The notes under the pieces are model-generated. The model ran no database searches. It was given only the letters and a program-made list of their open reading frames with translations, and was not told the origin of the DNA. A stretch of DNA of 64,000 nucleotides from Trueperaceae bacterium. GTDB taxonomy: Bacteria; Deinococcota; Deinococci; Deinococcales; Trueperaceae. Positions within the stretch are counted from its first letter, which is position 1. Every line of letters starts with the position of its first letter. Where the stretch lies: the NCBI GenBank assembly GCA_051649365.1, contig JBOFGY010000135.1, positions 9,842 through 73,841 of the forward strand, written 5' to 3'. This document shows, piece after piece, positions 1 to 64,000 of this stretch. The position numbers and the translations under genes were made by a program.

Positions 1-207
1 CTTTTTAACCTTGCGCTAGGGCTTAGCTTTTTGCTGCTAGGGTTTCAAGGTGTTGTGTTCCCTGCATGTGTCTTTAGCATCGCTTCATTATGCGTGCTCA
101 TCGGCTTGCCCTTCCTACTCGTTGTGATTGCCCTCACCGCCATACTAGGCATTGGTGTGGTGTTATATATATTAAAGATTGAACGCTACGGCGTTAGTTT
201 ACTTTAA
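1..207 (+). CDS. 3' end of a membrane-protein gene (5' end lies outside the window)
   Basis: Frame 1 is open from base 1 to TAA 205-207. Translation ...LGLSFLLLGFQGVVFPACVFSIASLCVLIGLPFLLVVIALTAILGIGVVLYILKIERYGVSLL forms two hydrophobic helices. Family not recognised. Confidence 0.4.
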   Translation, partial: LFNLALGLSFLLLGFQGVVFPACVFSIASLCVLIGLPFLLVVIALTAILGIGVVLYILKIERYGVSLL

Positions 208-210
208 GAA

Positions 211-270
211 TCTATCCTGGAACTCAAATCACATCTTTTCAGGAAGATAAATGGTTAGGATTTCGGATAG
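211..270 (+). repeat. ~60-nt structured intergenic element, copy A (other copies at 22199-22259 and 45160-45220)
   Basis: TCTATCCTGGAACTCAAATCACATC...AAATGGTTAGGATTTCGGATAG aligns with the two other copies. The termini CTATCC.../...GGATAG are inverted repeats. It lies just after a + strand stop codon. Confidence 0.6.
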
Positions 271-407
271 GTTCTATGTATTTATTCTAAACCTCAAGCA
301 ACCCTTTTTTAGGATAGATGCAAAGCAAACTTACTTTGCTGCTACATGAAAGCTGCTGACCCTAATGCTTAAGCAACACCATCTATTTATTTCTCGAGGT
401 CTACGTC

Positions 408-1178
408 ATGTCTTTGTCACTGCCACCGTCGTCTCCGTCACTTCGTCCGCCTATGGTTTTCTATTATGGTAAAGGGAATATGGCTGCACTTAGCCGCTAT
501 AACCGCGCTGTCTTACAACCTGATCATTACACCTCCTTAGAACTCAACTGGTTGTGCCGTCACAGCGTAGAAACGCTAGCCTATCTAGATTTAAGTGGCA
601 AGCAGCCTAGCAAACCTTGGCAAACGAAAACAAATTTTTCTAAAGAAACAGCCGCTCGGATAAAACCAATTGTTAAATCTGGAACAACCTGGACACAACC
701 CCTGTTAGAACAAGTGAAAACTATTTTTGAACTTGGCTTTGGGGGGGTGTTTTTAGATGGGCTCGAGAAGGATGCCCTCACCCCACTACACCGCTTAGAA
801 ATCCTCGAGCTTATTACTGAAATTCGCAATCTTGCCAACACGACAAATGTGAGTAAACCTACCGATGGAAATGCACAACAGCGTACCCTCTTAGCCAATC
901 GTGGTTTTCAACTCATGCCCGAACTTTTAGACTTTGTAAGCGGTGTAGTCTTTGAAGCGTTTAGCACCCGTTGGCAACCGAAAGGTGGCTACGCGATTTC
1001 GCCCAAACACGAACTTGCTTGGAGTGCAACCGTAGCTCTCGAGCTAAAACGTAAAGCTATTCCTGTCTATACCCTCGATTATGCTGACAACGCCGAACTC
1101 AAACACTTTGCCAAACGCCGTGCAGAACATTTTGGGTTTACGTCACTTATTGCAAACCGAGAGTTAACGCAACTATAA
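408..1178 (+). CDS. putative glycoside-hydrolase-like TIM-barrel protein (GH114/GHL-like)
   Basis: 256-aa ORF. The pattern MVFYYG...YNRAVLQPDHY...GGVFLDGL...ANRGFQLMPEL...VVFEAF resembles endo-alpha-1,4-polygalactosaminidase-like proteins from memory. Not verified by search. Confidence 0.4.
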   Translation: MSLSLPPSSPSLRPPMVFYYGKGNMAALSRYNRAVLQPDHYTSLELNWLCRHSVETLAYLDLSGKQPSKPWQTKTNFSKETAARIKPIVKSGTTWTQPLLEQVKTIFELGFGGVFLDGLEKDALTPLHRLEILELITEIRNLANTTNVSKPTDGNAQQRTLLANRGFQLMPELLDFVSGVVFEAFSTRWQPKGGYAISPKHELAWSATVALELKRKAIPVYTLDYADNAELKHFAKRRAEHFGFTSLIANRELTQL

Positions 1179-1179
1179 A

Positions 1180-1356
1180 GAGGCAGCGAAGCTCGAGTCC
1201 CGCAGTGTTTATGACGTGCAGGAAGCTCTCGAACTTTTACAGCAGTTGAAACCCAGGCAAATAGCGTTTACCCATATTGGTCATAATATTGATAGACGAA
1301 AAAGCCCACCAGGAACAACGCGGTATGCTCACGACGGTTTGAAGATTATGATCTAA
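1180..1356 (+). pseudogene. C-terminal remnant of an MBL-fold (PhnP-like) hydrolase gene
   Basis: No start codon. Translation EAAKLESRSVYDVQEALELLQQLKPRQIAFTHIGHNIDRRKSPPGTTRYAHDGLKIMI* looks like the last ~55 aa of MBL-fold hydrolases. Confidence 0.55.
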
Positions 1357-1429
1357 AGCTAGAAAAAGAAACATCGAAAGTTTGATCCTTCGTTAGTTTG
1401 ATCCTTCGTTTTTACTTCTCCCCTCAAGG

Positions 1430-1516
1430 CAACCCCTTGCCTTGAGACAACCCCCTCGCCTCAACACAACCTCCTCGCCTTAAAACAACCTCCTCGCCTT
1501 AAGACAACCTCAAGGC
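1430..1516. repeat. tandem ~19-bp repeat, about 4.5 copies
   Basis: Units are CAACCCCTTGCCTTGAGA / CAACCCCCTCGCCTCAACA / CAACCTCCTCGCCTTAAAA / CAACCTCCTCGCCTTAAGA / CAACCTCAAGGC. It is preceded by GTTTGATCCTTCGTT x2 at 1380-1410. Confidence 0.8.
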
Positions 1517-1570
1517 TCTCACGTACATTTCTCACTGCACTTTTTACTGCGTCACCCTAGACTTGGCGGT

Positions 1571-1843
1571 ATGGAGCATGGGAGTTCACATTTTATGGCG
1601 ATTGGCTTAGCAGTTAGTGTTGGGTTTGTTGTCGCGGTGTTATTTTTTCGCACGTTCTTCTACAACCTCGAGGACTTTGCAGAAAGCATCGTTCACTTTT
1701 TTATAGGAGCCTGGCTCTGGAGTGACCCAATGGGTATAAATCGAGCCGATAATATTTTTATCGGTGTAAAAGTTTTCGTGTATTTACTCATGGCAGTGGG
1801 CAGTGGTGGTTTTGCGTATTACTTTTTAGATATGTGGATGTAA
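1571..1843 (+). CDS. hypothetical small membrane protein (90 aa)
   Basis: ORF with hydrophobic helices (AIGLAVSVGFVVAVLFF, VFVYLLMAVGSGGFAYYF). No family recognised. It lies among gene remnants, so it may not be functional. Confidence 0.35.
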   Translation: MEHGSSHFMAIGLAVSVGFVVAVLFFRTFFYNLEDFAESIVHFFIGAWLWSDPMGINRADNIFIGVKVFVYLLMAVGSGGFAYYFLDMWM

Positions 1844-1845
1844 GG

Positions 1846-2010
1846 CCCCGTTGCCATAACTTCTTTTGTAACTGCTTCAGCTCGAGCTGCTTTACTGCGG
1901 TAGTTCAAAACTATATTGGCACCTTGCTCGGCAAGTTTCTTGGCGACTTCAGCACCGATGCTTCTCGAGGCTCCTGTAACAAGCGCGACTTTTTTCTCTA
2001 AAGGTTTTAT
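1846..2010 (-). pseudogene. N-terminal remnant of a short-chain dehydrogenase/reductase (FabG-like) gene
   Basis: Minus-strand translation IKPLEKKVALVTGASRSIGAEVAKKLAEQGANIVLNYRSKAARAEAVTKEVMATG has the SDR TGxxxxIG Rossmann motif. ATA sits where ATG is expected. Similarity ends after ~55 aa. Confidence 0.6.
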
Positions 2011-2040
2011 GCTTCACATTTTACCCAATCTTACATAAAA

Positions 2041-2175
2041 CGCGGGTATGGTTTGGCGAATCTCGAGTACGATATTCCTATTACACCAAGCACAGTCTTT
2101 GATATTGGCTCTGTCTCGAAGCAGTTTACAGCGGCTTGTGCGTTACTGCTCGAGTACCAAGGCAAGTTAATTTAG
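2041..2175 (+). pseudogene. N-terminal remnant of a serine hydrolase (class C beta-lactamase-like) gene
   Basis: Translation RGYGLANLEYDIPITPSTVFDIGSVSKQFTAACALLLEYQGKLI* contains the S-x-x-K motif (SVSK) and stops after ~45 aa. No in-frame start codon. Confidence 0.6.
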
Positions 2176-2750
2176 TTTTTTGGAACTTCTTCAGATAAAT
2201 TTAAGCCGTTCGTATAGTTCATCGCACGCTTTAAACCCTCAGCCAAAAGTCGCTCGAGGGCATCCGCACTTGCCGTAATAACGTTATGGAGTAAAGGTTG
2301 TTCTTCTTCAGAGAATTTGCTGAGTACCCAATTTTCTACCGTCCAGCGTTCGGGTGGACGACTGATGCCAATTTTTAACCTCAGAAAATTTGCGCCGATG
2401 CGCTCAAGCGTATCTTGCACGCCGCGCTGTCCGCCTGCGCCACCATTTTGCTTAAAGCGTAATTTGCCCAGGGGCATGTCTAAATCGTCGTGAACGAGCA
2501 AAATCTCTTCAGGTTTTAAGCCAAGTTTGGTTCCATAGGCTTGTACGGCTTGGCCGGATAAATTCATAAACGTGCTTGGTTTTATCAGGGTGATTTGCCC
2601 AAATTTTGTTTCTTCTGCTAATTTGCCCGTGCGAAAATTTAGTGCGTGCTTTCGTGCGAGTTCATCAAGTACCATAAACCCAGCATTATGTCGCGTGTGG
2701 GCATAGCGCACACCAGGGTTTCCTAGACCAACAATAAGTTTAAGTGACAT
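2172..2750 (-). CDS. pth: peptidyl-tRNA hydrolase
   Basis: MSLKLIVGLGNPG...RHNAGF... is the typical Pth N-terminus. I prefer ATG at 2750 over the TTG at 2762 used by the ORF track. Confidence 0.9.
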   Translation of the reverse strand: MSLKLIVGLGNPGVRYAHTRHNAGFMVLDELARKHALNFRTGKLAEETKFGQITLIKPSTFMNLSGQAVQAYGTKLGLKPEEILLVHDDLDMPLGKLRFKQNGGAGGQRGVQDTLERIGANFLRLKIGISRPPERWTVENWVLSKFSEEEQPLLHNVITASADALERLLAEGLKRAMNYTNGLNLSEEVPKN

Positions 2751-2810
2751 AAATAGTTCCAATAGTTATTGCATCTGAGTTTGGAGTTGGCTATTTTTTG
2801 ATGGCAACAA

Positions 2811-2852
2811 GTGAAAAGTGAAGCGTTAAATGTAAGACGTAATGCTTTAACG
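2811..2852. repeat. degenerate heptanucleotide array
   Basis: GTGAAAA GTGAAGC GTTAAAT GTAAGAC GTAATGC TTTAACG shows a period of 7. It is upstream of pth. Confidence 0.6.
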
Positions 2853-3043
2853 TTTGTTTTGCGCCCGTTGTCTTTTACAGATAACCCTATTATTTACAGA
2901 AAACAGAAATCTGTATAAATCTTGAACCTAAGTATTCCCATAGTAAGATTGCAGAATTATAAAGCATAGGCTTTAACAACGGGCTTTAGCCCCTTGCTAA
3001 AGGTGAGCTTCCTGCAAACTCAATATGGAGGCACTTAAAAGTA

Positions 3044-3090
3044 AACGGAGCAAAATATCTCGGTTGTGTAAAAAGATATTTTGCTCCGTT
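3044..3090 (-). terminator. strong hairpin downstream of the L25 gene
   Basis: A perfect 16-bp stem AACGGAGCAAAATATC / GATATTTTGCTCCGTT with a 15-nt loop, ~70 nt after the ctc stop. The U-tract on the minus strand is weak (UACUUUUAAG). Confidence 0.5.
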
Positions 3091-3161
3091 GATGCTAGAG
3101 CAACTCAAACGAACCAAAACACAAATGTAATTCAAGAGTCGCTTAACATGACAGCGTAATA

Positions 3162-3779
3162 CTACTCTTCGCCTTCTTCTTCTTTCTTACCTTTGGCAAT
3201 GACTTCAGGTTCGGTGCCAGCAGGTACAACAGGAGCCGTAGGCTCTTCGACGCGTGGGGGTACGACGGCGGCAACCGTTATATCTTCATCATCGAGGATT
3301 TCTGCTTCTGTAGGCAAGGTACTCTTGAGGTCGCGCACGTGGAGCGAGTCACCGATTTTTAGGGTACTGATGTCTACATCAATATGTTGGGGGATGAGAC
3401 GGGGCAAAATGCTAATAAGTACATCGCGTTTTTGCACGTCTAATACACCACCATCGCGCACACCTTCGGCAGTGCCAACCAGTGTAATGGGGATGTTTAC
3501 CTCGACGGCTTGACCTGCCTTCACGGCGTAAAAATCAACGTGTTGGGGGATGCGTTTACGCTTGTCCATCTGAACAGCTTTGACCAAGACCTCTTGATTT
3601 TGACCGTCAATATTGAGATCAATGATGCTCGAGGTTCCCTGACTTCTAAACACTTTGTCAAATGCTTTCATCTCTACAGAAACGGGGACATTCATTTCCT
3701 TGTTATAAACAATGCCAGGCAAAGAGCCCTGACCGCGGTTAGTTTTGCCTGCTTGACGTTTTTGTGCGACTAATTCCAT
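3162..3779 (-). CDS. rplY: 50S ribosomal protein L25 / general stress protein Ctc (long form)
   Basis: 205 aa. The N-terminus MELVAQKRQ...GSLPGIVYN... and the acidic C-terminal tail are typical of Ctc-type L25. The conserved pth-ctc-prs gene order supports the call. Confidence 0.9.
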   Translation of the reverse strand: MELVAQKRQAGKTNRGQGSLPGIVYNKEMNVPVSVEMKAFDKVFRSQGTSSIIDLNIDGQNQEVLVKAVQMDKRKRIPQHVDFYAVKAGQAVEVNIPITLVGTAEGVRDGGVLDVQKRDVLISILPRLIPQHIDVDISTLKIGDSLHVRDLKSTLPTEAEILDDEDITVAAVVPPRVEEPTAPVVPAGTEPEVIAKGKKEEEGEE

Positions 3780-3828
3780 GTTAAAGCCTCCAAAGCCTTG
3801 GCAGTATACAACAAAAGTGTAGGGAGGC

Positions 3829-4782
3829 TCAACCCCGTGTCGGGGCAGAGAAAAGCTGACTTACCGACTGATTATCGTGAACGTTGCGAACTGCCGAGGC
3901 AATCAACGGGGCGACGGAAAGCACGTTAATCTTGCCGAGATGACCCGTGTATGGAATGGTATCTGTGACAATGACTTCTTTAATCGCAGGATGAGAAAGG
4001 CGGTCAATCGCAGGTGGGACGAAAACTGGGTGCGTGGCAGCTAGAGTAATTTCGGGAACGGCCCCGAGCTCGACTAAGCCCTCGACGGTTCTGGCTACGG
4101 TGCCGGCGGTAGAAATCATGTCGTCAATCATGATGGGGCGTTTGCCGCTAACTTCACCAATGACGTGTGAAACTTCGGTTTCGGTGGGACTGCGGCGACG
4201 TTTGTAAAGAATGGCGAGGTCGAGCCCGAGGGTATTAGCAAGTCTGCGTCCTTCGGTGGCGCGGCCTACGTCAGGTGAAACAATGATGCTTTGGCTGAGA
4301 TCGGTTTTTTTGAGATAGCCGCTCAAAATATCGAGGGCGGTGAGGTGGTCAACGGGGACATCGAAGAAGCCCTGGATTTGTCCTGCATGCAGGTCTACCG
4401 TAATAACCCGGTGGATGCCGGCTTTCTCGAGCATATTAGCGACAAGTTTTGCCGTAATCGGTTCCCTCGCCTGTACTTTTTTATCTTGGCGCGCATAGCC
4501 AAAATATGGAATTACGGCATTAATACGCCAGGCTGAAGCGCGGCGCAGCGCATCCACGAAGACAAGGAGTTCCATGACGTTATGATTAACAGGTGCACAG
4601 GTGGACTGAATAATATAGCAATCACAACCGCGCACCGATTCTTCAATAAGCACGCGACTTTCACCATCTGGAAATTGCGTAATATTGCCTTGAGCAAGAG
4701 GTAAACCTAAATGGTCGGCAACTTTTTGGGCCAGGTCGTGGGTTGCACTACCCGCAAACAACTTAATCTCTTCGCCAATCAT
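3829..4782 (-). CDS. prs: ribose-phosphate pyrophosphokinase
   Basis: 317 aa with the motifs FPDGE, YFGYARQDKK and the PRPP-binding loop IIVSPDVGRA...MIDDMISTAGT. Confidence 0.95.
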   Translation of the reverse strand: MIGEEIKLFAGSATHDLAQKVADHLGLPLAQGNITQFPDGESRVLIEESVRGCDCYIIQSTCAPVNHNVMELLVFVDALRRASAWRINAVIPYFGYARQDKKVQAREPITAKLVANMLEKAGIHRVITVDLHAGQIQGFFDVPVDHLTALDILSGYLKKTDLSQSIIVSPDVGRATEGRRLANTLGLDLAILYKRRRSPTETEVSHVIGEVSGKRPIMIDDMISTAGTVARTVEGLVELGAVPEITLAATHPVFVPPAIDRLSHPAIKEVIVTDTIPYTGHLGKINVLSVAPLIASAVRNVHDNQSVSQLFSAPTRG

Positions 4783-4801
4783 GGGCGTTCACCAAAAAAA
4801 T

Positions 4802-4836
4802 AGGAGGAAGGAGGAAGGAGGAAGGAGGAAAGAGAA
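4802..4836. repeat. heptanucleotide array (AGGAGGA)x4 plus a degenerate unit
   Basis: AGGAGGA AGGAGGA AGGAGGA AGGAGGA AAGAGAA lies 20 nt upstream of the prs start codon. It would read as pyrimidine-rich CCTCCTT repeats in the prs 5' leader. Confidence 0.85.
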
Positions 4837-4974
4837 AGTCCTTCTTGCTGTTCTTGCCAGTCACTCTTCATAGCACGCCTCTCGAGCTTCGTTTTAGGTC
4901 TTTGTGGGTTAAAAACCCAACGGAGTATAACCTATCCTTACAGGTGCATTGCAAAAACATACAGAGCAAAAATT

Positions 4975-5023
4975 GTAAAACGTAAGACGTTAAAGGTGAA
5001 ACGTTTAACGTCTTTTACGTCTT
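4975..5023. repeat. degenerate heptanucleotide array forming a hairpin
   Basis: GTAAAAC GTAAGAC GTTAAAG GTGAAAC GTTTAAC GTCTTTT ACGTCTT. GTAAGACGTTAAA pairs with TTTAACGTCTTTTAC. Confidence 0.6.
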
Positions 5024-5395
5024 AACTCTTCTTCTCACATCCTTAACGCGATATCTTTTTAACATGACAGCACTGCGGTATGTGGTGTATCATTTGGCTT
5101 TAGAGCAGCGTGTGGCTTTATAGCGGCGTGTGTAAATCACTACTCTCTTCATGGAAATGGTAGCATTGAGTTAAAGTCCCTACAAGATGTGGCCCTGTGC
5201 GAGGGTCACAGGCTTAGGTTACCTTAAGGCTATACCGCGAAAGGCTTGCGAAGTTAGGCTAGCTGGGTAGTGAGTGCCAAGTATTTTGAAATTTAGGTGG
5301 AGTTTTTTAGGCTTAATCACGAGGTTGACGATGACTAAAACAGTGACACCAGACATAACCTGCACACCTGGACTGTTCACAGCAAGGGAGTCTTC

Positions 5396-6073
5396 ATGCA
5401 ATGGCTAATTAACGGCGGACCCGTCATGATACCGATTGTCCTTATTTCGCTCTACGCGGTGTATGTGTTTTTCGACCGACTTTTTAAGCTCAACCGGGAG
5501 AAACTCGAGACCGACGCGCTCATGTTGCGTGTCAATGCTGCGGTGAAAGACCGTGACTTAGAATCTGCCCTTGCTGCCTGTGATACGCATGGTGGCCCTG
5601 TCGCGCGTGTTTTGAAAGCCGCCCTGCTCAAACTTCCCTATGGACGCGCTGCTGTGGAGGCTGCCTTTCAAGAAAGTTATCTTGTCGAAGAATCTGAATT
5701 GTCACGTGGTTTAAGACCGCTTCACACCATTGCCCAAATTGCGACGCTCCTTGGTTTGCTCGGTACGGTTACAGGGATGATTCAAGCCTTTAATGTTATT
5801 GCCCTGCAAGGAACCGGTGACCCTGGTGCGATGGCTGCAGGCATCAGTGAGGCCCTCATTACTACCGCGTCAGGGCTGAGTGTAGCGATTCCTGTTGTGA
5901 TAGGACAAAACTATTTGTCTAGCCGCGTCGATAAGATCTTGCTCGAGATTGAACGTCGCCGTGAAGAACTCATGTCCAATGTTGCCCAAGCTGTAGCGGG
6001 TAAACGTGACAGAAGTGATATAAGAACTCCAACCTCCGTAAGTCAAGGTGACTACGAAACGGTGCGAGGTTAA
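5396..6073 (+). CDS. MotA/TolQ/ExbB-family proton channel protein
   Basis: 225 aa with three TM segments and the family motif AQIATLLGLLGTVTGMIQAF...ISEALITTASGL. GGGAG Shine-Dalgarno lies 6 nt upstream. Confidence 0.85.
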   Translation: MQWLINGGPVMIPIVLISLYAVYVFFDRLFKLNREKLETDALMLRVNAAVKDRDLESALAACDTHGGPVARVLKAALLKLPYGRAAVEAAFQESYLVEESELSRGLRPLHTIAQIATLLGLLGTVTGMIQAFNVIALQGTGDPGAMAAGISEALITTASGLSVAIPVVIGQNYLSSRVDKILLEIERRREELMSNVAQAVAGKRDRSDIRTPTSVSQGDYETVRG

Positions 6074-6075
6074 CG

Positions 6076-6480
6076 ATGCGCTCGAGACGTAAACGCTTAG
6101 ACATGAGTGGCATCGGCATTGACCTTACGCCGATGGTAGATGTGGCGTTCACCCTTATTATGTTTTTTATGGTCTCCATGACCTTTATTACTTCGCAATC
6201 AGGTATGCCTGTAGATTTGCCCCAAGCGACAACGGCAGCGATTACGTCACCCGAAACACCAAGCGTAACGATTAACAGTCAGAATCAAGTTTTTTTAGGA
6301 AATACGCAAGTAGCAGTAGAAAACCTGGAAGCGCAACTCAAAGCAACCTTGCAACAAACAGGTTTTAGCGTCGTCGTGCTTCGTGCCGATAAAAACGTGT
6401 TGCACGGTCTTTCGGTACAAGTGATGGATATTATCAAAAGGGCAGGCGCGCAGAGGATTGCGATTGCCACAGGAAGCTAA
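6076..6480 (+). CDS. ExbD/TolR-family biopolymer transport protein
   Basis: 134 aa. IDLTPMVDVAFTLIMFFMV is the signature TM. Translationally close to the upstream ExbB-like gene (2-nt gap). Confidence 0.85.
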   Translation: MRSRRKRLDMSGIGIDLTPMVDVAFTLIMFFMVSMTFITSQSGMPVDLPQATTAAITSPETPSVTINSQNQVFLGNTQVAVENLEAQLKATLQQTGFSVVVLRADKNVLHGLSVQVMDIIKRAGAQRIAIATGS

Positions 6481-6646
6481 GGAAGAGCCTTTAACCGAGC
6501 GTATCATGCTGTTATGACTTGGTGAGCTAAGCGATTCGTCGATGACACCATCGGCTAAAGGCTCTTCCCCACATATATCGAACTAACTTCTCGCTAAGGT
6601 TTCATTCACAATAAAAAGAGACCTATGTAATTACAGAGACCCAGCC

Positions 6647-8827
6647 ATGACCAACGTGCCAGAGAACAACCTAAAGCAAGATATTAACAACAAAGATAAA
6701 CGCCGAGCGGCGATGTTATCCGTGTTTATACACGCTTTGTTGTTTTTGCTGTTAGCGTTGTACCGTTTGCCAGAGCCAAAGCCACTCGAGACCTACCTCG
6801 TGATTGATGTTGGCGTACCTGCCTTTTCAGAAACAGAAACGCTGGCACCTGCTGCCGATGCACCAGCACCGCTTGCTGCTGAACCTTTAGTAGCCTCAGA
6901 AACTGCTGGCACGCCCCAGGCACAAAGTGCGCCCGAGGCTCCGCCGGCTTCAGCCCCCGTTGCCGAGGCACCCGCCCCCACCGAAGCTGCACCAACGCCC
7001 GAGGTGGCACCCGCCCCCGAACCGCAGCCAGCGGCCCCTGCCCCTGAACCCCAACCTGCACCCGAACCTCAACCAGAGGTAATAGAACCCCAAGTTGCAG
7101 AAGCAGCTCCGCCTGTCTCAACCGAACTTCCTGAAACCCAAGAAACTACCGCAACCTTGCCAGAAATTGAGGCAGTAGAAACAACCCCCGAAGCTCAAGC
7201 GATTGCACTGCCAACTCCCACACCCCAAGTGGATGTTGCGCCAGCCGTTAATGTCACTACGCAGGCAAGTGTTGACATCGCACCAGAGCAACCCCTGCCT
7301 ACCCCAAACGCGCAAGCCAGTGTAGCTGAGTCTCAGACGATTCCACAGCCGCAGGTTGAAACAAGTGTTGCTGAGGCGATTGCTATTCCACAACCCCAAG
7401 CCGAAATGAGTGTGGCTGAAGCTGTCGCCATTCCACAACCGCAAAGTCAGGCAAGTGTGAGCGCAGCCCAAGCCATTCCGCAACCGCAGGCACAAAGCAG
7501 TGTGGCTGCGGCGCAGGCTATTCCTCAGCCCCAAGCAGCAGCTAATGTTGCAGAAGCTGAAGCGGTTCCTCTTCCCAATGCCCAAGCTACGGTTAGTGCC
7601 GCCCAAACGATTCCTTCACCAAATGCCAGCTCGAGTGTCAGTGCATCAGAATTTATTCCTGCCCCGAACGCTAAAGCAAGTGTGACACCTGCCCAAACAA
7701 TTCCTGCACCTCAAGCGCAAGTGAGTGTTGCCCCTGGCGCATCCAATGCAGACTCTGCATTGGACTCGAGTGCGGCCACCGCCGCTAGCGGTGAAGACGG
7801 AACTTCAGGCCCAACACTTCCCGGTGCAGCGCAGGCGAACACAAATGCACTGGGGCAGCCGTCACCGGAAGATGGGGGGAACTCGAGCACCTCAGGTCAA
7901 ACCACCGAAGACCCGAACGCTACTACCGAAGGTTTAGGCGCAGCTGCCAGTTCAGATGGTGAAGGTGAAGGCACGGGTGCGCCCTACGCCCAAGCTCCCT
8001 ACCGCGAAAACCGTGACCGCCCCCTCAACGTGATGATTGATAACACCTTTGGTTATCCGCAAGCAGGCTTGCAAGAAGCCTCGATGGTTGTCGAGATGCC
8101 CGTCGAAGGTGGTGCTACGCGCCTTATGACCACGTATGACCGCGTTGACCCCTCGAGGGTTGGCCCCGTGCGAAGTGCCAGAGACTACTTTCACACGTTA
8201 TCGAGCAATATGGATGGCGTACTCGTGCATGATGGTGGTTCGCCACAAGCGATGGCTGCCATTGAGCGTGGCAGCATACCTACACTTAACGCCTATAACA
8301 ATGGTGGTCTTTTCAAACGCGAAGGTGGCGAAGCTCCTTACAATTTGTTCTCGAGTGGCAGCTCGTTGCGTGAGGCCGTGGCGAAACTTAGGCTCAACCG
8401 CTCGAGACCCGTGAGTGGCACGATTTTCCGTCCCGAAGACACTGAGAGCGCAGCAACAACTATCAAGGTAAATTATTCGGGCGCGTATGACAGCGGCTTT
8501 CAGTACATCGAAGACTTAGACCAATATCGCTGGATACGCAACGGAGACGACGCGGTAGATTTTTCAGGTCAAGCTGTGTACGCCCAAGCTGTGCTCGTTG
8601 CAACGATTACGGCGAAGGAAATTCCTGATGATCCTGCGAGTAGGCTGTATATTCCGCTCGAGAGTAGCCGCGCCACACTTTATGTTCGTGGGAAAGCGAT
8701 TGCGGGAAATTGGTCACCCAATGGTGGCATTCAATTTGCGACAAGTCTCGGGGAACCCATTGATTTAACGCCATTCAAAACCTGGGTGCTGTTTACGCCA
8801 ACCTATGCTGAAGTAACGCAACAGTAA
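6647..8827 (+). CDS. TonB-like N-terminal anchor, Pro/Ala-rich repeat spacer and C-terminal DUF3048 domain
   Basis: The N-terminus KRRAAMLSVFIHALLFLLLAL resembles the TonB anchor. It is followed by a long APEPQP spacer and then 15-aa repeats. The C-terminus RPLNVMIDNTFGYPQAGLQEASMVVEMPVEGGATRLMTTYD...GPVRSARDYF matches my recollection of DUF3048 rather than a TonB C-terminal domain. Confidence 0.7.
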   Translation: MTNVPENNLKQDINNKDKRRAAMLSVFIHALLFLLLALYRLPEPKPLETYLVIDVGVPAFSETETLAPAADAPAPLAAEPLVASETAGTPQAQSAPEAPPASAPVAEAPAPTEAAPTPEVAPAPEPQPAAPAPEPQPAPEPQPEVIEPQVAEAAPPVSTELPETQETTATLPEIEAVETTPEAQAIALPTPTPQVDVAPAVNVTTQASVDIAPEQPLPTPNAQASVAESQTIPQPQVETSVAEAIAIPQPQAEMSVAEAVAIPQPQSQASVSAAQAIPQPQAQSSVAAAQAIPQPQAAANVAEAEAVPLPNAQATVSAAQTIPSPNASSSVSASEFIPAPNAKASVTPAQTIPAPQAQVSVAPGASNADSALDSSAATAASGEDGTSGPTLPGAAQANTNALGQPSPEDGGNSSTSGQTTEDPNATTEGLGAAASSDGEGEGTGAPYAQAPYRENRDRPLNVMIDNTFGYPQAGLQEASMVVEMPVEGGATRLMTTYDRVDPSRVGPVRSARDYFHTLSSNMDGVLVHDGGSPQAMAAIERGSIPTLNAYNNGGLFKREGGEAPYNLFSSGSSLREAVAKLRLNRSRPVSGTIFRPEDTESAATTIKVNYSGAYDSGFQYIEDLDQYRWIRNGDDAVDFSGQAVYAQAVLVATITAKEIPDDPASRLYIPLESSRATLYVRGKAIAGNWSPNGGIQFATSLGEPIDLTPFKTWVLFTPTYAEVTQQ
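7296..7740 (+). repeat. in-frame 45-nt (15-aa) degenerate tandem repeat, ~10 copies, inside the TonB-like gene
   Basis: Units include IPQPQVETSVAEAIA / IPQPQAEMSVAEAVA / IPQPQSQASVSAAQA / IPQPQAQSSVAAAQA / IPQPQAAANVAEAEA / VPLPNAQATVSAAQT / IPSPNASSSVSASEF / IPAPNAKASVTPAQT. Confidence 0.85.
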
Positions 8828-8871
8828 AAAGTAAAGCCTTCTTAAACATCACACCAGAAATTGCACTCACA

Positions 8872-9108
8872 ATGATTTTACGAGCCAACCGCAGTCCTTT
8901 GACGATTAAAGAAGGCATTGCCGTTTTGACACACTATCCAGAATTTTTGCAAAACAATAATTGTTTCTCCTTGTTTGCTTCGCGCACCACAGACCAGCGT
9001 GTACATGCCTTGTGGATTAGCGAGAAGCAACCTAAACTTGGTTGGTGCTGGGATAGAAATCCGCATACCTGGTTGGGCTCGGTTTCGTGCGGAGCCCTAG
9101 TTAGTTAG
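8872..9108 (+). CDS. hypothetical protein (78 aa)
   Basis: ORF only. Trp/Cys-containing motif KLGWCWDRNPHTWLGS. Overlaps the convergent regulator gene by 4 nt. Family not recognised. Confidence 0.35.
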   Translation: MILRANRSPLTIKEGIAVLTHYPEFLQNNNCFSLFASRTTDQRVHALWISEKQPKLGWCWDRNPHTWLGSVSCGALVS

Positions 9109-10106
9109 ACAAGATTTCCCTTGGCAAGTTCTATTGCACGTTTTGCTAAGTCCTCAAAGGCTTTTTTCAAAGCAGTAGGCTCAAGCACTTTCACGGCGTA
9201 GGGAAGCTCGAGCAAATACACAACCACGCGCCAGAACCATTCTGGGTGTGCCATCACCGTGAGCATCACACCATCATCAACAGGCTCGAGCGTCGCTATA
9301 TAAGCGGGAATATATTTGCTGGCTTCTACTAAGTTTGTTTGCAACAGAACGCGGCAGGGAACACTGCCAGGAAACGGTGCTTGGGCAAGTGATTCACTAA
9401 TTGTTTTGAAGGCGTTAAAGTTTTTGGGTGGCTTGAAAGTCTCACCTGTAGTTTTTAATATCTCGAGCCTGTCTAGCCTAAATGTTCTTACATCTTTTCG
9501 CAAATGGCAATAGCCAGCGACATACCAATTGTTATTGAGATAAACGATGCCGTAAGGGTCTAGCTTTCGGTAGGTAAAACCGCTCTCGTGCGAACGATAG
9601 CGAACCTCGAGCCTTTCCTTATGCTGCACCGCTTGCGAGACATCGAGCATCGTGTGGCTTTCTACCTTGTCCAGCTTGAGTGGTTCAGATGTTTCGGTCT
9701 CGAGTGTTTGCAACACAGAATCTATGCGCTCACCAAGGCTTTCACTCAGGACGTGCTCGAGACGTTTAAACGCGCTCTCGGCAGCTTTGGCAAGTTTGGG
9801 TGTTTTCGTGCGTTGAGCTTGTTTTAAGCCTAACGCCAGGACGAGGGCTTCATCATCTGTAAAACGCAAGGCTGGTAAAAGCGAGCCCCGTCCTAATGTG
9901 ACTCCGCCGCCGCGCCCTGGCAGGGTTTCTACTTCAATCTCGAGGTCTTGGAGTCTTGCAAGGTCACGGCGGATGGTGCGTTCGCTTACACCAAAATGTT
10001 CTGCTAGAGCTTGTGTGGTGAGTTGCTTTTGTCCACGCAGTAAGTCAACCATTGCAAAAAGCCTGTCAGTGAGTCCATTCATTCTAAAAGGAATCATACT
10101 TGACAA
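9105..10106 (-). CDS. YafY-type transcriptional regulator (N-terminal HTH plus WYL domain)
   Basis: HTH region LTTQALAEHFGVSERTIRRDLARL. WYL region NWYVAGYCHLRKDVRTFRLDRL. The start may be the internal MNGLTDRLF (10082). Confidence 0.85.
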   Translation of the reverse strand: MSSMIPFRMNGLTDRLFAMVDLLRGQKQLTTQALAEHFGVSERTIRRDLARLQDLEIEVETLPGRGGGVTLGRGSLLPALRFTDDEALVLALGLKQAQRTKTPKLAKAAESAFKRLEHVLSESLGERIDSVLQTLETETSEPLKLDKVESHTMLDVSQAVQHKERLEVRYRSHESGFTYRKLDPYGIVYLNNNWYVAGYCHLRKDVRTFRLDRLEILKTTGETFKPPKNFNAFKTISESLAQAPFPGSVPCRVLLQTNLVEASKYIPAYIATLEPVDDGVMLTVMAHPEWFWRVVVYLLELPYAVKVLEPTALKKAFEDLAKRAIELAKGNLV

Positions 10107-10116
10107 TGCGCCTAAA

Positions 10117-10137
10117 CCTGGTCAAATCGTGTCCAGG
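10117..10137. promoter_or_regulatory. palindromic motif copy 1 (CCTGGTCA-N5-TGTCCAGG) in the divergent regulator / epoxide hydrolase region
   Basis: CCTGGTCAAATCGTGTCCAGG lies 11 nt from the regulator ORF start and ~155 nt upstream of the hydrolase start. Flanks are shared with copies 2 and 3 (CTAAAyCTGG.CA-N5-TGTCCAGGTT...TTTT). Confidence 0.5.
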
Positions 10138-10293
10138 TTTCGTTTTATCTTTTTGCTATGAGGCACCCAAAAAGAACCCCAAGCCTCGAAAGGAGAAGTG
10201 ATGAAATCCAGGTGGCACGAGGTCTTAGCAATCGTTGTAGCAAGTTGTTTAGGTTTTCATTTCAGTTATTCCCAAACAGAAAAGGAGAATGCT

Positions 10294-11439
10294 ATGAACG
10301 TTACACCCTTTACGATCAATGTTTCTCAAGAGGTGCTCGAGGATTTGCAATATCGTTTGGCGAACACACGCTGGCCTGATGAAGCTGACGGGGCAGGCTG
10401 GGAGTACGGCACAAACTTGGGCTATATGAAAGAGCTTGTGGACTACTGGCAAAACGAATACGACTGGCGCGAGCAAGAAGCAAAGCTCAACACCTTCAAA
10501 CAGTTCAAAGCTGATGTTGATGGCACAGAGATTCATTTCATCCATGAACGCGGCAAAGGCCCAAATCCCACGCCCCTCTTGTTACTTCATGGCTGGCCTG
10601 ACTCTTTCTACCGATTCTATAAACTCATTCCGATGCTGACCGACCCCTCGAGCTTTGGCGGTGACCCAGATCACTCTTTTGATGTCATCGTGCCTTCGCT
10701 GCCTGGGTTTGGTTTTTCGGAAAAGAGTGAAGTGAAATCAACCAGAGCCGCCGAACTCTTGACAACGTTAATGACTGACGTGCTTGGCTATGAGAAGTTT
10801 GGCGTACATGGTGGTGATATTGGAGCCAGAGTGACAAGGTTGATAGCCGCAACGCATCCTGAGAGTCTTCTCGGTATCCACATGACGGACATTGGCTTTC
10901 CAGGTGATATTAGTTTTACGCCTGACTTATCTAACCCTTCACCAGCCGAGCAGGGATTTCTCGGTTCTGTTCAAGGCTGGTTTTTTCAAGAAGGTGCTTA
11001 CGCAATGCTGCAATCTACCAAACCGCAGACAATTTCTTACAGCTTGAATGATTCACCTGTTGGTTTAGCTGCCTGGATTGTCGAGAAGTTTCGCTCATGG
11101 AGTGATTGCAATGGCACTATTGAAGCGTGTTACAGCGAAGATGAACTTCTTACCAACATCATGATTTATTGGCTGACCGAAACAATATCTTCTTCGGCGC
11201 GTCTCTATTACGAGGATGCACGTTCAGGGCCACAGCTTCAAGCAGGGCAATATCTTGAAGTTCCCGCAGGTGTGGCTACTTTTCCGAAAGACCTCACTGT
11301 GCCACCGCGTGAAACGGGCGAGCGGTTCTTGCGCGTGAAGCAGTGGACGAAGATGCCCAAGGGTGGACACTTCGCAGCCTTGGAGCAACCAGAATTGTTA
11401 GTTCAGGATATAAGCACGTTCTTCAATCAACTCCGCTAA
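10294..11439 (+). CDS. epoxide hydrolase (N-terminal EHN domain plus alpha/beta hydrolase fold)
   Basis: MNVTPFTINVSQEVLEDLQYRLANTRWPDE...YDWREQEAKLN...IHFIHERG...LLLLHGWPDSF is the microsomal-type epoxide hydrolase N-terminal pattern. I prefer ATG 10294 (AAGGAGA SD 6 nt upstream) over 10198. Confidence 0.85.
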   Translation: MNVTPFTINVSQEVLEDLQYRLANTRWPDEADGAGWEYGTNLGYMKELVDYWQNEYDWREQEAKLNTFKQFKADVDGTEIHFIHERGKGPNPTPLLLLHGWPDSFYRFYKLIPMLTDPSSFGGDPDHSFDVIVPSLPGFGFSEKSEVKSTRAAELLTTLMTDVLGYEKFGVHGGDIGARVTRLIAATHPESLLGIHMTDIGFPGDISFTPDLSNPSPAEQGFLGSVQGWFFQEGAYAMLQSTKPQTISYSLNDSPVGLAAWIVEKFRSWSDCNGTIEACYSEDELLTNIMIYWLTETISSSARLYYEDARSGPQLQAGQYLEVPAGVATFPKDLTVPPRETGERFLRVKQWTKMPKGGHFAALEQPELLVQDISTFFNQLR

Positions 11440-11454
11440 AGTTCTCTTTCTAAA

Positions 11455-11475
11455 TCTGGACAGTTTTTGTCCAGG
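11455..11475. promoter_or_regulatory. palindromic motif copy 2 (TCTGGACA-N5-TGTCCAGG) within a ~75-bp repeated leader
   Basis: TCTGGACAGTTTTTGTCCAGG is followed by a T-run, ~50 nt upstream of the VOC gene. The stretch 11449-11523 is ~85% identical to 13036-13112. It could also act as a terminator hairpin. Confidence 0.5.
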
Positions 11476-11523
11476 TTCTTTTTTACTCTTTTTGTAGAGG
11501 TTGAGACCTAGAGAGGAGAAAAA

Positions 11524-11889
11524 ATGAAACTCGATCATATTAATTTAACGGTTAGCGATGTCATAAAAGCAAGTACGTTTTTGAAAAAACACCTTGGCTA
11601 TAAAGATGTGTTTGACGACAATAATGCTGGCATGGCAGCTCTGAGCGACGGAAGCGGTATGCACGTTCTTTTGATGAAAGGCTCGAGGGCGACTTATCCT
11701 AAATATTTTCACATTGGCTTTGATATGGAGACGGAAGCAAATGTCAGTGCAGTCTATGACAGGCTTAAAGCTGACGGCATAGAGACTAACCCACCTGAAC
11801 ACACCGCTTGGGGGTCGTGGACGTTTAATTTTAAGTGTCCTGGCAGTGACTTCACGATTGAAGTTGCTTGTGCAAGCGAAGAAAATTAA
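11524..11889 (+). CDS. VOC-family protein (glyoxalase / bleomycin-resistance / dioxygenase fold)
   Basis: 121 aa. MKLDHINLTVSD...FLKKHLG...FHIGF is the typical VOC beta-alpha-beta-beta-beta module. Confidence 0.8.
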   Translation: MKLDHINLTVSDVIKASTFLKKHLGYKDVFDDNNAGMAALSDGSGMHVLLMKGSRATYPKYFHIGFDMETEANVSAVYDRLKADGIETNPPEHTAWGSWTFNFKCPGSDFTIEVACASEEN

Positions 11890-11942
11890 AAATCTTGAAA
11901 TGTTTGGTGTATTTTAATTATGTGTCTGGAGAAAAAGTAACG

Positions 11943-13013
11943 ATGAATCAAGCAAAGGTCGCCCTGCACCGCCTTCACGTTCAGGGCATCACGACGCAGA
12001 AGTTTGCAACCCCCGCAGAGGTGGTGCGTTGGCACTGTGCGGTGCAAGCTCAAGATTATTTAAGCTCCTTGTGGGCAATTGGGTTACGAATGCAAGCCTC
12101 GAGCGAGAGCCATATCGAGCGTGCGGTTGCAGAGAAAAGTATTGTCCGCACTTGGCCGATGCGCGGCACGATTCACTTTGTCGCCCCTGAAGATGCACGG
12201 TGGATGCTAAAGCACTTCACGCCTCGAGTCATTGCTCGCAGTAGGGGGCGGTATCGCCAGTTAGAGCTTGATGATGCAGTATTTTCAAAAAGCAGTAAGG
12301 TTCTAACAAAAGCGTTGCAAGGTGGTAAGTCTTTAACGCGAAATGCACTCTACGAGGTTTTAGAAAAAGCAAATATTTCTACATCTGCGAGTCGTGGGCC
12401 TCACATCATCGGTCATCTTGCACAGGAGGGATTGCTTTGTTTTGGAGCACGTCATGGGAAACAACCCACCTTTGTTTTGCTCGAGGAGTGGCTACCGTCC
12501 GCTAAATTTTTAGAGCGCGACGAGGCTATTGCTGAACTTACCAAACGGTACTTCTCGAGTCACGGGCCAGCGACGTTGCAAGATTTCGCGTGGTGGTCAG
12601 GGTTGACTATGACAGAGGCGAAAGAAGGACTCGAAGATGTTAAAACGGAGTTGCATCAAAAAGAAGTTGAGGGTCAAACTTATTGGTTCACTGAAGATGG
12701 AGTGACAGTCAATTCAGAGAAGGCTTACTTGCTCCCTTTCTTTGATGAATTCCTCGTTGCTTACAAAGACCGCACGGCGGCCCTCGAGCCTTCGCATACA
12801 AAGCAAGTTAACGCTGGTGGCGGCTTACTCAATCCGACGATTGTCTTGAATGGTCAAGTCATCGGTACTTGGAAGCGTACACTCAAAAAAGCTGAAGTAA
12901 TTATCCACTTGAGTCCGTTTGCTAGGCTCGAGGATAGCCAGCTAGAAAAAATCACACGGGCGGCACAAGGTTACGCTGAATTTATTGGTAAGGCAGCTCG
13001 AGTCATACTGTAG
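11943..13013 (+). CDS. winged-helix DNA glycosylase-like protein (AlkZ/YcaQ, DUF1006 family)
   Basis: 356 aa. The motifs VVRWHCAVQAQDY (Q-x-Q catalytic-type motif as I recall for AlkZ), RTWPMRGTIHFV and FAWWSGL fit the family pattern. ATG 11943 is preceded by GGAGAAA. Confidence 0.7.
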   Translation: MNQAKVALHRLHVQGITTQKFATPAEVVRWHCAVQAQDYLSSLWAIGLRMQASSESHIERAVAEKSIVRTWPMRGTIHFVAPEDARWMLKHFTPRVIARSRGRYRQLELDDAVFSKSSKVLTKALQGGKSLTRNALYEVLEKANISTSASRGPHIIGHLAQEGLLCFGARHGKQPTFVLLEEWLPSAKFLERDEAIAELTKRYFSSHGPATLQDFAWWSGLTMTEAKEGLEDVKTELHQKEVEGQTYWFTEDGVTVNSEKAYLLPFFDEFLVAYKDRTAALEPSHTKQVNAGGGLLNPTIVLNGQVIGTWKRTLKKAEVIIHLSPFARLEDSQLEKITRAAQGYAEFIGKAARVIL

Positions 13014-13041
13014 CAACAAGTTTTATCCAGACACTCCTAAA

Positions 13042-13062
13042 TCTGGACAGTTTTTGTCCAGG
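13042..13062. promoter_or_regulatory. palindromic motif copy 3 (TCTGGACA-N5-TGTCCAGG)
   Basis: Identical 21-mer to copy 2, ~50 nt upstream of the DJ-1/PfpI gene. An extra half-site-like TCCAGA lies at 13026-13031. Confidence 0.5.
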
Positions 13063-13112
13063 TTCTTTTTTATGCTTTTTTTAGAGGCTAAAGACCTCGA
13101 GAGGAGTAAGCA

Positions 13113-13706
13113 ATGAAAAAGAAAGCATACGTTTTAGTCTTTGATGGGTTTGCGGATTGGGAACCTGCCCACGCTTTATGTGGGATTGCCATGTCAGGAA
13201 AGCTCGAGATAGTAAATGTTGGATTTTCGCTCGAGCCGATTCGTTCAATGGGTGGACTCAAAGTAGTTCCAGATATTACTTTGGAGCAAGTTGTTCCCTC
13301 GCAAGCAGCCATTTTTATTTTGCCAGGTGGCACGAGATGGGAACAGAGCGAGAGTCCTGAAATTACTGAGTTCCTGCACAAGTTACAAGCTGAAAAAGTT
13401 CTTGTTGCTGCGATTTGTGGGGCGACGCTCGAGGTTGCTAGAGCAGGCTTAACGAAGGGTGTAAAGCACAGTAGCAATGCGCTCGAGTATTTCAAAATGA
13501 ATCTTCCTGACTACAAAGATGAAGCGTTCTATGTCAACGAGCCAGCCGTCACTGATGGGTTGCTGATTACGGCGGGTGCTGTGTACAGCGTCGAGTTTGC
13601 ACGAGAAATCTTTAAGAGACTCGAGACCTTTAGTGAAACTCAGATAGAAGCCTGGTTCAATCTTTATAAGCACGGTATCTGGTCACCAGAACTCGCCGCC
13701 GCTTAG
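13113..13706 (+). CDS. DJ-1/PfpI-family protein (type 1 glutamine amidotransferase-like fold)
   Basis: 197 aa. The nucleophile-elbow context VLVAAICGATL and the LPGG motif are typical of DJ-1/PfpI. Confidence 0.75.
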   Translation: MKKKAYVLVFDGFADWEPAHALCGIAMSGKLEIVNVGFSLEPIRSMGGLKVVPDITLEQVVPSQAAIFILPGGTRWEQSESPEITEFLHKLQAEKVLVAAICGATLEVARAGLTKGVKHSSNALEYFKMNLPDYKDEAFYVNEPAVTDGLLITAGAVYSVEFAREIFKRLETFSETQIEAWFNLYKHGIWSPELAAA

Positions 13707-13729
13707 ACGATTCGTTGAAAGGAGTAAAC

Positions 13730-14170
13730 ATGTTACAGGGAATCACGACCATTTCTTATTGGGCGGAAGATGTAGCTGCCGCAAAAAAGTGGTACAGCGA
13801 ACTCTTAGGCATCGAACCTTATTTCAACGTGCCAAACGAGGATGGGTCACTGGGTTACACCGAATTTCGCATTGGTGATTATCAGCACGAGCTGGGAATC
13901 ATTGACCGCCGTTTTGCGCCCTTTGATGCTTCAGTGACGCACACGGCAGGCGCGGTTGTTTACTGGCACGTTTCTAATGTGGCAGAAACGCTCGAGAAAC
14001 TGCTGGCGATGGGAGCAAGAGAACTCGAGGCTCTTAAAGATCGTGGCGAAGGGTTTATAACAGCTTCTGTCGCTGACCCTTTTGGAAATATTTTGGGAAT
14101 CATGTACAACCCGCATTATCTAAAAATATTGAATCAAATAAAACAAGACATGAAAGGCGAAAAATCATGA
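13730..14170 (+). CDS. VOC-family protein (glyoxalase-like)
   Basis: MLQGITTISYWAEDVAAAKKWYSELLG...GARELEALKDRGEGFITASVADPFGNILGI fits the VOC fold. ATG 13730 is preceded by AAAGGAG. Confidence 0.75.
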   Translation: MLQGITTISYWAEDVAAAKKWYSELLGIEPYFNVPNEDGSLGYTEFRIGDYQHELGIIDRRFAPFDASVTHTAGAVVYWHVSNVAETLEKLLAMGARELEALKDRGEGFITASVADPFGNILGIMYNPHYLKILNQIKQDMKGEKS

Positions 14171-14280
14171 GACTCGATCACGTTAATTTAACAGTTAGCA
14201 CCGCTTGGGGTTCCTGAACCTTTCACTTAAAGTGTCTTGGGGGTGATTTTTCGGTTGAGGTGGCGTGCTCGAGTGAGTAA
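14167..14280 (+). pseudogene. internally deleted, nonsense-bearing copy of the VOC gene at 11524-11889
   Basis: MRLDHVNLTVS joins directly to TAWGS*TFHLKCLGGDFSVEVACSSE*. The intact paralog reads MKLDHINLTVSD...HTAWGSWTFNFKCPGSDFTIEVACASEEN*. TGG has become TGA and ~80 codons are missing. Confidence 0.75.
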
Positions 14281-14290
14281 AAGCTACTTC

Positions 14291-14405
14291 AAGACTTACG
14301 CAAAAAGAGTGAAGTAAGCAGAACAAGGTTGGTTGGCTGTGTTGTTCAAAACCAGCCTTGTTCTCGTAGCTAACCGCATTATTTGAAGAAATATGCGTAA
14401 GTCTT
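14291..14405. terminator. long nested hairpin at a convergent gene junction
   Basis: The outer 12-bp perfect inverted repeat AAGACTTACGCA / TGCGTAAGTCTT encloses the inner pair AGAACAAGGTTGG / CCAGCCTTGTTCT. Confidence 0.5.
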
Positions 14406-14428
14406 TGTACTTGTGAAAGAGTCAAGTC

Positions 14429-15103
14429 TTAAACAGACCTGGCAAGGCGAAAGCCAAGGTCGTCAATCTTGAAGGTCGGATGGCTGCGGCGACGGCAGGT
14501 GGCTCCGCAGCCTCTGGCCTCTTCAGCCCAGCCACCACCACGAAAGACACGATAAGGCCCGTAAACCTGTTCGTCATAAATATCCCAGCACCACTCCCAG
14601 ATATTGCCTAGCATGTCATAAAGACCCCAGGCATTCGGTTCTTTTTTGCCTACTTCTTGAAGAGCGTTGCTCGAGTTGCCACGATACCAGGCGATGGCTT
14701 CCAGTTCTCCGTACCTATACTTTTTATTGCCTGCCTGACATGCGTACTGCCACTCGGCTTCTGTTGGCAAGCGGTAGCCATTTGCCGCCTTATCCCAAAT
14801 GACATGCTCACCGTTCAGTGAATAGCACTCGCTTAGACCTGCCTCGTGGGAAAGCCAATTGCAAAACAAAACCGCGTCATACCACGAGACGTTGACCACA
14901 GGCTTGTGACCGTTGCCAGAAAAAGTAGCTGCTGCCTTTGTCATGCTCAGATAAAACGCTGTCGTCACTGGATATTGACCGAGAAGGAAAGGGTCGAGTT
15001 CGACACGCCATTGCTTTTTGACGCGATCATCTCTCAACTCTATTACGCCGCCTGGAATACTGATGATGGGGTAAAGAGTCGGTTTTTCTTTTGTTTGTAA
15101 CAA
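14429..15103 (-). CDS. formylglycine-generating enzyme (SUMF1/FGE-sulfatase) family protein
   Basis: WYDAVLFCNWLS...YRLPTEAEWQYA...GNIWEWCWD...RVFRGGGW...GFRLARS are hallmark FGE-family motifs. Confidence 0.8.
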   Translation of the reverse strand: MLQTKEKPTLYPIISIPGGVIELRDDRVKKQWRVELDPFLLGQYPVTTAFYLSMTKAAATFSGNGHKPVVNVSWYDAVLFCNWLSHEAGLSECYSLNGEHVIWDKAANGYRLPTEAEWQYACQAGNKKYRYGELEAIAWYRGNSSNALQEVGKKEPNAWGLYDMLGNIWEWCWDIYDEQVYGPYRVFRGGGWAEEARGCGATCRRRSHPTFKIDDLGFRLARSV

Positions 15104-15135
15104 AGTGCTTTCTCCAATTTGTGTTTTCAGGATGC

Positions 15136-16563
15136 CTAAGAGAGTTTCCAGCGACTGCCCTCTGCGGTATCCTCGAGCGTAATCCCAAGCTCTGCCAGGC
15201 GGTTTCTAATTTCATCAGAGTTCTTAAAATCCCTGCGCTGCCGTGCTTCCTGACGTTGATTCATAATGAGTTGCAAGAGTCCATCAAGCATATTCGTATC
15301 GCTTTGCCCTGTTTCGCTCGAGTCCAAGGTGATACCCAAAATATCCCCAAGCAAATCCTCAAAAAATTTTTTCGCTGCGTTGATATAACTTTTTGCTGGC
15401 TTCGTTGCGAGTTTGCCGTTGATGTCTCTGGTGGCATCAAACAAAACCGCGATGGCTTGTGGTGTGTTGAGGTCATCATTCATCGCTTCGGCAAAGTCGG
15501 CACGTTCCTTGCTAAAGGGGTCATCTGTAAAACCACTCTCGTCACTGAGGCGTTTAAGTTCCAGATAGGCTTCGCGCAGACGCTTTAACCCTTGTACGGA
15601 ACCAAGCAAACTTTCTTCACTAAAATCTGAGAGGCTGCGGTAGTGCGAACGCAGCATATGAAAGCGAACTTCGGCTGGGTCGTAGTTGCTCAGCAGTTCT
15701 TGCAGCGTGACAAAATGACCTTTGGACTTGGCCATCTTTTCACCGCCAAGTGTAATCATGTTCCAGTGCATCCAAACCCTTGCAAACTTTTTCCCTGCGG
15801 CTTTTGCCTGAGCGATTTCGCATTCGTGGTGTGGAAAAATCAAATCCAGACCGCCACCGTGAATATCAAACTCGTCACCAAGATATTTGGTGCTCATCAC
15901 CGAGCATTCGATGTGCCAGCCAGGAAAGCCTTCACCCCAAGGGCTATTCCAGCGCATGATGTGTTCGGGTTCGGCGCGTTTCCACAGAGCAAAATCTCGC
16001 GGGTCATCTTTATCACTGCGAACGGCAACGCGCGTTCCTTCTATCTGGTCATCAGAATTGCGCCCAGAGAGTTCGCCGTACTCTTTCCATTCGGAGACAT
16101 CAAAATACACACTGCCGTCACGCTCGTAAGCAAGACCGCGCTTGATGAGTTCTTCGGTCATTTCAATTTGTTCGATGATATGCCCTGACGCGCGTGGTAC
16201 GATGTCTGGTCGTCTGATGTTGAGTTTGGCGAGTGAATCAAAATAGGCCCAAAAGTATTTTTCGGCAACTTCCATCGGCTCGAGCTTTTCTAATTTCGCC
16301 CGCTTGAGCATCTTGTCTTCACCTGCGTCACCGTCATCGGTTAAGTGACCTACATCGGTAACATTCAAAACCAGGCGCACTGTGTAGCCTTCATGTTGCA
16401 ACCAGCGTTTGAAGGTGTCAAAGACGATGGGGCCTCTGGCGTGACCCAGGTGGGGTTCAGAGTAAACGGTAGGGCCGCAAAAATAAATCCCCACGCGACC
16501 AGGCACGACGGGCTTAAAGGGTTCTTTTTCTCGAGTCAAGGTGTTGTAAAGTTCTAGTGGCAT
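15136..16563 (-). CDS. cysS: cysteine--tRNA ligase
   Basis: 475 aa. HIGH-type motif HLGHARG and KMSKS-type motif KMAKSKG. Overall class I CysRS pattern. Confidence 0.95.
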
Positions 16564-16572
16564 GATAGCTCC

Positions 16573-16607
16573 AGGAGTTGGGAACTAGGAGTTAGGATTT
16601 AGGGTTA
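16573..16607. repeat. degenerate heptanucleotide array
   Basis: AGGAGTT GGGAACT AGGAGTT AGGATTT AGGGTTA lies immediately upstream of the cysS start codon. Confidence 0.7.
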
Positions 16608-16774
16608 AACCATAGCCCGCTAGTAAGAAGTATTCTTTGTATTGTATATGGATTTAGTCAAAGGGTGACGACAGAGGTCAGCACTAACATCGTTGCATAT
16701 TTCGTGATGGCAACCAGAAAGACATACCTTAGTGTAGCACTACAACCCCGTTCTGTCACGTTACACTTTAGCGT

Positions 16775-17392
16775 GTGGGCTATTTAACCGTTGCTAAAAC
16801 GCATGAACGAACTGAAGAGGTAAAGGGCTCGAGCTTTATCGCCTTCGTGACGAGCATAGATTCTTTGAGCGATGTCGAAGCGCACTTGCAAAAGATTCGC
16901 AGCAAACACGAGGACGCAAATCATAACTGCTACGCCTACAAGTTGGGTCAACAGCTTAAATTTTCTGATGACGGTGAACCTGGCGGCACAGCAGGAAGAC
17001 CGATGCTCGAGGTCTTGCAAAAACGCAATTTGGATCACGTGCTCACTGTGGTCACGCGCTACTTTGGTGGTACAAAACTTGGTGCGGGTGGTTTGGTTCG
17101 CGCGTATTCGGGTGCGCTGGCAAAGGCACTGGATGAAGCGGGGGTGCTCGAGGTCAGAGATCGTATATCGCTTTCGTTTGAAGTTCCTTTTGCTGTGATG
17201 GACAGCGTTCACCGTTTTGCAGATAGTGTTACGGGGCTGAAAAGGGAAGAGCTGGAATACACTGCGTCAGGTATGAAGTTATCTGTCAGTATGTTTGCAG
17301 AGGATGAAATGATATTTAAGAAGCAGATTGTTGAGTTGGCTCGAGGGCAGGTTGTTTGGAATGGTTCGTCATTGCGTGTACGGAGTGACTGA
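16775..17392 (+). CDS. yigZ: IMPACT/YigZ-family protein (UPF0029)
   Basis: KGSSFIAFV...HNCYAYKLG...DDGEPGGTAGRPMLEVL...VVTRYFGGTKLGAGGLVRAY is the YigZ signature. GTG start. Confidence 0.85.
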   Translation: MGYLTVAKTHERTEEVKGSSFIAFVTSIDSLSDVEAHLQKIRSKHEDANHNCYAYKLGQQLKFSDDGEPGGTAGRPMLEVLQKRNLDHVLTVVTRYFGGTKLGAGGLVRAYSGALAKALDEAGVLEVRDRISLSFEVPFAVMDSVHRFADSVTGLKREELEYTASGMKLSVSMFAEDEMIFKKQIVELARGQVVWNGSSLRVRSD

Positions 17393-17446
17393 TTGGAGAG
17401 GATAATTGAAAGTATGCAAAGTTGATACTTCACTACAAGAAAACTA

Positions 17447-17612
17447 CCGACGAAGCAATCTCACGTTACTTAACGAACTGACGAGAGATTTCCCAACGGT
17501 TGCAAAACCACTTCATCGTGAACTAAGCCTTGGCGAGATTGCTTCGTGGACGGAGTAACGATAAACTGAATCGGCCTGTGTTGCATTTCTAGCTGAAACT
17601 CGCAATGACGAA
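17447..17612. repeat. long palindromic intergenic element, copy 1 (related to 22309-22500)
   Basis: CGACGAAGCAATCTC ... GAGATTGCTTCGTGG is a 13-bp inverted repeat ~70 nt apart. The element ends with CTCGCAATGACGAA and shares the words GAAGCAATC..GTTTACTTA.CG and CTCGCAATRACGAA with copy 2. Confidence 0.6.
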
Positions 17613-18956
17613 TTAGTGGGTTGACGGCTCGAGCAACTCAAACGCCAACGCTGCACTCCACGAAAAACCAACCGCACCACAGCCTGTGCCATCTCTGGGG
17701 TCGTAGTATTCGACAAAGCCGTGTTTGGTAAGCAGTTCTAAACTTTGCAAACGGATCGTTTCTGCCAAGTTATTAAACCCATAACGCTTGAGCCCTTCCA
17801 TCACCATCCAGTTAATAATAATCCAGACAGGCCCGCGCCAGTAGCGGCGTGGTTCGTAAAAATAATTATTCTTTGCCTGCGAGGGTAAAAAGTATTTCGT
17901 CGTGTTACTTGGCGCGTATTCGTCTGGATTAAGTAAGTGCTCCTCGACTAAGCGTTGTGCCTGGTCGCGTTCGGGTAAGCCTGCAAATAACGAAATAAAC
18001 GTCGCTGAGCCATTCTCGGTTAAAAACTTGTGTGCTCTCGCGTCATAGGCGTAGTAAACACCTGCGTCTTCATCCCAGAGTTTATAGTTAAAGGCCCGCT
18101 TGGTGTGGTGCATCCAACGCTCTAACATGTCAGTAGGCTCACCAATAAGTTCAGCTAAGTATTTTAAGTCCTCGAGGGCGCGGTAGACGAGCGCGTTAAA
18201 GAGCGTGTCCTGTACTAAAAAAGGCGACTTGGCGTAAATCGTTTGTGGGTCATAACCCCACTTGCGGTAAAGCTGAATCAAATACATAAAGCGTTGATAG
18301 TCGGCGGTGATGGGTCGTTCGTCTTCCTTGACGTGAACAAAATCTTTGCGGTTATAGACAGGAACATCAGCAGACTTTGGTGATACTGCCAGAAGTGGCG
18401 CGACAAAACGAGCGGCATTATCTGTGCCGGATTCCCAAGGATGAATAACCGAAACAAGCCCCGTGTTTTGTGGGTCTCTGGCTTCGCGCAGCCACTGGTG
18501 TTTCTTAAAAAGTTTTGGGTACATCTCCTGAATAAAAGCGAGTGAAGCAACCTTGTCCTTGGCGCGGTTGTGCATGAGTCGCAAACAGATGGCGATAAGT
18601 GGTGGCTGAATGAGTCCTGAGGTGGGAATATCCGGCGCGTTCGGGCTATCTTCAATACCCCAAAACTCTGGCGTGGGAAAATAATCAGATGCGCCGTTGT
18701 GATAGAGGATGTGTGGCACCATGCCGTTTTTCCATTGCCCTTTGAGTAGGGAACGGATTTCCAGTTGGGCACGTTCCACATTGAAATGACTAACACCCAG
18801 CGCAACAAGCGCAGCATCCCAGTTCCACTGGTGCGGGTACTGATAGTGACCAGGCTTGATAAAACTGCCCATGTCGTTCTCGAGCAGTGTCGTTTTTGCC
18901 TTTTCTAAAAAAGTGGACTTTGCTTCTTCATTCGGAAAGATATCCTGTTCTGTCAT
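17613..18956 (-). CDS. GH63-like glycoside hydrolase (glucosyl/mannosyl-glycerate hydrolase-like)
   Basis: 447 aa. HQWNWDAALVALG..., IHPWESGTDN and WRGPVWIIINW resemble MGH1-like / (alpha/alpha)6 barrel GH63 enzymes of this size. Confidence 0.6.
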   Translation of the reverse strand: MTEQDIFPNEEAKSTFLEKAKTTLLENDMGSFIKPGHYQYPHQWNWDAALVALGVSHFNVERAQLEIRSLLKGQWKNGMVPHILYHNGASDYFPTPEFWGIEDSPNAPDIPTSGLIQPPLIAICLRLMHNRAKDKVASLAFIQEMYPKLFKKHQWLREARDPQNTGLVSVIHPWESGTDNAARFVAPLLAVSPKSADVPVYNRKDFVHVKEDERPITADYQRFMYLIQLYRKWGYDPQTIYAKSPFLVQDTLFNALVYRALEDLKYLAELIGEPTDMLERWMHHTKRAFNYKLWDEDAGVYYAYDARAHKFLTENGSATFISLFAGLPERDQAQRLVEEHLLNPDEYAPSNTTKYFLPSQAKNNYFYEPRRYWRGPVWIIINWMVMEGLKRYGFNNLAETIRLQSLELLTKHGFVEYYDPRDGTGCGAVGFSWSAALAFELLEPSTH

Positions 18957-19088
18957 GCTTTAGCTTAACCATAGTTAAGATGAGTACGTTTGAACTAAAG
19001 GTTATGTAATACTAAAAGATGCAATAGTTAAAGTAAATGTGTTAGACATAAACATTAAACGTTCACGGCTTTGGACAATACTAAAAGT

Positions 19089-19706
19089 ATGAAAAGATTT
19101 TATGTCTTACTATTATTCATAGGCACTTTCGGCACGGCTTGTGTTCCACAAACCCAGGAAAATACTACTGAAAATACTACGTCATCTATTGTGATCATCA
19201 ATGCACCTACAGATATTCGTGCAGAGGGTGTTGCGGATAAACTGCAAACGGCTCTGCAAGCGCACAGCGCAGCGGGTAGCTATGATTTCGTGAGTCGCAG
19301 TCGCGTCGAATTCCAAGAGACCCACCGCGATATGGCGGGCAGTCGCGCACCGTTGCAAGCTGCCTATATTGCTAGAACCTTTGGTGCCGAATATGCCGTG
19401 ATTGTGGCTGCCCCTGTGTTTGAGCGTGAGGTAGAAGAAATTACCTTTCAACGCTCGTTGCGTCGCGAAGTCGAAACGGAGGTGCAACTCGAGGCCCGCA
19501 TTATTGACCCTGTAACTGCCGAGGTTCTTTCTACGTACACGTCGGCGGTTTACACAGGTTTTCGCGTTGAAAGATTTACTGAAGGTGAAGACATTGTAGA
19601 AGAAAGCGAAGACCCAGATTTGAATGCAGAAATTGAATCGGCAGTTAACGAAATTGCGCCAGGGTTAGCTACAGACTTGGAGCTGTTTTTCTCGAGGGAT
19701 CATTAA
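19089..19706 (+). CDS. hypothetical lipoprotein
   Basis: MKRFYVLLLFIGTFGTAC is a lipobox-type signal peptide. No family recognised. ATG 19089 is preferred to the TTG at 19071. Confidence 0.55.
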   Translation: MKRFYVLLLFIGTFGTACVPQTQENTTENTTSSIVIINAPTDIRAEGVADKLQTALQAHSAAGSYDFVSRSRVEFQETHRDMAGSRAPLQAAYIARTFGAEYAVIVAAPVFEREVEEITFQRSLRREVETEVQLEARIIDPVTAEVLSTYTSAVYTGFRVERFTEGEDIVEESEDPDLNAEIESAVNEIAPGLATDLELFFSRDH

Positions 19707-20470
19707 GCAGCTTCGCGTTCTTGTCCGGTCTCGAGCTCTAACTCAATAGGTGCATAAGGTGTTTCTTGAGTAGCGCGTAATTTACCCTCTTTGAAAAGCT
19801 CGAGCATTCCTGCAAAGGTCACAGTGACAATCTCCCATTCTTTGCTCTCTACCAGGTCAGAGAATTTGCCACGTGTAAAGTTTCGGAGGGCTTGCATAAG
19901 GCGTTTCATGCCCGTGGCCATAGTAATGCGCTCAATAGCCATTTCAAAATAATTCGCAAAGCTGTAGCGCGAGGCCATTTCTGCTAAGCGTGTCAAACCA
20001 ATTTTGATAGGACGCTCGGCGCGAGGGTAATCGGGGCGGGGCATAGTTGCGGGTAAAATAATGCGACGTTCGGCGCGACGTTGGCGCAAGAATTCGATGG
20101 CGTTCTCGAGTTCCTCGAGCAAAATAACAGCCGCGAGCGTTTCTTGTAACAGTTCTTCTTCGGCTTCTTCCTCGGCCTTAGGTGGGCGAGGTAACAAAAA
20201 TCTAACCTTGAGCTCTACAATTCGTGCAACCATTGGGAGGGCTTCAGAAGCGAGGTCGAGATTATCGTTCGAGAGCTCATTAAAGTACACGAGGTAATCC
20301 TGCACGAGTTTTAACACATCAATTTGCTGCGGCATGATGTTGCGTGTGTGCAGTGCGTGTGCGAGTTCGGTGAGGGAACCACTAAAAAAAGGTTGTTGAA
20401 CCGTGAAGCCCTGTTCAGGTTGCTCTATTGGTTTTCCTTTCACCTGTTTTTCCTGTACGCCCGCGTTCAC
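19703..20470 (-). CDS. scpA: segregation and condensation protein A
   Basis: 255 aa. LVQDYLVYF...LDLASEALPMVARIVELKVRFLLPRP is typical of the ScpA kleisin. Confidence 0.8.
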   Translation of the reverse strand: MNAGVQEKQVKGKPIEQPEQGFTVQQPFFSGSLTELAHALHTRNIMPQQIDVLKLVQDYLVYFNELSNDNLDLASEALPMVARIVELKVRFLLPRPPKAEEEAEEELLQETLAAVILLEELENAIEFLRQRRAERRIILPATMPRPDYPRAERPIKIGLTRLAEMASRYSFANYFEMAIERITMATGMKRLMQALRNFTRGKFSDLVESKEWEIVTVTFAGMLELFKEGKLRATQETPYAPIELELETGQEREAA

Positions 20471-20489
20471 GTAGAGAGTGTAACATACG

Positions 20490-20560
20490 GGGAATGAGCG
20501 ATGAAGAATGAGGGATGAGTAAAATCAAATGACTCTTTCCTCATTCCCCCTTCATCGTTC
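20490..20560. repeat. heptanucleotide array paired with its own complement (hairpin) in the scpA/xpb divergent spacer
   Basis: GGGAATG AGCGATG AAGAATG AGGGATG AGTAAAA is followed, after a short loop, by CCTCATT CCCCCTTCATCG TTCC. It ends 8 nt before the xpb ATG. Confidence 0.7.
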
Positions 20561-20567
20561 CTAACCT

Positions 20568-22040
20568 ATGGCTCGTAAATCCGCACTTTCCTACGACAGA
20601 GGTACGCTTATTCTGCATCCACCACCGAAAGGGAAGGCGTGGTTAGATTTTGCGACCTGGGATGACCGCATTGAAAAATTTCGAGTGCCTGCTAGGGACT
20701 ATAGAAAGCTGCTCGAGACCTGCAAACTTGAAGGTATAGACATTGAAGATAGAGCGCGGAGTTTTCGGGAGCTCGAGCTAAAACCGCTCACCCAAGAACC
20801 GTTTAAGCACCAACAAGAAGCTTTAGAGAATTGGATTCGGGCCAAGCGGCAAGGCGTGGTTGTGTTACCAACGGGTGCAGGTAAAACGTTCGTTGCACAT
20901 ATGGCCATTGAAGCCACGCCGCGCAGTTCACTCATTGTCGTACCAACTCTCGATTTAATGCATCAGTGGTATGCGAATCTAAAAGCAGCGTTTCCAGAGG
21001 TTGAAGTGGGTTTACTTGGCGGTGGTTCAAAAGATGATTCACCCATTCTTGTTGCCACCTACGACAGTGCCGCCATTTACGCTGAGAAACTTGGCAATCA
21101 ATACGCCTTACAAATTTTTGATGAATGCCATCACTTACCTGGTGACTTTGTAAGAACGATTGCTGAGTATTCGATTGCGCCGTACCGTTTAGGGCTTACC
21201 GCAACGCCCGAACGTGGGGATAACAAGCACACCGATTTAGACATACTTATTGGCCCAGTTATTTACCGCAAAGCCCCCGAGGACTTAGCTGGTGGCGCAC
21301 TGTCAGAGCATAAAATTAAACAAATTAAAGTGACACTTTCTGCTGCTGAACGTGCCGAATACGATAAACTCATTGCCCAACGCAATGAGTTTTTGGCGAA
21401 AAGCAGAATTTCCCTTGGAACACTGGACGGCTGGCAGCGTTTCGTGCAAGCCAGTGGCAGGAGTAAAGAAGGCCGCGCCGCGATGCTCGCGCACCGCAAC
21501 GCACGGCAGATTGCCTTTGGCACGACAGCAAAAATGGAAACACTCGCGGGACTACTCGAGCAGCACCACGGAGACCGCTTGTTAGTTTTCACAGACGATA
21601 ACGCGATGGTTTACCGCATTTCGCAAACTTTTTTAGTGCCAGCGATTACGCACCAGAGCAAAGTCAAAGAACGCCACGAGATTTTACAAAAATTCCGTGA
21701 GGGTGATTATCCGAGAGTCGTGACCTCGAGGGTTCTCAATGAAGGGGTAGATGTGCCTGAAGCCAATGTTGCGGTGATTTTGTCAGGCACGGGCACGACG
21801 AGAGAATACGTGCAGCGTCTAGGCCGCATTTTGCGACGTGGTGAAGGCAAACTCGCGCTGCTTTACGAAGTGATTGCAGAGAATACCGCAGAAGAAAATG
21901 TGTCAAAGCGGCGACGAGGAGAGTATAAAAAGACAGAAGAGGGGACAAGGGAAAGAGGAGAAGAGGAGAAGGAGAAAAGGCAGCAAAGATTATTTGACCG
22001 AATTAATAGTGAAGAAAGTTTGGGGTTTGATGATTTGTAA
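20568..22040 (+). CDS. xpb: XPB/Rad25-type SF2 DNA helicase
   Basis: N-terminal LSYDRGTLIL damage-recognition-like domain. Motif I is LPTGAGKT and motif II is DECHH. C-terminal helicase lobe TSRVLNEGVDVPEANV, then a charged tail. Confidence 0.8.
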   Translation: MARKSALSYDRGTLILHPPPKGKAWLDFATWDDRIEKFRVPARDYRKLLETCKLEGIDIEDRARSFRELELKPLTQEPFKHQQEALENWIRAKRQGVVVLPTGAGKTFVAHMAIEATPRSSLIVVPTLDLMHQWYANLKAAFPEVEVGLLGGGSKDDSPILVATYDSAAIYAEKLGNQYALQIFDECHHLPGDFVRTIAEYSIAPYRLGLTATPERGDNKHTDLDILIGPVIYRKAPEDLAGGALSEHKIKQIKVTLSAAERAEYDKLIAQRNEFLAKSRISLGTLDGWQRFVQASGRSKEGRAAMLAHRNARQIAFGTTAKMETLAGLLEQHHGDRLLVFTDDNAMVYRISQTFLVPAITHQSKVKERHEILQKFREGDYPRVVTSRVLNEGVDVPEANVAVILSGTGTTREYVQRLGRILRRGEGKLALLYEVIAENTAEENVSKRRRGEYKKTEEGTRERGEEEKEKRQQRLFDRINSEESLGFDDL

Positions 22041-22050
22041 TCCAATATCT

Positions 22051-22179
22051 CAGTACACGTCAAAACTAAAATCTTTACCACAAAGGCGGTATGAAATCGA
22101 GCGAAGCTACGAAGACACAAAGATAAAGTGGTAAAAAAGCACTTGTAATTTCCCTAAGACTGAGTTTTGATGTGTACTC
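22051..22179. repeat. long-range inverted repeat (17-nt arms, ~95-nt loop)
   Basis: CAGTACACGTCAAAACT (22051-22067) pairs with AGTTTTGATGTGTACTC (22163-22179), 15 of 17 complementary. Confidence 0.5.
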
Positions 22180-22198
22180 GGAATCAATCTACTAAGTA

Positions 22199-22259
22199 TC
22201 TATCCTAAAATTCAAATCGCACCCTTTTTAGAAAGCAAATGGATTTATTTTTAGTATAG
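22199..22259 (+). repeat. ~60-nt structured intergenic element, copy B
   Basis: TCTATCCTAAAATTCAAATCGCACCCTTTTTAGAAAGCAAATGGATTTATTTTTAGTATAG aligns with copies A and C. Confidence 0.6.
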
Positions 22260-22308
22260 AGTCTAAACTTTAGCTGTGCGTTAGTTATAGAGCCAGCATA
22301 GAATTTTG

Positions 22309-22500
22309 TTTCGTCATTGCGAGCTGCTGCTGAATATGTGTTTAAGATGCACTCCGTTTGCTGTAACAACAGCCGCGAAGCAATCCCTGTTTACTTACGT
22401 TGTAGTGGAGTACAAACGATGAGATTGCCACGCGGATTCAGCAGTGCTTAGTTTTACGATTGAGGTGGAACACCCTACACGTAAGCTCGCAATAACGAAA
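22309..22500. repeat. long nested palindromic intergenic element, copy 2
   Basis: Three nested inverted repeats: TTTCGTCATTGCGAGCT / AGCTCGCAATAACGAAA (outer), GCTGCTGAAT / ATTCAGCAGTGC (middle) and CCGCGAAGCAATC / GATTGCCACGCGG (inner). Confidence 0.7.
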
Positions 22501-22554
22501 AATGGTACGAATAGCACGGCGTATGCCGTTTCTAAAAAAATTGGAACGCTCGAG

Positions 22555-24390
22555 TTAACTGGCCAGGCTCGAGAGATATTTTTCTACCTCATGGGCGGGT
22601 AGGGCCGGTGAAAAATAGTAACCCTGGGCGTACTCACAGCCTAAGGCTCGAATGAGGGTGAGTTGGTTTTCGGTCTCGATGCCTTCGGCGACGACCCGCA
22701 TACCCAAGTTATGTGCCATGGTAACAATCGTTCGCACCATTTCTTCTTGGTCAGGGTTTAAGTGAACGTGCTGCGTGAACGAGCGGTCAATCTTTAGAGC
22801 TTTGCTGGGTAGGTGTTGCAAAGAACTCAGGGAGGAATAGCCCATGCCAAAATCATCAATATAAAGTTGAATTCCCAAGTCATCGAGGTCTTTAAGGCTG
22901 CGCTGTACATTACTTACTGGATTCATCAGAATAGTCTCAGTAAGTTCAATTCTTAGCTGAGAAGCCTTCAATTTATGTTCAGCTAGCGTGCGTTTAATAA
23001 AGGGAATAAGGTCGCTGCGGAAGAGCTGATAGCCAGAAAAATTTACATTGAGAACGAGCGGTCTCGAGATACGGGTTTGCCACGCTGAAATTTGCTGACA
23101 GGCTTCACTTAACACATAGCGGTCAAGTGTGATGATGAGGCCGTGTTGCTCGGCAATGGGTATAAAAGTTTCGGGGCCGATAAGCCCGAGTTTGGGATGG
23201 TGCCAACGAACTAGGGCCTCGAAGCCCATAAGTTGTGACTCGAGTGCGGTAAAAATAGGTTGATAATAGACCTCGAGTTTGTGCCCTTCGATGGCTTCAC
23301 GAAGTTCGTTGTAAAGCGTCGAGCCTTGTTGACGCATGGACAACTCGAACACGAGGCTTTGATTTTTGCCGAGGGCTTTGGCTTGGTACATCGCGGTGTC
23401 GGCATCGTGCAAGAGTTCATTGCTCGTGGTGTAGTTCGTATCACTCGTAACGATGCCAATACTGGCAGATAAGCGCATGGTGCGTCCGTCAATGTCACAG
23501 CCTTGAGTGAGAGCTTCTAAAATACGCTCGGCAATGACACTCGCCTCTTCGGTGGTGTGTAAATCCTCGAGCAGAACCGCAAACTCGTCGCCGGCGAGAC
23601 GTGCCACCGTATCGAGGGGTCGCACACAATTTTTTAGAATGTCTGCGACACGGGCCAGGAGTGTGTCACCTGTTTTGTGACCATAAGAGTCGTTGACATC
23701 CTTAAAGCCATCAAGGTCAATATATAAGACAGCGTAGCGATAATCTTGATGGCGTTTGCAACGCTCGAAAGCTTGATGGAGGTGGTCATCAAATAAAACA
23801 CGGTTGGCAATACCTGTCAGTGAGTCGTGCAGGGAGAAGTGATGAAGTTTGGCGTTGGCTTTGTCTAAGGCTTCGTTGATATCAGCGAGCTCGAGGACGA
23901 GGGACTCGAGCTTCTTGTTGGCTTCACGTAGGGCAAGTTCGCTGTTAACCTTTGCACTCACATCATGCTGAATGCCCACAAAGTGTGAGATGTCACCTCG
24001 AGTGTCGTGAATAGGCGTGATATTGAGTTCATTCCAAAAAGAACTACCATCTTTACGATAATTCTTGAGTGTGTCGGTGAACGATTGACCCGTGTTCAAA
24101 GCTTGCCGCAAACGTTGTAAGGTGAGAGGGCTCGTGTCAGGGCCTTGCAACAGACGGCAACTTCGCCCTAGCACCTCCTCGCTCCTGTAGCCCGTCAGCT
24201 CTGTAAAGGCTTCATTACAAAAAATGATGGGGCGTTCGGGTGAACGTGCATCGCAGATAATGAGACCACTTTGTAAAAAAGCGAGAGCCCGCTCTTGAAT
24301 ACTTATAATATCGTTCTCGTTTAGGTAGGCTTTCCAAAATGCACGAAAAGAAGGATTAGTAATGGCTGGACTGTTTTCATTATGCTCCAC
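22555..24390 (-). CDS. LOV(PAS)-GGDEF-EAL signalling protein (putative blue-light regulated c-di-GMP turnover)
   Basis: The LOV signature GRSCRLLQGPDTS with the adduct Cys (codon 24157-24159) and NYRKDGSSFWNE. The GGDEF site reads AGDEF. The EAL domain has EALVRW and DDFGMGYSS. Confidence 0.85.
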   Translation of the reverse strand: MEHNENSPAITNPSFRAFWKAYLNENDIISIQERALAFLQSGLIICDARSPERPIIFCNEAFTELTGYRSEEVLGRSCRLLQGPDTSPLTLQRLRQALNTGQSFTDTLKNYRKDGSSFWNELNITPIHDTRGDISHFVGIQHDVSAKVNSELALREANKKLESLVLELADINEALDKANAKLHHFSLHDSLTGIANRVLFDDHLHQAFERCKRHQDYRYAVLYIDLDGFKDVNDSYGHKTGDTLLARVADILKNCVRPLDTVARLAGDEFAVLLEDLHTTEEASVIAERILEALTQGCDIDGRTMRLSASIGIVTSDTNYTTSNELLHDADTAMYQAKALGKNQSLVFELSMRQQGSTLYNELREAIEGHKLEVYYQPIFTALESQLMGFEALVRWHHPKLGLIGPETFIPIAEQHGLIITLDRYVLSEACQQISAWQTRISRPLVLNVNFSGYQLFRSDLIPFIKRTLAEHKLKASQLRIELTETILMNPVSNVQRSLKDLDDLGIQLYIDDFGMGYSSLSSLQHLPSKALKIDRSFTQHVHLNPDQEEMVRTIVTMAHNLGMRVVAEGIETENQLTLIRALGCEYAQGYYFSPALPAHEVEKYLSSLAS

Positions 24391-24631
24391 AGCTGCACCG
24401 TTTCTATCACCATGTACAAATCTACGCAGTCAAATTAAACCAGTCTGTACGGTGCCTAGAATAATTGTGACCGGGGGCGAGACGCTATGAAGATTCCTAC
24501 AAAAGGGAAAAGGTTCCCGTAGCCTTGATCTAAAGCTAAAAAAGAAAGAAGTGGTATGGTCGTGTTCATTAGGTCTCAAATGTAAATCAGGTTCACATTT
24601 GAGGTTTTAGGTTAGGACGAGTGACGAAGAC

Positions 24632-25846
24632 ATGTTGCCATCAGACTTATTAATGTACCGCTATAACGGTGAAGAAGTTTTACCTAAACGCCTCGAGCTA
24701 AGCGACAAGCAACTCAGTTTGGCTAAGGAAATTATCACGTTATTTCAAGATTCCAAAGGCAAGCGCAGAGGAGAGCTCGACGAACAACTTGCCATTCTCG
24801 AGGGTGAAGCCACTGATTACCGTGTGAAGCGTGGGCTTGCACACCTGCTCGAGTCTGCCTTTAGCACCTTTGAAACCGTGAGCCCGCTCGAGCCTGCCAT
24901 GTTGCGCCAGAGACTCTTTGCCTTATCCGCAAAGCATAAACCCTCTGTAGCAACTACCGAAAGTTTGGTTTCGGGTATGGCAGCTGTTCTCAGCGATGAA
25001 CTTAAACGTGAAGTGAACATAGACGAGGTAAAAACAGGGCTTTACGCAGACCTCAAAGAAAACGCCATCATGACGGAGTTTGAAACGCCTGATCCTGAAG
25101 CATTGCTACACCGATTTAATTTGTCGCAAGTGCAAGGTATTCTGTACCGCGCTCAGGATTTAGTCATCACGGCGCACCGCAATGTGCCAGGCGAATATAA
25201 ACTCTTATTTCGCTACTTAAAACTGTTTGGCCTCATGGCCTACATCGAAGGTGACGCAGACCACGGCTTTACGATTACTATTGATGGCCCCGCGAGCCTT
25301 TTTGGTGCCAGTACGCGCTACGGCACGGACATTGCCAAGTTTTTGCCCGCACTCTTACACGTCAGCAAATGGAGTCTTGCTGCCAATCTTATTCCGAGTC
25401 AGCGTTTCGATAACACGCCAAGCTCCGCACGGTTCACGCTCGATTCAGATTGCGGTCTTGTTTCGCACTACAAAAAAGGCAAAATCTACGACAGTATGCT
25501 CGAGCAAGCTTTTGCCGAACGTTGGCAGAGTACCAAGACCGAGTGGCAGCTCGAGCGCGAAGTAAATTTATTGCCCATTCCAGGCAGCGTGATGGTGCCA
25601 GACTTTAGACTCGTTCATCCTGACGGCAGAGATTTTCTCTTAGAAATTGTAGGTTATTGGCGACCTGAGTATCTCCGAAAAAAGTTTTCACAGGTGGCCA
25701 AATCTGGCGTGAACAATTTGATTCTCGCCATTTCTGAACGCTTGAACCTTGGTGAGGCTGGGGTGAAAATAGAAAAAGTTATGGCGAAAGTCGTGTGGTT
25801 TAAGGAGAAGATTATTCCGAAAGATGTATTAGCGGTAATGGAGTGA
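24632..25846 (+). CDS. bax1: DUF790-family (Bax1-like) endonuclease, the usual XPB partner
   Basis: 404 aa. The N-terminal LPSDLLMYRY...EVLPKRL and the C-terminal nuclease-like region PDFRLVHPDGRDFLLEIVGYW fit my recollection of DUF790/Bax1. Confidence 0.65.
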   Translation: MLPSDLLMYRYNGEEVLPKRLELSDKQLSLAKEIITLFQDSKGKRRGELDEQLAILEGEATDYRVKRGLAHLLESAFSTFETVSPLEPAMLRQRLFALSAKHKPSVATTESLVSGMAAVLSDELKREVNIDEVKTGLYADLKENAIMTEFETPDPEALLHRFNLSQVQGILYRAQDLVITAHRNVPGEYKLLFRYLKLFGLMAYIEGDADHGFTITIDGPASLFGASTRYGTDIAKFLPALLHVSKWSLAANLIPSQRFDNTPSSARFTLDSDCGLVSHYKKGKIYDSMLEQAFAERWQSTKTEWQLEREVNLLPIPGSVMVPDFRLVHPDGRDFLLEIVGYWRPEYLRKKFSQVAKSGVNNLILAISERLNLGEAGVKIEKVMAKVVWFKEKIIPKDVLAVME

Positions 25847-25850
25847 AAAA

Positions 25851-25875
25851 GAAGGGAGACCTCCCTCTTTTATTC
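25851..25875 (+). terminator. weak intrinsic terminator after the bax1-like gene
   Basis: AAGGGAGACCTCCCTCTTTTATT has a 5-6 bp GC stem followed by a T-run. Confidence 0.4.
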
Positions 25876-25899
25876 TCCCTCCTACATTCTTCCCTCCCT

Positions 25900-25947
25900 T
25901 TAACTATGTCCCGAATTAACTATGTCCCGAATTAACTATGCCCCGAA
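25900..25947. repeat. 16-bp tandem triplication that includes the stop codon of the aldo/keto reductase gene
   Basis: TTAACTATGTCCCGAA / TTAACTATGTCCCGAA / TTAACTATGCCCCGAA. The third unit is the real 3' end (S-G-H-S-stop on the minus strand). Confidence 0.85.
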
Positions 25948-26903
25948 ATCTCGCGTGGTTGATAGGGTTCCTCGAGAAACTTGATTTCCTCATCACTGAG
26001 TTTTATTTCTAATGCAGCGACGGCATCCTCGAGTTGGTACATTTTTGTAGCCCCGATAATCGGTGACGTGATGTAGGGCTTTGAGAGCATCCAAGCCAAG
26101 GCGATTCTGGCAGGTTTTACGCCATGTTTTTCTGCGGTATCCACCACGCGGTTGATGATGGTCGTATCCGAAGTTTTATAGAGCTGTTTGGAAATGGTGT
26201 CGCTTTGTCCTCTTGTTGTGGCTTCGGCTTCTTGGGGCCTACGTGTCAAGTAACCCCTTGCGAGTGGGCTCCAAGGAATCACACCCATGCCTTCTTCTTG
26301 GCAAAGTTTCATCATTTCACGTTCTTCTTCGCGGTAGAGGAGGTTGTAGTGGTTTTGCATCGAGACGAAACGTGTCCAGCCGTGTAATTCTGCTTTGTAT
26401 AACGCTTTTGCAAATTGATAGGCGAACATACTGCTCGCTCCGATGTAACGCACGTAACCTGCTTTAATCAGGTCATGGAGAGCCTCGAGCGTTTCTTCAA
26501 GCGGTGTTTCATAATCCCAACGGTGAATCTGATAGAGGTCAATGTAATCTGTCTGCAAGCGTTTGAGTGAATCGGCTACACCATCAAAAATATGCTTCCG
26601 AGATAAGCCACCACGATTGGGTTTGTCGCTCATGGGTTGATAGACCTTTGTAGCGATAACCGTTTCATCACGGCGCATAAACTCTTTGAGAAGTTTGCCC
26701 GTCACTTCTTCACTGACTCCAAGGCTATACATATCAGCCGTGTCGAAGAAATTGATGCCAAGTTCCACCGCACGTTTTACGATGGGACGACTCGAGCTCT
26801 CATCGAGTACCCAGTCGCGCCACTGCGGTGAACCATAGCTCATCATGCCAAGACAAATCCTCGAGACCTTTAAACCTGTTTTACCAAGATTAATGTAATT
26901 CAT
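25932..26903 (-). CDS. aldo/keto reductase
   Basis: MNYINLGKTGLKVSRICLGMMSYG...FFDTADMY...RYIGASSM are typical AKR motifs. I prefer ATG 26903, because the longer ORF-track start would overlap a strong terminator. Confidence 0.85.
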   Translation of the reverse strand: MNYINLGKTGLKVSRICLGMMSYGSPQWRDWVLDESSSRPIVKRAVELGINFFDTADMYSLGVSEEVTGKLLKEFMRRDETVIATKVYQPMSDKPNRGGLSRKHIFDGVADSLKRLQTDYIDLYQIHRWDYETPLEETLEALHDLIKAGYVRYIGASSMFAYQFAKALYKAELHGWTRFVSMQNHYNLLYREEEREMMKLCQEEGMGVIPWSPLARGYLTRRPQEAEATTRGQSDTISKQLYKTSDTTIINRVVDTAEKHGVKPARIALAWMLSKPYITSPIIGATKMYQLEDAVAALEIKLSDEEIKFLEEPYQPREISGHS

Positions 26904-26932
26904 ACGGTAGCTTAACCTAGATAGAAATGAGA

Positions 26933-26962
26933 CCAAAAAAGAACCCCCGCTTTACGGGGGTC
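26933..26962 (-). terminator. intrinsic terminator (minus strand)
   Basis: The minus-strand sense ACCCCCG-UAAAG-CGGGGGU has a 7-bp GC-rich stem followed by UCUUUUUU. Confidence 0.8.
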
Positions 26963-26970
26963 ATATGTGT

Positions 26971-27102
26971 CTAATACTGCTTACTTTGCGAAGCCCGCTT
27001 CGCCCAACGGCGCAGCGTTTCTTGTTCATTTTTGAGGCTCCGGTGTGTGCGGTTTCTTGCAAACCATCTTTTGAAAAAGGTAACCATAATGAGGGTGGTC
27101 AT
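26971..27102 (-). CDS. possible small protein (43 aa), below the ORF-track cutoff
   Basis: MTTLIMVTFFKRWFARNRTHRSLKNEQETLRRWAKRASQSKQY. GGAGG lies directly upstream but only 1 nt from the ATG. The ORF ends 9 nt before the strong terminator at 26933-26962. Confidence 0.25.
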   Translation of the reverse strand: MTTLIMVTFFKRWFARNRTHRSLKNEQETLRRWAKRASQSKQY

Positions 27103-27227
27103 ACCTCCATACGACCAGCAAAAAGTCTACTAAATCTGCATGAAAGCGGGGTTAGTTAAGCTACAGAGCGATTCAATATTAAGAATATTCATCCTCAATT
27201 TTTAAGCACTGTTATGTGTAACTTACT

Positions 27228-27824
27228 CTACTTACGCAACTTAATGACAACACGCCTATCCCGACCTTCGCCCTCAGATTCGCTTAAGAGTTCGGGGTCA
27301 TCGGCAAATTGCATATGGATAACGCGGCGTTCGGCGGCACTCATAGGCTTAAAGATGAAAGGTTGACCCGTCTCGCGGACGCGTGCGGCAACCTTTTCGG
27401 CTACGTCTACCAGGCGGTCATCGCGGCGGCGTTTATAACCGCCTACGTCTATATTGACGCGGGTACTACCGCCTTCGCCCTTATTAAGGACGGTGTTGGT
27501 GATGTACTCGAGAGCTTGCAAGGTGCGCCCGTCACGCCCGATAATTTTGCCGGGGTCGCCGCCATAAACGTCTATTAAAATTTCACGGTCATCGGCGCGG
27601 GCAATCTCGACAGCGTAAGATGGGTCAAAGTTTAGAAGTAAATTAACCAGAAACGTCTCGGCGCGCTCTTTAGGGGAACCCTCGAGCTTAGCAACGGAAA
27701 CCTGCCCCATGCGCTCGACGGCTTCCGCAAACGACTCGTCTTCCTCTTGCGGACGACTACGCGTCTCGGTTTCTTCGTCGGTGCTGATACCTATATTTTC
27801 CAAATATTTGTCTAAATCGGACAT
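27228..27824 (-). CDS. jag: Jag/KhpB-type RNA-binding protein (Jag_N, KH, R3H)
   Basis: The KH-like region GKIIGRDGRTLQALEYI and the R3H region PMSAAERRVIHMQFADDPEL. Synteny with yidC supports the call. Confidence 0.8.
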   Translation of the reverse strand: MSDLDKYLENIGISTDEETETRSRPQEEDESFAEAVERMGQVSVAKLEGSPKERAETFLVNLLLNFDPSYAVEIARADDREILIDVYGGDPGKIIGRDGRTLQALEYITNTVLNKGEGGSTRVNIDVGGYKRRRDDRLVDVAEKVAARVRETGQPFIFKPMSAAERRVIHMQFADDPELLSESEGEGRDRRVVIKLRK

Positions 27825-27990
27825 AAACCCTCACGGTTTGGCGTTAATTTGCTCACCTTACCATAAGCGTCTCAGCATTTCAGCTAGTCAGCTAAAAGTG
27901 GGGCATCCATAAAAATGGTGATGAACCTGCGAGTCGCCAAGCCCCGCGTCTAACTTCCTGACATGCTGAAATGCCTAAATTGCTAAAAGG

Positions 27991-29781
27991 CTAGACTTTC
28001 AGCTGCATTGTGTACAAATTAGCGTAAGTACCGCCCTGAGCCAGTAACGCTTCGTGCGTCCCTTGTTCTTTAATGCCATCTTCTGTTAAAACTAAAATCC
28101 GCCCTGCGTTTCTTACAGTGGATAAACGGTGCGCGATAACAATGGTCGTGCGGTTGTTCGCTAATTTTTCCAATGATTCTTGCACGGCTCTTTCGCTTTC
28201 GTTGTCGAGCGAACTTGTTGCTTCATCAAGAATCAGAACAGGCGGGTCTTTTAGGAAGACTCTGGCAATACTGAGTCGTTGTTTTTGTCCACCTGAAAGT
28301 TTTACACCACGCTGACCAATGTCGGTGTCGTAACCGTTTGGCAACGACATAATAAAGTCATGGGCATTTGCTTTTTTAGCAGCTTCGATAATTTCTTCTC
28401 TGGTAGCGTTCAATTTTCCATAACTGATATTATTTGCAACTGTTTCCGCGAAGAGATAAACGTCTTGCTGAACAACACCGATGCTTTTTCTTAGCGATTC
28501 CAAATGAACATTTTTGATGCTTTGACCATCCAGTAAAACTTCACCTTCGTCAACCTCATAAAAACGTGGGATGAGAGAGCACAGCGTGGTTTTACCCGCC
28601 CCAGACGGACCAACCAAGGCCACGTATTCACCCGCCTTAATCTCGAAGGACACATTTTCTAAAACGTGGCCGTGGTCTTCTTTGTTTTCTGAGCTAACAC
28701 CGTTTTTTAAGCCGACACCGTATTTAAAGCTGACGTTCTTAAATTCAATATGTCCCCGCACATGTCTAAGTTCAACAGCATTTGGAGCGTTTTGAATATC
28801 TGGCTGAATCTCGAGGATTTCCATAAATCTGTCAAAGCCAGTGATCCCTTCCTGATAAAGCCTCAAAAAATTGAGGGCAGTGCGGATGGGCTCTAGGATA
28901 ATCCCAGCGTAGAGCAAGTAAGTCACGAGATCAGCTAACCCAAGTGAACCCCCGACAATACTTGCCCCACCAAAGACCACTACAGCCACCGTAAAAAGTT
29001 GTGTGAAGCCAACCATGCCGTTATAAAAATAGGCCTCGTTTTTGTAGGCATCTCGTTTACTTTTGACAAAGCGGTTATTGTGCGCGGCAAATTTTTCCTC
29101 TTCGCTCGCTTCATTGGCGAAAGATTTGACCACACGAATACCAGCTAGGGCATCTTCTACAGAAGCGTTAATGTTGCCAATGCTATCTCTCTCTGCTCTA
29201 AACGCCCGCTTCATTCGCCCACTAAAGTAAAAAGCATACGCTGCCATAAGGGGTAAAAATGCGAATGGAATCAGGGTGAGTTGAACATTGATCGTGAGCA
29301 GAATAATAAACACGCCCGTAAACTTAACACTTGTTAGCACGATGTCTTCGGGTGCGTGATGATAAAGCTCACCCAAATTGTAAGTGTCGTTGGTGATGCG
29401 GCTTAGCAGTTGTCCTGTTTTTTGATCATCATAAAAACGAAACGAGAGTTTTTGATAATGCGCGAAAAGTTCAGCACGCATATCGCGCTCCATCCAGGCT
29501 CCCATCATGTGACCCTGATAATCAACAAATGAGTTACAAAGTGTATAGACCACAACCAGCACGACCATGAGCGCACCCACCCAGTAAATTTGCGTCAGGG
29601 CATTGGGTGCGTTGTTCTCTAAAAGAGTTGTTGTAATGTACCTCGCGCAAAGTGGCAGTGTTAGTGTAATGGCTGCAACAACCAACGCACAGGCAAGGTC
29701 TGCAATCAATAAGCTCTTATAGGGTTTGTAATACGAGAAAAACTTTTGTGTTCTATAACTTCTAAATTGTTTTAACAGCAC
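27991..29781 (-). CDS. ABC transporter, fused permease/ATPase (exporter type, MsbA/multidrug-like)
   Basis: A six-TM N-terminal half. Walker A is GPSGAGKTT, the signature is LSGGQKQR and Walker B is ILILDEATS. Confidence 0.9.
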   Translation of the reverse strand: MLLKQFRSYRTQKFFSYYKPYKSLLIADLACALVVAAITLTLPLCARYITTTLLENNAPNALTQIYWVGALMVVLVVVYTLCNSFVDYQGHMMGAWMERDMRAELFAHYQKLSFRFYDDQKTGQLLSRITNDTYNLGELYHHAPEDIVLTSVKFTGVFIILLTINVQLTLIPFAFLPLMAAYAFYFSGRMKRAFRAERDSIGNINASVEDALAGIRVVKSFANEASEEEKFAAHNNRFVKSKRDAYKNEAYFYNGMVGFTQLFTVAVVVFGGASIVGGSLGLADLVTYLLYAGIILEPIRTALNFLRLYQEGITGFDRFMEILEIQPDIQNAPNAVELRHVRGHIEFKNVSFKYGVGLKNGVSSENKEDHGHVLENVSFEIKAGEYVALVGPSGAGKTTLCSLIPRFYEVDEGEVLLDGQSIKNVHLESLRKSIGVVQQDVYLFAETVANNISYGKLNATREEIIEAAKKANAHDFIMSLPNGYDTDIGQRGVKLSGGQKQRLSIARVFLKDPPVLILDEATSSLDNESERAVQESLEKLANNRTTIVIAHRLSTVRNAGRILVLTEDGIKEQGTHEALLAQGGTYANLYTMQLKV

Positions 29782-29903
29782 AAATAAAATCCTCCATAAG
29801 TTTGGAGGGTGAAGCTAAGCTACCCTCCAAACCTTACATTGAGACGTAATGGTGTAAGTGTTTGTGATTGGTTTGAAAGGTTGCTTTTCATAGCTAGCTC
29901 CTT

Positions 29904-29947
29904 TGTATAGCCTAGTACCTATATGTGTATAGCCTAGTACCTATATG
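29904..29947. repeat. 22-bp perfect tandem duplication
   Basis: TGTATAGCCTAGTACCTATATG x2. AGCACTTC x2 follows nearby at about 29965-29985. Confidence 0.85.
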
Positions 29948-30014
29948 ACACCGTGCTGTAGTTTAGCACTTCAGCACTTCAGCTTTTTAGGTTTATTGAA
30001 ATACTAACCTGCTT

Positions 30015-31697
30015 TTACTTCGCTAACGCCTTCGTCGGAGGTTTGGGTTGTCCACGCTGGATAAGCCAATACTGAAACGCTTGCACAGCCATTGAAAAGG
30101 TGTAGTACAAAATTACGCCTGACGGAAAGCCAATAAAAAAGAAAATAAACGCGACGTTGATAAGCAGTTGCTGGCGCAGCATTTGTGGATTACCCTTGGC
30201 ACTTAACCATGATTGCAGTAGAATGACCCCAAGATAGACAATCGGAAGAATATAAAAAGGGTCAGCTTGCCCTAGGTCGGGAAGCCACAAAAAGCCTTCA
30301 TTAAATTCGTAGTGTCTAAACACGTTGTAGAGAATAATAAACAGCGGCATTTGCAAAAACACAGGTAAGCAGCCACCCGCTGGGTTGACGCCCTTTTCGC
30401 GGTAGAGTTTCATGGTTTCTTGGGTTAGTTTTTCTTGGTTGTCCTTGTGTTTCTTTTGCAACGCCTGAATTTCAGGTTGCAAGGATTGCATGGCATACAT
30501 AGACTTTGTTTGTGTATTGATAAGAGGCCAAATCAAGATGCGAAAAATAAGTGTAAGTGCGATAATTGAAAGTCCCCAGTTACCAATGATGCTGTGAATG
30601 CGTTCTAAAAACCACAAGACACCAAGGGATAGCTGCCCGATGATATTAGGTTGAAAAAGTCCGGGCAGTTCGCGGTAGCCTTCTTGCGTATAACGCACGA
30701 GCTCGTTGTTGCCGTTGTACTGACGCAGGTTAAGTGTCGTGCTAGGAGAGCTTAGAGTTTGTTGCAAGGCAATCGTATGCGCGGGTAAACCATCTCCTTG
30801 CATAATTTGCGCTTCTACGTCGGTTTCACCTTCGGCAGGGCGCAAAATCAGGGCGAAGCTGTTTTGACCGGCCCTCGAGGTTTGCAAGGAGATATAACTG
30901 GGATTCGTAATAGGTTGCCCAACAATATTCACAGGTGCGTTCGTGCCTTGAGCAACTTTTACAAGCGGTGACTCTGTACGCGCAATACCTGGTAAAACAT
31001 ATTGCAATACAATAGGTTGGTTCGTTGCAGAGGTTGTCGTTGCTTGTAGGGTTTCTGTAGTTTCAGAAGTTTCGTTTGTCGAGGTTTCGCTGCTCTCTGT
31101 AGTTGCCTCATCTGTTGTTACTGCTTCATTACTTTGCAAAGTTTCATTAGTTGTATTAGCTGTTGCACCCGTACGCTCAGCAGTAATAGCTACATCGAGC
31201 GTTTGACGGATATTCGATATCGTTAAAACTTTCGTGATGTCAATGTCGTTGAGTTGAAAGGTAAACGTTCCTTTGTAGGTGGCATCGTCAAGTCTTTCCC
31301 AAGTGCTTTCTGGGTTTTGAGGTTCGATGTATTCACCGTTGAGTAAGAGTGCGCCAGCAGGAACAGGACTGTTCACAGGAACTAGGTTTTGGTTTTGGTC
31401 GGCGGTGTAGTTACCACGCAAATCTTGACCCTTGTTAACTTTGGCAAAAATAGCCACAAATTCGCCGCGTTCATTGATAAAGAAGTCATCACCTTTAGCT
31501 GTAATGAGCGTGAGCGGAGCCTCGAGCTGACCACACCAAAACGATGCTGATGCTGACGCGGTGCAGATTTGCTGCAACTTTTCTATGTCCCGAAATTGCC
31601 CTGCCTCAAAGGTAGTTTGGTCAAACCTAAAACGGGCAAAGGCAAGGGTACTCGAGAGAAGTACTAGAACGGCGACGAATAAGCGAACAGCTTTCAT
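30015..31697 (-). CDS. yidC: membrane protein insertase YidC (long periplasmic domain form)
   Basis: 560 aa. N-terminal anchor, a ~330-aa periplasmic region with a Thr/Glu-rich insert, and the C-terminal 60-kDa insertase core (GCLPVFLQMPLFIILY...). Confidence 0.9.
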   Translation of the reverse strand: MKAVRLFVAVLVLLSSTLAFARFRFDQTTFEAGQFRDIEKLQQICTASASASFWCGQLEAPLTLITAKGDDFFINERGEFVAIFAKVNKGQDLRGNYTADQNQNLVPVNSPVPAGALLLNGEYIEPQNPESTWERLDDATYKGTFTFQLNDIDITKVLTISNIRQTLDVAITAERTGATANTTNETLQSNEAVTTDEATTESSETSTNETSETTETLQATTTSATNQPIVLQYVLPGIARTESPLVKVAQGTNAPVNIVGQPITNPSYISLQTSRAGQNSFALILRPAEGETDVEAQIMQGDGLPAHTIALQQTLSSPSTTLNLRQYNGNNELVRYTQEGYRELPGLFQPNIIGQLSLGVLWFLERIHSIIGNWGLSIIALTLIFRILIWPLINTQTKSMYAMQSLQPEIQALQKKHKDNQEKLTQETMKLYREKGVNPAGGCLPVFLQMPLFIILYNVFRHYEFNEGFLWLPDLGQADPFYILPIVYLGVILLQSWLSAKGNPQMLRQQLLINVAFIFFFIGFPSGVILYYTFSMAVQAFQYWLIQRGQPKPPTKALAK

Positions 31698-31800
31698 TTT
31701 AGTTAACCTACTTTATAAGGTAAGCCAGTTACCTGAGAATTCTGGTTTAGAAACCATCCGCGTCAGCGTATCATTTCGTTGCTGCTCTGCGCGTGAGCTA

Positions 31801-31842
31801 GGGGTTGGGGTAAAGGTTGAAAGTGAAAGGTGAGAAGGTGTT
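31801..31842. repeat. degenerate heptanucleotide array
   Basis: GGGGTTG GGGTAAA GGTTGAA AGTGAAA GGTGAGA AGGTGTT lies between yidD and yidC. Confidence 0.65.
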
Positions 31843-31848
31843 AACTTT

Positions 31849-32145
31849 TTACTTTAACCTCTTGCTTCTTACTTCTTCCTCTGCAAGTTTTGCCAACAAG
31901 GCATCCGCTCGTTTACGTGGGGGAACAGGGTCGTAGCCGCCAGGGTGGAAGGGGTGGCATTTGAGAATGCGCCACACACCCATGCCAAACCCCTTGAGAG
32001 TTCCATGTAGGGTGAGGGCCTCGAGCATGTAATGGCTACATGAGGGCTCGAAGCGGCAGGTCGGCTTGGTCTTTAAAGGGGATAAAACCTTTTGATAAAA
32101 GCGAATAGGCGCAATAAAAAGGCGTTGGAAGGGTGTGAGTGTCAC
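31849..32145 (-). CDS. yidD: membrane protein insertion efficiency factor YidD
   Basis: [19 protein letters not shown]...[17 protein letters not shown] is the YidD signature. Confidence 0.9.
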
Positions 32146-32170
32146 GGGTATATTTTAGCAAGATCGCGGA

Positions 32171-32212
32171 GGGTTTAGAGGTTTGGGGTTTGGGAGTTGG
32201 GGTTTGAAGGTT
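32171..32212. repeat. G-rich heptanucleotide array (GGGGTTT-like), overlapping the 3' end of the rnpA ORF
   Basis: GGGTTTA GAGGTTT GGGGTTT GGGAGTT GGGGTTT GAAGGTT. The complementary strand encodes the tail ...KPSNPNSQTPNL of the rnpA ORF. Confidence 0.75.
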
Positions 32213-32636
32213 TTGCTTTAGCGTGAACCCCATCTCCTGTACTCTTAAAGACACCTGCTTTGCGAAGGGAGTGTTCGAGAGCCCCCCGAAGTTGCCAATA
32301 GCTTGCTTCGGCGGCTTCGGGTTGCGTTACGACGACAACATCAAAAGCGGGGGTACCCCCACGATTAAGCTGAGATTGAACGGGTTTGTCTAAAAAGGAA
32401 CGAAAACTTTCTTTTAAGCGGCGACGCACGCGGTTTCTCACCACAGCCTTGCCGACTTTTTTGCTCACGACAATCCCGATTCGTATCCCCACTTGGCGGC
32501 CGGGCAATACGCGCACACTTAGGTACTTGCTGTGACCTGCCTGCCCCTTACGAAGACGTCGAAAGGCACGGTCTCCTTTTAGCGAGGTGAGAAGGGGGAG
32601 TTCACGAGAAGGCTGCATAAAACTATTGAAAGACAA
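32175..32636 (-). CDS. rnpA: ribonuclease P protein component
   Basis: Basic core VSKKVGKAVVRNRVRRRLKESFR (RNR motif) and rpmH-rnpA-yidD-yidC synteny. The C-terminal ~25 aa are low-complexity read-through of a repeat array. Confidence 0.85.
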   Translation of the reverse strand: MSFNSFMQPSRELPLLTSLKGDRAFRRLRKGQAGHSKYLSVRVLPGRQVGIRIGIVVSKKVGKAVVRNRVRRRLKESFRSFLDKPVQSQLNRGGTPAFDVVVVTQPEAAEASYWQLRGALEHSLRKAGVFKSTGDGVHAKAKPSNPNSQTPNL

Positions 32637-32692
32637 GAGGCAGAAAAAAACACTCGTTCTCTGTCTCTTAATCTATCTTTACTTACTTTCTT

Positions 32693-32836
32693 TTATTCGT
32701 CTGAAACAGTTAAACGCTTGCGACCTTTGGCGCGGCGGCGGTTAACAATATTACGACCTGTTGGACTAGCCATGCGGGCTCTAAAACCGTGAGTTTTGGC
32801 GCGTTTGCGCTTGTTGGGTTGCCATGTACGTTTCAT
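32693..32836 (-). CDS. rpmH: 50S ribosomal protein L34 (47 aa, not in the ORF track)
   Basis: Hand translation gives [47 protein letters not shown], the canonical L34 sequence. Confidence 0.95.
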
Positions 32837-33199
32837 AATTGGTTACTCCTTAGGATAAACCCTGTAAAGTTAATAAATAACCATAAGGTCTAGCAAGCCG
32901 TTAGAGCATAGCACAAGCCATGCTGCTTTCTCAATGGGCAAAAAACAGGGCCACAGACTAGGGCTGAAGGGAGAATACGCAAGGGTTTTAGCTTTCGTCA
33001 CTATTTTTTGGCGAAATTCCAGATGTCGTTCCCGCTCCCCTTCTCATGATTGTGTGAAGTGCCTTACATCTGAGCTATGCTAGGTAATCTGTGAGAATTG
33101 CCAGTGGATACTTAAAAACTATCCGCTATGATAGGTGGCCAGGAGACGTGTACAGCTTTTTCGTTACTCGCTCTTACCTTGCCGTCAAAGGAGTTCATT

Positions 33200-35491
33200 G
33201 TGAATAGGGGTAAGCAATCTAAAGGCATTGCACTGATCAGTGTGCTGTTTATCGCGGCAGTGGTGCTTATTTTAGCCTCGACATTTGTTTTTGTTATTAC
33301 AAGAGAGCGTCAATCTACCAACTCCGCTCGAGTTATTAGTGATTCTGTGCAAATTGCGGACGCAATTAGCGAGCGTGCGCGTATTGAACTTGTCAAAATA
33401 TTCAAAGATAGCTATGTTACAGCCGATGTTTTTATGGCGGAGCTTGATAAAGCTATAACGAAGTCAGGCAGCACTAAAATTCCTGCGCTCAACGCCCTTA
33501 AAAATCCGTCACCACTTATTACAATTGAAGAAGGTCGCACAGGACGTTGGCAGATTAAAGCCAATGATTATTCTACGCCTGTTAATGGTGAAAACTCTAC
33601 TTCGGGGGAACTTACAAAATTAGCCTGGATTGATGTTTCAGCAACCGCCACAACCTCAACAGGCACCCAAACGGTGATTCGCCGTATCAATATGGGTGAG
33701 GGCGATTTGTTTGAATTGGCGATGCTGGCTCGAGACACCAACTGTATCTATTGCCATTTGCGGGTTAATGGGGATGTAGGTTCTTTAGGAAATCTGCGTC
33801 CAGGCTGGGGTACGGATTTGGGGGGTGAGCGTCCACCAGAAGGCTGGGAAGAGGGGTGGGGTTCAGGTGGCTCAGGAGGTGGTTCTGTTGTCAACGGTGA
33901 TACCTATGTCGCCAACGGAGCTGAAGCTTCTCGTGATGCCAGCGAAAACTTAGACGAAGAAGCAGTTAGAGAAGATAAAGATGTAGATAAGAAAATTAAC
34001 GGTGCTATTTTCAATGGTTCAGTTGAGGAAAACTATGTGGGTAGACCACTGCCTAGGGATATAGATGGTGATAATGTTGCAGATTTCCCAGCTATTAACC
34101 GTGATGTTGCCCGTAATAGTGCTGGGGGAAGCATTAGTAGTGCTGCGCTTATCTATACAGTTGACTCTGATGAAAACTTAACGAGTGCGCCGACGAGTAG
34201 TAACCAAACGTCTTTACCAAGCAATATAGAAGGAAACGTGGTGCTCGAGGGCACGAAAGAAAATCCCATTATTCTCGACGGAGATATTTTTGTTGAAGGT
34301 GATGTTGTTATCAAGGGTTATGTCCAAGGACGCGGAGCTATCTACTCAGGACGCAATGTTTACGTCGCCGGTAATATTGAGTATGTAGATGATGTTTCTA
34401 CCTGTGTGGGTGAAACAAACCCAGACCAGTGTGCCCGCGACATTATTGCGCAAGGTGGTTCTGAACTGCGTCTTGCCTCACGTAACAATACTGTTTTGGG
34501 TGATTACACAGAGACAACAGTAGATGACAGTGGTACTACAGTAGATAAAGATTGGCAAGGACTACAGGCTTCCGATTACTTCCGTTCACAATTTGAGTTT
34601 AATGACCCTAATGAAAATAAATATTTTGATACCGAAACAGGGGATGAGCTTAGCTATGATCCCATCAACGAAGGTTACAAAAATGTTGACGGTGAGATTG
34701 TTGAAGACGGAAATGTTAAGGCTATTGCGTCCATCGATGCCTATCAATACAGCTTTCAACCGGGTCGTGTCACAGAAAATGGTGGATTTGATAGCTGGAT
34801 GAGTGATGACGTTTACCAAGACATTTTGGGTACAGAAACACGCAAATACGATACCTGGCGTTATAACATTCCAGATCCTACAGCTCTGACGCTTGAAGAG
34901 TTACAAAAGCAGTTTGCTAAATATGACCTCAGTGACGAAACGCTCAACTTACTGCTTTGTGAAGCGAATTGTACGACGCAGCGCATAGATCTCAAAAATG
35001 CAGAGGGAACAGTTATCGGTCAGGTTCACATAGAAGATATTGAAGATTCTGCTGCTATAAATTTGCGTGTCATTGTTGATACAGCTTTGAGTTATGAAAA
35101 ACAAACGACTAAAGTAGATGCTTTTATCTACTCGAATCAACGTATTGCAGGTAAAACCTTTAATGCACCCTTGTCTATTAATGGCGGCATGATTGGGCAA
35201 GAGATTGGTATCTTGGCCCCAGGCATTGAGAGGCAGTGGTGGATGAATAACCGCTACGCAGATATATTAGATGGAGACTGCACGAGCGCGGCCTTTGCTA
35301 AAACGTTTAGTACCGAAGAAAACGGGGAAAACTCTCACGCCTACAACGAAGATAGTGTAGACTGCGCGCTCACCGTGAACTATGACTACCGCTTGCGAAA
35401 CGGTGGCCTAGGTTTTAACCTTGTCGTGCAAGAGGTGGGTCAAACACTTAGCTGGCAGCTTGCAGATGAGAAAGCAGATCAGGTGCAGTAA
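33200..35491 (+). CDS. large PilX-N-type pilus-associated protein (putative tip/adhesin or ComZ-like component)
   Basis: GTG 33200 is preceded by AGGAG. The N-terminus KGIALISVLFIAAVVLILASTFVFVITRE resembles the PilX N-terminal domain. The central GNVVLEGT..ILDGDIFVEGDVVIKGYVQGRGAIYSGRNVYVAGNIEY looks beta-solenoid-like. It is first in the pseudopilin operon. Confidence 0.6.
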   Translation: MNRGKQSKGIALISVLFIAAVVLILASTFVFVITRERQSTNSARVISDSVQIADAISERARIELVKIFKDSYVTADVFMAELDKAITKSGSTKIPALNALKNPSPLITIEEGRTGRWQIKANDYSTPVNGENSTSGELTKLAWIDVSATATTSTGTQTVIRRINMGEGDLFELAMLARDTNCIYCHLRVNGDVGSLGNLRPGWGTDLGGERPPEGWEEGWGSGGSGGGSVVNGDTYVANGAEASRDASENLDEEAVREDKDVDKKINGAIFNGSVEENYVGRPLPRDIDGDNVADFPAINRDVARNSAGGSISSAALIYTVDSDENLTSAPTSSNQTSLPSNIEGNVVLEGTKENPIILDGDIFVEGDVVIKGYVQGRGAIYSGRNVYVAGNIEYVDDVSTCVGETNPDQCARDIIAQGGSELRLASRNNTVLGDYTETTVDDSGTTVDKDWQGLQASDYFRSQFEFNDPNENKYFDTETGDELSYDPINEGYKNVDGEIVEDGNVKAIASIDAYQYSFQPGRVTENGGFDSWMSDDVYQDILGTETRKYDTWRYNIPDPTALTLEELQKQFAKYDLSDETLNLLLCEANCTTQRIDLKNAEGTVIGQVHIEDIEDSAAINLRVIVDTALSYEKQTTKVDAFIYSNQRIAGKTFNAPLSINGGMIGQEIGILAPGIERQWWMNNRYADILDGDCTSAAFAKTFSTEENGENSHAYNEDSVDCALTVNYDYRLRNGGLGFNLVVQEVGQTLSWQLADEKADQVQ

Positions 35492-35892
35492 TGTCTAAAG
35501 CTTTGCGGTTACCTATTATTCTTGTTGCCCTCATGCTGATGTTTGGCATTATCTCTTGGCTTCGCCCTAGAGCTACAGTCGAACCACCTGTTCGCTCGAG
35601 TACGGTCGAGGTCGAAAGCTTTGAGCCTGAAAAAGCTAATGACTTGGTAAGAATTAATGGTTTGAGCGAAACAGGCTACGCTGCCCAAGTGCAAGAACAA
35701 AGTAAAACCACGCCACTCGCGTTACAAAAACCTGATGTCTGGACGCCTGCCTATATTCGCTCCATAGAATCACAAGGGAACAAAACCATCATCGTGTTTG
35801 TGGATGACAGCACGAGAGAGGTTACGCCCACACTTTATCAACAGTTACCGAGTGCCCTGAAAGACAGAATGGACTATGAACGTGGACGATAA
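35491..35892 (+). CDS. hypothetical membrane-anchored protein in the pilin operon
   Basis: 133 aa with a single N-terminal TM (LPIILVALMLMFGIISWL). Start overlaps the upstream stop (ATGA-type coupling). Confidence 0.5.
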   Translation: MSKALRLPIILVALMLMFGIISWLRPRATVEPPVRSSTVEVESFEPEKANDLVRINGLSETGYAAQVQEQSKTTPLALQKPDVWTPAYIRSIESQGNKTIIVFVDDSTREVTPTLYQQLPSALKDRMDYERGR

Positions 35893-35893
35893 T

Positions 35894-36307
35894 ATGGTGC
35901 GTTTCCAAAAAGGATTTTCACTACTCGAGATGCTCTTGGTTTTAGCAATCTTGAGTATTCTCCTAACGATTTCGGGATTTTTGTTAAACAGCTATTTGCA
36001 ACAACAACGCCTCAATGAAGCGACACGCACCTTAGGTGAGACGTTGCGCCGTATTGGTGAATTAGCTACGACAGAGAGTCAACGCTACGAAGTTACTTTT
36101 ACAGAAAACTCAATGACCTGGGAAAACGAAGATAATGTTGAAACTACTCAGACCTTACCTTATAACGTTGTGTTGACCCTGCCCATGCCTGACCTAGAGT
36201 TTTCGGGTCGAGGCTTACCTCAGACTGGACAAACCTTTACTCTGACACTAAATGAAAGAGTGCGAACCGTTTATCTCGCCGCCACAGGAGCCGTGATGTA
36301 TCCATGA
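35894..36307 (+). CDS. type IV pilus minor pilin / pseudopilin (GspH/FimT-like)
   Basis: Prepilin leader MVRFQKG|FSLLEMLLVLAILSILL with Glu at +5. Confidence 0.8.
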   Translation: MVRFQKGFSLLEMLLVLAILSILLTISGFLLNSYLQQQRLNEATRTLGETLRRIGELATTESQRYEVTFTENSMTWENEDNVETTQTLPYNVVLTLPMPDLEFSGRGLPQTGQTFTLTLNERVRTVYLAATGAVMYP

Positions 36308-36762
36308 ACCTTACCGCTCGCACCTCCAACCCTACTAAAGGTCTTACACTCGTCGAAATTGTCGTAGCGATAGGTGTTTTTTCTATTGTCATGTTGGCTT
36401 TAAGCGGCATGATTGTGTCTGGTTTACAACTCAGACGGAAAAATAATGTTGATGCTCAGGCGAGTGTGTACGCCGCGTCTATTCTCGAGCTTTACAAAAA
36501 TCATTATTCGACCAGCGCAAATTTTGATAAAGGTACCTCCCCAGTCATTCCAGAACCTCCTGGGGCGGTGAAACAAGTTGTGGCCAGAATTGACACGACC
36601 ATAACCTGCATTGATGTAGAAGGTGAAGTTATTGCGGGTGCAGATACAAGTGATGCAGATAAAGATCCGTGTGAATTAAGACGAGTAGGTGTAACGGTTT
36701 TGGATTTAGAGGATAAGCCTCGAGCCAATTTCGTTACTGAAGTAGGAAAGCCCTTACAATGA
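36304..36762 (+). CDS. type IV pilus minor pilin (PilV-like)
   Basis: Leader ...NPTKG|LTLVEIVVAIGVFSIVMLAL. 4-nt overlap with the upstream gene. Confidence 0.75.
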   Translation: MNLTARTSNPTKGLTLVEIVVAIGVFSIVMLALSGMIVSGLQLRRKNNVDAQASVYAASILELYKNHYSTSANFDKGTSPVIPEPPGAVKQVVARIDTTITCIDVEGEVIAGADTSDADKDPCELRRVGVTVLDLEDKPRANFVTEVGKPLQ

Positions 36763-37568
36763 CCTCCTCTTCTAATCTCCAAAAGCGTACCTTAGGTATT
36801 AGCCTTATAGAACTGTTAATCTCGATGGGAATTTTGGGTATTCTTCTGGCGACACTCACCGCTTTTTTAGTCAGCAACCAACAAGTCACAACCTCACAAG
36901 TGACGAGTGCGACCCTTAGTAATGATGTGCGTTTGGCGCATTTGCGACTTGGTGAAATTGTCTCACAAGCCCATTACATTTATCCAAGCGGGCAAACCAT
37001 TAACATTGACGGTACACCCTATGTGACAGGAGCTTTGGCCTTGGCTGTGCTCGTGCCAAGGGGTACAACTTATTGTAAACGTGAGCCCGAAGAAACAGAT
37101 ACTCGTCAAGATTATTGTGGTTTTGCGTATGTTGTTACAGAGCGCACTCCTTATGTAGATTTGCTGGGTGAAAGTGACGGCACAACAGGCCAGGTGCTGA
37201 TTGAATTTAAGAGTGAAGGATTAGAATGGGTGCAAGCGGATAGCACAGCAGGTGACACCAACCCTGCACTCACGCTACTCAACTGGAATAATCTTAGCTC
37301 GACGAATCCAGTTGCAGATTCTGTAGATGAAGAACTTACCAATGTCGGTGCAGAACTTACCTTCTCGAGTATCGTAGCTACCTTTGATAAAGAGACGAAC
37401 TTTCAGCTTACGGGCTCTAGTGACACTGTGAGGGCACTGATTGGCGGCGTTACCTCTACAATTGCTCTCGAGCGCACCGTGCGTGGTAAAGAAGTTACCG
37501 CGAGCCGAGAGAACTATGTTTTTTCAAAGGCTATTCCTAGAACGGGTTTACCCAACCAACCTAGATAA
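36759..37568 (+). CDS. type IV pilus minor pilin (PilW-like)
   Basis: Leader ...QKRTLG|ISLIELLISMGILGILLATL. 4-nt overlap with the upstream gene. Confidence 0.7.
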   Translation: MTSSSNLQKRTLGISLIELLISMGILGILLATLTAFLVSNQQVTTSQVTSATLSNDVRLAHLRLGEIVSQAHYIYPSGQTINIDGTPYVTGALALAVLVPRGTTYCKREPEETDTRQDYCGFAYVVTERTPYVDLLGESDGTTGQVLIEFKSEGLEWVQADSTAGDTNPALTLLNWNNLSSTNPVADSVDEELTNVGAELTFSSIVATFDKETNFQLTGSSDTVRALIGGVTSTIALERTVRGKEVTASRENYVFSKAIPRTGLPNQPR

Positions 37569-37571
37569 TTT

Positions 37572-37847
37572 TTAATTCTGCGTTCTACTTGTAGTCCGCT
37601 TTGGTGCGTCTACAATTTCCCCAAAGCGTTCTTCGTAACGTTTTATATTATCTTCTAAACTTTTTAATAAGGCTTTGGCATGGTGTGGACTTGTGATAAT
37701 GCGCGAGCTGACGAGCGGTGGTTGCCCAGGGTAAGCGAGCGCGAAGTCAATCATAAATTCATCTTTGGTGTGGGCAATCACGGCCATATTTGCGTAGCGA
37801 CCCCGCGCGGTGTCTTTGTCAAGCTCGAGCTTGAATTCTTTGCTCAT
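37572..37847 (-). CDS. DUF3467-family protein
   Basis: RGRYANMAVIAHTKDEFMIDFA...SRIITSPHHAKALLKSLEDNIKRYEERFGEI matches my recollection of DUF3467. Confidence 0.65.
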   Translation of the reverse strand: MSKEFKLELDKDTARGRYANMAVIAHTKDEFMIDFALAYPGQPPLVSSRIITSPHHAKALLKSLEDNIKRYEERFGEIVDAPKRTTSRTQN

Positions 37848-37880
37848 GGTGTGTATATCCTCTCTATAAACAGCATAAAG

Positions 37881-37935
37881 GATGAAGGAGTTAGGAGGAA
37901 GGAGAAATCTTCCGTCTCCTAGCTCCTAACTCCTT
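37881..37935. repeat. heptanucleotide array plus complement forming a 13-bp perfect hairpin
   Basis: GATGAAG GAGTTAG GAGGAAG GAGAAAT. AAGGAGTTAGGAG (37885-37897) pairs with CTCCTAACTCCTT (37923-37935). It lies between a Roadblock gene and the DUF3467 gene. Confidence 0.75.
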
Positions 37936-37953
37936 ATATGCTAACTTCTGCAT

Positions 37954-38316
37954 TTACGCGCTGACGGCTTGGGCAATTTCGGGTAAGACTTTTCTAAGTT
38001 GAAAACGGGCACGACCTAAACTGTTAATGGAGTCGAGTGTAGTGACCATGACGTAGCCCTCATCACCCGAGGTCAGGGGCATGAGGAGAACGGGGCCTTC
38101 TTCGTATTCAATCATGGCTTGTGACACATCGCCTTCGCCGAGCAGTTGGCCAAGCACACGGCTCGAGGCCATCCCACTCGCAATCACGCCGCCCACAAAG
38201 CCCAAGTCTTTGTCATTGTTAGAAGCTCCCTCGACAATAAAGCCTTCACCACTAACGACAGCAGCACTGGTGATACCTTTAATATCTAAAACTTGTTTGA
38301 GTAAATTGGCTAACAT
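37954..38316 (-). CDS. Roadblock/LC7 (MglB-like) domain protein
   Basis: 120 aa. GITSAAVVSGEGFIVEGAS...AMIEYEEGPVLLMPL fits the Robl_LC7 fold pattern. Confidence 0.75.
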   Translation of the reverse strand: MLANLLKQVLDIKGITSAAVVSGEGFIVEGASNNDKDLGFVGGVIASGMASSRVLGQLLGEGDVSQAMIEYEEGPVLLMPLTSGDEGYVMVTTLDSINSLGRARFQLRKVLPEIAQAVSA

Positions 38317-38405
38317 GGTTCTCCTTGAATTTGGGCTATTAGGGTACGGGGTTTAGGGGTTTTTGGTTTTACCCCAGACCCCATCCCCTGCACCCTGTAC
38401 CCGAT

Positions 38406-38765
38406 TTACGCAAAGACCTCGAGCAAATTCTTGGCGAGTTTTTGGCTGTAGAGCCTGGCTTTTCCAATATTGCCCGACGGGTTCATGAGGACGACGCAGA
38501 AGATGTCCTCACTTAGTAAGCGTGCGTAAGCAATGGTTTTCTCGGTGGTCATGATGGCTTCCTCAAGACCCCCAGCTTTGAGCCCTGTAGCTACGCTATT
38601 CATGGCCGTAAGCACGTTGGTCCACTGTGCAGTCACACTCGACATGTCTTGGCCTTGTTTAGGGTGTTGTTCAATAAGAAGACCGTCGCTGCTACCTACA
38701 AAGGCCGAAAGCGCGCCGTCTACATTGTCCACCAAATAGGCGAGTAATTCGTCAATATCGTTCAC
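38406..38765 (-). CDS. Roadblock/LC7 (MglB-like) domain protein
   Basis: 119 aa. GALSAFVGSSDGLLIEQH...EEAIMTTEKTIAYARLL fits the same fold pattern as its neighbour. Confidence 0.7.
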   Translation of the reverse strand: MNDIDELLAYLVDNVDGALSAFVGSSDGLLIEQHPKQGQDMSSVTAQWTNVLTAMNSVATGLKAGGLEEAIMTTEKTIAYARLLSEDIFCVVLMNPSGNIGKARLYSQKLAKNLLEVFA

Positions 38766-38820
38766 GCCTTTAGCCTAGCACGCTTGGTAGGGGGGAGATA
38801 TTGAAATTCTCTCAAAAGGT

Positions 38821-38848
38821 GGGGTTTGGGGTGCAGGAGTTGGGGTTT
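38821..38848. repeat. G-rich heptanucleotide array
   Basis: GGGGTTT GGGGTGC AGGAGTT GGGGTTT. A GGGGGG run sits ~25 nt upstream (38790-38795). Confidence 0.7.
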
Positions 38849-38922
38849 AGAAATTTTTAAACCTTAAAGCCAAACCCATCTCTTTAGTGTGAATCTTTTT
38901 CAGAGGGTCCTATATGGTACTT

Positions 38923-39639
38923 CTAAACCCCTGTCAGCTCACTCAACCGAACACGCTGTTTGTCGTTCTCATCGAAGTTTTTTGGGTTTAGCCACTGCTT
39001 AAAGGCGGTCTCGAGCCTTGGCCACTCCCCATCAATGACGCTGTACCAAGCCGTGTCGCGGTTATACCCTTTGACAACATTAGCTTGCCTAAAAACACCC
39101 TCAAAGGTAAAGCCTAAACGCTTTGCGGCATTTCTCGAAGCCTCATTTAATGCATTACATTTCCATTCATAGCGGCGGTAACCTAACTCGAACACCTGTC
39201 TCATCATGAGATACATGGCTTCGGTGGCAATGGGCGTTTTTTGCAAAAGTGGCGAATAATTGATGTGACCAACCTCAATAGAACCAGTATTGGGTGTAAT
39301 TCTAATATAGCTGGCTAAACCAACAGCCTTGTTTGAATGTTTATCTAAAATGGTCAAAAAAAGAGGATCATGACCAAGACATGTTGCTGTGAGCCATTGT
39401 GCATAACTTGATAAGGTCTCGAAAGGGCCGTAAGGCAAATACGTCCAATTGCGACCCTCTTTGTCTAGGGCATTTGCCTCGAATAAATCTCGAGCATGAA
39501 GAGAAACATCGGTGGGCTCGAGCGAGCAGTAGCGGCCTTGCAACTGTGCTTTGGGTAGTGGCGGCGGTGCTTGCCAATCCGGGATAGGAAAGCCGATGGG
39601 TTGACCGAGGTCGTTGAGAATGTCGTCCATTGCCGTCAT
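38923..39639 (-). CDS. GNAT-family N-acetyltransferase (RimJ/RimL-like)
   Basis: 238 aa. YRRYEWKCNALNEASRNAAKRLGFTFEGVFRQ is a typical Acetyltransf_3 C-terminal motif. Confidence 0.75.
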   Translation of the reverse strand: MTAMDDILNDLGQPIGFPIPDWQAPPPLPKAQLQGRYCSLEPTDVSLHARDLFEANALDKEGRNWTYLPYGPFETLSSYAQWLTATCLGHDPLFLTILDKHSNKAVGLASYIRITPNTGSIEVGHINYSPLLQKTPIATEAMYLMMRQVFELGYRRYEWKCNALNEASRNAAKRLGFTFEGVFRQANVVKGYNRDTAWYSVIDGEWPRLETAFKQWLNPKNFDENDKQRVRLSELTGV

Positions 39640-39755
39640 TTTAACGGATAAAGGTAAGATGAAGGAACGTTTTACCTTTCACGTCTTACGTCTCGCGAGC
39701 CACATGTTTGGCAACCATCATAGTTTTACACGAAACAATCTGATATAACCACCTA

Positions 39756-42700
39756 ATGGCCGATTTGCGCGGAAAGCTCGAGCCCTACTACACCCAAGTC
39801 AACGCGATGATTTTATCGCGGCAGCATCCTGTCTCTGGCCTTTTGCCCGCGAGTACCGCCGTGAACGAACACGGCGATTACCGTGACGCCTGGGTGCGTG
39901 ACAATGTGTACAGCATTTTGGCGGTGTGGGCCTTGGCACTGGCTTACCGCAAACTCGATAATGACGAGGGGCGCGGTTATGAGTTAGAACACGCTGTCAT
40001 TAAGCTCATGCGCGGCCTGCTTGTTGCGATGATGCAACAGGCCCCCAAAGTTGAAGCTTTCAAGAAGTCGCAAAATCCACTTGATGCGCTGCACGCCAAA
40101 TACAACACCGCTACAGGCGACACCGTCGTCCCAGATGATGCTTGGGGTCATTTGCAGCTCGATGCAACCTCACTTTATTTGCTCATGCTCGCACAAATGA
40201 TTAGTTCGGGACTCGACATTATTCACACACTCGATGAAGTGAACTTCGTACAGAATTTAATTTTTTACATTAGCCGTAGTTACCGCACACCCGATTATGG
40301 GATTTGGGAACGTGGCGATAAAACGAATCACGGTGAAAGTGAACTTAATGCGAGTTCGGTGGCACTGGCTAAAGCAGCCCTCGAGGCCCTCGCAGGCTTT
40401 AATCTTTTTGGTGTACGTGGTTCGCAAGCTTCCGTGCTGCACGTCTTACCGGATGATATTGCGCGTTCCAAGATCGTTTTAGAAGCGATGTTGCCACGCG
40501 AATCGCGCTCGAAAGAAATTGATGCCGCCTTACTGGGTGCCATAAGTTTTCCTGCGTTTGCCGTCGAGGACACAACACTCGTTGAAAGAACAAGAAACGA
40601 CATCATTACAAAACTGTCGGGTAAATACGGACTCAAACGCTTTCTTAAAGACGGTCATCAGAGTGTTCTCGAGGATATCCAACGCTTACACTACAAGAGC
40701 GAAGAACTCAAACAGTTTGAACATATCGAAAGCGAGTGGCCGCTCTTTTTTGCTTATCTCATGTTGGATGGTTGCTTTTTTGGGAACTTCGAGCAAGTGG
40801 AAACGTATAGCGAAAAACTAAAAACAGTCGCCGTAACGCGGAATGGTTTTTCACTTCTCCCCGAACTCTATTACGTGCCGATTGAAGGTGTAGACGCAGA
40901 GCGCAGCGTGCCTGGTTCGCAACCCCGTAACCCCAATGACAACGTGCCGCTCGTGTGGGCGCAGAGTTTGTGGTTGCTGGCGCAACTTTTGCAAGACAAA
41001 CTCGTGACGGTGTTTGATATTGATCCACTTGGCCGACATCAGCAGCTCGATAAAACCTCGCAGCCTGTGGTGCAACTCGCGCTCGTGGTCGAAGACAAAA
41101 CTTTACAAGAAACATTGGCAAACCAAGGCATTCCTAACGAAACCCTCGAGCAAATTCGCCCGATTCGACTCGAGCGTGCTTCGCAGATTACAAGGGCCTA
41201 CGAGCAAATTGGACGCAATGAAAAACTAGGGTTATCGGGTCGTCCATCGCGGCGATTACTTAGTTTATCTACCTCGAGAATTTTTCGCTTGCGTGGTGAA
41301 CTTATCGTATGTCCGCCGTCATCGTTTGACGAGCGCGAATTTTATTTATCACTCGATACGAATTTTTTGATTGAACGCCTCCGTGCTGAAATTTCTTACG
41401 TGCAGCGCACGTGGTCACTCTTGGGCCGCCCGACGATGACACTTTTTATCACGAAGTCACTTTACGAAGACGAAGAGGGTGCGCTGCAAACCTTTTTAGA
41501 TGAAGTGCGTCAGGGGTGGTGTGGTGAAGGTGTTAACCGTGTGGCGATAAAACTTGCACCACTGAAGCAACTCGTGCAAACTGCAAACCTCGAGCGCGTA
41601 GACAATCTACACGATTTTGATTTTATCGAAATTATCGACGATACTGTAACGACACATTATCTTAAGGTTGATACAGCACACATCAAATCCCTTACTGCCG
41701 ATGAAGAAGTGCGACTCGAGTTAGAAGTAGATACCACGCGGCTCGAGGAACGCTTGCGCCAAAGTCAAAACGTGTATGAACACGTAGAGATTTTAAGCAT
41801 TCTGACGGGCAAGCTTGGCTTAAAAGCAAGCATCCAAGGTCTTGCTACTGTGGAGGATTTGCTCGAGGAGGTTTATCAACGCGCCAGTGAATTACGGCTT
41901 TGGGCCGCCGTGCGCCGTGCGGCAGGCCTCCTCGAGAAAGTAGACTTCCTTCTTAGCGACAGCGTAACAGATTTGCTCGTGAAGCAAAAAACCATTGTCA
42001 TTGGTAAATCGTATAGCGAACGCTCACTCCTGACAAGGCCTGTGCCGCTTCAAGAGTTGCTAACCCTCATCAAAGAATTTTGCCGCGAAGATATTCGTGA
42101 CCGTGTGCTCACGCAAGAAATTCTTATTTATTTGGGCTCACTCGTGCGCTCGAGTCCCGAACTCTTTACCGATCTCATGACGATTCGCGTTGGCTTTTTG
42201 ATTGTTTTGTTAGCAAGCGATGTTGCAGATGAACTAAACCTTACACCCGACGAAGGTTACGAACAACTCATGCATTTAGCACCCTCTGAAATTCAGAAAC
42301 GTTTGAAAACCATTCTCTCGAGCTACGCAGATAAGCAACAACGTTTGCAACGCCGCGAGACGATGCGTGCTTACCAAGTCGAGCGTGAGCAAATCCTTGT
42401 TGCACCCCTCGAGTGGTTTAAGACGATTGCGACGCTCGAGTTAGATCCTAAGAAAACGAATGACAGTTGGTGGCGTTGGCGACAGCGCGAAGGTAGCTTG
42501 AGCCTTATCCCTAACGGGTTTTACAGTGCCGTTTGGGAACTCCTCAAACACTGTCAGGGTATTATTATTGGTGACAAGTTGGAAAGACGCAATAGGCTCG
42601 AGAGTAATGTGCTACTTTCTGAAATGACACCGGGCGAAAGCAACTTCGCCATGCGCGTCGAACACCTCCTCAACAAAATTCCTTCACCCGAATACCGACA

Positions 42701-42962
42701 ACTCAGCGTCGAAGCAATGATGGCCCTGCACAGAGCGAGTGAACAAAACCCTGCCTTGCAAGTGCAAGACTACATCGTCCTCGATGTCATTATCGGTCAT
42801 GCGGTGCGTTTAGCCTATATGGAAAATGAACCTTACAGTGATTATGAAAAAAGCAAAGCGGCTGCCTGGGCTACATTTTACGAACGCCCACCCAAAGTGA
42901 CAAGTCGTCAGATTGTGGCTGCGTTTGAATTTTTGTTATCCGGTGAAAAACAGATTGCATAA
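39756..42962 (+). CDS. large GH15 (glucoamylase-like) / phosphorylase-kinase alpha-beta-like protein
   Basis: 1068 aa. The N-terminal GLLPASTAVNEHGDYRDAWVRDNVYS...GIWERGDKTNHG...ELNASSVA resembles the GH15 catalytic-domain pattern, followed by a long helical C-terminal extension as in PHK regulatory subunits. Confidence 0.65.
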   Translation: MADLRGKLEPYYTQVNAMILSRQHPVSGLLPASTAVNEHGDYRDAWVRDNVYSILAVWALALAYRKLDNDEGRGYELEHAVIKLMRGLLVAMMQQAPKVEAFKKSQNPLDALHAKYNTATGDTVVPDDAWGHLQLDATSLYLLMLAQMISSGLDIIHTLDEVNFVQNLIFYISRSYRTPDYGIWERGDKTNHGESELNASSVALAKAALEALAGFNLFGVRGSQASVLHVLPDDIARSKIVLEAMLPRESRSKEIDAALLGAISFPAFAVEDTTLVERTRNDIITKLSGKYGLKRFLKDGHQSVLEDIQRLHYKSEELKQFEHIESEWPLFFAYLMLDGCFFGNFEQVETYSEKLKTVAVTRNGFSLLPELYYVPIEGVDAERSVPGSQPRNPNDNVPLVWAQSLWLLAQLLQDKLVTVFDIDPLGRHQQLDKTSQPVVQLALVVEDKTLQETLANQGIPNETLEQIRPIRLERASQITRAYEQIGRNEKLGLSGRPSRRLLSLSTSRIFRLRGELIVCPPSSFDEREFYLSLDTNFLIERLRAEISYVQRTWSLLGRPTMTLFITKSLYEDEEGALQTFLDEVRQGWCGEGVNRVAIKLAPLKQLVQTANLERVDNLHDFDFIEIIDDTVTTHYLKVDTAHIKSLTADEEVRLELEVDTTRLEERLRQSQNVYEHVEILSILTGKLGLKASIQGLATVEDLLEEVYQRASELRLWAAVRRAAGLLEKVDFLLSDSVTDLLVKQKTIVIGKSYSERSLLTRPVPLQELLTLIKEFCREDIRDRVLTQEILIYLGSLVRSSPELFTDLMTIRVGFLIVLLASDVADELNLTPDEGYEQLMHLAPSEIQKRLKTILSSYADKQQRLQRRETMRAYQVEREQILVAPLEWFKTIATLELDPKKTNDSWWRWRQREGSLSLIPNGFYSAVWELLKHCQGIIIGDKLERRNRLESNVLLSEMTPGESNFAMRVEHLLNKIPSPEYRQLSVEAMMALHRASEQNPALQVQDYIVLDVIIGHAVRLAYMENEPYSDYEKSKAAAWATFYERPPKVTSRQIVAAFEFLLSGEKQIA

Positions 42963-42971
42963 ATCTGTAGG

Positions 42972-43040
42972 GGTGGGTCTCTCGGTTTGAAAACGGTAAC
43001 GCATTTCTACGGTGTTCTTTGGCGAAAACGAGAGACCACC
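42972..43040. terminator. long hairpin at a convergent gene junction
   Basis: GGTGGGTCTCTCGGTTT ... AAAACGAGAGACCACC forms a ~15-bp stem with a ~35-40 nt loop. Confidence 0.5.
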
Positions 43041-43130
43041 TTAATCAATCAAGCTGGAGAGTTGGCAAATGTCAATCTCATTTTCTACAATTCGTCGTGA
43101 GAGACCTACGTTGTGAACATCAATGGAGTT

Positions 43131-44207
43131 TTATTGTCCTTGTTCAACAACGGTTGTCCATTCTTTCAACCAACGCACCACATTTTCTTCGATACTATCA
43201 GAAGCTAAACGGGCAATTTGCTCTGGACTTGGCTTCACTGCAAATTGTTCAAAATCACTTGGTAATTTTATATTTTCGATGACAGGATAAACGAACATAT
43301 TGCTTGGTACATCACTTTGAAAAGATTCTGAAAGCATGAAATCTATAAATGTTTGTGCGGCTTCTAAATCTTTTGTGCCTTTAAGAATGCCTACAGCTTC
43401 GATTTGTTCATAAGCACATTGCTCGCAAAAAAGATTAACGGTTGCTCCTGCTTCTGCACTCGGGCTTGTTGCATAACTCAGAACGATAGGTCTATCACCA
43501 CCATAGCGTGTGAAGGCAGCGTTGTAGGCTTCGCTCCAACCACTCGAGACCATTACCTCATTGTCTCTCAGTTCTCGCCAGTAATCTAACCACGTATAGT
43601 CACTTTCTTCACCAAACCGCGCAATCGTGGCTAGCATAAAGCCCAAACCTGGACTGCTTGTGGCAGGATTTTGAACAACGGTTAGACCTTTGTAAATTTC
43701 TGTTGTTAAATCTGTAATGTCTTTTGGTAACGCCAAATCATTTTCCTCAAAGTACGCTTTGTCTACATTAAAGTTGATGTAACCTACATTAACAGGTGTT
43801 ACCGAGTGGGTGGTATCAAACTCAAAGTCATCTGCAACATTGGCAAGCTCAGGGCTTTGATAAGGCTCAAAAATATTTTCGCTCATAGCTCTCGCTAGTA
43901 AACTGTTATCAATGCCGTAAAGCACATCAGCTAGTGGATTGTCTTTCGTTAATATAGCGCGGTTGACCACTTCGCCAGCATCGCCGGCAGGGAAGAACTC
44001 GAGTTCAATACCTGTCTCTTCTGTAAACGCTTTAATGATGGCTTCAGAAACGACGAACGAGTCGTGCGTGAGTACACGCAGCGTTTGTGCCACAACGGAA
44101 TGATTCACCACAAAGGCACAAAGACACAAAAGGATGGAAGGTGGAAGGTGGAAGGTGGAAGGTGGAAGGTTTTTTAACCTTTTACTTTTTACTGCTTTCC
44201 TAAACAT
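43131..44207 (-). CDS. thiB: thiamine ABC transporter substrate-binding protein
   Basis: Collinear with E. coli TbpA as I recall it (LRVLTHDSF..., NPATSSPGLGF, GWSEAYNAAF, VLSYATSPSAE). ATG 44207 has AGGAGG 4 nt upstream and lies downstream of a TPP riboswitch. I reject the ORF-track start at 44237. Confidence 0.85.
   Translation of the reverse strand: MFRKAVKSKRLKNLPPSTFHLPPSILLCLCAFVVNHSVVAQTLRVLTHDSFVVSEAIIKAFTEETGIELEFFPAGDAGEVVNRAILTKDNPLADVLYGIDNSLLARAMSENIFEPYQSPELANVADDFEFDTTHSVTPVNVGYINFNVDKAYFEENDLALPKDITDLTTEIYKGLTVVQNPATSSPGLGFMLATIARFGEESDYTWLDYWRELRDNEVMVSSGWSEAYNAAFTRYGGDRPIVLSYATSPSAEAGATVNLFCEQCAYEQIEAVGILKGTKDLEAAQTFIDFMLSESFQSDVPSNMFVYPVIENIKLPSDFEQFAVKPSPEQIARLASDSIEENVVRWLKEWTTVVEQGQ
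44135..44169. repeat. perfect heptanucleotide repeat (TGGAAGG)x5 inside the thiB signal-peptide coding region
   Basis: Five exact units, read on the minus strand as CCTTCCA x5, encode ...LPPSTFHLPPS... The unit length is not a multiple of 3. Confidence 0.9.
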
Positions 44208-44210
44208 AAA

Positions 44211-44380
44211 TCCTCCTAAAATCACCAAGGAGGACATAGGGATTTACCCTTGCTTCACTCTTCCTACGCTCGCATGAACGAGTTCAGGTTCGAGGGTTTG
44301 TTCTCAGTCCAAGCTTTATAGGTTTATTGTATAACCGGGTTGTTTTATAACCACGTAGCTGGACACCCCTGGTGACAAGG
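44211..44380 (-). promoter_or_regulatory. TPP (THI-box) riboswitch with an SD-sequestering expression platform
   Basis: The minus-strand sense contains AGGGGTGTC...CTGAGA..ACCCTCGAACCTGAACTCGTTCATGCGAGCGTAGGAAG (aptamer ~44372-44258). TCCTCCTT (44227-44234) can then pair with the SD AGGAGGA (44211-44217). Confidence 0.85.
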
Positions 44381-44503
44381 CTTAGCCTAGTGAACTTTGC
44401 GTCCAATGTCAAGAGCTTAAGATTTTAGCTCTTACCTTTTCCTCTCTGCCTTAGCTCTTTGCTTTCCCTTTCATTTTCTCTTTTGATTTGTTAGGCTACA
44501 AGA

Positions 44504-45157
44504 GTGCGACTCCTTCAGAACTTGCTCGAGAACAACAGGCGTTGGTCCGAGGATATGCGTGCGATTACGCCGGATTACTTCGAGCGTCTGGTAGGGCAGC
44601 AAACCCCTGAATATCTTTGGATTGGTTGCTCAGATAGCCGTGTACCCGCCAATCAAATTATTGGGCTTGCTCCAGGCGAAATTTTTGTTCACCGCAATGT
44701 CGCCAATGTTGTCGTTCATACCGATTTTAATTGTCTTTCGGTTTTGCAATACGCGATTGATATTCTTGAAGTAAAACACGTGATGGTCTGTGGTCATTAT
44801 GGTTGTGGTGGTGTGCGTGCGGCAACGCAGCCCACACAGTTTGGACTTGTTGATAATTGGTTTCGCCACGTGCGCGATGTCGCGCAGAAATATCAAGTGA
44901 TTCTAGATAGATACAAAGACGAAGACGAAAAACTAAAAAAACTTTGTGAACTCAATGTGATTGAACAAGCCTATAACGTGTGTCACACGACGATTGTGCA
45001 AAACGCTTGGCAGCGTGGGCAAGCCTTGGCGGTGCATGGTTGGATTTATGACTTACATGACGGGTTAATTCGTGACTTAAACATCACGATAACAAACGCA
45101 AATGAAATCTCGTCGGCGTATCGTATGGCGACGGAGAATGAATTCGTTTTAACCTAA
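44504..45157 (+). CDS. can: beta-class carbonic anhydrase
   Basis: Collinear with E. coli Can as I recall it (WIGCSDSRVPAN, FVHRNVANVV, CGHYGCGGV, HGWIYDLHDGL). GTG start. Confidence 0.9.
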   Translation: MRLLQNLLENNRRWSEDMRAITPDYFERLVGQQTPEYLWIGCSDSRVPANQIIGLAPGEIFVHRNVANVVVHTDFNCLSVLQYAIDILEVKHVMVCGHYGCGGVRAATQPTQFGLVDNWFRHVRDVAQKYQVILDRYKDEDEKLKKLCELNVIEQAYNVCHTTIVQNAWQRGQALAVHGWIYDLHDGLIRDLNITITNANEISSAYRMATENEFVLT

Positions 45158-45159
45158 TG

Positions 45160-45220
45160 TCTATCTTAAAACTCAAATCACACTGTTTACAGAAAACAAA
45201 TGCGTAAGGTTTTAGGATAA
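45160..45220 (+). repeat. ~60-nt structured intergenic element, copy C
   Basis: TCTATCTTAAAACTCAAATCACACTGTTTACAGAAAACAAATGCGTAAGGTTTTAGGATAA. The termini CTATCTTAAAAC / GTTTTAGGATAA pair. It starts 3 nt after the can stop codon. Confidence 0.6.
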
Positions 45221-45229
45221 GCTTTTAAC

Positions 45230-45691
45230 ATGGGTTATCTCAGCGATTTGCGGAAACTTGTTGGCTCTATACCCCTTATTGTTGCAGGTGCGTCGGTTGT
45301 TGTGATGGACGAACAAAATCGTGTGCTGCTAGGTCGGCGTTCAGATAATGGTTTTTGGTCTCCGCCTGCTGGCTCGAGTGAACTAGGTGAATCCCTCGAG
45401 CAAACTGCCAGGCGTGAACTTTTTGAAGAAACAGGACTCGAGGCTGGAAACCTAGAGTTACTAACTATATTTTCAGGTGTGGAGTTTTTTTACCAGTATC
45501 CACACGGTGACCAAATTTATAACGTTGCTGCCGCTTATTTGACAAGGGATGTGCGCGGTTCTCTCATGGCTGATGGTATAGAAACAAGAGAGCTTCGTTA
45601 TTTTCATCTTCAGGATTTGCCGATGGAAAATGGCCCGATTGAGCGGGCCCTGTTTCGGTTATTGCAAGAAAAGTTTGCTACTCGAGATTAA
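45230..45691 (+). CDS. NUDIX hydrolase
   Basis: The Nudix box GSSELGESLEQTARRELFEETGL fits GX5EX7REUXEEXGU. Confidence 0.85.
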   Translation: MGYLSDLRKLVGSIPLIVAGASVVVMDEQNRVLLGRRSDNGFWSPPAGSSELGESLEQTARRELFEETGLEAGNLELLTIFSGVEFFYQYPHGDQIYNVAAAYLTRDVRGSLMADGIETRELRYFHLQDLPMENGPIERALFRLLQEKFATRD

Positions 45692-45751
45692 TACTTAACG
45701 CTGGCTCGAGTTCAGCGATACTCACTTCAAATCGTTTTGCGAATTTCATCA

Positions 45752-46051
45752 TTAAACGTACTTGTCACCGCGCACGACTTCAACATCTGTAACATAAGCA
45801 ATCAGTGCGTAGTTTGTAAAATAGCGTTTTGCTAAGTGCTCTAAAATTTTATCTGCTACGGCTGCACTCACCACCGTTTCAACTTTGAGATTGCTCTCAA
45901 TATCACTGCTGCGTAAGCCGCGTGTGCCTTCACCGCGCACGTCGCTGATGGTGTAGCCTTTGGCACCAAGGCGTTTGAGGTCGGCGAGCAGGAAATGCTC
46001 GAGCACGGCCTCGGCGATAATGGTGACGAGTTTGAGCGTTACGGTCTGCAT
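45752..46051 (-). CDS. sbtB: PII-like signalling protein, SbtB-type
   Basis: 99 aa. KLVTIIAEAVL...GAKGYTISDVRGEGTRGLRSSDIESNLKVE...KRYFTNYALIAYV is collinear with my recollection of cyanobacterial SbtB. It lies directly downstream of the SbtA-like permease. Confidence 0.65.
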   Translation of the reverse strand: MQTVTLKLVTIIAEAVLEHFLLADLKRLGAKGYTISDVRGEGTRGLRSSDIESNLKVETVVSAAVADKILEHLAKRYFTNYALIAYVTDVEVVRGDKYV

Positions 46052-46060
46052 GGGAAACCT

Positions 46061-46095
46061 GTAAAGAGTAAAGAGTGAAGAGTGAAGAGTGAAAA
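46061..46095. repeat. heptanucleotide array between the sbtA-like and sbtB-like genes
   Basis: GTAAAGA GTAAAGA GTGAAGA GTGAAGA GTGAAAA. Confidence 0.8.
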
Positions 46096-46098
46096 CAT

Positions 46099-47079
46099 TT
46101 AGACTCCGTAGATGCGCTTGGCGAGTTCGTACATTAGGGGAATGCCGATGGTTAAGTTAAACGGAAAAGTGATGGCGAGTGAGGCAGTTAGATAATAACT
46201 TGGATTAGCTTGGGGCAGTGCGATTCTCACGGCGGCAGGGGCTGCGATATAAGACGCGCTGGCTGCAAGAACTGCGAGAATCGTTGCGCCGCCCATGCTA
46301 AGCCCTGCAAACTTGCCGGCAAAGAGTCCAATAACACCATGAAGAATTGGCATAAAGATACCAAATGCGAGTAAGAATCTCCCTGCTTTGCGAAGGTCAG
46401 CAAAACGTTTTGCTGTAACCATACCCAGTTCGAGTAAAAACAGGGTTAGTGCGCCACGAAAGGGGTCAGCAAAAAAAGGTGCTACGGGTTCAAAGCCTTC
46501 TTTGCCTGCGAGTAACCCCATGAGGACACCACCCACCAAAAGCAAAATACTTCGCCCCGCTAAAATTTCGTGCAGGACTTCTCCCCAGGGTGCGCCTTCG
46601 CCAGTTTCTTTGGCAAGTGAGCGGTTGGCAATCACGAGCGCAATTAAGATAGCAGGAATCTCGAGCAGCGCAACAAGTGTGGGCATAAAACCTTCAAAGC
46701 TCGCGCCGGCATTGCTTAAAAAGTTTTGCACGGCAATAAACGTAACCGCAGAGACTGAGCCGTAATGTGCAGCGAGTGCGGCGGCGTTCGCTACATCTAG
46801 GCCTCCAAATTTCCTTGCTACAAAATAACTCCAGAAAGGAATAACGCAGCCAAGCACGAGTGTGGCAAGTGCAGATTTCCAAAAAATACTAAACGGTGTT
46901 TGTGAAAGCTCTACACCGCCTTTAAGCCCAATCGCCAGGAGCAGATAGATAGATAGAGTTGTGTAAAGTTCTGCGGGAAGTTTGAGGTCACTCTTGACGA
47001 GCGTAGCGACAATGCCGAGTGCGAACGCGAGCACGACAGGGGAGAAGAGATTGAGGCGGAGGAGTTCTAGGGTGTCCAT
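46099..47079 (-). CDS. sbtA: sodium-dependent bicarbonate transport family permease (SbtA-like, DUF897)
   Basis: 326 aa and about 10 TM. Two-repeat architecture with LLLAIGLKGG and LLELGMV motifs. Paired with a PII-like gene. Confidence 0.6.
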   Translation of the reverse strand: MDTLELLRLNLFSPVVLAFALGIVATLVKSDLKLPAELYTTLSIYLLLAIGLKGGVELSQTPFSIFWKSALATLVLGCVIPFWSYFVARKFGGLDVANAAALAAHYGSVSAVTFIAVQNFLSNAGASFEGFMPTLVALLEIPAILIALVIANRSLAKETGEGAPWGEVLHEILAGRSILLLVGGVLMGLLAGKEGFEPVAPFFADPFRGALTLFLLELGMVTAKRFADLRKAGRFLLAFGIFMPILHGVIGLFAGKFAGLSMGGATILAVLAASASYIAAPAAVRIALPQANPSYYLTASLAITFPFNLTIGIPLMYELAKRIYGV

Positions 47080-47082
47080 TCG

Positions 47083-48099
47083 CTAAATGGCCAGCACTTT
47101 GGCAATTTCATAAAGTTGCATGTCCATCTCTTTCTTCTTGCCAAACACTTCGGTGAGGGGTACGAAGACGGTGCCGCGTTTATCTACAGCGACCATTACG
47201 CCACTTTGTCCCTCGAGCAATCCCTCGACGGCCATATAGCCAAGGCGCGAGGCGAGTACGCGGTCGCGCGTGGACGGGCTGCCACCACGCTGCATGTGAC
47301 CCAAAATACTCGAGCGCACTTCGTAGCCACAACTGGCTTCGAGTTGTTTTTGCAAGGCTAGTGCGCCACCAGGATAGGCACCTTCAGCTACGACGATGAT
47401 GCTCGAGCTTTTACCGCGTTCCTTGGCGTTAATCACTTGCGCGACAATTTCTTCAGGTGGCATGTGCAGTTCGGGTAAGAGAATAACTTCAGCACCGCCG
47501 GCCACACCTACATTAAGGGCAATCTGCCCCGAGTGTCTGCCCATGACCTCGACCAGAAAAAGTCTGTCGTGGCTTGCGGCGGTATCGCGCAGGCGGTCAA
47601 TGGCCTCGAGGGCGATGTTCATGGCCGTGTTAAAACCAATCGAGACATCCGTGCCATAAATATCATTATCAATGGTGCCAGGAATGCCCACGACAGCGAT
47701 GCCATGCTCTTCGTGGAGTTTAGTAGCACCACGAAACGAGCCGTCACCCCCAATCACTATAAGCCCTTCGATACCACGTTTCTTGAGGTGTTGAGCGGCA
47801 ATAGCCCTGCCTTCGGGTTCGTAAAAAGCCATACAGCGAGCCGTTTTGAGAATCGTACCGCCACGCTGAATAATGTTGGCAACGCTGCGCGGCCCGAGTT
47901 CCTCGATAGTGTCATCAATGAGTCCCTGATAGCCGCGGTAAGAGGCGGAAACACGCAGACCTTCGTAAATGGCTGTACGAACCACGGCGCGGATGGCAGC
48001 GTTCATTCCTGGAGCATCGCCTCCACTGGTGAGTACAGCAATATGGTTAGGGTTTTTTCGTTTGGAAGAGGATTTTTTAGAGGCAGCCTTCGCAGTCAT
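47083..48099 (-). CDS. pfkA: ATP-dependent 6-phosphofructokinase
   Basis: IAVLTSGGDAPGMNAAIRAVVR, GGDGS, PGTIDND and MGR motifs. Confidence 0.95.
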   Translation of the reverse strand: MTAKAASKKSSSKRKNPNHIAVLTSGGDAPGMNAAIRAVVRTAIYEGLRVSASYRGYQGLIDDTIEELGPRSVANIIQRGGTILKTARCMAFYEPEGRAIAAQHLKKRGIEGLIVIGGDGSFRGATKLHEEHGIAVVGIPGTIDNDIYGTDVSIGFNTAMNIALEAIDRLRDTAASHDRLFLVEVMGRHSGQIALNVGVAGGAEVILLPELHMPPEEIVAQVINAKERGKSSSIIVVAEGAYPGGALALQKQLEASCGYEVRSSILGHMQRGGSPSTRDRVLASRLGYMAVEGLLEGQSGVMVAVDKRGTVFVPLTEVFGKKKEMDMQLYEIAKVLAI

Positions 48100-48216
48100 A
48101 GGGCAATAGTATAACTAAACAAAGTTAGGTCGTTCTTGCTTGGAAAGCGTCACGGACGAGGTTCAGCTCTTTTCATCAAGGACAAAGATGAGGGAAGAGG
48201 GACACGCTATTTTTAT

Positions 48217-48249
48217 TTGCAGACTAAAAACCAAAAGTCTGCAATTTTT
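48217..48249 (+). terminator. orphan terminator-like hairpin in the pfkA / 48393 divergent region
   Basis: TTGCAGACT-AAAAACCAAA-AGTCTGCAA followed by TTTTT. No + strand gene lies upstream. Confidence 0.5.
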
Positions 48250-48301
48250 AGGTTTTTAGCATTTAGCTTTCGGCTTTAAGCTATTCGGGTTATACATCTT
48301 G

Positions 48302-48328
48302 GTTTCGCCTTACGAAACAAATCTTTTT
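48302..48328 (+). terminator. second terminator-like hairpin in the same leader
   Basis: GTTTCG-CCTTA-CGAAAC followed by AAATCTTTTT. Confidence 0.35.
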
Positions 48329-48392
48329 AGTACTATACACTTTCGTACTACATTGGACTCCTACTAAATCATGTGATGCAAGTGAATGACAG

Positions 48393-49358
48393 ATGTGGAT
48401 TCTTAGAGTAAAATGGCACATTATGCCCTTATTCCCTTCTCATCTATTCCGCTTTCCTAAAAAGGAGCGACCTCCGCTTTCAAACCTTCTTCCCTTGAAA
48501 AAACTGAACGCGTCTGCTCCTATAGATACATCCTTTCAAGACCTTGTTGATAGTCTCGAGACTGCCCTACCCACCGATGCTAGCCTGCATCCAGCCATGC
48601 TAAAACTATCCCGCTACCTCGAGAAGCAGCCTGAAGCCCTCTTTACCCTTCAACGTAATTACGACAAGGCAGTGCAAACCCTACATACGCTCAAAGGGTA
48701 TTCAAAGCAATCCGTTTCGCACACACCGCAACCCGCCCAAGAGCAGCTTCGTTATGTGCAAAATTTTGTCACGACCCTCGAGCAGCAGTGGCAAGACCTC
48801 GAGCGCGAACTCGCAGCCTTGCCTGATAAAGTTATGGCTCTGCGGGGTTTGTTACACAACCTTAAGGCCTCCTACCGAGGTCATCCAGATTATCCCGCAC
48901 CCGAAGCGGTTTTTCGGTATCTCGAGGGAGACCTTGATGACCTTAACGTGAGGCTGCAAGGCAAAGACCTAGTCTCAGTGTTGGGTGCCTTTGAAATCTT
49001 ACAAGCACAGTTCACGCTCGTCAAAGAAAGCCTCAAGGTTTTAATGGGGGCAGATAGCCACCTAGACAGCCTGGAATCCCAGTTACCCCATTGGCAAGTA
49101 CGCGGCTTTGACCTACAACACTTTACCGAGCGTATTCCTGACGTGCGCCAAGACCTGGTGATTGCCTTAGGGCTTATTAAACAAGGCGAATATAAAGTGT
49201 TAGATGCTCAAGTAGACGCTGTGCTCGAGCATGTTGGTGAACTCTTAGAAGGCGTGCGCCAACTCCTAGAAGGGGAGAGCCTGACGACCTCGAGGACGCT
49301 CTCGCCTTTAGAAGAAACAACGCTGACGAGCACTACTAGTTTAGACGAAAATCTCTGA
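48393..49358 (+). CDS. hypothetical, predicted helical / coiled-coil protein
   Basis: 321-aa ORF rich in Leu/Glu/Gln heptad-like stretches. No family recognised. Start uncertain (alternative ATG 48423). Confidence 0.45.
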   Translation: MWILRVKWHIMPLFPSHLFRFPKKERPPLSNLLPLKKLNASAPIDTSFQDLVDSLETALPTDASLHPAMLKLSRYLEKQPEALFTLQRNYDKAVQTLHTLKGYSKQSVSHTPQPAQEQLRYVQNFVTTLEQQWQDLERELAALPDKVMALRGLLHNLKASYRGHPDYPAPEAVFRYLEGDLDDLNVRLQGKDLVSVLGAFEILQAQFTLVKESLKVLMGADSHLDSLESQLPHWQVRGFDLQHFTERIPDVRQDLVIALGLIKQGEYKVLDAQVDAVLEHVGELLEGVRQLLEGESLTTSRTLSPLEETTLTSTTSLDENL

Positions 49359-49417
49359 GGTAAGTCAATGTGAGATGTAAAACGTAAAACGTGAAATTTA
49401 ACAACGACATTTACCTT

Positions 49418-49966
49418 TCACCTCTTATGCTCTACGCCTTCGTCTTTCTCAACTGGTTTGTCTTTCTCAACCGACCAAAACATAAACCCTAAAGCCTCAA
49501 TACCTGTGCTATCAGCATGACCCCATAGTCCGACGATGGTGCCTTGCCACAGCCCATTCTTTTGATGGAGGCTAAGCTGAAAATGTGTATCGCCACCTTT
49601 ACCACCAAAGGTGTCAGATTGACTGCCGTCGCGGTAGTGAAAGCGCAAAGTGTCGAGATACCAACCACTCGAGCCACTAAGTCCACTTAAACTACTGAGT
49701 CCACCTAGACCACTGAGTCCACTTAGACCACTGAGTCCAGCAAAGCTTTGCCAGGTATCTTTAGCTGCGCCAATACTGCAATGGTTTGTTTCATTGTCTT
49801 CATTGACGTACTCGAGCTTAAGCCCGTGAATAAGATGCGTCGCTGCAATATGCAACGTTGTAAGTTTGCAGTTTTCAGGTACCTGACAAATAAAACGTTT
49901 TCCTATGGGCTCTGGTGTACCGACAAGCGCAGAAAAGTGTAAGTCATTAGGACCAGGGCGAGTCAT
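49418..49966 (-). CDS. hypothetical protein with a jacalin-like lectin signature and a (GLS)n insert
   Basis: TFGGKGGDTHF and IVGLWGHADSTGIEALGFMF resemble jacalin-like domains. The central insert reads AGLSGLSGLSGLGGLSSLSGLSGSSG. Confidence 0.4.
   Translation of the reverse strand: MTRPGPNDLHFSALVGTPEPIGKRFICQVPENCKLTTLHIAATHLIHGLKLEYVNEDNETNHCSIGAAKDTWQSFAGLSGLSGLSGLGGLSSLSGLSGSSGWYLDTLRFHYRDGSQSDTFGGKGGDTHFQLSLHQKNGLWQGTIVGLWGHADSTGIEALGFMFWSVEKDKPVEKDEGVEHKR
49664..49735. repeat. in-frame 9-nt tandem repeat x8
   Basis: CCACTCGAG CCACTAAGT CCACTTAAA CTACTGAGT CCACCTAGA CCACTGAGT CCACTTAGA CCACTGAGT encodes Gly-Leu-Ser repeats on the minus strand. Confidence 0.85.
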
Positions 49967-50041
49967 GGTGAAGATAGTAACCCAAAATAGGTAGATAGCA
50001 GAGGGCGAGTGTGCTTAAACTTAAAAGCTTAGCTCTGTGCC

Positions 50042-51715
50042 TTAAGCCTCTGACTTAGCTATCTCGTGCAGGATGCGCCACAGTAAATCAGGTAATACCT
50101 CAAACGCATAGGGCATGTGAACCCGCTCGAGCCTCTGATGATAATCCTTGCCCCACGGCCCGACGTTGACAATTGGACAACTGAGTTTATTCTCTACAAC
50201 TGTTTGCAAAACAGGCATATGTGAAGCTACAAACCCTTGTGCGTCGTGACCGTCTGTCGGACAGAAAAAACTCATGTCTGAAATGCCATCAAAAAACGGA
50301 CGAATTGAAATAGGATAGGGTGTTGCCTTGATCTCACCCTTGATGATATCAAGCAACGCTGAATCCTCTACTGTGTCACACTCTGACCTCGAGTAATACG
50401 GTGGCGCGAAACCAATTACCGCGGCGGGTCCCTCGAGCGAGGCGAGTTTGACAAGTTCTTGTGTGATGGCGTTGCAACGGTCAACCACTTCGGCGTTGGG
50501 AAGGGTCTCGCGTAAAATTTTTTCTACACTTTTTGCATTCACTGCTTTCGCTCGCGCTAATAAATCTGCAAAGGTAATAACGGTGGGTGTAAGTTGAAAA
50601 TTTATTTTTATATCGGTTCGCTCTACAAAACCTTTCGCGCGTCCAGTAAGTTTTTGTAGGGTGGACTCGAGACTTTCTTTTGCAAGTGTTTGAAACATTT
50701 CTAAAACGTCTTGCGGTGTGCGGTGGTGCGTGAGGACATTGACGGCGCAGAAGCTCGAGGCAGGTGTAGTCACGTCGTAGTGTGTTCGGTTGTCGCGTTG
50801 ATAGAGAACAGTAGGCGGTGCTGGATAATCTTTTCTTCCTGCTGCGTCTCCATACATCGGATTAGACTCGAGTCTCGAAACAAATTCGGATGCAAGCAAA
50901 GCCGGGTTCACACCATCAAACGGCGCACCTACATGTGTCGGGCGACCCACAAACAAAACGAAGGGCAGAAGTTTTCCAACACTGCCCAAAAAGATTGCTG
51001 CCTCGGCAGAAACATCTAGGTTGATGGCTAGCTCGAGCCGGAGTTCAAACTTTTTACAAACCTCTGGCAACTGTTGCACTACAGATTTCATGCCATGTGA
51101 GGCGACTTCTTCATCAGGCACAGTGATAAATAAAAGATTGCCCGGTGGATTGGGGAGCTTACTCCATTCCTCGAGTAACGCTAGCCCAACGGCTAAACCA
51201 CTTTTCATATCGAGCATTCCGCGTCCCGGTAAAAAATCACCGGATTCAAATTCTTGCAAGGCTTGTGGATTCGTTCCACTTTTTCGTAAATCGGTGACGA
51301 GTTCAGCAAGAAGCTCGGTTGGTTTACAGGCAAACGGTTGGAGCATCCCGTAATTCTCTGTACTCACTGTATCAAAGTGACCTGTCAGAATAATTGTTTT
51401 TTCGCCTTTCCCTTTAACAAGCGCAAAGAGGCTCGAGCGTTCAAAGGTGTCATCCAACGTTTTCTCTGTCCAAACATGCTGCGGGTTTTTCTGGAAATAA
51501 TCCCAAGAAGATAAAACGTTTTTGAAGTGTGTCGCAAAGTTTTTTTCACCTTGGCTGTTGGTGATGCTGCCAAACTCCGTAAGTTGAATAGCAAGCTCTT
51601 TACTCCTACTAGAAAATATAGACATATAACGAGAGTATATAGGAGCAAGTGTGCCGCAGTCTAAATTTTTGAAGGATTCGGTTTTTTGATAAAAGAATTT
51701 ACGAAAGGAAAACAT
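50042..51715 (-). CDS. M20-family metallopeptidase, RocB-like
   Basis: 557 aa. ILTGHFDTV and VPDEEVASHG metal-site-like motifs. The size matches RocB-type proteins. The start may be internal (MSIFSS..., 51625). Confidence 0.55.
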   Translation of the reverse strand: MFSFRKFFYQKTESFKNLDCGTLAPIYSRYMSIFSSRSKELAIQLTEFGSITNSQGEKNFATHFKNVLSSWDYFQKNPQHVWTEKTLDDTFERSSLFALVKGKGEKTIILTGHFDTVSTENYGMLQPFACKPTELLAELVTDLRKSGTNPQALQEFESGDFLPGRGMLDMKSGLAVGLALLEEWSKLPNPPGNLLFITVPDEEVASHGMKSVVQQLPEVCKKFELRLELAINLDVSAEAAIFLGSVGKLLPFVLFVGRPTHVGAPFDGVNPALLASEFVSRLESNPMYGDAAGRKDYPAPPTVLYQRDNRTHYDVTTPASSFCAVNVLTHHRTPQDVLEMFQTLAKESLESTLQKLTGRAKGFVERTDIKINFQLTPTVITFADLLARAKAVNAKSVEKILRETLPNAEVVDRCNAITQELVKLASLEGPAAVIGFAPPYYSRSECDTVEDSALLDIIKGEIKATPYPISIRPFFDGISDMSFFCPTDGHDAQGFVASHMPVLQTVVENKLSCPIVNVGPWGKDYHQRLERVHMPYAFEVLPDLLWRILHEIAKSEA

Positions 51716-51783
51716 TCAAGTCTCGAGCTAAATCTTACAGCAGAGACCTTGGTGTTGGTAGTAGAATATTTCTTTAGATTTCT

Positions 51784-52584
51784 ATGGCGATTCTCGAGCT
51801 CGAGACTAAACCTTTTCACCGCATTCAGTTTATGAATGCTGGTAAACGTGGTGGCACAGTATCAGAAATGTTGCCGCTCTTGCGTGGGCGTGTAGACAAA
51901 CTCCCTGACGGTTTAGAAGCTCTTTTGCTCACAAGTGATTTACAAGGCGTTGTAAATGTCTGGCAACCCAGAGGCACACGTTTACTTGGTGAAGCACTAG
52001 CTACAGAATACGCCATGTTAGCAGAAGAAGGCACGGTCCCTTGGCCAGAAAAAACAGGCGTGATTCTAGCGGGTGACTTTTATTCTGCACCTGGCGGTGA
52101 CGAGCGGGGTGCCTCGGGCGATGTGCGCGCTGTATGGCAAGCGTTTGCAGAACGCTTTCGCTGGGTGGTTGGAGTGGAGGGAAATCATGATCGCTTTGGT
52201 ACGAGCAAAGAACGTGACGCACTGATGCGTCTTCCAAACGTTCATCTTTTAGAAAACGATGTTGTGAAGCTAGATAATATTGTGATAGCTGGTGTAAGTG
52301 GCATCATAGGTGACCCGAGCAAACCTGCACGCCGCGATGAAGTGGAGTTCGTGGCTGCGCTCGAGCTTGTCCTCGAAGAGTCTCCAGACATCTTGATTTT
52401 GCACCAAGGCCCCAACGGACATAAACAGCAGCGGGGTAGTGATTTGGTCAGAGAGATTTTGTTGCTTCAGCCTCCTAAACTCACTGTGTGCGGACACGTT
52501 CATTGGGAAGAACCGTTGGCGCGAATGGGTGAAGATAGTCAAGTGTTGAACGTGGATAGTCGGGCAGTTTTGCTGACCTTGTAG
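51784..52584 (+). CDS. calcineurin-like metallophosphoesterase
   Basis: LTSDLQG, LAGDFYS, GNHD, ILHQGP and GHVH motifs appear in the canonical order. Confidence 0.75.
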   Translation: MAILELETKPFHRIQFMNAGKRGGTVSEMLPLLRGRVDKLPDGLEALLLTSDLQGVVNVWQPRGTRLLGEALATEYAMLAEEGTVPWPEKTGVILAGDFYSAPGGDERGASGDVRAVWQAFAERFRWVVGVEGNHDRFGTSKERDALMRLPNVHLLENDVVKLDNIVIAGVSGIIGDPSKPARRDEVEFVAALELVLEESPDILILHQGPNGHKQQRGSDLVREILLLQPPKLTVCGHVHWEEPLARMGEDSQVLNVDSRAVLLTL

Positions 52585-52674
52585 AAGTGAGATGTTGCTC
52601 GAGGTGCTTACAAAGAATAATATATGATTAAAAATATTGCAGAATGAATTTCTAATCATTTCTTTGGGAGGAAA

Positions 52675-53439
52675 ATGCTAAACGATAGAAATAGAATAAA
52701 ATTTGCTTTCCTTCTCGAGAACTGGTCTTATAAAAAAGAGCAAAAGCCCAACACAGAGAATACCCGACGTGTAATGCCAGAAGAGTATACAGAGGATATG
52801 GATGGAATTTTATTTTGTCCGATATGTTTCACGAACCTTATCCGTGTGCCTAAATATAAAGAGATATCTTCCAACAAACGCAAACCATACTTTTCTCATT
52901 TACCTAAATACAGTGATATTCCGTGTGAATTGCGTTCAACCAAGCCAGAAGGGAGGAAGTACAACAATCAAGAAGAAGCTCTTCAAGCTATTGAAAACGA
53001 AGAGTTAGTAGTCATACATTCTTTTCAAGCTCATTGCCCAACTACGCCAAATAATTCCTCTAGCATTTATAACCAAACTGTTGTTGAGGATCAACAAGGT
53101 CCATTAACTGAAGTGCCAATATCAAGGCACATAGGAAAAACTTTTCGTTTGCCAAGCAGAATTTCTACAGTGAATAGTTTATGTAGGAATTTTGATAAAA
53201 ATTTGGATAGGTATTTTTGTTTTCCCACCAGACGCTCAGCTGTTTTGCTGTACTATGCTCTTACAGACATTAAACAGGTAAAGGAAACCAATGATGAACC
53301 AAAGCTTTATTTTGGAGTTATTAAAGAAATAGTTAGTTCTACTGAGAACCCTAAGCCCACTCACATCTTAATAACTAAGCTGGAATATCCATTTGGTGAA
53401 GTCTGGGATTTCTCAATCAAGGATACTCAAGAAAACTAA
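52675..53439 (+). CDS. hypothetical protein on an AT-rich island, with a CoiA-like N-terminal Cys motif
   Basis: GGGAGG lies 4 nt upstream of the ATG. FCPICFTNLIRVP...KPYFSHLPKYSDIPC resembles the CxxC...F.H...C motif at the N-terminus of CoiA-type proteins. The frame stays open for 49 codons past the TAA (to 53589). Confidence 0.5.
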   Translation: MLNDRNRIKFAFLLENWSYKKEQKPNTENTRRVMPEEYTEDMDGILFCPICFTNLIRVPKYKEISSNKRKPYFSHLPKYSDIPCELRSTKPEGRKYNNQEEALQAIENEELVVIHSFQAHCPTTPNNSSSIYNQTVVEDQQGPLTEVPISRHIGKTFRLPSRISTVNSLCRNFDKNLDRYFCFPTRRSAVLLYYALTDIKQVKETNDEPKLYFGVIKEIVSSTENPKPTHILITKLEYPFGEVWDFSIKDTQEN

Positions 53440-53730
53440 CTGGAAAAAGGTATTTCTAAAGATTCATTAGGTAGAGTTGTATTGTTCTGGGGGAAAATTG
53501 CTAAAAATTCTGGAGGTCTATGTATGAATAGACCTGGATGGGGAGAATATGCCTTACTTCCTGAAAAGTATAATCATCATTTGCTTTAGGTCAATTGCTG
53601 CCAACTCTTTCTCAACTTCTCAAACCGCTTATGTAACTCAGTAACCGCCACTTTAGAAATCAGCAACTGCTTCAGCCTTTCTATAAATCTCTTGTGTATG
53701 CGTGGATATTTGTTTGCCTAACGATTTGAG

Positions 53731-54153
53731 TTGCATATCAAATGTATGCTAGTTGCCATGCCAGACGTTTGCTCGAGACAAGATATCGCCCTAGTCGTAG
53801 ACACTTTTTACAGCAAAGCTACAGAAGACGAAACCATCGGCTATCTTTTTGAAGGGTTGGATTTGCTAAAGCATCTACCAACCCTTCACGACTTTTGGGA
53901 AAACATGTTATTTCGCACAGGTAAATACAAAGGTGGGATGATGTACAAGCACTTTGCGCTGAATGCACGTAAGCCACTCGAGCTAAAACATTTTGAGCGG
54001 TGGCTCGAGTTATTCACGCAAACCATTGACGAACATTTTTCAGGGGATAATGCTAACCGTATGAAACAGTTTGCTAACTCTATTGCTAGCACGATGCAGG
54101 AGCGAATTCTGCAAGTGCCAGAAGTACCTATTACCTTTCGTTCTAGTGTCTAA
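53731..54153 (+). CDS. group III truncated hemoglobin-like globin
   Basis: [23 protein letters not shown]...[21 protein letters not shown]...HFERWLELF fits the pattern. The real start is probably ATG 53758 (MPDV...). Confidence 0.65.
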
Positions 54154-55669
54154 AATGCCGCATCCCTGTCATCACCATCACTAAGCCGTGTTCATCTGCT
54201 GTGGCAATAATTTCATTATCTTTCACAGAGCCGCCAGGTTGAATCACTGCGCTGATGCCAGATTGCGCCGCAACATCTAAGCCATCACGGAACGGAAAGA
54301 AGGCATCACTCGCACAGGCTCCATCCTTAGCGCGTCCAGCTGCTTTTTTGACGGCAATCTCTACAGAATCTACGCGGCTTTGTTGTCCTGCGGCAATGCC
54401 TACTGCTTGTCCAGCTTTGGCAAGGACGATAGCGTTTGACTTGGTGTAAGCGCATACGAGCCAAGCGAGTTCCATATCTTGCCACTGTGCTTCTGTTGGC
54501 TGCGCTTTGCTGACGACGCTCCAGCCTGAGCGGTCGTGTAAAACTTTATCGCTTTGCTGTACCAAGAAGCCTGCATCTATGCGGCGCAGCTCGAGCGTAT
54601 CTCGCTGAGGTTTTTTCGCTTCAATGACACGCATGTTTTTACGTTTGGTTTTGAAGAGTTCTAAACCTTCTGCGTCAAAACTTGGAGCAATTAAAACATC
54701 TGCTTTGGGATTGGCGGCCAGTTCTTTGGCAAGGTCTAAACTCACAGGTTGATTTAGTGCGACGATGCCACCAAAGGCAGATTTTGGGTCGCATTCAAAG
54801 GCACGTTCGTAGGCACGTTCGATGCGCGTGTCTATTGCAACACCACAGGGGTTCGCGTGTTTCACAATAACGCAGGCAGCTTCTGTAAATTCGTGAGCGA
54901 GTTGCCAGGCAGCTTCTGCGTCAAAGATGTTTAAGTAAGATAGTGCAATGCCGCTATGTTGCACTGCGCTATCCCACCAACCCGTTTTGCTCGTTTCGCG
55001 GTAGCGTGCGCCGACTTGGTGTGGGTTTTCGCCGTAGCGTAGTTCTTGCGTTTTCTCGAGGCTCAAATGTAGAGAAGGAGGCAGCATCGTGTCACGGTCT
55101 AGCCATGTCACAATCGCTGCGTCGTAGGTGGCGGTGTGTGCAAAGGCTTTGCGGGCTAGCTCGAGTCTTAGTTCGCAGGTTACGCCGTTCGTAAGAGCTT
55201 CGGCTACACTGTCGTAATCACTAGGGTCAACGAGTACCAATACCCCTTCATGATTTTTTGCTGCTGCGCGAATCATGGCGGGCCCACCAATATCAATATT
55301 TTCAATCGCTTCTTCCATCGTGACGTTGGGTTTTACTATCGTCTCACGGAAGGGATAAAGATTCACGACCACAACATCAATTGGGCTAATGCTGTGGTCA
55401 TTAAGTGTGGCTAGATGTTCGGGTGTGCGCTTGGCAAGGATGCCGCCATGAATGTTTGGGTGGAGCGTTTTCACACGGCCTTCTAAAATTTCGGGTAAAC
55501 CCGTAACCTCAGAAACTTTTTTTACCGCTAAGCCTGCGTGATGCAAGGTGGTGTAGGTGCCACCCGTTGACACGAGTTCAAAGCCGAGGGTGAGAAGTTT
55601 TTGTGCAAAGGGAACAAGACCTGTTTTATTAGAAACGCTAAGAAGTGCCCTGGGTTGGTGTAAAGACAT
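54143..55669 (-). CDS. purH: bifunctional AICAR transformylase / IMP cyclohydrolase
   Basis: [16 protein letters not shown]...STGGT...GRVKTLHP...C-terminal [12 protein letters not shown] 55669 is preferred, because the TTG at 55687 overlaps the upstream terminator. Confidence 0.95.
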
Positions 55670-55685
55670 AGTGGTGTAGTTTAAC

Positions 55686-55721
55686 AAAAAATCCGAGCGC
55701 GTTTGTGCGCTCGGATTTTTT
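55686..55721 (-). terminator. strong intrinsic terminator (symmetric A/T flanks)
   Basis: AAAAAATCCGAGCGC-GTTTGT-GCGCTCGGATTTTTT has a 9-bp GC-rich stem. It lies directly after the ppiD-like stop. Confidence 0.85.
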
Positions 55722-55737
55722 GATCATTGAGACGAAC

Positions 55738-57954
55738 TTAGTTGCCAGTTGTTTTTGTTTCAGTGGTTGTTGCATCTTCAGCAGGAGCTTCGTTAGTTGT
55801 TTCTGTCTCTGGGGTTGTTTCAATTTCTGGAGTTGCTTGTTCACCGGCTGCACCTTCGGTTGCGGGAGGAGCTTCAGTTTCTGGAGTTGCTTCGGATGTG
55901 GGTGCTTCCTCTGTGGCTGGAGCAGTTTCGCCCTCGGTAGTACTTGTTCCTTCAGCACCTTCGCTTGGTGTGGCTTCTCCAGTTGGTGCAGTTTCTGTTG
56001 CATCCGTTGGTGCAGGTGTTGCGCTACCATCTGCTTCACCTTCTGGTGCCACTTCGCCCTCTGGGAGTGGTGTGGTTTCAAAGGTGGGTGTGGGTGCAGC
56101 TTCAGTAGGGGGTGGAGTTACGCTGGCGAGTAAGTTTTCAACAGGAATCGTTTTCTTCAAGTCCTCGAGCCAAGTTGTTTGCAACTCGTTACGTTTTTCG
56201 TTGAGAACATCTGCTTCGACGGTAGCCTTGACTTCCTCGAAAGGGCGCACCCTCGATTCCGTACGTGTACCCACGAGAACGACATAAACCTCTTTAGCTT
56301 CTTGTGTCGCTGGGTCGGCGGCGGCTTCCTCACCCTCTGCGGGTTGTTCGACGGGCTCTTGAACAACGAGAATATCTGAAATATTTTCCTCGCTGTTAGG
56401 CAAGGTTTCAAAGGCCTCTGTACCGAAAAGGGCGGTGTCGAGTTCGGTGGGTAACGTCCCAGGTTGTACCGTGCCTAGGTCTGCGACAATGCCGCCATTT
56501 GCTTCGGCGGTGGCTTGCAACTCACCGCCAGCCAGCATGGTCGTGCGAAATGCGCTAGCAGCTTCTTGGGTGGTGAAGTTAATGCGGTTAGCTACAGCAC
56601 TTGGTGGAATGGTAAAGCGCGTTGCAACATTTTCGTCGTAGTATTTCTGCACGTCTTCAGGTGTGATGGCTGCATCTTTAGAAACGTGTTGCAAGGCTTG
56701 TTGTGCAATTTGATTTTTGCTACCAAAGAAGTTGGTATTAGGGAGTTGTTTCGAGCCTTGGAACGCGACTTCACGGTCAATGAGTTGCTCGAGATAACTC
56801 GGCTTAAAAATTCCGGTGACAATTTGCTCCATGCCCGGTTGCAAGGACTGCTGGATTTGCTGGGACTGATAGACCACGCTAACAAGTTCAGACTTTTTAA
56901 TTTCACTGTCACCAACTTTGGCAACTGTGGGGTCGTCGAGAGTTAAGACGCTGCCTTTGGGGATAGAGACTTGGGCTTTCACGCGGAGGTCTTCAAAGGT
57001 AGTCTCGAGTACACCCTCTTTTTTGGACTCGAGTGCGGCTTCTGCTACTTCTTCGCGAACTTCTTCGAGGGGACGAGCGACGGAGGGTACAAACTCTTCG
57101 ACGTTAACGATATAGAACTTTTCATTAGCAGAAATAACATCGGTGATACCCGCACCTTGAAGACCAAAGGCCGCTTGCGATACAGTGCCAGGGAGCGCAG
57201 CTGCGCCAACAGGTTGTGGGTCAGTGCTGCCACTAGCTGCACCTAAAGCACCATTGCGGTCTGCTAAGTCTTCGGAGTTATCTTTGGCAAGTGTGCCAAA
57301 GTCTTCGCCTGCTTTGGCCTTGGCTAAGATTTCATCAGCTTTGGCCCTATCAGAAACGACGATTTGGCGGGCTTTGATTTTTTCTTCACTCTTGTAATTG
57401 TCTTGATTAAGGTTGTAAAACGCTTCAACCTCTGCGTCCGACACGCTGACATCTTTAGTGAGTTCGTCACGATAACGCTCGAAACGCAGTTGCTCGCGCC
57501 AGTAATCGCGGAAGGTGGCATCATTAAAGCCATATTGACTGATGAGATTGAGGTATTGCGTGTCATTGCTAGCTCCAGCAATGTTATTTTCTTCGCGGAA
57601 CTGGTTTACCCTTGCCCGCACATCGCTATCAGACACGCGCATTTTGCTAGCGGCTTGTTCGGCGAGTTGATTGCGAATAAGACTATCCGTGAGGAGTAAT
57701 TTCAGGTCATCGCCGACCTCACCCTCAAAATTGAGGTTAAAAGGCGGGTTTTGCTGGATTTGAGCGACCTCGAGGCTATACACAGTTTCGCCGTTTACGA
57801 CAAGCGCAGGTTCGCCCTGCTGGTCAGCTTGAGTTCCCGTGCCACCGCCAAAAAGCCCGTTGAGCGTCGGGGTGAATGCAATCAGCATACTGATGAGCAG
57901 GCCAATAATAATCAGCCAGAAAATTGCCTGGGTACGTTTACTTTTTTTCGTCAT
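55738..57954 (-). CDS. PpiD/SurA-N-type periplasmic chaperone with a parvulin PPIase domain and a long Thr/Glu/Ala/Pro tail
   Basis: N-terminal anchor AIFWLIIIGLLISMLIAF. A SurA_N-like region and a rotamase region (KARQIVV...). The last ~120 aa are low complexity. Confidence 0.75.
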   Translation of the reverse strand: MTKKSKRTQAIFWLIIIGLLISMLIAFTPTLNGLFGGGTGTQADQQGEPALVVNGETVYSLEVAQIQQNPPFNLNFEGEVGDDLKLLLTDSLIRNQLAEQAASKMRVSDSDVRARVNQFREENNIAGASNDTQYLNLISQYGFNDATFRDYWREQLRFERYRDELTKDVSVSDAEVEAFYNLNQDNYKSEEKIKARQIVVSDRAKADEILAKAKAGEDFGTLAKDNSEDLADRNGALGAASGSTDPQPVGAAALPGTVSQAAFGLQGAGITDVISANEKFYIVNVEEFVPSVARPLEEVREEVAEAALESKKEGVLETTFEDLRVKAQVSIPKGSVLTLDDPTVAKVGDSEIKKSELVSVVYQSQQIQQSLQPGMEQIVTGIFKPSYLEQLIDREVAFQGSKQLPNTNFFGSKNQIAQQALQHVSKDAAITPEDVQKYYDENVATRFTIPPSAVANRINFTTQEAASAFRTTMLAGGELQATAEANGGIVADLGTVQPGTLPTELDTALFGTEAFETLPNSEENISDILVVQEPVEQPAEGEEAAADPATQEAKEVYVVLVGTRTESRVRPFEEVKATVEADVLNEKRNELQTTWLEDLKKTIPVENLLASVTPPPTEAAPTPTFETTPLPEGEVAPEGEADGSATPAPTDATETAPTGEATPSEGAEGTSTTEGETAPATEEAPTSEATPETEAPPATEGAAGEQATPEIETTPETETTNEAPAEDATTTETKTTGN

Positions 57955-58070
57955 GGTGGTCTTGCCTCCTACGGTTCAAGGTTTTTTCAAAGGTTTTCTG
58001 AGGGTGGATTTACTGCTATACTCTCTGGGACTTACCCAAAAAGGGTAATGCCCCGAAAAGGGAATACTTC

Positions 58071-58148
58071 GCGCCCGTAGCTCAGTTTGGATAGAGCGAC
58101 AGCCTCCGGAGCTGTAGGCCACAGGTTCGACTCCTGTCGGGCGCACCA
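58071..58148 (+). tRNA. tRNA-Arg (anticodon CCG), CCA encoded
   Basis: The cloverleaf folds by hand: acceptor GCGCCCG/CGGGCGC, D stem GCTC/GAGC, anticodon stem ACAGC/GCTGT with loop CTCCGGA, T stem ACAGG/CCTGT with loop TTCGACT. Confidence 0.9.
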
Positions 58149-58362
58149 TCTCGAGTACCCTAATTGTCTACACCCTGTACGTTATCTATTCCCTTGTCGT
58201 TTATCCAACCTCATCCAACCTCGTTTCGTCCTTAAGTGTGGTGTTCTCATGTAGCAAGCTACATGGATTGTCGGGCTTTTACAGCCCACTTTCGACAGCA
58301 AACGCAAGTTTAGCATGGAGTCGCGGGGGATGGTAAAGCCTGAGATGAGGGTGAAATGGGAG

Positions 58363-59133
58363 TTAAAGTCGCTCAACAAAGCCAAAGTGGAAAAGGTACT
58401 TCTTGTGTCCTCGTTTCTGATGTTCCTCCTGACTAAGTTTTTTAGACTCTTCTATGATGCTGAGCTGTAGCTCGAGCATGACTTTCGTGTAACGGCGAAA
58501 CGCTTCGGGCTCGAGATGAAACGTTCCCCAATTGTTAAGCCCGTCATCAAGGTCTTTGTAACTGTAATCGTTGTAACTGTAGTCGTTTGTGTGTCGCTCG
58601 AGTTGTCGCTCCTCAATAGAAACTCTGCGCCCTCTTGGTGGGATATGAAAATAGCGGAGTTGCAAGTGTTCGGCATTCTTCAGGAGTTGCTGGGCCATCG
58701 AGGCAAGAAAAAGTTGCCAGTCTACCTGAAAGAGTCCTGAAAGTAATTTAATATATTGATCGTGTGAAATGGCAGCTAGCGGCACGATAAATATATCGCT
58801 AACCGTTTGGTAATATTTAATAGGGCGACCTTGCCTTGCTTCGCTTCGAGTTTCTTGGATAAAGCCAAGCTCGAGCAAGACCTTAACCCAATAGCTCATG
58901 ACATTAAGTTTGACCCCCACCTCTTGGGCTGCTTCTCTTAAAGAGCATTCTGCTTTCAAAAAAGGGTCTAAATACTGCATTTTTTCCCCATTACAAAGGA
59001 AAGCGACCCGTTTTTCATCCGTAATCTCGAGGGGAGTTCTAGTCAGAATAAGGTCTTTCATTTGAAGTAGGCTACCATTTAGGCTACCCTCAGATTTAGA
59101 CAAATCACAACATTGATTGTCGTTTGTCCACAT
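58363..59133 (-). CDS. winged-helix (ArsR-like HTH) domain protein, hypothetical
   Basis: CSLREAAQEVGVKLNVMSYWVKVLLELGFIQE...RPIKYY looks like a wHTH. The start is ambiguous (59133, 59061 or 59190). The 5' part of the ORF-track model overlaps the divergent lipoprotein gene. Confidence 0.45.
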   Translation of the reverse strand: MWTNDNQCCDLSKSEGSLNGSLLQMKDLILTRTPLEITDEKRVAFLCNGEKMQYLDPFLKAECSLREAAQEVGVKLNVMSYWVKVLLELGFIQETRSEARQGRPIKYYQTVSDIFIVPLAAISHDQYIKLLSGLFQVDWQLFLASMAQQLLKNAEHLQLRYFHIPPRGRRVSIEERQLERHTNDYSYNDYSYKDLDDGLNNWGTFHLEPEAFRRYTKVMLELQLSIIEESKKLSQEEHQKRGHKKYLFHFGFVERL

Positions 59134-59188
59134 CTTGTAGTGATAGAGCCAACCTTGGCTACTGCCTACTATTTTTGGGAGGAAATAC

Positions 59189-60088
59189 ATGAAACGTTTT
59201 CTACTACGTTTTGCTCTGTTCTTTGCTGTGTTGTTCCTTGCTGCCTGTGACTCGAGCACAACCACCACAACCCCTGATACCAATACCCCCGAGGAGCAGC
59301 CAGACGTGCCTGCTGCAAGTCCCATCGTAGGAACCTGGGAAGGTGTACAAAGCTACGAGTCAGGCGAAACGTTGCCCCGTCGCTTTGTCATCGAGGAGAC
59401 AAGTCTAGGTGTTTACGAGTCTTCTGTATTCGTCTGTGGCGAAGAATTTGGCGAGAGCTGTGATTCGGGTGCAGATGTCATTCTTGCAACGGTAACGGTA
59501 GAAGGTAATGAGGTCACAATTAGTTATGTCGAAGCGGGTGAAACGTTTAGTGGAGCCGTAACAATTATAGGAACTTTAGTGGGTGATACCATCACTGGTG
59601 AGATAAGCGCGGCAACCACTGAGGGTATTTATGTTGGAACAATTACGATAAACAAAGCGAGCGATTACACACCAGGCAACCCCGTAGATGATGAACCTGT
59701 AGATGATGAACCTGAAGGACCAATAGATAATGACGCAGTTGTTGGTACTTGGGAAGGAACAGCAACCTATATCTCAGGGGAGTCCTTAGCACGTCGTTAC
59801 ACCGTTACAAAAACAGAAGACGGCACCTACAATGCAGAAGTGTTTGCGTGTAGCACAGGATTTGGTGATAGTTGCGCGAGTGTTCAGATTGTAGCGATTA
59901 GTGTAGATGGTAGCGAAGTAGTAATGACGTATGTCGAGACCACCGAACTTTCTTCTGCAACCGTGACGATTGTAGGAATGCTCGAGGGCGATGCCATTAC
60001 AGGAGACATAACCGTAGTTTCGGGTGATGCAAGTGCTGCAGTAATCACTGGTACAGTGATACTAAACAAAGTTGTAAGTACGCAGTAA
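59189..60088 (+). CDS. lipoprotein with two ~135-aa internal repeats
   Basis: The lipobox is LFLAAC. Two modules start at VGTWEGVQSYESGETLPRRF and VGTWEGTATYISGESLARRY, each with VF.CG/S..FG.SC and V.I.G.L.GD.ITG.I. Confidence 0.6.
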   Translation: MKRFLLRFALFFAVLFLAACDSSTTTTTPDTNTPEEQPDVPAASPIVGTWEGVQSYESGETLPRRFVIEETSLGVYESSVFVCGEEFGESCDSGADVILATVTVEGNEVTISYVEAGETFSGAVTIIGTLVGDTITGEISAATTEGIYVGTITINKASDYTPGNPVDDEPVDDEPEGPIDNDAVVGTWEGTATYISGESLARRYTVTKTEDGTYNAEVFACSTGFGDSCASVQIVAISVDGSEVVMTYVETTELSSATVTIVGMLEGDAITGDITVVSGDASAAVITGTVILNKVVSTQ

Positions 60089-60162
60089 CGAAGAGGCAGA
60101 AAGCAAAGATTTGAACCTTTCAGAGCTTTACGTTAATCAATATATTCCATAAAGAATACAAC

Positions 60163-60207
60163 AAAAAAAGATGGCCTAGCAGTGGAGTATCACCAGGCCA
60201 TCTTTTT
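60163..60207. terminator. bidirectional terminator between convergent genes
   Basis: AAAAAAAGATGGCCT...AGGCCATCTTTTT has an 8-bp stem flanked by A- and T-runs. Confidence 0.75.
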
Positions 60208-60215
60208 ATAACGTT

Positions 60216-61238
60216 TTAAGTATGAACCGCTTGCTTCACAGCACCTTTCGCAATCAGGTATTCACCAATCTGCACCGCATTCAGCGCAGCACCTTTACGA
60301 ATTTGGTCACCTGAAACAAAGAAGGCAAGGCCGCCAGGATTACTGCTATCTTCGCGGATGCGCCCAACAAAGCAATCATCTTTGCCACTCGTGTCGAGGG
60401 GCATAGGAAAAGTGTTATTGGCACGGTCATCCATAATTTGCAAGCCTTCTGCTTTTGCCAAAACATCGCGAGCTTCTTTTTCGGTGACAGGACGTTTGAA
60501 CTCGGCATGGATGGCTTCACTGTGGGCGCGAAACACTGGCACGCGCACGCAGGTGGCACTCACGCGCAGAGAATCATCCCCTAAAATTTTGCGGGTCTCG
60601 AGCAACAACTTTTTCTCTTCGACGTTGTAACCATCTTCGCCCATTTCTGAGTCGTGGCTAAAAAGATTAAAGGCAATTTGATGTTTGAATTTATTTTTGG
60701 TAACCGCTTTACCCTGCAAAAATTCTTTTGTCTGATTTTCTAATTCACTGATGCCTTGTTGCCCGGCCCCTGAAACCGCTTGATAGGTTGCAACCGTTGC
60801 ACGGGTCAAACCAAAGGCGCGGTGGAGTGGTGCGAGAGCCATGAGCGCGATAATCGTTGAGCAATTCGGATTAGCAATTACGCCCTGATGTTTAAGAGCT
60901 GCCTCACCATTGACTTCTGGAATCACGAGTGGGGCGCGTGGGTCCATGCGCCAGGCACTGGTGTTGTCAATGACGATGGCACCGTGTTTAGCCCAGTTCC
61001 AAGCATGAGCTTTGGAAATGCTGCCACCCGCCGAAGAGAAAACAATATCGGATTCTACATTACCGTCTTCGGGCATGACTTTGACAGTAAGTTCTTTACC
61101 ACGAAACATAATTTTCTTGCCTGCCGAACGCTCGGAGGCAAACAGCGTGAGCGTCGTGAGGGGAAAATTCCGTTCTGTAAGTAAATCCAAAAACTCTTGC
61201 CCGACGGCACCCGTGGCTCCAACAATCGCTACACGCAT
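60216..61238 (-). CDS. asd: aspartate-semialdehyde dehydrogenase
   Basis: MRVAIVGATGAVGQEF..., active-site context NPNCSTI, 340 aa. Confidence 0.95.
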   Translation of the reverse strand: MRVAIVGATGAVGQEFLDLLTERNFPLTTLTLFASERSAGKKIMFRGKELTVKVMPEDGNVESDIVFSSAGGSISKAHAWNWAKHGAIVIDNTSAWRMDPRAPLVIPEVNGEAALKHQGVIANPNCSTIIALMALAPLHRAFGLTRATVATYQAVSGAGQQGISELENQTKEFLQGKAVTKNKFKHQIAFNLFSHDSEMGEDGYNVEEKKLLLETRKILGDDSLRVSATCVRVPVFRAHSEAIHAEFKRPVTEKEARDVLAKAEGLQIMDDRANNTFPMPLDTSGKDDCFVGRIREDSSNPGGLAFFVSGDQIRKGAALNAVQIGEYLIAKGAVKQAVHT

Positions 61239-61488
61239 AAAGGCTCCTTTGCTAGCTCATAGCATTCAGCTATCAGCCGTCAGCTAACTAAAAGTCTGAC
61301 GAGCTAAGAGTTTAGCACGAGCCACAGAGTGAAAGGGTTAACTTTAGGCTGAAAGGTTATTTTAAGCCTTAACCCTGGAATTGTTTGGAAGATTTCATAG
61401 ATTTAGGGCAGGAATGCCCTCGAGATTGTAATAAGTGCTAGATTCCGTTAGTGTCTCAGCAAGATTGGCTTTAGCCCCTTGTCATTGT

Positions 61489-61545
61489 TTGCAAAGTACA
61501 CGACTGGTTGCAAAGTACACTATTGTTTGCAAAGTACACTACTGG
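61489..61545. repeat. 19-bp tandem repeat x3 upstream of asd
   Basis: TTGCAAAGTACACGACTGG / TTGCAAAGTACACTATTGT / TTGCAAAGTACACTACTGG. The core TTGCAAAGTACAC sits at 61489, 61508 and 61527. Confidence 0.85.
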
Positions 61546-61612
61546 CAATGGGATGCAGTCCGTTGGTTGCTGACACTTCTGTCATCGAAATGCATTTTGA
61601 TGTAGGTGAAAA

Positions 61613-61888
61613 TTAATTTGGCAATGCAATTTTTGGCAAAACAATATTCTCCCAATGTTCTTGCTCGAGCATTGTCCCAATCGCTTTACTGATATTGTCT
61701 GTCGAAGCTTTTATTTCGTGGTCGGCCATGGCATTAGGGTCAATGCCTTTAAGGCGGCAGAGCAACCCAAAATAAGATACGAGGGCCTGACGTTTAATGT
61801 CTTCTTCCGTTTTACCTTGCAACCGCGCCACTTTAATCTCGAGGTAGATAATCTCGTGCGCGAGCGTTGCGGTAATATCGGTGCTCAT
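61613..61888 (-). CDS. hypothetical protein (91 aa)
   Basis: ORF only. No recognisable family. Confidence 0.35.
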   Translation of the reverse strand: MSTDITATLAHEIIYLEIKVARLQGKTEEDIKRQALVSYFGLLCRLKGIDPNAMADHEIKASTDNISKAIGTMLEQEHWENIVLPKIALPN

Positions 61889-61999
61889 GATTTAGTGTAA
61901 AACGACAGTTCAAAAAATGCAGTGAGGAAAGTACGAAGGCTAAAAGCCGAGGTAAGACGTAAGCTGCCAAGGTTAGACGTAAGACATAAATATGACGTT

Positions 62000-63568
62000 T
62001 TACATTTCACGTTTCACGTTTTGAGTTAAGCCCACACCATTCACAATTGCACCTGCCACTAGCAGCACGACGCACGCCCCCATTGCTAAGTGAAAAGCTC
62101 GAAGCGACGATGCTCTTGCTGCGCTTGCAAGGATGGGGTCTACATTGTCCGCAGGTTTATTTAGGGGGGCAAGCTGTTGGCGAAGTTCGGGTGTGATGCT
62201 CGAGTTGGTGCGCGCTGCTAAATTGCTGTAAAACGCTGTGGTGATAAGCACGAAAATAAGTGCGCCTGCAAGCTGTGGCCCGACACGGCTTACCGCGTTG
62301 TTGATGGCAGAGCCTAGCCCGGTTCGCTCTTTTGGAACCGAAGCCATCAGCCCTGTGGTTAAGGGTGCCACCAGCAGTGTAAGGCCTAGAGCGTAAAGGA
62401 CGATGGCAGGAAACACATCACGCCAGTAACCTAGAGACGGCCACAAAGTGCTAGGGGTGGCAAGCTGTGCTGTCCAAGCTGTGCTGTCGCCAGGTAGGCG
62501 CAAAAGCCAGGCGAGTCCTAAAGCCATGAGGAATGGCCCAAGTGTAAGAAAAAAACGTAAGCCCAAACGTTTAACGAGCGAACCAACCCGTGCGGAAAAT
62601 AAAGTGAGCAAAACACTGACGGGTAAATTCACTGCGCCAGCTGCGAGTGCGCTGTAGTCTAGCGTCCCTTGAAAGAAAATCGCTTGGTAATAACCGCTCA
62701 CATAAAGCGCACCGTAAATCAAAAAGGTTGAAAGGTTGATAACCGCAAAATTTCGTGAGGTGAATAAGGTCAAAGGAACCAGTGGATTTTTGCTGCGCCG
62801 CATCAGTGGAATAAAAACGAGTGTTGCTACAGCACCAACAGCAAGTGCTATGAATGCGAGTGGGTCTTGCCAATTTCGCTCTTGTCCGAAAATACCACCG
62901 AAGGCTAAGCCACCCACAGCAAGTGCAATCACGAAGGCACCCACATAATCGAATTGACTCGAAGCAGCCTCATTCTTGCTTTCAGGAATATGACGCAGGG
63001 CATAAAGTGAAACAAGAAGAAGCGGTACGTTGATTAAAAACCCCACACGCCAACCGAGCGTATCTACCAGCGCACCACCAACCAGAGGCCCCAGCAGCGT
63101 CATCGCTGCAGAAGACGCAGACCAAATGCCAAAAGCTCTCCCTTGATCTTCTTCAGGAAAACTCGAGCCAATGAGCGCGAGTGAGCCAGGGACGAGAAGT
63201 GCGCCGGCTACACCTTGCAAGACACGTCCTACAATGAGCCAATCCATAGTTGGCGCAAAGCCACACAGCACAGAGGTTAAACCAAAGCCCCACAGACCGA
63301 TGGCGTAGATTTTTTTTCGTCCATAATAATCGGAGAGTGCACCCGCTAAAACCAGTAGGGAAGAGAGTGAAAGCAAGTAACCGTTATAGACGTAAGATTG
63401 GGCCTCGAGTACACCAAAAACATTGGAACTTAGTTCTTGTCCAATGCGCGGCAGGGCGACATTCACCACCGTCGAATCTAAAAACACGACACCCGAAGCC
63501 AGCACGGTTGCAACAAGTGTCCAGCGTTGCGAAGTTGTCATGGTTGTTCTCGTCGTAGTCTTTGCCAT
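62000..63568 (-). CDS. MFS transporter, DHA2 (EmrB/QacA-like, 14-TM) family
   Basis: 522 aa. LDSTVVNVALPRI and GRKKIYAIGL motifs, with about 14 hydrophobic segments. Confidence 0.85.
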   Translation of the reverse strand: MAKTTTRTTMTTSQRWTLVATVLASGVVFLDSTVVNVALPRIGQELSSNVFGVLEAQSYVYNGYLLSLSSLLVLAGALSDYYGRKKIYAIGLWGFGLTSVLCGFAPTMDWLIVGRVLQGVAGALLVPGSLALIGSSFPEEDQGRAFGIWSASSAAMTLLGPLVGGALVDTLGWRVGFLINVPLLLVSLYALRHIPESKNEAASSQFDYVGAFVIALAVGGLAFGGIFGQERNWQDPLAFIALAVGAVATLVFIPLMRRSKNPLVPLTLFTSRNFAVINLSTFLIYGALYVSGYYQAIFFQGTLDYSALAAGAVNLPVSVLLTLFSARVGSLVKRLGLRFFLTLGPFLMALGLAWLLRLPGDSTAWTAQLATPSTLWPSLGYWRDVFPAIVLYALGLTLLVAPLTTGLMASVPKERTGLGSAINNAVSRVGPQLAGALIFVLITTAFYSNLAARTNSSITPELRQQLAPLNKPADNVDPILASAARASSLRAFHLAMGACVVLLVAGAIVNGVGLTQNVKREM

Positions 63569-63764
63569 GCCTGTAGGCTAACTCGAGAGTGTAAGTTCTT
63601 TTGTTTACGAAGACCGTGCGTGGAGTATTTCATGCCTTTAACAGCTTGATTAACCATCAGCCGTCAGTAAAAGCAAAAGCCTTTGTCTAACAGCTGATGG
63701 CTGACAGCTTTTAGAGCTTTGTTTAAGGTTTGTCTGTAAAAAAACTTCTTCATCTCGTAAAGGT

Positions 63765-64000
63765 CTAAGCAGATTTAAGCTCGAGTACTGAAGCTCGTGA
63801 AGATAAGTTGATGTTGAACGAACATTTATCCGCGCGAATGTAATTCAGTCCAAGATGTAAAACGCGCTCGCCGGTGGTCAAAGCAATGCGTTCGACAAAA
63901 AGTAGTGGTATGTGCGCGGGCAACTCGAGCAACTTTGCTAACTCTTTCGTAGCACTAAGGGCTTCAAGGGTATCTGTTGCACTCAGGACAGGTAGTTGAT
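63765..64000 (-). CDS. 3' end of a GntR/HutC-type regulator gene (UTRA effector domain; 5' end outside the window)
   Basis: Minus-strand translation ...ATKELAKLLELPAHIPLLFVERIALTTGERVLHLGLNYIRADKCSFNINL...LELKSA* resembles the UTRA domain. Stop at 63765-63767. Confidence 0.45.
   Translation of the reverse strand, partial: QLPVLSATDTLEALSATKELAKLLELPAHIPLLFVERIALTTGERVLHLGLNYIRADKCSFNINLSSRASVLELKSA

Follow-up and report, generated by a model that had tools for sequence, protein, structure and literature searches.

Heptanucleotide repeat arrays, partly paired with their own complement, in the spacers of a low-GC clade of uncultured Trueperaceae

The window analysed here, a 64-kb stretch (47% GC) of a Trueperaceae metagenome-assembled genome (MAG), contains numerous degenerate tandem arrays of 7-nt units, most of them located in intergenic spacers and many followed by the reverse complement of the same array. 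These arrays belong to a known but unexplained kind of repeat found in Nostoc, Xanthomonas and Beggiatoa, for which the Trueperaceae (phylum Deinococcota) are a new host lineage. On balance, they probably are heptanucleotide simple sequence repeats (SSRs) resembling the STRR repeats of cyanobacteria, generated and renewed through slipped-strand mispairing, converted to hairpins by inverted duplication and largely tolerated as by-products.

The presence of period-7 arrays in the spacers, first reported in a first-pass annotation, is confirmed: every listed array was found, most of them among the 17 period-7 rows out of the 62 produced by Tandem Repeats Finder (TRF) for the window, although three (2811-2852, 38821-38848 and 61952-61985) are so degenerate that a laxer threshold or inspection by eye is required. 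The predicted excess over shuffled controls was borne out within the window, where 15 period-7 arrays were detected at 15/21 matches, compared to 0.2 (maximum 1) in 20 dinucleotide-preserving shuffles of the window, an approximately 75-fold excess; at a stricter cut-off of 20/28 matches, the counts are 9 and 0. The other periods tested (5, 6, 9, 10 and 11) yield 0 to 2 arrays each. The autocorrelation of intergenic DNA peaks at lags 7 (0.289), 14 (0.279) and 21 (0.276) against a background near 0.26 (standard error about 0.0045), and these peaks are confined to intergenic DNA, coding DNA showing period 3 alone. The description of the spacers as built from such arrays was nevertheless overstated, because the arrays cover 6.2% of the intergenic bases (vs 0.46% of the coding bases) and occur in 13 of the 44 spacers that are 40 nt or longer. 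The arrays of the window are the following (MFE, minimum free energy; z, folding z-score):

2806-2852, plus strand: degenerate GTGAAAA/GTAAGAC-type array, part of a weak hairpin (fold z = -1.9), in the spacer of the minus-strand L25/Ctc and pth genes (found at 14/21 matches)
4802-4838, plus strand: homopurine array (AGGAGGA)x4-5 (TRF 5.3 copies, 90% matches), 20 nt 5' of the start codon of prs, whose mRNA (minus strand) reads (CCUCCUU)n
4975-5023, unstranded: (ACGT-N3)n array GTAAAAC GTAAGAC GTTAAAG GTGAAAC, then its complement, a hairpin (TRF 4975-5004; MFE -17.9, z = -3.5 for 4965-5030) in the divergent prs/exbB spacer
16573-16607, plus strand: AGGAGTT-type array (TRF 5.1 copies) immediately ahead of the Shine-Dalgarno sequence and start codon of cysS; mRNA units of AACUCCU type
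20490-20562, unstranded: GGGAATG/GATGAAG array plus reverse-complement array, a hairpin (TRF 20494-20519; MFE -33.5, z = -6.0 for 20485-20567) in the divergent scpA/XPB-helicase spacer
31798-31884, unstranded: GGGGTTG/AAAGGTT/GAAAGTG array plus ACTTCTT-type complement, a hairpin (TRF 31819-31840 and 31844-31877; z = -4.8) covering the yidD 3' end and the yidD-yidC spacer
32171-32212, plus strand: stand-alone GGGGTTT-type array (TRF 32171-32206, 5.0 copies; no hairpin, z = +1.2) at the rnpA 3' end, upstream of yidD
37878-37943, unstranded: AAGGAGT/AGGAGGA array plus CTCCTAA complement, a hairpin (TRF 37878-37904 and 37916-37934; MFE -37.6, z = -8.6 for 37865-37945) separating the DUF3467 and Roadblock/LC7 genes
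38342-38402, unstranded: GGGGTTT-type array plus ACCCCAN complement, a hairpin (z = -6.4; G-quadruplex (G4) pattern on both strands) between two Roadblock/LC7 genes
38817-38880, unstranded: degenerate GGGGTTT/GGAGTTG array plus partial complement (z = -3.4) between GNAT and Roadblock genes
39650-39698, unstranded: GGTAAGA/TGAAGGA, then TTTTACC TTTCACG TCTTACG of the ACGT-N3 family (weak fold, z = -1.0) in the divergent GNAT/GH15 spacer
44130-44170, plus strand: (TGGAAGG)x5.7, the most perfect array (TRF 97% matches)
46061-46095, plus strand: GTAAAGA x2 / GTGAAGA x3 array (TRF 46064-46093, 4.3 copies, 95% matches) filling the sbtA-sbtB spacer; mRNA UCUUCAC/UCUUUAC
48251-48285, plus strand: (AGCT-N3)n array TTTAGCA TTTAGCT TTCGGCT TTAAGCT in the divergent pfk/48393 spacer
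49371-49398, plus strand: GTAAAAC x3 array between convergent genes (TRF 49377-49396, 2.9 copies, 92% matches)
61253-61315, unstranded: TCAGCTA/TCAGCCG (AGCT-N3) array plus partial complement, a hairpin upstream of asd (z = -4.1)
61946-62029, unstranded: GTAAGAC-type array (61946-61985), then ACGTTTT/ACGTTTC complement units (61995-62021), extending into the longest-ORF start of an MFS transporter gene (TRF rows with periods of 20 and 7)
63655-63705, unstranded: CATCAGC CGTCAGT ... AACAGCT GATGGCT GACAGCT hairpin of the AGCT-N3 family (z = -3.3)

The arrays lie in leaders, operon gaps and at gene ends, as originally noted, but not all are intergenic. Array 44130-44170 is translated, as ..LPPSTFHLPPS.. 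in the signal peptide of a solute-binding protein encoded on the minus strand. In the window as well as in two relatives (L093 and L094), a conserved Shine-Dalgarno sequence and ATG are followed by an uninterrupted reading frame that reaches the mature protein, and the signal-peptide segment contains CCTTCCA, CACTCTT or weak GCTCTTC units, depending on the lineage.

The three hairpins proposed at the outset (20485-20567, 37865-37945 and 4965-5030) are real, and five more were found, so that eight arrays are paired with a reverse-complement array, with z from -3.3 to -8.6. The arrays gave no Rfam match. The arrays show strong strand asymmetry, with 30-50% G vs 2-12% C on one strand, and in all seven clearly asymmetric stand-alone arrays of the window the plus strand is G-rich and the mRNA of the adjacent gene is G-poor. 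Of 12 regions for which both strands were folded, 8 fold better as the plus than as the minus strand, and the stem mismatches are G:T on the G+T-rich plus strand. In the clearest cases, regions 31798-31884 and 44105-44200, the plus strand, which is antisense, folds at -32.5 and -28.2, respectively, whereas the minus strand folds at -11.1 in both. Together, the better antisense folding and the placement of the mismatches argue against selection on sense-RNA stems.

Similar arrays, with heptamer words in common, are present in relatives at 80-93% amino acid identity (loci L081-L086 and L093-L099, from independent JGI, ENA and NCBI assemblies) and absent from distant GC-rich relatives at 52-71% identity; unrelated bacterial loci totaling 1.24 Mb likewise lack arrays of this kind, the count there being 3.2 period-7 arrays per 64 kb and period 7 not being favored over others. 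Such arrays are restricted to one clade of uncultured Trueperaceae with low GC (47-50%). The array in the cysS leader is kept in four lineages (window, L082, L083 and L099), is conserved at least as well as the rest of its spacer and shows an exact 7-column alignment gap between the window and L082/L083. This is the only whole-unit indel observed between orthologous arrays: in the comparison of copy numbers among relatives, it stands against the lack of any indel in the three array loci shared by L081 and L097 (98% nucleotide identity over 20.6 kb), which implies that the degenerate arrays are not hypermutable. Elsewhere the site is maintained and the word is replaced. The sbtA-sbtB spacer contains TCTTCAC units in the window, CCTCCTT in L093 and a C/T-rich tract in L094, remaining pyrimidine-rich in all three lineages despite the differing words, and the hairpin of the hsp20-miaA spacer is made of AGGTTAA units in L081 but of CAGGGGA units in L099. 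Entire arrays also come and go: the pfk-sbtA spacer is 3 nt long in the window vs a 130-nt hairpin array in L093/L094, and the purE-GH63 spacer of the window likewise lacks the array of its orthologs. Arrays persist at the same sites over approximately 20% protein divergence, which, together with the conservation of the cysS leader, hints at constraint.

The likeness to cyanobacterial STRR suggested by the first-pass annotation is apt as to kind, both being dispersed, degenerate, mostly intergenic 7-nt arrays with a small set of words. The words differ, as was also stated: tandem STRR1-3, TAACTGA, GGGAATC or GGGGAYT repeats are not found in the window. The comparison with heterocystous cyanobacteria holds, but heptamer repeats are not peculiar to these organisms, being over-represented also in Xanthomonas, Burkholderia, Beggiatoaceae and some Bacteroidetes (PMC4679880, PMC4692102). 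As cited in these two articles, Mrazek (2007) found heptanucleotide units to be the commonest type of long SSR in numerous bacteria and proposed polymerase slippage over an approximately 7-nt contact. A cyanobacterial host was considered and rejected, given that the GH15 protein is 100% identical to a Trueperaceae MAG protein and that CysS and Prs group with Trueperaceae/Deinococcota; no HIP1 site was found in the window. The remark that nothing in the window is otherwise cyanobacterial-specific is not entirely accurate, the closest homologs of the GH15 gene outside the clade being cyanobacterial. The window also encodes SbtA and SbtB (identified by Pfam domains), a transporter pair of the type best known from cyanobacteria.

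Under the slippage scenario, a short 7-nt word in change-tolerant DNA (spacers, 5' leaders, gaps between operon genes, gene ends, even a segment coding for a signal peptide) would be duplicated in register by slipped-strand mispairing at replication, after which single units would be gained or lost and decay by point mutation. Such one-by-one turnover would leave an array at its site while the word drifts or is replaced. The number of mismatches per 7 nt grows with unit separation (2.16, 2.37, 2.87 and 3.29 at separations of 1, 2, 3 and 4 units), a signature of local duplication. Many arrays would in addition be copied in inverted orientation beside themselves, when the nascent strand folds back or switches template, and the product could form a long hairpin whose 5' arm is G-rich and whose 3' arm is C-rich. 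We infer slippage as the generator and inverted duplication as the hairpin source; the period of 7 itself is outside this explanation. Furthermore, a limited set of words (AGGAGGA, GTGAAGA, GGGGTTT, AACTCCT, AGGTTAA, (ACGT-N3)n and (AGCT-N3)n) is shared among unrelated loci and genomes, which counts against pure local slippage of arbitrary words, and the G-rich plus strand of all seven asymmetric stand-alone arrays calls for a rule of orientation, imposed by either replication or transcription, for which slippage alone does not account.

Among the other explanations, chance, low-complexity composition or assembly error would fit the marked degeneracy of several listed arrays and the metagenomic origin of the data, but is effectively refuted by the shuffles, by the specificity of the excess for period 7 and by the recurrence of arrays in independent assemblies, partly at orthologous positions. 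Spread as miniature mobile elements (REP/REPIN or MITE), with hairpin arrays copied into further spacers by a transposase such as a REP-associated tyrosine transposase (RAYT), could account for the sharing of word families by unrelated loci and genomes (ACGT-N3 at five loci in 64 kb; AGCT-N3 in the window, L081 and L093) and for the presence or absence of whole hairpins in orthologous spacers. This origin is very improbable: aligned copies of a word family share the heptamer core only, without conserved flanks or ends, fixed length or visible target-site duplications; a Pfam scan of 40 window ORFs detected neither a transposase nor a Y1 (tyrosine) transposase domain; the stand-alone arrays are not palindromic; and REP elements and MITEs do not have an internal 7-nt period. 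It also appears unlikely that the arrays are DNA-level structural elements affecting replication, supercoiling or nucleoid-protein binding, through H-DNA at homopurine mirror repeats (AGGAGGA, TGGAAGG), G-quadruplexes at GGGGTTT-type arrays or cruciforms at palindromic pairs. Such roles have been discussed for the Xanthomonas GGGAATC and Nostoc GGGGAYT repeats, G-rich heptamers including inverted pairs are on record (PMC4692102), and, besides the strand asymmetry, the window contains a 28-nt homopurine mirror tract (4802-4829) and canonical G4 motifs at 38333-38402 (both strands), with others in L093 and L094. However, only 2 of the approximately 18 window arrays match the G4 pattern, the ACGT-N3, AGCT-N3 and GTAAAGA families lack G-runs, and the diversity of the words speaks against one specific structure or binding protein.

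There is some chance, if a rather low one, that the arrays are cis-regulatory RNA elements, that is, G-poor, pyrimidine-rich heptamer tracts in leaders and operon spacers maintained by selection, either as unstructured ribosome standby or protein-binding sites (ribosomal protein S1, cold-shock protein or a CsrA-like protein) or, in the hairpin form, as RNA stabilizers or attenuators within operons. The G-poor sense mRNA of all seven asymmetric stand-alone arrays would fit this role, as would the location of several arrays 0-25 nt from start codons (prs, cysS, sbtB and yidD), the pyrimidine-rich sbtA-sbtB spacers, the retention of the cysS leader array and the constancy of sites under changing words; a regulatory role has been proposed for the Beggiatoaceae TAACTGA repeats and for Nostoc heptamers upstream of recF and recO (PMC4679880; bioRxiv 10.1101/2022.06.06.494920). 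Conversely, the sense-RNA stems fold far worse than the antisense ones, hairpin arrays occur also in coding DNA and in spacers with divergent promoters, no U-tracts follow the hairpins and no terminator-like sites were called at them, and no candidate for a binding protein was identified. In addition, two arrays in relatives (L083 4941-4982 and L094 9639-9676) are purine-rich in the sense orientation, and the purE-GH63 and pfk-sbtA spacers of the window do without an array.

The slippage origin implies that, if the arrays are by-products, their effects on expression, through unstructured G-poor leaders or stem-loops, would be secondary, and the same would apply to frameshift switching of the solute-binding protein, which is possible. 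Nevertheless, the arrays in leaders may have a regulatory role.

Heptanucleotide tandem arrays are strongly over-represented in the window. An in-register match scan, compared with dinucleotide-preserving shuffles, recovered 15 period-7 arrays at 15/21 matches (shuffle mean 0.2, maximum 1) and nine at 20/28 matches (none in the shuffles), whereas periods of 5, 6, 9, 10 and 11 nt gave only 0-2 arrays in the same scan. An excess at period 8, weaker than that at period 7, is present as well; periods 14 and 21 are raised as harmonics of 7, and the ten arrays of period 18 are taken to be mostly coding repeats. Tandem Repeats Finder (TRF), run on the window at a low threshold, assigned period 7 to 17 of 62 rows, with such rows lying at or beside the arrays listed in the first-pass annotation, all of which are present. 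The arrays are the following.

4802-4838, AGGAGGA array, 5.3 copies (TRF)
44130-44170, AAGGTGG (= TGGAAGG) array, 5.7 copies, 97% matches (TRF)
46064-46093, array of 4.3 copies, 95% matches (TRF)
32171-32206, 16573-16607, 37878-37904, 37916-37934 and 4975-5004, further period-7 arrays (TRF)
20494-20519, 31819-31877, 49377-49396 and 61995-62021, further period-7 arrays (TRF)
2811-2852, 38821-38848 and 61952-61985, listed in the first-pass annotation, strongly degenerate
38342-38402, 39650-39698, 48251-48285, 49371-49398, 61253-61315 and 63655-63705, arrays beyond that list

The autocorrelation of intergenic DNA that the first-pass annotation had proposed as a check was positive when run on the window: at lags 7, 14 and 21 the match frequency is 0.289, 0.279 and 0.276, respectively, compared with ~0.26 elsewhere (standard error ~0.0045), and coding DNA yields a period-3 signal alone. 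The phenomenon is strong and real, but the description of the spacers as built from such arrays was an overstatement: arrays cover 6.2% of intergenic bases (the figure for coding DNA is 0.46%) and are present in 13 of the 44 spacers of at least 40 nt, with gene calls that are longest-ORF approximations and data comprising 64 kb plus ~170 kb of relatives.

Repeats with longer units were also observed, both in intergenic DNA (19 nt x5 at 1418-1511, 16 nt x3 at 25900-25947, 22 nt x2 at 29904-29947 and 19 nt x3 at 61489-61545) and in coding DNA (45 nt in a DUF3048 protein, 7340-7444; 9/18 nt at 49665-49739). The 890-nt stretch at 59326-60215, a spacer in the crude gene map, contains a putative 299-aa ORF (59189-60088, + strand) that has internal repeats, gave no Pfam match and overlaps, on the opposite strand, with the 5' end of another ORF (58363-59325).

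By Pfam annotation, the arrays are surrounded by ordinary housekeeping genes: the prs - L25/Ctc - pth and rpmH-rnpA-yidD-yidC operons, sbtA-sbtB, cysS, two Roadblock/LC7 genes with a DUF3467 gene, and scpA adjoining the gene for an XPB helicase. As the first-pass annotation had it, they occupy 5' leaders (prs, cysS, sbtB), within-operon gaps and gene ends; they are also found in divergent promoter spacers and between convergent genes. The placement of the 7-nt units, which are not a multiple of 3, is mainly non-coding, but not all arrays are intergenic: the one at 44130-44170 lies within coding DNA, a single clear case in which the frame is kept. The longest ORFs extend into arrays, which calls for caution in the use of gene callers; the coding array at 44130-44170 is one that such programs place within the ORF.

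This coding array, (CCTTCCA)5, belongs to the gene of a solute-binding protein (43131-44237, - strand), where it sits between a conserved SD and ATG ("MF..") and a conserved mature N-terminus ("AQ|TLRVLTHDSF") and is read through as ..NLPPSTFHLPPS.., part of the signal peptide. In the orthologue at L093, one of the homologous loci from relatives, the signal peptide takes its n- and h-regions from two other arrays (CATCAGC; CACTCTT/TACACTT), and the orthologue at another such locus, L094, has a weaker array in its signal peptide. Because adding or removing a single unit would cause a frameshift, the solute-binding protein gene is a candidate phase-variable gene. Phase-variable contingency loci, for example those of Haemophilus and Neisseria, have SSRs in 5' coding regions, and the near-perfect 7-nt x 5.7 repeat in the 5' coding region of an exported protein resembles them; unlike in those loci, no length polymorphism was seen here, the host is no host-adapted pathogen, and the arrays are mostly non-coding and degenerate. 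Just upstream of the start of the same gene, a conserved pairing, CCTCCTTGGTGATTT(T)AGGAGGA, is found in the window (44205-44235) and in L093 (14560-14600). Its two partners are an anti-SD-like sequence and the SD, and judging from the sequence it could block access to the ribosome-binding site. Rfam gave no riboswitch match.

The hairpins described in the first-pass annotation are real, in that an array followed by its reverse-complement array makes a long stem at 20485-20567, 37865-37945 and 4965-5030; five further sites have such a stem as well. Each region was folded and compared with 200 shuffles, with the following z-scores.

20485-20567, -6.0
37865-37945, -8.6
38335-38405, -6.4
31795-31885, -4.8
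61245-61320, -4.1
4965-5030, -3.5
38810-38885, -3.4
63640-63735, -3.3

The arrays at 4802, 16573, 32171 and 46061 stand alone, and the z-score at 4802 stems from a short unrelated stem. The arrays are strongly asymmetric, one strand having 30-50% G and 2-12% C. In paired arrays the G-rich arm precedes the C-rich arm (5' to 3') in 9 of 11 cases; the clearly asymmetric stand-alone arrays of the window, seven out of seven, are G-rich on the + strand, which is G- and T-rich across the whole window. This G-rich strand is in all seven cases the antisense of the adjacent gene, so that the mRNAs carry G-poor pyrimidine tracts; exceptions among the relatives are the arrays at 4941 in locus L083 and at 9639 in L094, which are purine-rich in the sense orientation. 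Replication and transcription orientation cannot be separated within 64 kb as the basis of this strand rule. When both strands were folded as RNA, the + strand stem was the stabler one in 8 of 12 regions, via G.U pairs (for example, fold energies of -32.5 vs -11.1 for 31795-31885 and -28.2 vs -11.1 for 44105-44200); accordingly, the arm-to-arm mismatches are G:T on the G+T-rich strand. Such mismatches look like the ordinary strand-biased mutation of a decaying palindrome and not like the preservation of a sense-transcript stem, and selection on sense-RNA stems was rejected, given that it is the antisense, G+T-rich strand that folds better.

Several other features of the window were recorded in passing. 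A dispersed hairpin element of ~70 nt, which is unrelated to the heptamers, occurs in three copies on the + strand (205-285, 22193-22273 and 45154-45234); its core, TATCYTRNAAYTCAAATCRCA, has three occurrences vs 0.08 expected, and its consensus stem, CTATCCTAAAAC...GTTTTAGGATAG, has three pairs changed on both sides. The element has no Rfam match; a small RNA and a REP-like element are both conceivable identities. A palindrome, CTGGACA-N5-TGTCCAGG, is present three times, each time upstream of a gene on the + strand:

10118-10137, upstream of a 413-aa ORF at 10198
11456-11475, upstream of a glyoxalase gene at 11524
13043-13062, upstream of a DJ-1/PfpI gene at 13113

The palindromes adjoin a 333-aa ORF (9105-10106, - strand) that, by analogy with a similarly placed gene of locus L082, probably encodes an HTH-WYL (PafC-like) regulator, and the ensemble looks like a small stress-detoxification regulon with a putative operator. 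An XPB-type helicase with an XPB damage-recognition domain (20568-22040, +) is encoded near a DUF790 protein (24632-25846, +), which we take to belong to the Bax1-nuclease family; between the two, on the opposite strand, lies a 611-aa ORF (22555-24390) whose product, judging from the sequence, may be a PAS-GGDEF-EAL signalling protein.

The identity of the GH15 protein (39756-42962) to MGL4609869.1, encoded on a 76-kb contig of an NCBI Trueperaceae MAG (100%), the named relatives of CysS and Prs, which are from Trueperaceae/Deinococcota, and a GC content of 47% place the window in a low-GC Trueperaceae clade. A cyanobacterial origin was rejected, as the marker proteins are Trueperaceae-like and the window contains no HIP1 site (GCGATCGC). 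No close species representative was found in GTDB, where the best Prs identity is 69-71%, to genomes with 71-74% GC and without arrays. Loci of relatives were obtained through CysS and GH15 homologues; a metagenome scan gave seven loci, of which two were close yet short. Arrays of like kind are present in the relatives that have 80-93% aa identity (46.6-50.6% GC; JGI, ENA and NCBI assemblies):

L081/L097, AGGTTAA hairpin and GAGACGA/TCTCTCG hairpin
L082, (AGTAGTC)4...(CTGACTA)3 hairpin
L083, array with a 14-nt unit, AGGTGAAAGAGGAA
L086, AAGATTG hairpin
L093, six arrays in 23 kb
L099, CAGGGGA hairpin

When the intergenic DNA of these relatives is pooled, it likewise peaks at lag 7 (0.279). Period 7 is not preferred in the more distant relatives (52-71% aa identity, 51-74% GC), nor in 1.24 Mb of other bacteria. 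The occurrence of like arrays in independent JGI, ENA and NCBI assemblies, together with their absence farther off, rules out an assembly artefact and identifies the arrays as a trait of one clade.

Outside this clade, the best homologues of the GH15 protein ('phosphorylase kinase'-like) come nearly all from cyanobacteria (Leptolyngbya, Nostocaceae, Oscillatoria and others; 55-57% identity). The window also encodes SbtA (46099-47079) and the PII-like SbtB (45752-46051), a bicarbonate-transporter pair of a type best known from cyanobacteria. Together, these genes suggest that the clade has exchanged genes with cyanobacteria or has a habitat in common with them, a link that deserves attention because heptamer repeats are a cyanobacterial hallmark.

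Comparison of the homologous loci indicates how the arrays evolve. In the alignment of the cysS leader, the window has one 7-nt unit more than L082 and L083, the gap being exactly seven columns in an otherwise well conserved spacer; L099 keeps a CCTAANN array at this site, and L081/L097 have AGCTGAC-type units instead. Four other spacers vary as follows.

sbtA-sbtB: TCTTCAC/TCTTTAC (window); CCTCCTT (L093); C/T-rich tract (L094)
hsp20-miaA: AGGTTAA hairpin (L081); CAGGGGA hairpin (L099)
purE-GH63: no array (window); GAGACGA hairpin (L081); AGTAGTC hairpin (L082)
pfk-sbtA: 3 nt (window); ~130 nt with a purine/pyrimidine hairpin array (L093, L094)

The pattern in these spacers reads as word turnover at fixed sites. 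The number of mismatches per unit rises from 2.16 to 2.37, 2.87 and 3.29 at separations of 1, 2, 3 and 4 units, and this greater likeness of nearer units is the expectation of local duplication followed by decay. Between L081 and L097 (98% identity, 20.6 kb), none of five small indels falls in an array; the arrays are not hypermutable. Some loci are effectively identical (L094, L095 and L096; L083, L084 and L085). The vocabulary is restricted, the same few words turning up repeatedly at unrelated sites and across genomes:

AGGAGGA: window, L093 (twice)
GTGAAGA/GTAAAGA: window, L093
GGGGTTT: window (twice), L093
AACTCCT: window (twice), L082
AGGTTAA: window, L081, L094
(ACGT-N3)n: five loci in the window
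(AGCT-N3)n: window, L081, L093

No shared flanks or ends were found among copies of one word family in an alignment of the five ACGT-N3 arrays.

The over-representation of heptanucleotide repeats in scattered bacterial lineages has reportedly been known since 1990, from the STRRs (short tandemly repeated repetitive sequences), and since 2007, from a genome survey; to our knowledge, neither the cause of the period of 7 nor any function of heptanucleotide repeats has been established. The likeness to STRRs drawn in the first-pass annotation holds for the 7-nt tandem units at many non-coding loci and breaks down for words and host. As in Calothrix, Nostoc and Anabaena, the arrays are short, degenerate, mainly non-coding and of several word families; in contrast to the STRRs of these heterocystous cyanobacteria, many are paired with their complement as hairpins, HIP1 sites are lacking and the host is a member of the Trueperaceae (Deinococcota). 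In neither the window nor 107 kb from close relatives are the STRR consensus words (STRR1 CCCCAGT, STRR2 TTGGTCA, STRR3 CAACAGT) ever found in tandem, so that the words do differ, as had been claimed. Other known words, TAACTGA, GGGAATC, GGGGAYT, TTTTGAA and GACCAAT, are never tandem here either; the word closest to TAACTGA is TCAGCTA, which differs at one position from the TAACTGA complement, TCAGTTA.

According to summaries of the survey of long SSRs with units of 5-11 nt, heptanucleotides outnumber the other classes in most genomes, are phylogenetically sporadic (Burkholderia, cyanobacteria, actinobacteria, Xanthomonas, Nostoc) and might be generated by slippage favoured by a ~7-nt polymerase contact (Mrazek 2007; PMC4679880, PMC4692102). 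The present arrays agree with what these summaries convey in the over-representation of 7-nt units, the intergenic bias, the sporadic distribution and the proposed generator, and differ in that they have only 3-6 units, fewer than classic long SSRs, and a higher degeneracy; with 15 arrays vs 0.2 expected, 7 is clearly the preferred unit. Deinococcota are not among the lineages that the summaries name, and a limited literature search found no report of heptamer repeats for this phylum.

The GGGAATC arrays of Xanthomonas are G-rich, typically of four units and intergenic, with some inverted pairs able to form stem-loops, and are found at the same genes in related species with wide variation in length and sequence; Nostoc PCC 7120 has GGGGA(T/C)T arrays (PMC4692102). 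The arrays described here share the G-rich intergenic heptamers, the ~4 units, the persistence at the same genes with variation and the occasional inverted pairs, but in those genomes one word with G4 potential is dominant, whereas this clade has many words, most of them without such potential. Only one locus of the window (38333-38402, both strands) has a G4 motif (at least four G-runs of at least three, with short loops), and a G4 reading was rejected as a general one. TAACTGA arrays, which directly precede start codons in Beggiatoaceae, cyanobacteria and Bacteroidetes, have been suggested to bind S1, CSP or CsrA and to spread horizontally (PMC4679880). The marine Beggiatoaceae arrays resemble the present ones in their 2-6 copies just before starts, including those of ribosomal and housekeeping operons, in a suggested role in translation and in a distribution that hints at a cyanobacterial link; that system has, however, a single word, nearly always in direct and rarely in indirect repeats (PMC4679880). 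In Nostoc, heptamer repeats are reported to affect the expression of recF and recO (preprint 10.1101/2022.06.06.494920).

REP/REPIN elements are likewise short, imperfect intergenic palindromes that form hairpins within and between operons, but REPs are conserved in sequence, of defined length and accompanied by a cognate RAYT, as opposed to the word-level likeness and internal period of 7 seen here (PMC3116915). They were rejected because the five same-family copies share only the ACGT-N3 core and because a Pfam scan of 40 window ORFs detected no RAYT (IS200/IS605-like Y1) or other transposase. Also rejected were MITEs, in view of the lack of terminal inverted repeats, target-site duplication and conserved internal sequence; known RNA families, since Rfam 15 at the gathering threshold gives only tRNA-Arg (58071-58145); and intrinsic terminators, as the hairpin arrays in 30-50 kb are absent from the terminator-like sites of a consensus scan. 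Hairpin arrays are also found in divergent spacers and inside operons. Overall, the case shares the defining behaviour of the heptanucleotide class and departs only from the word and host of the STRRs.

The best-supported account, which we consider probable, is that the arrays are heptanucleotide SSRs that would be generated by slippage, would frequently undergo inverted duplication and would be tolerated wherever the sequence is unconstrained. This account does not explain why loci share a vocabulary, why arrays persist in position or why a strand rule holds, and these three features keep two other readings alive. That the arrays are regulatory seems unlikely. Still more doubtful is the proposal that they are the output of a dedicated, lineage-specific heptamer system and not passive stutter. 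Such a system, the agent of which could be a trans-acting, heptamer-recognising nucleic-acid-binding protein or some peculiarity of the replisome or the repair machinery, would create, orient and maintain 7-nt arrays of a small vocabulary at leaders, operon junctions and promoter spacers. In its favour are the persistence of array position while the word turns over, the vocabulary common to different loci and genomes, and the strict strand rule in the window.

Whichever reading is preferred, this Deinococcota clade represents an independent and phylogenetically remote case of heptanucleotide over-representation, and the many words, the hairpin pairing, the persistence of sites despite word change, the strand orientation and the signal-peptide read-through sharpen the question. 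The arrays are ready-made strain-typing markers, and a comparison of heptamer-rich with heptamer-free Trueperaceae could reveal a correlated replisome, repair or RNA-binding gene. If a dedicated system does exist, it could, by descent or horizontal transfer, underlie the heptamers of Nostocales, Beggiatoaceae and some Bacteroidetes.

Follow-up and report, generated by a model that had tools for sequence, protein, structure and literature searches.

What would an ExbB-ExbD motor drive if the gene that follows it encodes a protein anchored in the manner of TonB but ending in an altogether different domain? This question is raised by a three-gene unit, exbB-exbD-gene 3, encoded on the + strand of a 64-kb stretch of DNA (the whole stretch analysed, hereafter the window) from a bacterium of the family Trueperaceae. 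The original prediction, made from the nucleotide sequence, held that the third product is a proton-motive-force transducer in which an envelope domain replaces the TonB C-terminal domain, and all of the parts that it described were located in the window (Table 1), including the ExbB-ExbD pair, which gives matches to PF01618 and PF02472. In silico tests support the transducer reading, because the protein has a YerB-type head, an anchor with invariant S25 and H29, and exbB-exbD synteny in two phyla. We estimate a probability of roughly 0.65 that it is a force transducer of the Ton/Tol type, powered by the proton-motive force and carrying a new head domain, whose target would be in the cell wall.

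Table 1 Features of the exbB-exbD-gene 3 locus (positions are those of the window; aa, residues of the gene 3 product unless given as a protein length)
Feature	Position	Strand	Basis or motif
exbB/tolQ-like gene, 225 aa; predicted to form the stator or channel pentamer of a 5:2 motor	5396..6073	+	PF01618
exbD/tolR-like gene, 134 aa	6076..6480	+	PF02472
Hairpin in the 166-nt exbD-gene 3 spacer	6481..6568	+	13-nt perfect arms GGAAGAGCCTTTA / TAAAGGCTCTTCC
Gene 3, encoding a transducer-like protein of 726 aa composed of anchor, spacer and DUF3048 head	6647..8827	+	
N-terminal transmembrane helix (aa 16-40) with the basic cluster KDKRR before it	6692..6766	+	AF2, Ser25-x3-His29
Conserved juxtamembrane motif LETYLVIDVGVP, aa 47-58, candidate 'motor box' strand	6785..6820	+	
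Disordered Pro/Ala/Glu/Gln-rich spacer, aa 59-453	6821..8005	+	AF2 and composition
Ten tandem 15-aa repeats, aa 217-366	7295..7744	+	[IVL]PxPx[AS]xxSVxxAxx
DUF3048 N-terminal domain, aa 454-581	8006..8389	+	PF11258; EGGxTR, VGPxRSARxY and HxGGSP motifs
DUF3048 C-terminal beta-rich domain, aa 606-714	8462..8788	+	PF17479

A DUF3048 head in place of the TonB C-terminal domain

The C-terminal part of the gene 3 product had been assigned to DUF3048 in the original prediction, and Pfam places it there, with both the N-terminal domain (E 3.6e-32, 112 bits) and DUF3048_C (E 2e-10, 41.5 bits) scoring above the cut-off of 25; neither TonB_C (PF03544 / TIGR01352) nor TolA domain III was found in the protein with Pfam and NCBIfam at E<=0.01, and Pfam gave no match to a vWA domain. 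The three motifs of the head listed in Table 1 are invariant across the family, and aa 455-719 align to YerB of B. subtilis (PDB 2psb) with an E of 2e-25. An AF2 model of the head by itself (pLDDT 87.9) resembles the same YerB structure (TM-score 0.80, E 1.6e-22) and bears no likeness to TonB_C or TolA_C. Moreover, a Foldseek search of the PDB with the head returned only YerB; the 50 listed matches include neither a TonB nor a TolA chain, nor any fold whose function is established. The crystal structure of YerB/DUF3048 dates from 2007, and one paper lists the family among those of unknown function.

DUF3048 has a wide distribution in Firmicutes, Actinobacteria, Chloroflexi and Patescibacteria, and bacteria that lack an outer membrane also possess this head. 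Outside the phyla in which it is linked to exbBD, its proteins begin with lipoboxes or plain signal anchors, and the usual architecture is such an N-terminus, a short linker and the domain, in 340-430 aa, from which the gene 3 product departs in its total length (726 aa), its Ser-x3-His anchor and its spacer of ~400 aa. Nested within the Trueperaceae clade are PEGA-headed relatives that have no motor; consequently, the head can work without one.

The anchor, the juxtamembrane motif and the spacer

The TonB-style N-terminal anchor quoted in the original prediction (RRAAMLSVFIHALLFLLLAL) lies at aa 19-38, within a helix that AF2 models with a pLDDT of ~94, and R19, R20, A21, S25 and H29 are invariant in all 32 full-length relatives (40-71% identity). 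At the remaining SHLS positions the window protein has L36 at the Leu and R40 instead of the final Ser, and it is this Leu and Ser that are poorly conserved in TonBs (PMC12215075). When the anchor profile was compared with the PDB, the top matches were to TolA, in register with the segment KRAIIISAVLHVILF, at a non-significant E of ~0.5, while an exhaustive search with the profile among 1.84 billion representatives retrieved only 49 proteins and did not reach canonical TonB or TolA. DUF3048 was present in all ten of the retrieved proteins that were checked, these being the weakest full-length matches of the list.

The helix is followed by a juxtamembrane motif, E-x-[YF]-L-V-I-D-V-G-x-P (aa 48-58), in which V52 and G56 are invariant and P58 is conserved in at least 90%. 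Its position matches that of the TonB/TolA 'motor box', and profile-profile comparison aligns it to xxLVxLxEIP of Atribacterota; in the AF2 single-chain model it is unfolded and forms no strand. We class the anchor with those of TonB and TolA, and 'TolA-like' would seem as accurate a name for the gene 3 product as 'TonB-like', since the genes stand in Q-R-A order, ExbB is best matched to TolQ and the top PDB matches of the anchor (E ~0.5) are TolA.

AF2 resolves the whole protein into a helix at aa 16-40, ~370 disordered residues and a globular head, with a pLDDT below 50 and no secondary structure throughout aa 46-415. Pro and Ala each make up 22% of aa 41-215 (the first linker stretch analysed), and the length of the spacer varies among relatives from 273 to 614 aa (median 376). 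The ten 15-aa repeats reported from the spacer are consecutive, running from LPTPNAQASVAESQT to IPAPQAQVSVAPGAS. In the DNA of this region a 45-nt unit can still be recognised in no more than 2.3 copies, and the repeats are therefore old rather than a product of recent slippage.

The ExbB and ExbD motor genes

Both motor proteins are clear members of their Pfam families (ExbB to MotA_ExbB, E 1.3e-29, 102.9 bits against a cut-off of 22.9; ExbD to the family of that name, E 2.6e-30). The best PDB match of ExbB is TolQ (4e-11), followed by ExbB (4e-8), and that of ExbD is ExbD (3e-12), followed by TolR (2e-5). All NCBIfam equivalogs fall below cut-off for ExbB, and as those for Tol and Ton do so for the pair, it can be assigned to neither system. 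ExbB conserves the Thr of TM2, the Glu, Thr and Pro of TM3 and, in TM1, Ser18 (equivalent to ExbB S34 and TolQ S28), and Asp22 of ExbD is aligned to the essential ExbD Asp25. Both pore Thr, as well as the Ser of TM1, are invariant in 52/52 ExbBs of the Trueperaceae type and 4/4 from Atribacterota, and the TM3 Pro is kept in 51/52 and 4/4, respectively. With the ExbD Asp, both ExbB Thr and the Ser conserved, the motor looks competent.

According to cryo-EM structures, the TM1 Ser of ExbB contacts Ser16 and His20 of TonB (PMC12215075), and in E. coli the Trp of the TM1 Ser-x3-Trp of ExbB/TolQ packs against the His of TonB/TolA. This Trp is replaced by Val in the window, and by Val, Leu or Ile across the Trueperaceae-type and Atribacterota motors, so that the docking geometry cannot be identical to that of E. 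coli. The residue numbers of the E. coli reference sequences used here agree with PMC12215075.

A Zorya-type anti-phage motor was also considered and rejected. ZorA is a long protein (~600-700 aa) encoded with ZorB and effector genes, an arrangement that the locus does not have; PADLOC gave a weak family-level ZorA match to the 225-aa ExbB (E 1.2e-4) and no match for ExbD or the gene 3 product.

A conserved module in two phyla

The original prediction had proposed a survey for DUF3048 genes adjoining exbBD. In 47 of 49 Trueperaceae/Deinococcota species loci exbB-exbD lies directly upstream, the remaining two loci being cut by contig ends, and the trio is found amid three different sets of flanking genes. 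The arrangement recurs in a second phylum, the Atribacterota, where all four loci inspected have the order TPR-exbB-exbD-DUF3048 and the same architecture is shared by at least 120 protein clusters. In the Atribacterota anchors Ser-x3-Asn is invariant and a matching strand follows the helix, and hhalign places the anchor profiles of the two groups in register (probability 82.5%, E 9.8e-6). Here the motor genes are preceded by a large TPR protein with YfiO/BamD-like matches, and lgt and mreB are found near the module in some loci. One Atribacterota member has a source name that starts 'outer membrane biosynthesi...', which we take to be an old product name for TonB. Among 31 DUF3048 loci outside the Deinococcota, exbBD was present only in the Atribacteria locus. 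The exbB-exbD-gene 3 trio is a conserved module.

Whether the trio is also an operon, as originally described, is answered differently by the relatives and by the window: in 54 related loci exbD and gene 3 are separated by a median of 8 nt, most of these loci having ~8 nt at this place, and in the window by 166 nt that include a strong hairpin (RNA fold -39.6 kcal/mol, z -5.7; equally good in 0/200 shuffles). This hairpin occurs once in the window, and no T-run follows it.

A proposed mechanism and its alternatives

Comparative evidence suggests that the gene 3 product is coupled to the motor, in which case the three genes would specify a single Ton/Tol-type machine. A proton-driven motor in the cytoplasmic membrane would consist of ExbB, probably as a pentamer, and ExbD, probably as a dimer, the N-terminal helix of the gene 3 product would dock with Ser25/His29 on the rim of ExbB, and the periplasmic portion of ExbD is probably where the conserved juxtamembrane strand binds. 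The disordered Pro/Ala-rich spacer of ~400 residues would extend the DUF3048 head far into the thick envelope of Deinococcota type, where the action of the motor would pull or reposition the partner-bound head and thereby couple the proton-motive force to an event beyond the cytoplasmic membrane. The partner is most likely a conserved cell-wall component (peptidoglycan or an attached polymer) and not an outer-membrane barrel bearing a TonB box, because in single-membrane bacteria the head is lipid- or signal-anchored to the cytoplasmic membrane and keeps its invariant polar cluster; we infer this target from the distribution of the head. Points that weigh against this mechanism are the non-significant likeness of the anchor to TolA, the substituted Trp of ExbB, the missing last Ser of SHLS, the candidate motor box that forms no strand in the single-chain model, the motor-less PEGA-headed relatives and the hairpin-bearing 166-nt gap of the window.

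Several alternative hypotheses may explain the same locus. The gene 3 product could be the working TonB of this lineage, its DUF3048 head replacing the TonB C-terminal domain, engaging outer-membrane transporters and energising nutrient uptake, and the anchor, spacer and exbBD linkage are indeed as in Ton systems, the window ExbD is nearer to ExbD than to TolR, and the Atribacterota source name presumably refers to TonB. However, the head is structurally unlike TonB_C and TolA_C and is shared with bacteria that have no outer membrane, the spacer is 4-8 times longer than that of TonB, and the transporters expected under such a role were not encountered: consistent with the earlier observation that no TonB-dependent receptor lies nearby, no ORF scanned in the window (every one of at least 550 aa and most of at least 150 aa) matched Plug or TonB_dep_Rec, and neither name appears in the Pfam tables inspected for the genes called at nine related loci. 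We consider this hypothesis unlikely. A further potential explanation is a functional counterpart of Tol-Pal, in which diderms that lack Pal would use the motor and the DUF3048 head to coordinate the cell wall with the outer layers, for instance during division. This overlaps the force-transducer reading that we prefer, differing only in the biological role assigned, and we regard it as possible, if doubtful. The Q-R-A gene order, an ExbB closest to TolQ, the (non-significant) top matches of the anchor profile to TolA and the vicinity of lgt and mreB in some Atribacterota loci all accord with it, as does the Atribacterota TPR protein before the motor, which recalls CpoB of the tol-pal cluster. 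Furthermore, Pal is confined to Gracilicutes, and the outer membrane of Deinococcus-Thermus is tethered by OmpM/SlpA (PMC10628300). Against this role, the module in Trueperaceae is not linked to any gene of the TolB, Pal or CpoB type.

It is also conceivable, though very unlikely, that there is no coupling, gene 3 encoding an ordinary signal-anchored YerB-like protein while exbBD serve a partner encoded elsewhere. The likeness of the anchor to TonB/TolA is non-significant, ExbB lacks the Trp that makes contact with the His of TonB, DUF3048 proteins without a motor are the rule elsewhere, and a spacer with a hairpin separates the genes in the window. Yet an adjacency that holds in all but the truncated loci, under changing flanks and with so short a median gap, is too persistent for chance, and it recurs in a second phylum; moreover, an ordinary signal anchor needs no invariant Ser-x3-His/Asn, RR cluster or post-helix strand. 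On a broader evolutionary scale, ExbBD-DUF3048 could be an old proton-motive-force machine, the Tol-Pal counterpart of diderm Terrabacteria and allies (Deinococcota, Atribacterota), joining the cytoplasmic membrane with both wall and outer layers, with the YerB-type lipoproteins of Firmicutes, Actinobacteria, Chloroflexi and Patescibacteria as motor-less descendants following loss of the outer membrane; this scenario is speculative, and we think it distinctly improbable.

Significance

Ton and Tol are the two textbook routes by which inner-membrane energy reaches the outer envelope. To these a survey in 2025 added transducers with a vWA head, predicting the existence of others (PMC12204202), and the module described here would add a further energy-coupled envelope system, in deep-branching, Pal-less, double-membraned lineages with little-studied envelopes. 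The exbBD linkage provides the first functional context for DUF3048/YerB, and if the motor pulls on DUF3048 in some lineages, the head very likely binds or remodels a conserved envelope component. Additionally, the changes from Ser-x3-His to Ser-x3-Asn in the anchor and from Trp to an aliphatic residue in ExbB represent natural variants for studies of motor-transducer recognition.

Comparison with known systems

With TonB, in the ExbB-ExbD-TonB system of E. coli, the gene 3 product shares a single Ser-x3-His helix, a conserved post-helix segment, a proline-rich non-globular spacer and linkage to exbB-exbD, and the motor residues (the ExbD Asp; the Thr, Thr, Pro and TM1 Ser of ExbB) are kept. 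It differs in its head, a two-domain DUF3048/YerB unit of ~270 aa rather than a TonB_C of ~90 aa, in a spacer of ~400 aa as opposed to ~70-100, and in lacking a nearby TonB-dependent transporter, the ExbB TM1 Trp (here Val/Leu/Ile) and the last Ser of SHLS. TolA is matched in the tolQ-tolR-tolA gene order, the long domain II, the Ser-x3-His anchor and an ExbB closest to TolQ, but TolA domain III is absent from the gene 3 product and tolB, pal and cpoB from its neighbourhood in Trueperaceae; Pal, moreover, has been reported only from Gracilicutes (PMC10628300), whereas the exbBD-DUF3048 module occurs in Deinococcota and Atribacterota. YerB of B. subtilis has the same two-domain fold (27% identity), with the EGGxTR, GPxRSARxY and HxGGSP motifs, and is likewise extracytoplasmic and tethered by a linker to the cytoplasmic membrane, although YerB-type proteins are short-linkered lipoproteins or signal-anchored proteins of 340-430 aa without exbBD neighbours.

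The nearest precedent is provided by the TolA/TonB-like transducers with a vWA head, encoded beside TPR-tolQ-tolR genes, that were described in 2025 from Proteobacteria, the PVC group, Bacteroidetes and Rhodothermaeota (Williams-Jones et al., Mol Biol Evol 2025, PMC12204202), in a paper that makes no mention of DUF3048, YerB or Deinococcota. These have the SHLS-His helix, a motor box, a disordered linker, a head other than that of TonB and tolQ/tolR-like neighbours, and those of the PVC group often have an upstream TPR gene (PMC12204202), as does the Atribacterota module. Unlike the gene 3 product, they carry a von Willebrand A fold, on a spacer of ~100 aa (PMC12204202).

An exbB-exbD-DUF3048 module

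Three open reading frames on one strand fill positions 5396-8827, and Pfam matches for all three bear out the original prediction of an exbB-exbD pair followed by a third gene (gene 3; see table). In the product of gene 3, DUF3048 (PF11258) spans aa 454-581 (E 3.6e-32) and DUF3048_C (PF17479) aa 606-714 (E 2e-10), so that the C-terminus carries both halves of the predicted domain, and neither Pfam nor NCBIfam returned a TonB_C or TolA match for this protein. Also present as described are the TonB-style anchor and, at aa 217-366, the ten repeats of 15 aa; at the DNA level they have decayed, leaving 2.3 recognisable copies of the 45-nt unit.

Features of the window
Feature	Position	Strand	Remarks
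(GGAGGAA)n purine tandem repeat	4803-4835		short; between prs and exbB upstream region
MotA/ExbB/TolQ protein, 225 aa	5396-6073	+	PF01618, E 1.3e-29
ExbB TM1 site	5447-5461		Trp replaced, adjoining Ser invariant (56 related loci)
ExbD/TolR protein, 134 aa	6076-6480	+	PF02472, E 2.6e-30
Hairpin, 13-nt perfect arms	6481-6568	+	-39.6 kcal/mol, z -5.7; begins directly after exbD stop codon
Gene 3, 726 aa	6647-8827	+	PF11258 DUF3048, PF17479 DUF3048_C
WYL/HTH regulator	9105-10106	-	adjoins module downstream
XPB-type helicase	20568-22040	+	
DUF790 protein	24632-25846	+	
787-aa ORF and four small ORFs	33128-37568	+	pilin-like cluster

Upstream of the trio, on the opposite strand, lie the housekeeping genes pth, L25/Ctc and prs (minus strand), and downstream are genes for a WYL regulator and an epoxide hydrolase. 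The WYL/HTH regulator has strong PADLOC matches to CRISPR-associated WYL models (E 2e-51), and no defence genes were seen beside it; an anti-phage (Zorya-like) reading of the trio was rejected. As predicted, no TonB-dependent receptor gene lies nearby, and none of the ORFs scanned across the 64-kb window resembles a TonB-dependent transporter. An Rfam scan of the window gave a tRNA as its sole match, and a promoter and terminator scan found no signal exceeding shuffled expectation. Elsewhere in the window, a 787-aa ORF without a Pfam match but with a pilin-like N-terminal hydrophobic segment precedes four small ORFs, the last bearing an N-terminal methylation motif, an arrangement that resembles a type IV minor-pilin (PilX/PilW-like) cluster. 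The XPB-type helicase and DUF790 genes have an opposite-strand PAS-GGDEF-EAL gene between them; DUF790 is the family of the Bax1 nuclease, partner of XPB.

The DUF3048 head

The full-length AlphaFold2 model of the gene 3 product, which rests on 32 relatives, shows a helix predicted with confidence at residues 16-40 (pLDDT ~94), a stretch without secondary structure at residues 46-415 (pLDDT <50) and, at 450-725, a globular head that is again predicted with confidence. YerB of B. subtilis (PDB 2psb) aligns with the last 270 residues (E 2e-25), and the head modelled separately (pLDDT 87.9, pTM 0.88) had YerB as its only match in a Foldseek search of the PDB (TM-score 0.80, E 1.6e-22; next match E 0.3). 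Because of this sole match, the head as modelled is a YerB fold and distinct from the C-terminal domains of TonB and TolA, in agreement with the original prediction. The same search gave no structural relative of known function, and a 2026 lipoproteome survey enters YerB as function unknown. Polar residues in the motifs EGGxTR, VGPxRSARxY and HxGGSP are invariant across DUF3048 proteins of many phyla, as are one Gly and one Trp in the second domain, and the invariant polar set suggests that a site for binding or catalysis is conserved.

A TonB/TolA-like anchor and its proposed docking site

Across 32 full-length relatives (40-71% identity), residues R19, R20, A21, S25 and H29 of the anchor helix are invariant, and Ser-x3-His is the central spacing of SHLS, the motif with which TonB and TolA attach to ExbB and TolQ (PMC12204202, PMC12215075). 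The Leu position of this motif corresponds to Leu36 in the window protein; the final Ser is not retained, a loss also common among TonBs (PMC12215075). Directly after the helix, the motif E-x-[YF]-L-V-I-D-V-G-x-P (V52 and G56 invariant) occupies the position at which TonB and TolA have their 'motor box' strand (PMC12204202), a segment that is unfolded in the single-chain AlphaFold2 model.

Run against the PDB as a single sequence, the N-terminal 88 aa matched nothing. When the anchor profile was used instead, E. coli TolA took the three highest ranks and was aligned in the correct register (KRAIIISAVLHVILF), at an E-value of ~0.5, because of which we use the match as a hint only. An exhaustive search of 1.84 billion representative proteins with this profile recovered 49 proteins, and the ten that were checked, these being the weakest full-length matches, all carried DUF3048. 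Outside the gene 3 family, the search gave just a fragment of 133 aa and a single low-complexity protein, and the anchor was found neither on other head domains nor on canonical TonB or TolA among these representatives. Since the search reached no canonical TonB or TolA and the TolA match stands at E ~0.5, homology of the anchor to TonB/TolA cannot be shown statistically; in its defining features the anchor is TonB/TolA-like, yet private to the gene 3 family at the sequence level.

We aligned the ExbBs of 52 Trueperaceae-type and 4 Atribacterota loci with E. coli TolQ and ExbB; these reference sequences fit PMC12215075 in residue numbering and a separate alignment in their C-terminal halves. 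Two pore threonines and a TM1 serine (ExbB S34/TolQ S28) are invariant throughout, and the TM3 proline is present in 51 of the 52 and in 4/4, respectively. This serine contacts TonB Ser16/His20 (PMC12215075). In E. coli ExbB and TolQ, the TM1 Trp four residues further on (W38 and W32, respectively) packs against the His of TonB or TolA; in every aligned DUF3048-linked motor (ExbB plus ExbD) of both phyla, Val, Leu or Ile takes its place. Because the Thr/Thr/Ser set is kept and the Trp is swapped, the docking site on ExbB is, as judged from the alignment, partly conserved and partly remodelled. In ExbD, Asp22 aligns with Asp25, an essential residue of the E. coli protein.

Linkage across two phyla

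Wherever a close relative of the gene 3 product bears a source name, that source is a metagenome-assembled genome of Trueperaceae or Deinococcales, and the window is therefore chromosomal DNA from a Trueperaceae-like member of Deinococcota. In three relatives of ~40% identity, the flanking genes differ each time, and exbB-exbD is directly upstream in every case. In a species-level scan (one genome per GTDB species), the predicted adjacency was kept in 47 of 49 Trueperaceae/Deinococcota loci, where exbB and exbD immediately precede gene 3, the remaining two ending at a contig edge. The distance from exbD stop to gene 3 start has a median of 8 nt over 54 loci, a set that includes the three differently flanked relatives and one Atribacteria locus. 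By contrast, exbBD was absent at 30 of the 31 DUF3048 loci of other phyla in the same scan, the proteins encoded there being of 340-430 aa, with a short linker and either a lipobox or a simple signal anchor.

The exception, and a recurrence of the module in Atribacterota, is an Atribacteria genome with the order TPR (1195 aa)-exbB-exbD-DUF3048 (479 aa). A search with the 479-aa protein recovered at least 120 clusters (480-497 aa), all taxon-named ones from Atribacterota, and the same gene order was found at three more loci, including a complete Caldatribacterium genome. In that genome (Ca. Caldatribacterium saccharofermentans CP187957.1), exbB-exbD pairs at positions 254-1307 and 4946-5999 of the locus flank a TPR gene (1210 aa) that precedes the DUF3048 gene; they are 100% identical, and thus give no test of module orthology, and either arose by recent duplication or are an artefact of the assembly.

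In Atribacterota anchors, Ser-x3-Asn is invariant and the helix is followed by the motif xxLVxLxEIP, and hhalign places the anchor profiles of the two phyla in register (Ser on Ser, His on Asn, and the two candidate strands on each other) with a probability of 82.5% (E 9.8e-6). In E. coli TonB, Asn in place of His20 is reported to be tolerated without loss of activity. Identity between the phyla over near full length is 41% for ExbB and 36-42% for ExbD; the spacer is Glu/Lys/Pro-rich in Atribacterota (149-171 aa) and Ala/Pro-rich in Deinococcota (273-614 aa). A neighbour-joining tree built from DUF3048 domains shows both motor-linked clades as solid (50/50 and 49/50 bootstraps), the two grouping together in 0/50; because distances are saturated (~1.7), one old origin and two independent fusions are both possible.

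DUF3048 genes without exbBD neighbours (motor-less) in Bacillaceae, Patescibacteria and Clostridia had housekeeping neighbours only, with no consistent partner. In proteins P0139 (positions 6001-7512 of its locus, L092) and P0143, a signal peptide and a PEGA domain replace anchor and spacer, and no exbBD is adjacent. This type belongs to the gene 3 subfamily (48% identity in the head) and nests inside the Trueperaceae clade of the tree; the head can therefore act without the motor. On a Clostridia contig (locus L091, 3093-6101), the genes that precede a motor-less DUF3048 gene are ireB, an aldo-keto reductase gene, ruvX and DUF1292. Many Firmicutes carry mltG at this position, which would hint weakly at a connection with peptidoglycan metabolism.

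Proposed coupling, role and target

Under the established model, a 5:2 ExbB/ExbD (or TolQ/TolR) complex turns proton flow into movement and passes it to a transducer, whose helix lies on the pentamer rim, whose juxtamembrane strand binds the periplasmic domain of ExbD/TolR and whose head grips a distal partner under force (PMC12215075, PMC12204202). The original prediction was of a proton-motive-force transducer bearing an envelope domain. Because motor residues, Ser-x3-His helix, candidate strand, long spacer and tight linkage are all present and only the head differs, we read the gene 3 product as a transducer that would be energised by proton-motive force, with DUF3048 as its head, and we infer its coupling to the motor from these comparisons. 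Against coupling stand the missing ExbB TM1 Trp, the sub-significant similarity of anchor to TolA, and the 166 nt, including a very stable hairpin, that separate exbD from gene 3 in the window and are unusual among relatives (mostly ~8 nt). The hairpin lacks a following T-run and could be a lineage-specific mRNA processing, stability or attenuation element. Mere chance adjacency, with no coupling, is unlikely given how consistently the genes adjoin.

Alternatives to the wall-component reading favoured below are that a transducer of this kind may have a Tol-like role, the module coordinating wall and outer layers, or a TonB-like role in uptake. ExbB is closer to TolQ (4e-11, vs 4e-8 for ExbB; NCBIfam 83 vs 61 bits) and ExbD to ExbD (3e-12, vs 2e-5 for TolR); every NCBIfam equivalog score of the pair is far under cut-off, and on sequence grounds the pair cannot be assigned to either Tol or Ton. 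In the Deinococcota lineage, the outer membrane is tethered by OmpM/SlpA, not Pal (PMC10628300). Since DUF3048 is elsewhere an extracytoplasmic domain tethered to the membrane in bacteria that lack an outer membrane, and given its invariant polar site, a conserved wall component seems a more likely target for the head than an outer-membrane barrel, this being the weakest step of our proposal. The very long spacer would fit the thick, multilayered Deinococcota envelope.

Comparison with known transducers

Foreign heads on TolA/TonB-like transducers are no longer a new concept: vWA-headed transducers with an SHLS His and a motor box adjoin TPR-tolQ-tolR genes, and Williams-Jones et al. (2025) predict further foreign-head systems (PMC12204202). 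That paper mentions neither DUF3048, YerB nor Deinococcota, and Deinococcus, Truepera, Thermus and Atribacter are absent from those of its supplements that were searched; literature and supplement searches on the Ton systems of Truepera, Deinococcus and Atribacter returned nothing specific. The module offers a first functional lead for DUF3048 and a further head domain for the motor-driven transducer class. Compared with the vWA-headed transducers, DUF3048 is another head domain, and Deinococcota and Atribacterota lie outside the reported vWA range.

Follow-up and report, generated by a model that had tools for sequence, protein, structure and literature searches.

The gene cluster at positions 9105-14280 of the window (the whole 64-kb stretch of DNA that was analysed) is best read, with a probability of roughly 60%, as a local genotoxic- or electrophile-stress regulon of SiwR/PafBC-like design, in which an AlkZ-like glycosylase and four small enzymes would be controlled by a WYL transcription factor. 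The five genes beside the regulator form three units, namely the epoxide hydrolase (EH), VOC1-AlkZ and DJ-1-VOC2, with a palindrome and -10 module ahead of each. All six genes, and the VOC remnant as well, lie where the original prediction placed them, as coordinates and Pfam matches confirm, and every family assignment is upheld by Pfam together with solved-structure matches. The features are as follows.

9105..10106, minus strand: WYL transcription factor, HTH_11 / HTH_PafC + WYL (Pfam E=5e-21)
10114..10151, plus strand: site 1, palindrome AAACCTGGTCA-N5-TGTCCAGGTTT (10114-10140), with TGTCCA-N10-TATCTT (10130-10151)
10294 (or 10198)..11439, plus strand: EH, microsomal-type, EHN (E=8e-41) + Abhydrolase_1 (Pfam)
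11453..11489, plus strand: site 2, palindrome AATCTGGACA-GTTTT-TGTCCAGGTT, then TGTCCA-N10-TACTCT
11524..11889, plus strand: VOC1, small VOC-fold protein, PF00903 (E=4e-12)
11943..13013, plus strand: AlkZ-like putative DNA glycosylase, HTH_42 / PF06224, full length (E=7e-68)
13040..13076, plus strand: site 3, palindrome as in site 2, then TGTCCA-N10-TATGCT
13113..13706, plus strand: DJ-1/PfpI-family protein of the YdeA/3EFE group, DJ-1_PfpI (E=1e-24)
13730..14170, plus strand: VOC2, second VOC-fold protein of the VOC family, with the ORF open from TTG 13715
14168..14280, plus strand: decayed paralogue of VOC1, internally deleted and interrupted by a stop codon

The AlkZ-like protein has AlkZ (5UUJ, E=1e-26) as its top solved structure and carries the motif Q35-A-Q37-D38, whose QAQ aligns with the catalytic QAQ of AlkZ; the AlkZ/YcaQ membership originally proposed for 11943-13013 holds over the full length of the product. 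Among the small enzymes, EH shows the HGWP, GGDIG and GGHF motifs in its translation and has homologues of 378-397 aa; if translation began at the in-frame ATG 10201 instead, the protein would gain a lipobox-like N-terminus. In the case of VOC1, the closest solved structure is 1xqa (E=2e-22), followed by FosX 2p7k (E=6e-5); His5 and His63 align with the FosX metal ligands H7 and H69, and the match to the FosX model lies far under its cut-off. VOC2, which is without the N-terminal His, more likely starts at ATG 13730 than at 13715, given the AAGGAG upstream and the agreement with its orthologue at the related locus L001. The DJ-1 protein matches 3efe (E=5e-37) and keeps the nucleophile-elbow Cys (AAICGAT). 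None of EH, VOC1, VOC2 and DJ-1 reaches an NCBIfam equivalog cut-off. The predicted third VOC remnant is real: it joins VOC1 residues 1-11 to 94-119, a Trp codon has become a stop, and its start shares ATGA with the VOC2 stop, an arrangement also seen in the intact VOC2-VOC1 pair of L001.

The regulator, which likely starts at ATG 10097 or 10082, finds its top solved structure in PafBC (6SJ9, E=1e-21), with a sub-threshold Pfam match to WCX (E=0.009). Its R43 and R47 align with R46 and R50, the GTC-reading residues of PafB, and its R180, Y195, R203, R207, R210 and R213 align with R181, Y196, R204, R208, R211 and R214, through which PafB binds single-stranded DNA (ssDNA) (PMC11804915). Across ten aligned AlkZ-linked WYL factors, both groups of residues are invariant or nearly so.

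The palindromes originally reported are real and non-random: a module of about 75 nt occurs in three near-identical copies in the 64-kb window, all of them within the cluster, against 0.02 expected by chance. These copies stand upstream of EH, of VOC1-AlkZ and of DJ-1-VOC2 and share a 27-bp palindrome of consensus AAAyCTGGwCA-N5-TGTCCAGGTTy, with TAnnnT located 10 nt beyond the right half-site TGTCCA, so that all three sites read TGTCCA-N10-TAnnnT. By inspection, no -35-like hexamer was seen at the three cluster promoters, which would therefore be weak unaided. This geometry is that of the mycobacterial PafBC promoter, tGTCgg(N10)tA(N3)T without a -35 element (PMC8635444). Moreover, among 64 non-redundant upstream regions of WYL relatives, 11 carry TGTC-N12-TAnnnT facing the target gene, compared with 0-2 for each other spacing (7-17) or for the reverse orientation in the same regions. 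Examples lie ahead of EH or AlkZ (L060, L103, L107, L114, L115 and L137/L143), with further ones ahead of DinB (L071) and AlkZ (L041). Three copies of one operator/promoter module strongly imply, at the level of sequence, that the three units are co-regulated; the five genes do not form one operon. Site 1 falls between the divergent WYL and EH genes, at a distance of 8-32 nt from the start codon of the regulator, which is therefore likely to control its own expression. Sites 2 and 3, which resemble intrinsic terminators for EH and AlkZ, respectively, probably also terminate the preceding unit, and part of their conservation could accordingly serve termination.

The neighbourhood is conserved among relatives in modular form, recurring at L001, L009, L060, L071, L114 and L143, although the fixed five-gene unit first envisaged is not, the complete set occurring solely in this window and at no other surveyed locus. 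The nearest relative, L001 (AlkZ 80% and WYL 84% identical, with a common cysS/Impact_N flank), has a WYL gene divergent from RidA, then VOC2-VOC1-AlkZ and an MFS gene; a palindrome site precedes each of these three units, in positions equivalent to those in the window. The arms of the sites are identical and the loops differ, a pattern that speaks for recognition of the specific sequence and against a generic hairpin. The window itself comes from an uncultured Trueperaceae MAG, which it matches at 100% identity. Elsewhere, the WYL gene is co-directional with EH and two AlkZ genes (L009) or with DinB, DUF6157, DJ-1, AlkD-like and AlkZ genes in that order (L071), and divergent from EH-AlkZ (L060) or from two EH genes followed by one or two AlkZ genes (L114, L143). 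Surveying the neighbourhoods of AlkZ orthologues (47-64% identity across phyla) bears out the predicted linkage in part: a WYL regulator lies at most 2.6 kb upstream at 10 of 81 non-redundant loci, some of them with EH, and none in the outer flanks, whereas the other 71 have no nearby WYL gene; in one clade, MarR takes the place of WYL. Variable partners at the AlkZ-WYL loci include EH, VOC, DJ-1, DinB, an AlkD-like gene and a second AlkZ. EH and DJ-1 are interchangeable accessories, and the small enzymes change from locus to locus whereas AlkZ recurs. From the regulator's side, 15 of the 58 informative loci of WYL relatives carry AlkZ, EH or VOC on the upstream side of the WYL gene, the first divergent gene is most often EHN (5/41), and WYL relatives in metagenomes face EH or AlkZ most often; Tag, ClbS-like DUF1706, DinB_2 and VOC are also among the partners.

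In the proposed regulon, a homodimeric HTH-WYL factor would bind the 27-bp palindrome at its three copies, placing the TGTCCA right half-site 10 nt upstream of the TAnnnT -10 hexamer at promoters without a usable -35 element. If it works as PafBC and SiwR do, the factor would give the housekeeping RNA polymerase the upstream contact that these promoters otherwise lack, through a '-26 element' and by sigma adaptation, and would activate only once ssDNA from damaged or stalled DNA has bound to its WYL domain. EH, VOC1 with the AlkZ-like glycosylase, and DJ-1 with VOC2 would then be turned on together, the four small enzymes destroying or binding a reactive compound, for example an electrophile of the epoxide, aziridine or oxo-aldehyde type, and the glycosylase excising N7-alkylguanine cross-links or bulky adducts to feed base excision repair. 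The AlkZ family is noted for unhooking cross-links. Sigma adaptation, to our knowledge, is so far established only for PafBC, the heterodimeric factor of actinobacteria, and the mechanism may differ for a symmetric homodimer that occupies a full palindrome.

Among known systems, SiwR of Mycobacterium smegmatis is a homodimeric HTH-WYL factor that responds to genotoxic stress (the inducers are H2O2 and zeocin) by activating neighbouring DinB-type genes; it binds a 19-bp palindrome between -35 and -10, requires the -26 region and binds ssDNA through its WYL domain; its targets are the small putative detoxification enzymes DinB_2 and DUF664, with Glyoxalase_6 in some species (PMC10693628). The cluster shares with SiwR, as published, a WYL factor divergent from its target genes, a palindromic operator and small-enzyme targets. 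However, the SiwR regulon has one promoter, includes no DNA repair enzyme and is confined to Actinobacteria, whereas the present type has three promoters, combines an AlkZ-like glycosylase with EH, DJ-1 and VOC, and occurs in Deinococcota, Chloroflexota and Bacteroidota-type lineages. PafBC, the closest structural relative of the regulator (6SJ9, 7P5X), shares with it the promoter pattern tGTCnn-N10-TAnnnT without -35, as well as the arginines that read GTC and the residues that bind ssDNA. Mycobacterial PafBC is a heterodimer or fusion controlling ~150 genes genome-wide from asymmetric sites (PMC8635444, PMC11804915), unlike the single gene product, full palindrome and apparently local control seen here. 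DriD of Caulobacter crescentus, a homodimeric, ssDNA-triggered WYL activator of an SOS-independent damage response (PMC9186387), matches weakly and in the WYL domain only (8tp8, E=0.006), and its targets didA and recA are unlike the cluster genes. The glycosylase shares the HTH_42 / PF06224 fold with AlkZ of S. sahachiroi, the AZL subfamily and YcaQ/AlkX, its QAQ aligning with the catalytic Q-phi-Q of AlkZ (PMC9040887, PMC7367128), but its Q-x-Q-(D/E) motif carries an acidic residue absent from AlkZ. It lies outside any biosynthetic cluster, none being found around it, and its orthologues are unusually conserved relative to the diverse Streptomyces AZLs, near which VOC, DinB and ABC-transporter genes and a second AZL had been recorded before (PMC9040887). 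The original suggestion of an undescribed combination holds only in qualified form, since SiwR and these AZL neighbours precede it, but the exact set was found solely here. A linkage of AlkZ/AZL to a WYL regulator was not found in the literature searched, and the combination of AlkZ-like, EH, VOC and DJ-1 genes is new for a SiwR/PafBC-type design, as is its occurrence in these bacterial phyla.

The same regulon could instead be under a WYL repressor, bound at the palindrome over the promoter until its ligand releases it. We consider this unlikely, though it is the nearest competitor: the operator overlaps the -35/-26 region, where a repressor could act, site 1 lies directly next to the start of the regulator gene as is typical of autorepression, and the known WYL repressors BrxR and CapW appear among the weaker solved-structure matches. 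However, the top structural relatives are PafB and PafC, the cluster promoters lack a -35-like hexamer, and the fixed TGTC-N12-TAnnnT spacing agrees with PafBC activator geometry. Less probable still is a xenobiotic or epoxide catabolic or detoxification cluster with a small-molecule inducer, in which the AlkZ-like gene would be carried along or serve a purpose other than repair. EH, VOC (a dioxygenase/glyoxalase fold) and DJ-1 all belong to enzyme types classically associated with small molecules, and isochorismatase, LysE, ADH and AraC-type genes are also divergent partners of WYL relatives; against this, AlkZ recurs while the small enzymes change, DNA-alkylation repair genes co-occur (AlkD-like in the L071 operon, Tag as a WYL partner), and the WYL domain keeps its ssDNA-binding residues.

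It is more doubtful again that the genes are functionally unlinked, with palindromes that are intrinsic terminators or REP-like repeats spread by duplication. Sites 2 and 3 are near-identical over ~50 nt and both score as terminators, with a stem of -13 kcal/mol (z=-4.75 for the site 2 hairpin) and a T-run after it, while the VOC remnant indicates past rearrangement of the cluster. At site 1, however, the arms are kept though no gene precedes and the T-run is weak; neither the rest of the 64-kb window nor that of the 12.9-kb L001 locus holds further copies; the arm sequence itself is conserved beyond mere pairing; and distant relatives retain the TGTCC half-site and its spacing to the -10 while their left arms diverge. 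Finally, a WYL-regulated anti-phage defence island is very improbable: defence systems are often under WYL factors and generic PADLOC WYL models match the regulator, but PADLOC models match none of the six other scanned proteins (the five cluster proteins and an FGE-domain neighbour), and all five cluster proteins belong to detoxification or repair families.

Gene calling and Pfam searches agreed with the original prediction on the position of every open reading frame and on every family assignment. The cluster consists of a WYL regulator divergent from genes for an epoxide hydrolase (EH), two VOC proteins, an AlkZ-like protein and a DJ-1 protein, and is preceded by a gene fragment:

8872-9108, plus strand: DUF5701 fragment, C-terminal part only (profile positions 113-202 of 206)
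9105-10106, minus strand: WYL regulator, HTH_11/PafC-type HTH and WYL domains (Pfam; WCX sub-threshold)
10294-11439, plus strand: EH, EHN and alpha/beta hydrolase domains (Pfam)
11524-11889, plus strand: VOC protein, VOC1 (Pfam)
11943-13013, plus strand: full-length AlkZ-like protein (Pfam, E=7e-68)
13113-13706, plus strand: DJ-1/PfpI protein (Pfam)
13730-14170, plus strand: second VOC protein, VOC2 (Pfam)

The terminator scan flagged one 25-nt hairpin twice, and a pattern search of the 64 kb then located three palindromic sites (site 1, 10114-10140; site 2, 11453-11477; site 3, 13040-13064; 0.02 expected by chance) and none elsewhere. Each belongs to a module of about 75 nt, composed of cTAAAyCTGGwCA-N5-TGTCCAGGTTy, a T-rich stretch with TAnnnT, (G)TAGAGG, AGGAG and ATG; written as a pattern, operator and -10 hexamer read CTGGWCA-N5-TGTCCAGG plus N8-TAnnnT. 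The distance between TGTCCA and TAnnnT is exactly 10 nt in all three copies, and no -35-like hexamer was seen by inspection 16-18 nt before TAnnnT. The three cluster promoters escaped the sigma-70 consensus scan, as expected for promoters without a -35 element. Since one module stands ahead of each of EH, VOC1-AlkZ and DJ-1-VOC2, the cluster comprises three transcription units with a common control element rather than one operon. The (G)TAGAGG/GTAGATGG element lies 4-6 nt past the -10 hexamer, about the expected transcription start (10152-10165, 11490-11500 and 13077-13087), and is conserved across phyla, recurring in L001, the nearest relative locus, and in L085, L103, L107, L114, L137, L143, L011 and L020, further loci carrying AlkZ orthologues or WYL relatives. 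A structured 5′ leader was rejected, as the conserved GAGG..CCTC stretch before the Shine-Dalgarno sequence has no folding advantage over shuffled controls (z -0.3 to -0.6). An Rfam scan of 8800-14600 gave no match, hence no known riboswitch or leader, and no RDRM-like palindrome of the Deinococcus radiation/desiccation response (DdrO/IrrE) occurs in the cluster, the weak matches at 19035 and 43775 being at chance level.

This arrangement reproduces the promoter grammar of PafBC, whose consensus is tGTCgg(N10)tA(N3)T, with an upstream part termed the '-26 element' that is read by the PafB HTH, and without a -35 element (PMC8635444); tGTCnn-N10-TAnnnT is matched by the three window sites and by three sites in L001. 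The regulator itself resembles the same system. Its HTH and WYL domains score above threshold, whereas WCX reaches 16.8 bits against a cut-off of 23.9, with the PafC alignment extending to residue 315, and its top solved structures are PafBC 6SJ9 (E=1e-21), followed by M. smegmatis PafB and PafC (7P5X). By residue counting in the structure alignment, R43 and R47 are the counterparts of PafB R46 and R50, which read the GTC triplet, while R180, Y195, R203, R207, R210 and R213 correspond to PafB R181, Y196, R204, R208, R211 and R214, the residues of the basic ligand groove that bind single-stranded DNA (ssDNA) (PMC11804915). In an alignment of ten AlkZ-linked WYL factors, the GTC-reading counterparts are invariant or nearly so, and the groove counterparts are invariant or at least 90% conserved.

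Comparison with L001 separates the control sites from the genes that follow them. The two loci share 80% identity in AlkZ, 84% in WYL and a common cysS/Impact_N flank; in L001, the WYL gene is divergent from RidA, followed by VOC2-VOC1-AlkZ and an MFS transporter. Three palindrome copies are present there, one between WYL and RidA, one ahead of VOC2 and one ahead of the MFS gene, and no further copy was found in its 12.9 kb. Between the two loci the arms of the sites are identical and the loops differ, and TGTCCA-N10-TAnnnT is retained in 3/3 L001 sites; the site beside the WYL gene is also kept in L085, a third relative. Control sites kept at loci whose downstream genes have been swapped argue for a regulon defined by its regulator. 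Among EH/AlkZ-linked WYL relatives, the common operator is ATYAGGRC-N7-TGTCCTRAT followed by TAnnnT, and TGTC-N12-TAnnnT facing the target occurs 11 times in 64 non-redundant upstream regions, compared with 0-2 for any other spacing or orientation. Balneolales loci carry TGACA-N6-TGTCA at the spacing of the EH/AlkZ-linked loci ahead of DinB, as in L071 (TGACA-N6-TGTCAG-N10-TACATT). The TGTCC half-site is absent from the Anaerolineales loci L009, L011 and L020; L011 and L020 carry TTACGTCA-N5-TGACGT-N10-TAGAAT instead.

Linkage was surveyed from both partners. Starting from AlkZ orthologues (80 loci, one per species, plus 4 further loci minus 3 duplicates, giving 81 non-redundant loci), a WYL gene lies at most 2.6 kb upstream in 10/81 loci and never in the outer flanks, most orthologues having no WYL neighbour. 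No gene accompanies the AlkZ orthologue throughout; its surroundings vary greatly, and only WYL, DinB/DinB_2, VOC, DUF1697 and a second AlkZ recur. Starting from the regulator (80 metagenomic loci with WYL relatives, one at 82% identity and the rest at 31-40%), AlkZ, EH or VOC was found upstream of the WYL gene in 15 of 58 informative loci.

Architectures of WYL-AlkZ loci (> co-directional; <> divergent)
L009: WYL>EH>AlkZ>AlkZ
L011, L020: WYL>VOC2>AlkZ>AlkZ
L060: WYL<>EH>AlkZ
L070: WYL>DinB>AlkZ
L071, 4508-9098, Balneolaceae operon: WYL>DinB>DUF6157>DJ-1>AlkD-like (DNA_alkylation, PF08713)>AlkZ
L050: WYL>AlkZ
L039: WYL<>AlkZ, AlkZ
L143 (regulator survey): WYL<>EH,EH,AlkZ,AlkZ
L114 (regulator survey): WYL<>EH,EH,AlkZ

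The first divergent gene in the regulator survey (n=41) encodes an alpha/beta hydrolase fold in six cases, a count that includes EHN proteins (five), an isochorismatase or LysE in three each, AlkZ, ClbS-like DUF1706, VOC or DinB_2 in two each, and Tag in one. The complete five-gene combination is unique to the window. Pfam searches of the genes beyond the modules in the metagenomic loci added nothing consistent. In L071, two different alkylation-repair glycosylase families lie behind one WYL gene. Chloroflexota-type loci commonly have two AlkZ paralogues in tandem, each with QAQ(D/E), an arrangement reminiscent of the paired glycosylases TxnU2/U4 and LldU1/U5; such pairs occur in L009 (6910-9086), L011, L020, L039, L058 and L143 (1108-3322). 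In Thermaceae the order is MarR-VOC1-AlkZ-ABC transporter (exporter), so the repair pair is there wired to another regulator class; a different palindrome (TTGACAATAACTTGTCAA) precedes the MarR gene in the Thermaceae locus L002 (761-800). In L114, an IS630-type transposase (HTH_33 and DDE_3; 276-1363) lies two genes past the WYL/EH/AlkZ module, after an AllH-domain gene, hinting that such modules move between genomes.

The AlkZ-like product covers PF06224 (HTH_42) completely (profile positions 1-329 of 329) and is 100% identical to an NCBI protein from a Trueperaceae metagenome-assembled genome. Exact-sequence look-ups with this protein and the WYL protein of the window gave no contig on record. 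Alignment of the AlkZ-like product with S. sahachiroi AlkZ (5UUJ; E=1e-26) spans the entire protein and puts its Q35-A36-Q37 on the catalytic QAQ, a motif invariant in 26 orthologues. Published motif rules distinguish (Q/H)-phi-Q (AZL), Q-phi-D (YQL, YcaQ) and H-phi-(S/T)(D/E) (AZL2) (PMC9040887), and this alignment thus places the product in the AZL type. Q(A/G/S)Q(D/E) is found in 81 of 89 AlkZ-family ORFs (84 loci, 81 non-redundant); unlike the orthologue group of the window, S. sahachiroi AlkZ has no acidic residue after Q-x-Q. The group is unusually conserved, at 47-64% identity from Thermaceae to Acidobacteriota, Chloroflexota, Gemmatimonadota and Bacteroidota. To our knowledge, AlkZ/YcaQ enzymes are the only bacterial glycosylases that unhook interstrand cross-links. 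From its sequence, the product is a putative glycosylase for N7-alkylguanine cross-links or adducts. AZL self-resistance within a biosynthetic cluster was rejected: the 64 kb holds no PKS/NRPS-sized ORF and no biosynthetic gene cluster, and its ten largest ORFs apart from those of the cluster either encode housekeeping, transport or signalling functions or match no Pfam family.

Among the small-molecule enzymes, EH has a complete EHN domain (profile positions 1-107 of 107) and the motifs HGWP, GGDIG and GGHF, where HGXP, the Asp nucleophile and the His are expected. An alternative in-frame start at ATG 10201, served by the AGGAG of the module, would add MKSRWHEVLAIVVASC... (10201-10293), an N-terminus resembling a lipoprotein signal (VASC lipobox). 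The lengths of homologues (378-397 aa) favor the start at 10294, which is preceded by an AAGGAG of its own. The solved structure nearest to VOC1 is the uncharacterised B. cereus protein 1XQA. Second is FosX, an Mn-dependent fosfomycin epoxide hydrolase; H5 and H63 of VOC1 align with its ligands H7 and H69. VOC1 was rejected as a FosX/FosA enzyme (26.8 bits against a cut-off of 170; only the His ligands align). VOC2 lacks the N-terminal His and matches a solved structure marginally. The DJ-1 protein belongs to the 3EFE/YdeA group (profile E=1e-24), keeps the nucleophile-elbow Cys (AAICGAT aligns with 3EFE), and does not reach the cut-offs of the DJ-1 glyoxalase III and PfpI NCBIfam models.

The original idea of joint detoxification and DNA repair is thereby supported in a sharper form, that of a SiwR/PafBC-type WYL factor with a local modular regulon. 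In the reading we prefer, with a probability of roughly 0.6, an ssDNA-loaded WYL factor activates this regulon at promoters without a -35 element. By analogy with PafBC, the factor would be inserted between the promoter and sigma region 4 in an ssDNA-dependent manner; extending sigma adaptation to a homodimer bound at a symmetric site would be an extrapolation from that system. The constant theme of the regulon would be the repair of DNA bearing alkylation damage or cross-links, by AlkZ-like enzymes that are at times joined by AlkD-like or Tag proteins, and its variable part EH, VOC, DJ-1, DinB, RidA and ClbS-like enzymes for reactive compounds, together with exporters. A WYL factor acting at these sites as a repressor is unlikely, and a catabolic role induced by a small molecule more unlikely still. 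Folding allows sites 2 and 3 to form -13 kcal/mol hairpins followed by U-runs, and both may also terminate transcription of the unit before them, as would suit a chance association with terminator repeats; control sites that are fixed in L001 and the window while the genes behind them are exchanged speak against generic terminators or REP elements, and we regard this coincidence as improbable. Phage defence is scarcely credible, the PADLOC matches being to generic WYL only.

SiwR provides a published functional precedent for a WYL factor that activates neighbouring detoxification genes during genotoxic stress. This homodimer, whose gene is divergent from DinB_2/DUF664 genes (in some species Glyoxalase_6), binds ssDNA, is induced by H2O2 and zeocin, and recognizes a 19-bp palindrome between -35 and -10, its -26 region being required (PMC10693628). 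AZL genes beside VOC, DinB and transporter genes have also been published (PMC9040887). The claim that the gene combination had not been described therefore holds in part: the concept is already in print, but in the literature searched no paper linked AlkZ with WYL, and none treated a WYL domain and an epoxide hydrolase or DNA glycosylase as one unit. What this analysis adds is the pairing of regulator and glycosylase, the layout with three promoters, and PafBC-type promoter grammar in bacteria other than Actinobacteria.

More tentatively, at somewhat below even odds, widespread non-actinobacterial homodimeric WYL activators with PafBC-style -26/-10 grammar may run a modular, SOS-independent alkylation/cross-link response in Deinococcota, Chloroflexota and Balneolales/Chitinophagaceae, coupling interchangeable EH, VOC, DJ-1, DinB and ClbS-like enzymes to AlkZ-, AlkD- or Tag-type glycosylases. 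If so, the conserved Q-x-Q-D AlkZ-like clade would gain a defined physiological role and a predictable inducer. We know of sigma adaptation being shown in mycobacteria only; if three further phyla use an identical promoter grammar, it would become a mechanism general to bacteria. The regulation of AlkZ/YcaQ and their role outside antibiotic producers have been posed as an open question (PMC9040887, discussion); with a dedicated regulator that is predicted to sense damage and has a recognisable operator, this question becomes directly testable. The operator could also serve as a marker of genotoxin-resistance genes, and possibly of environmental genotoxins, in uncultured bacteria.

The decayed third VOC copy of the original prediction is real: 14168-14280 encodes VOC1 residues 1-11 fused to 94-119, with a Trp-to-stop change, and overlaps VOC2 by a 4-nt ATGA stop/start. 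The intact VOC2-VOC1 pair of L001 has the same ATGA overlap (3369-3372), so the DJ-1-VOC2-remnant unit seems to have arisen as a rearranged copy of an ancestral VOC2-VOC1 block, perhaps by recombination between the repeated 75-nt modules. The flanks are ordinary, with the truncated DUF5701 fragment and a DUF3048 protein upstream and an FGE-sulfatase-domain gene, cysS and an Impact_N gene downstream. The DUF5701 fragment abuts the 3′ end of the WYL gene, a place taken by an APH gene in L001, and suggests a past insertion or deletion at the cluster edge. An XPB/Rad25-like helicase (XPB_DRD, ResIII, Helicase_C; 20568-22040, plus strand) lies about 6.5 kb downstream of the cluster, with no operator site found near it. 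The DUF3048 protein (6647-8827, plus strand) has a long Ala/Pro/Gln-rich N-terminal half with imperfect repeats (..AQAIPQPQ..), which explain the local GC and AT-skew anomaly at 6-8 kb.
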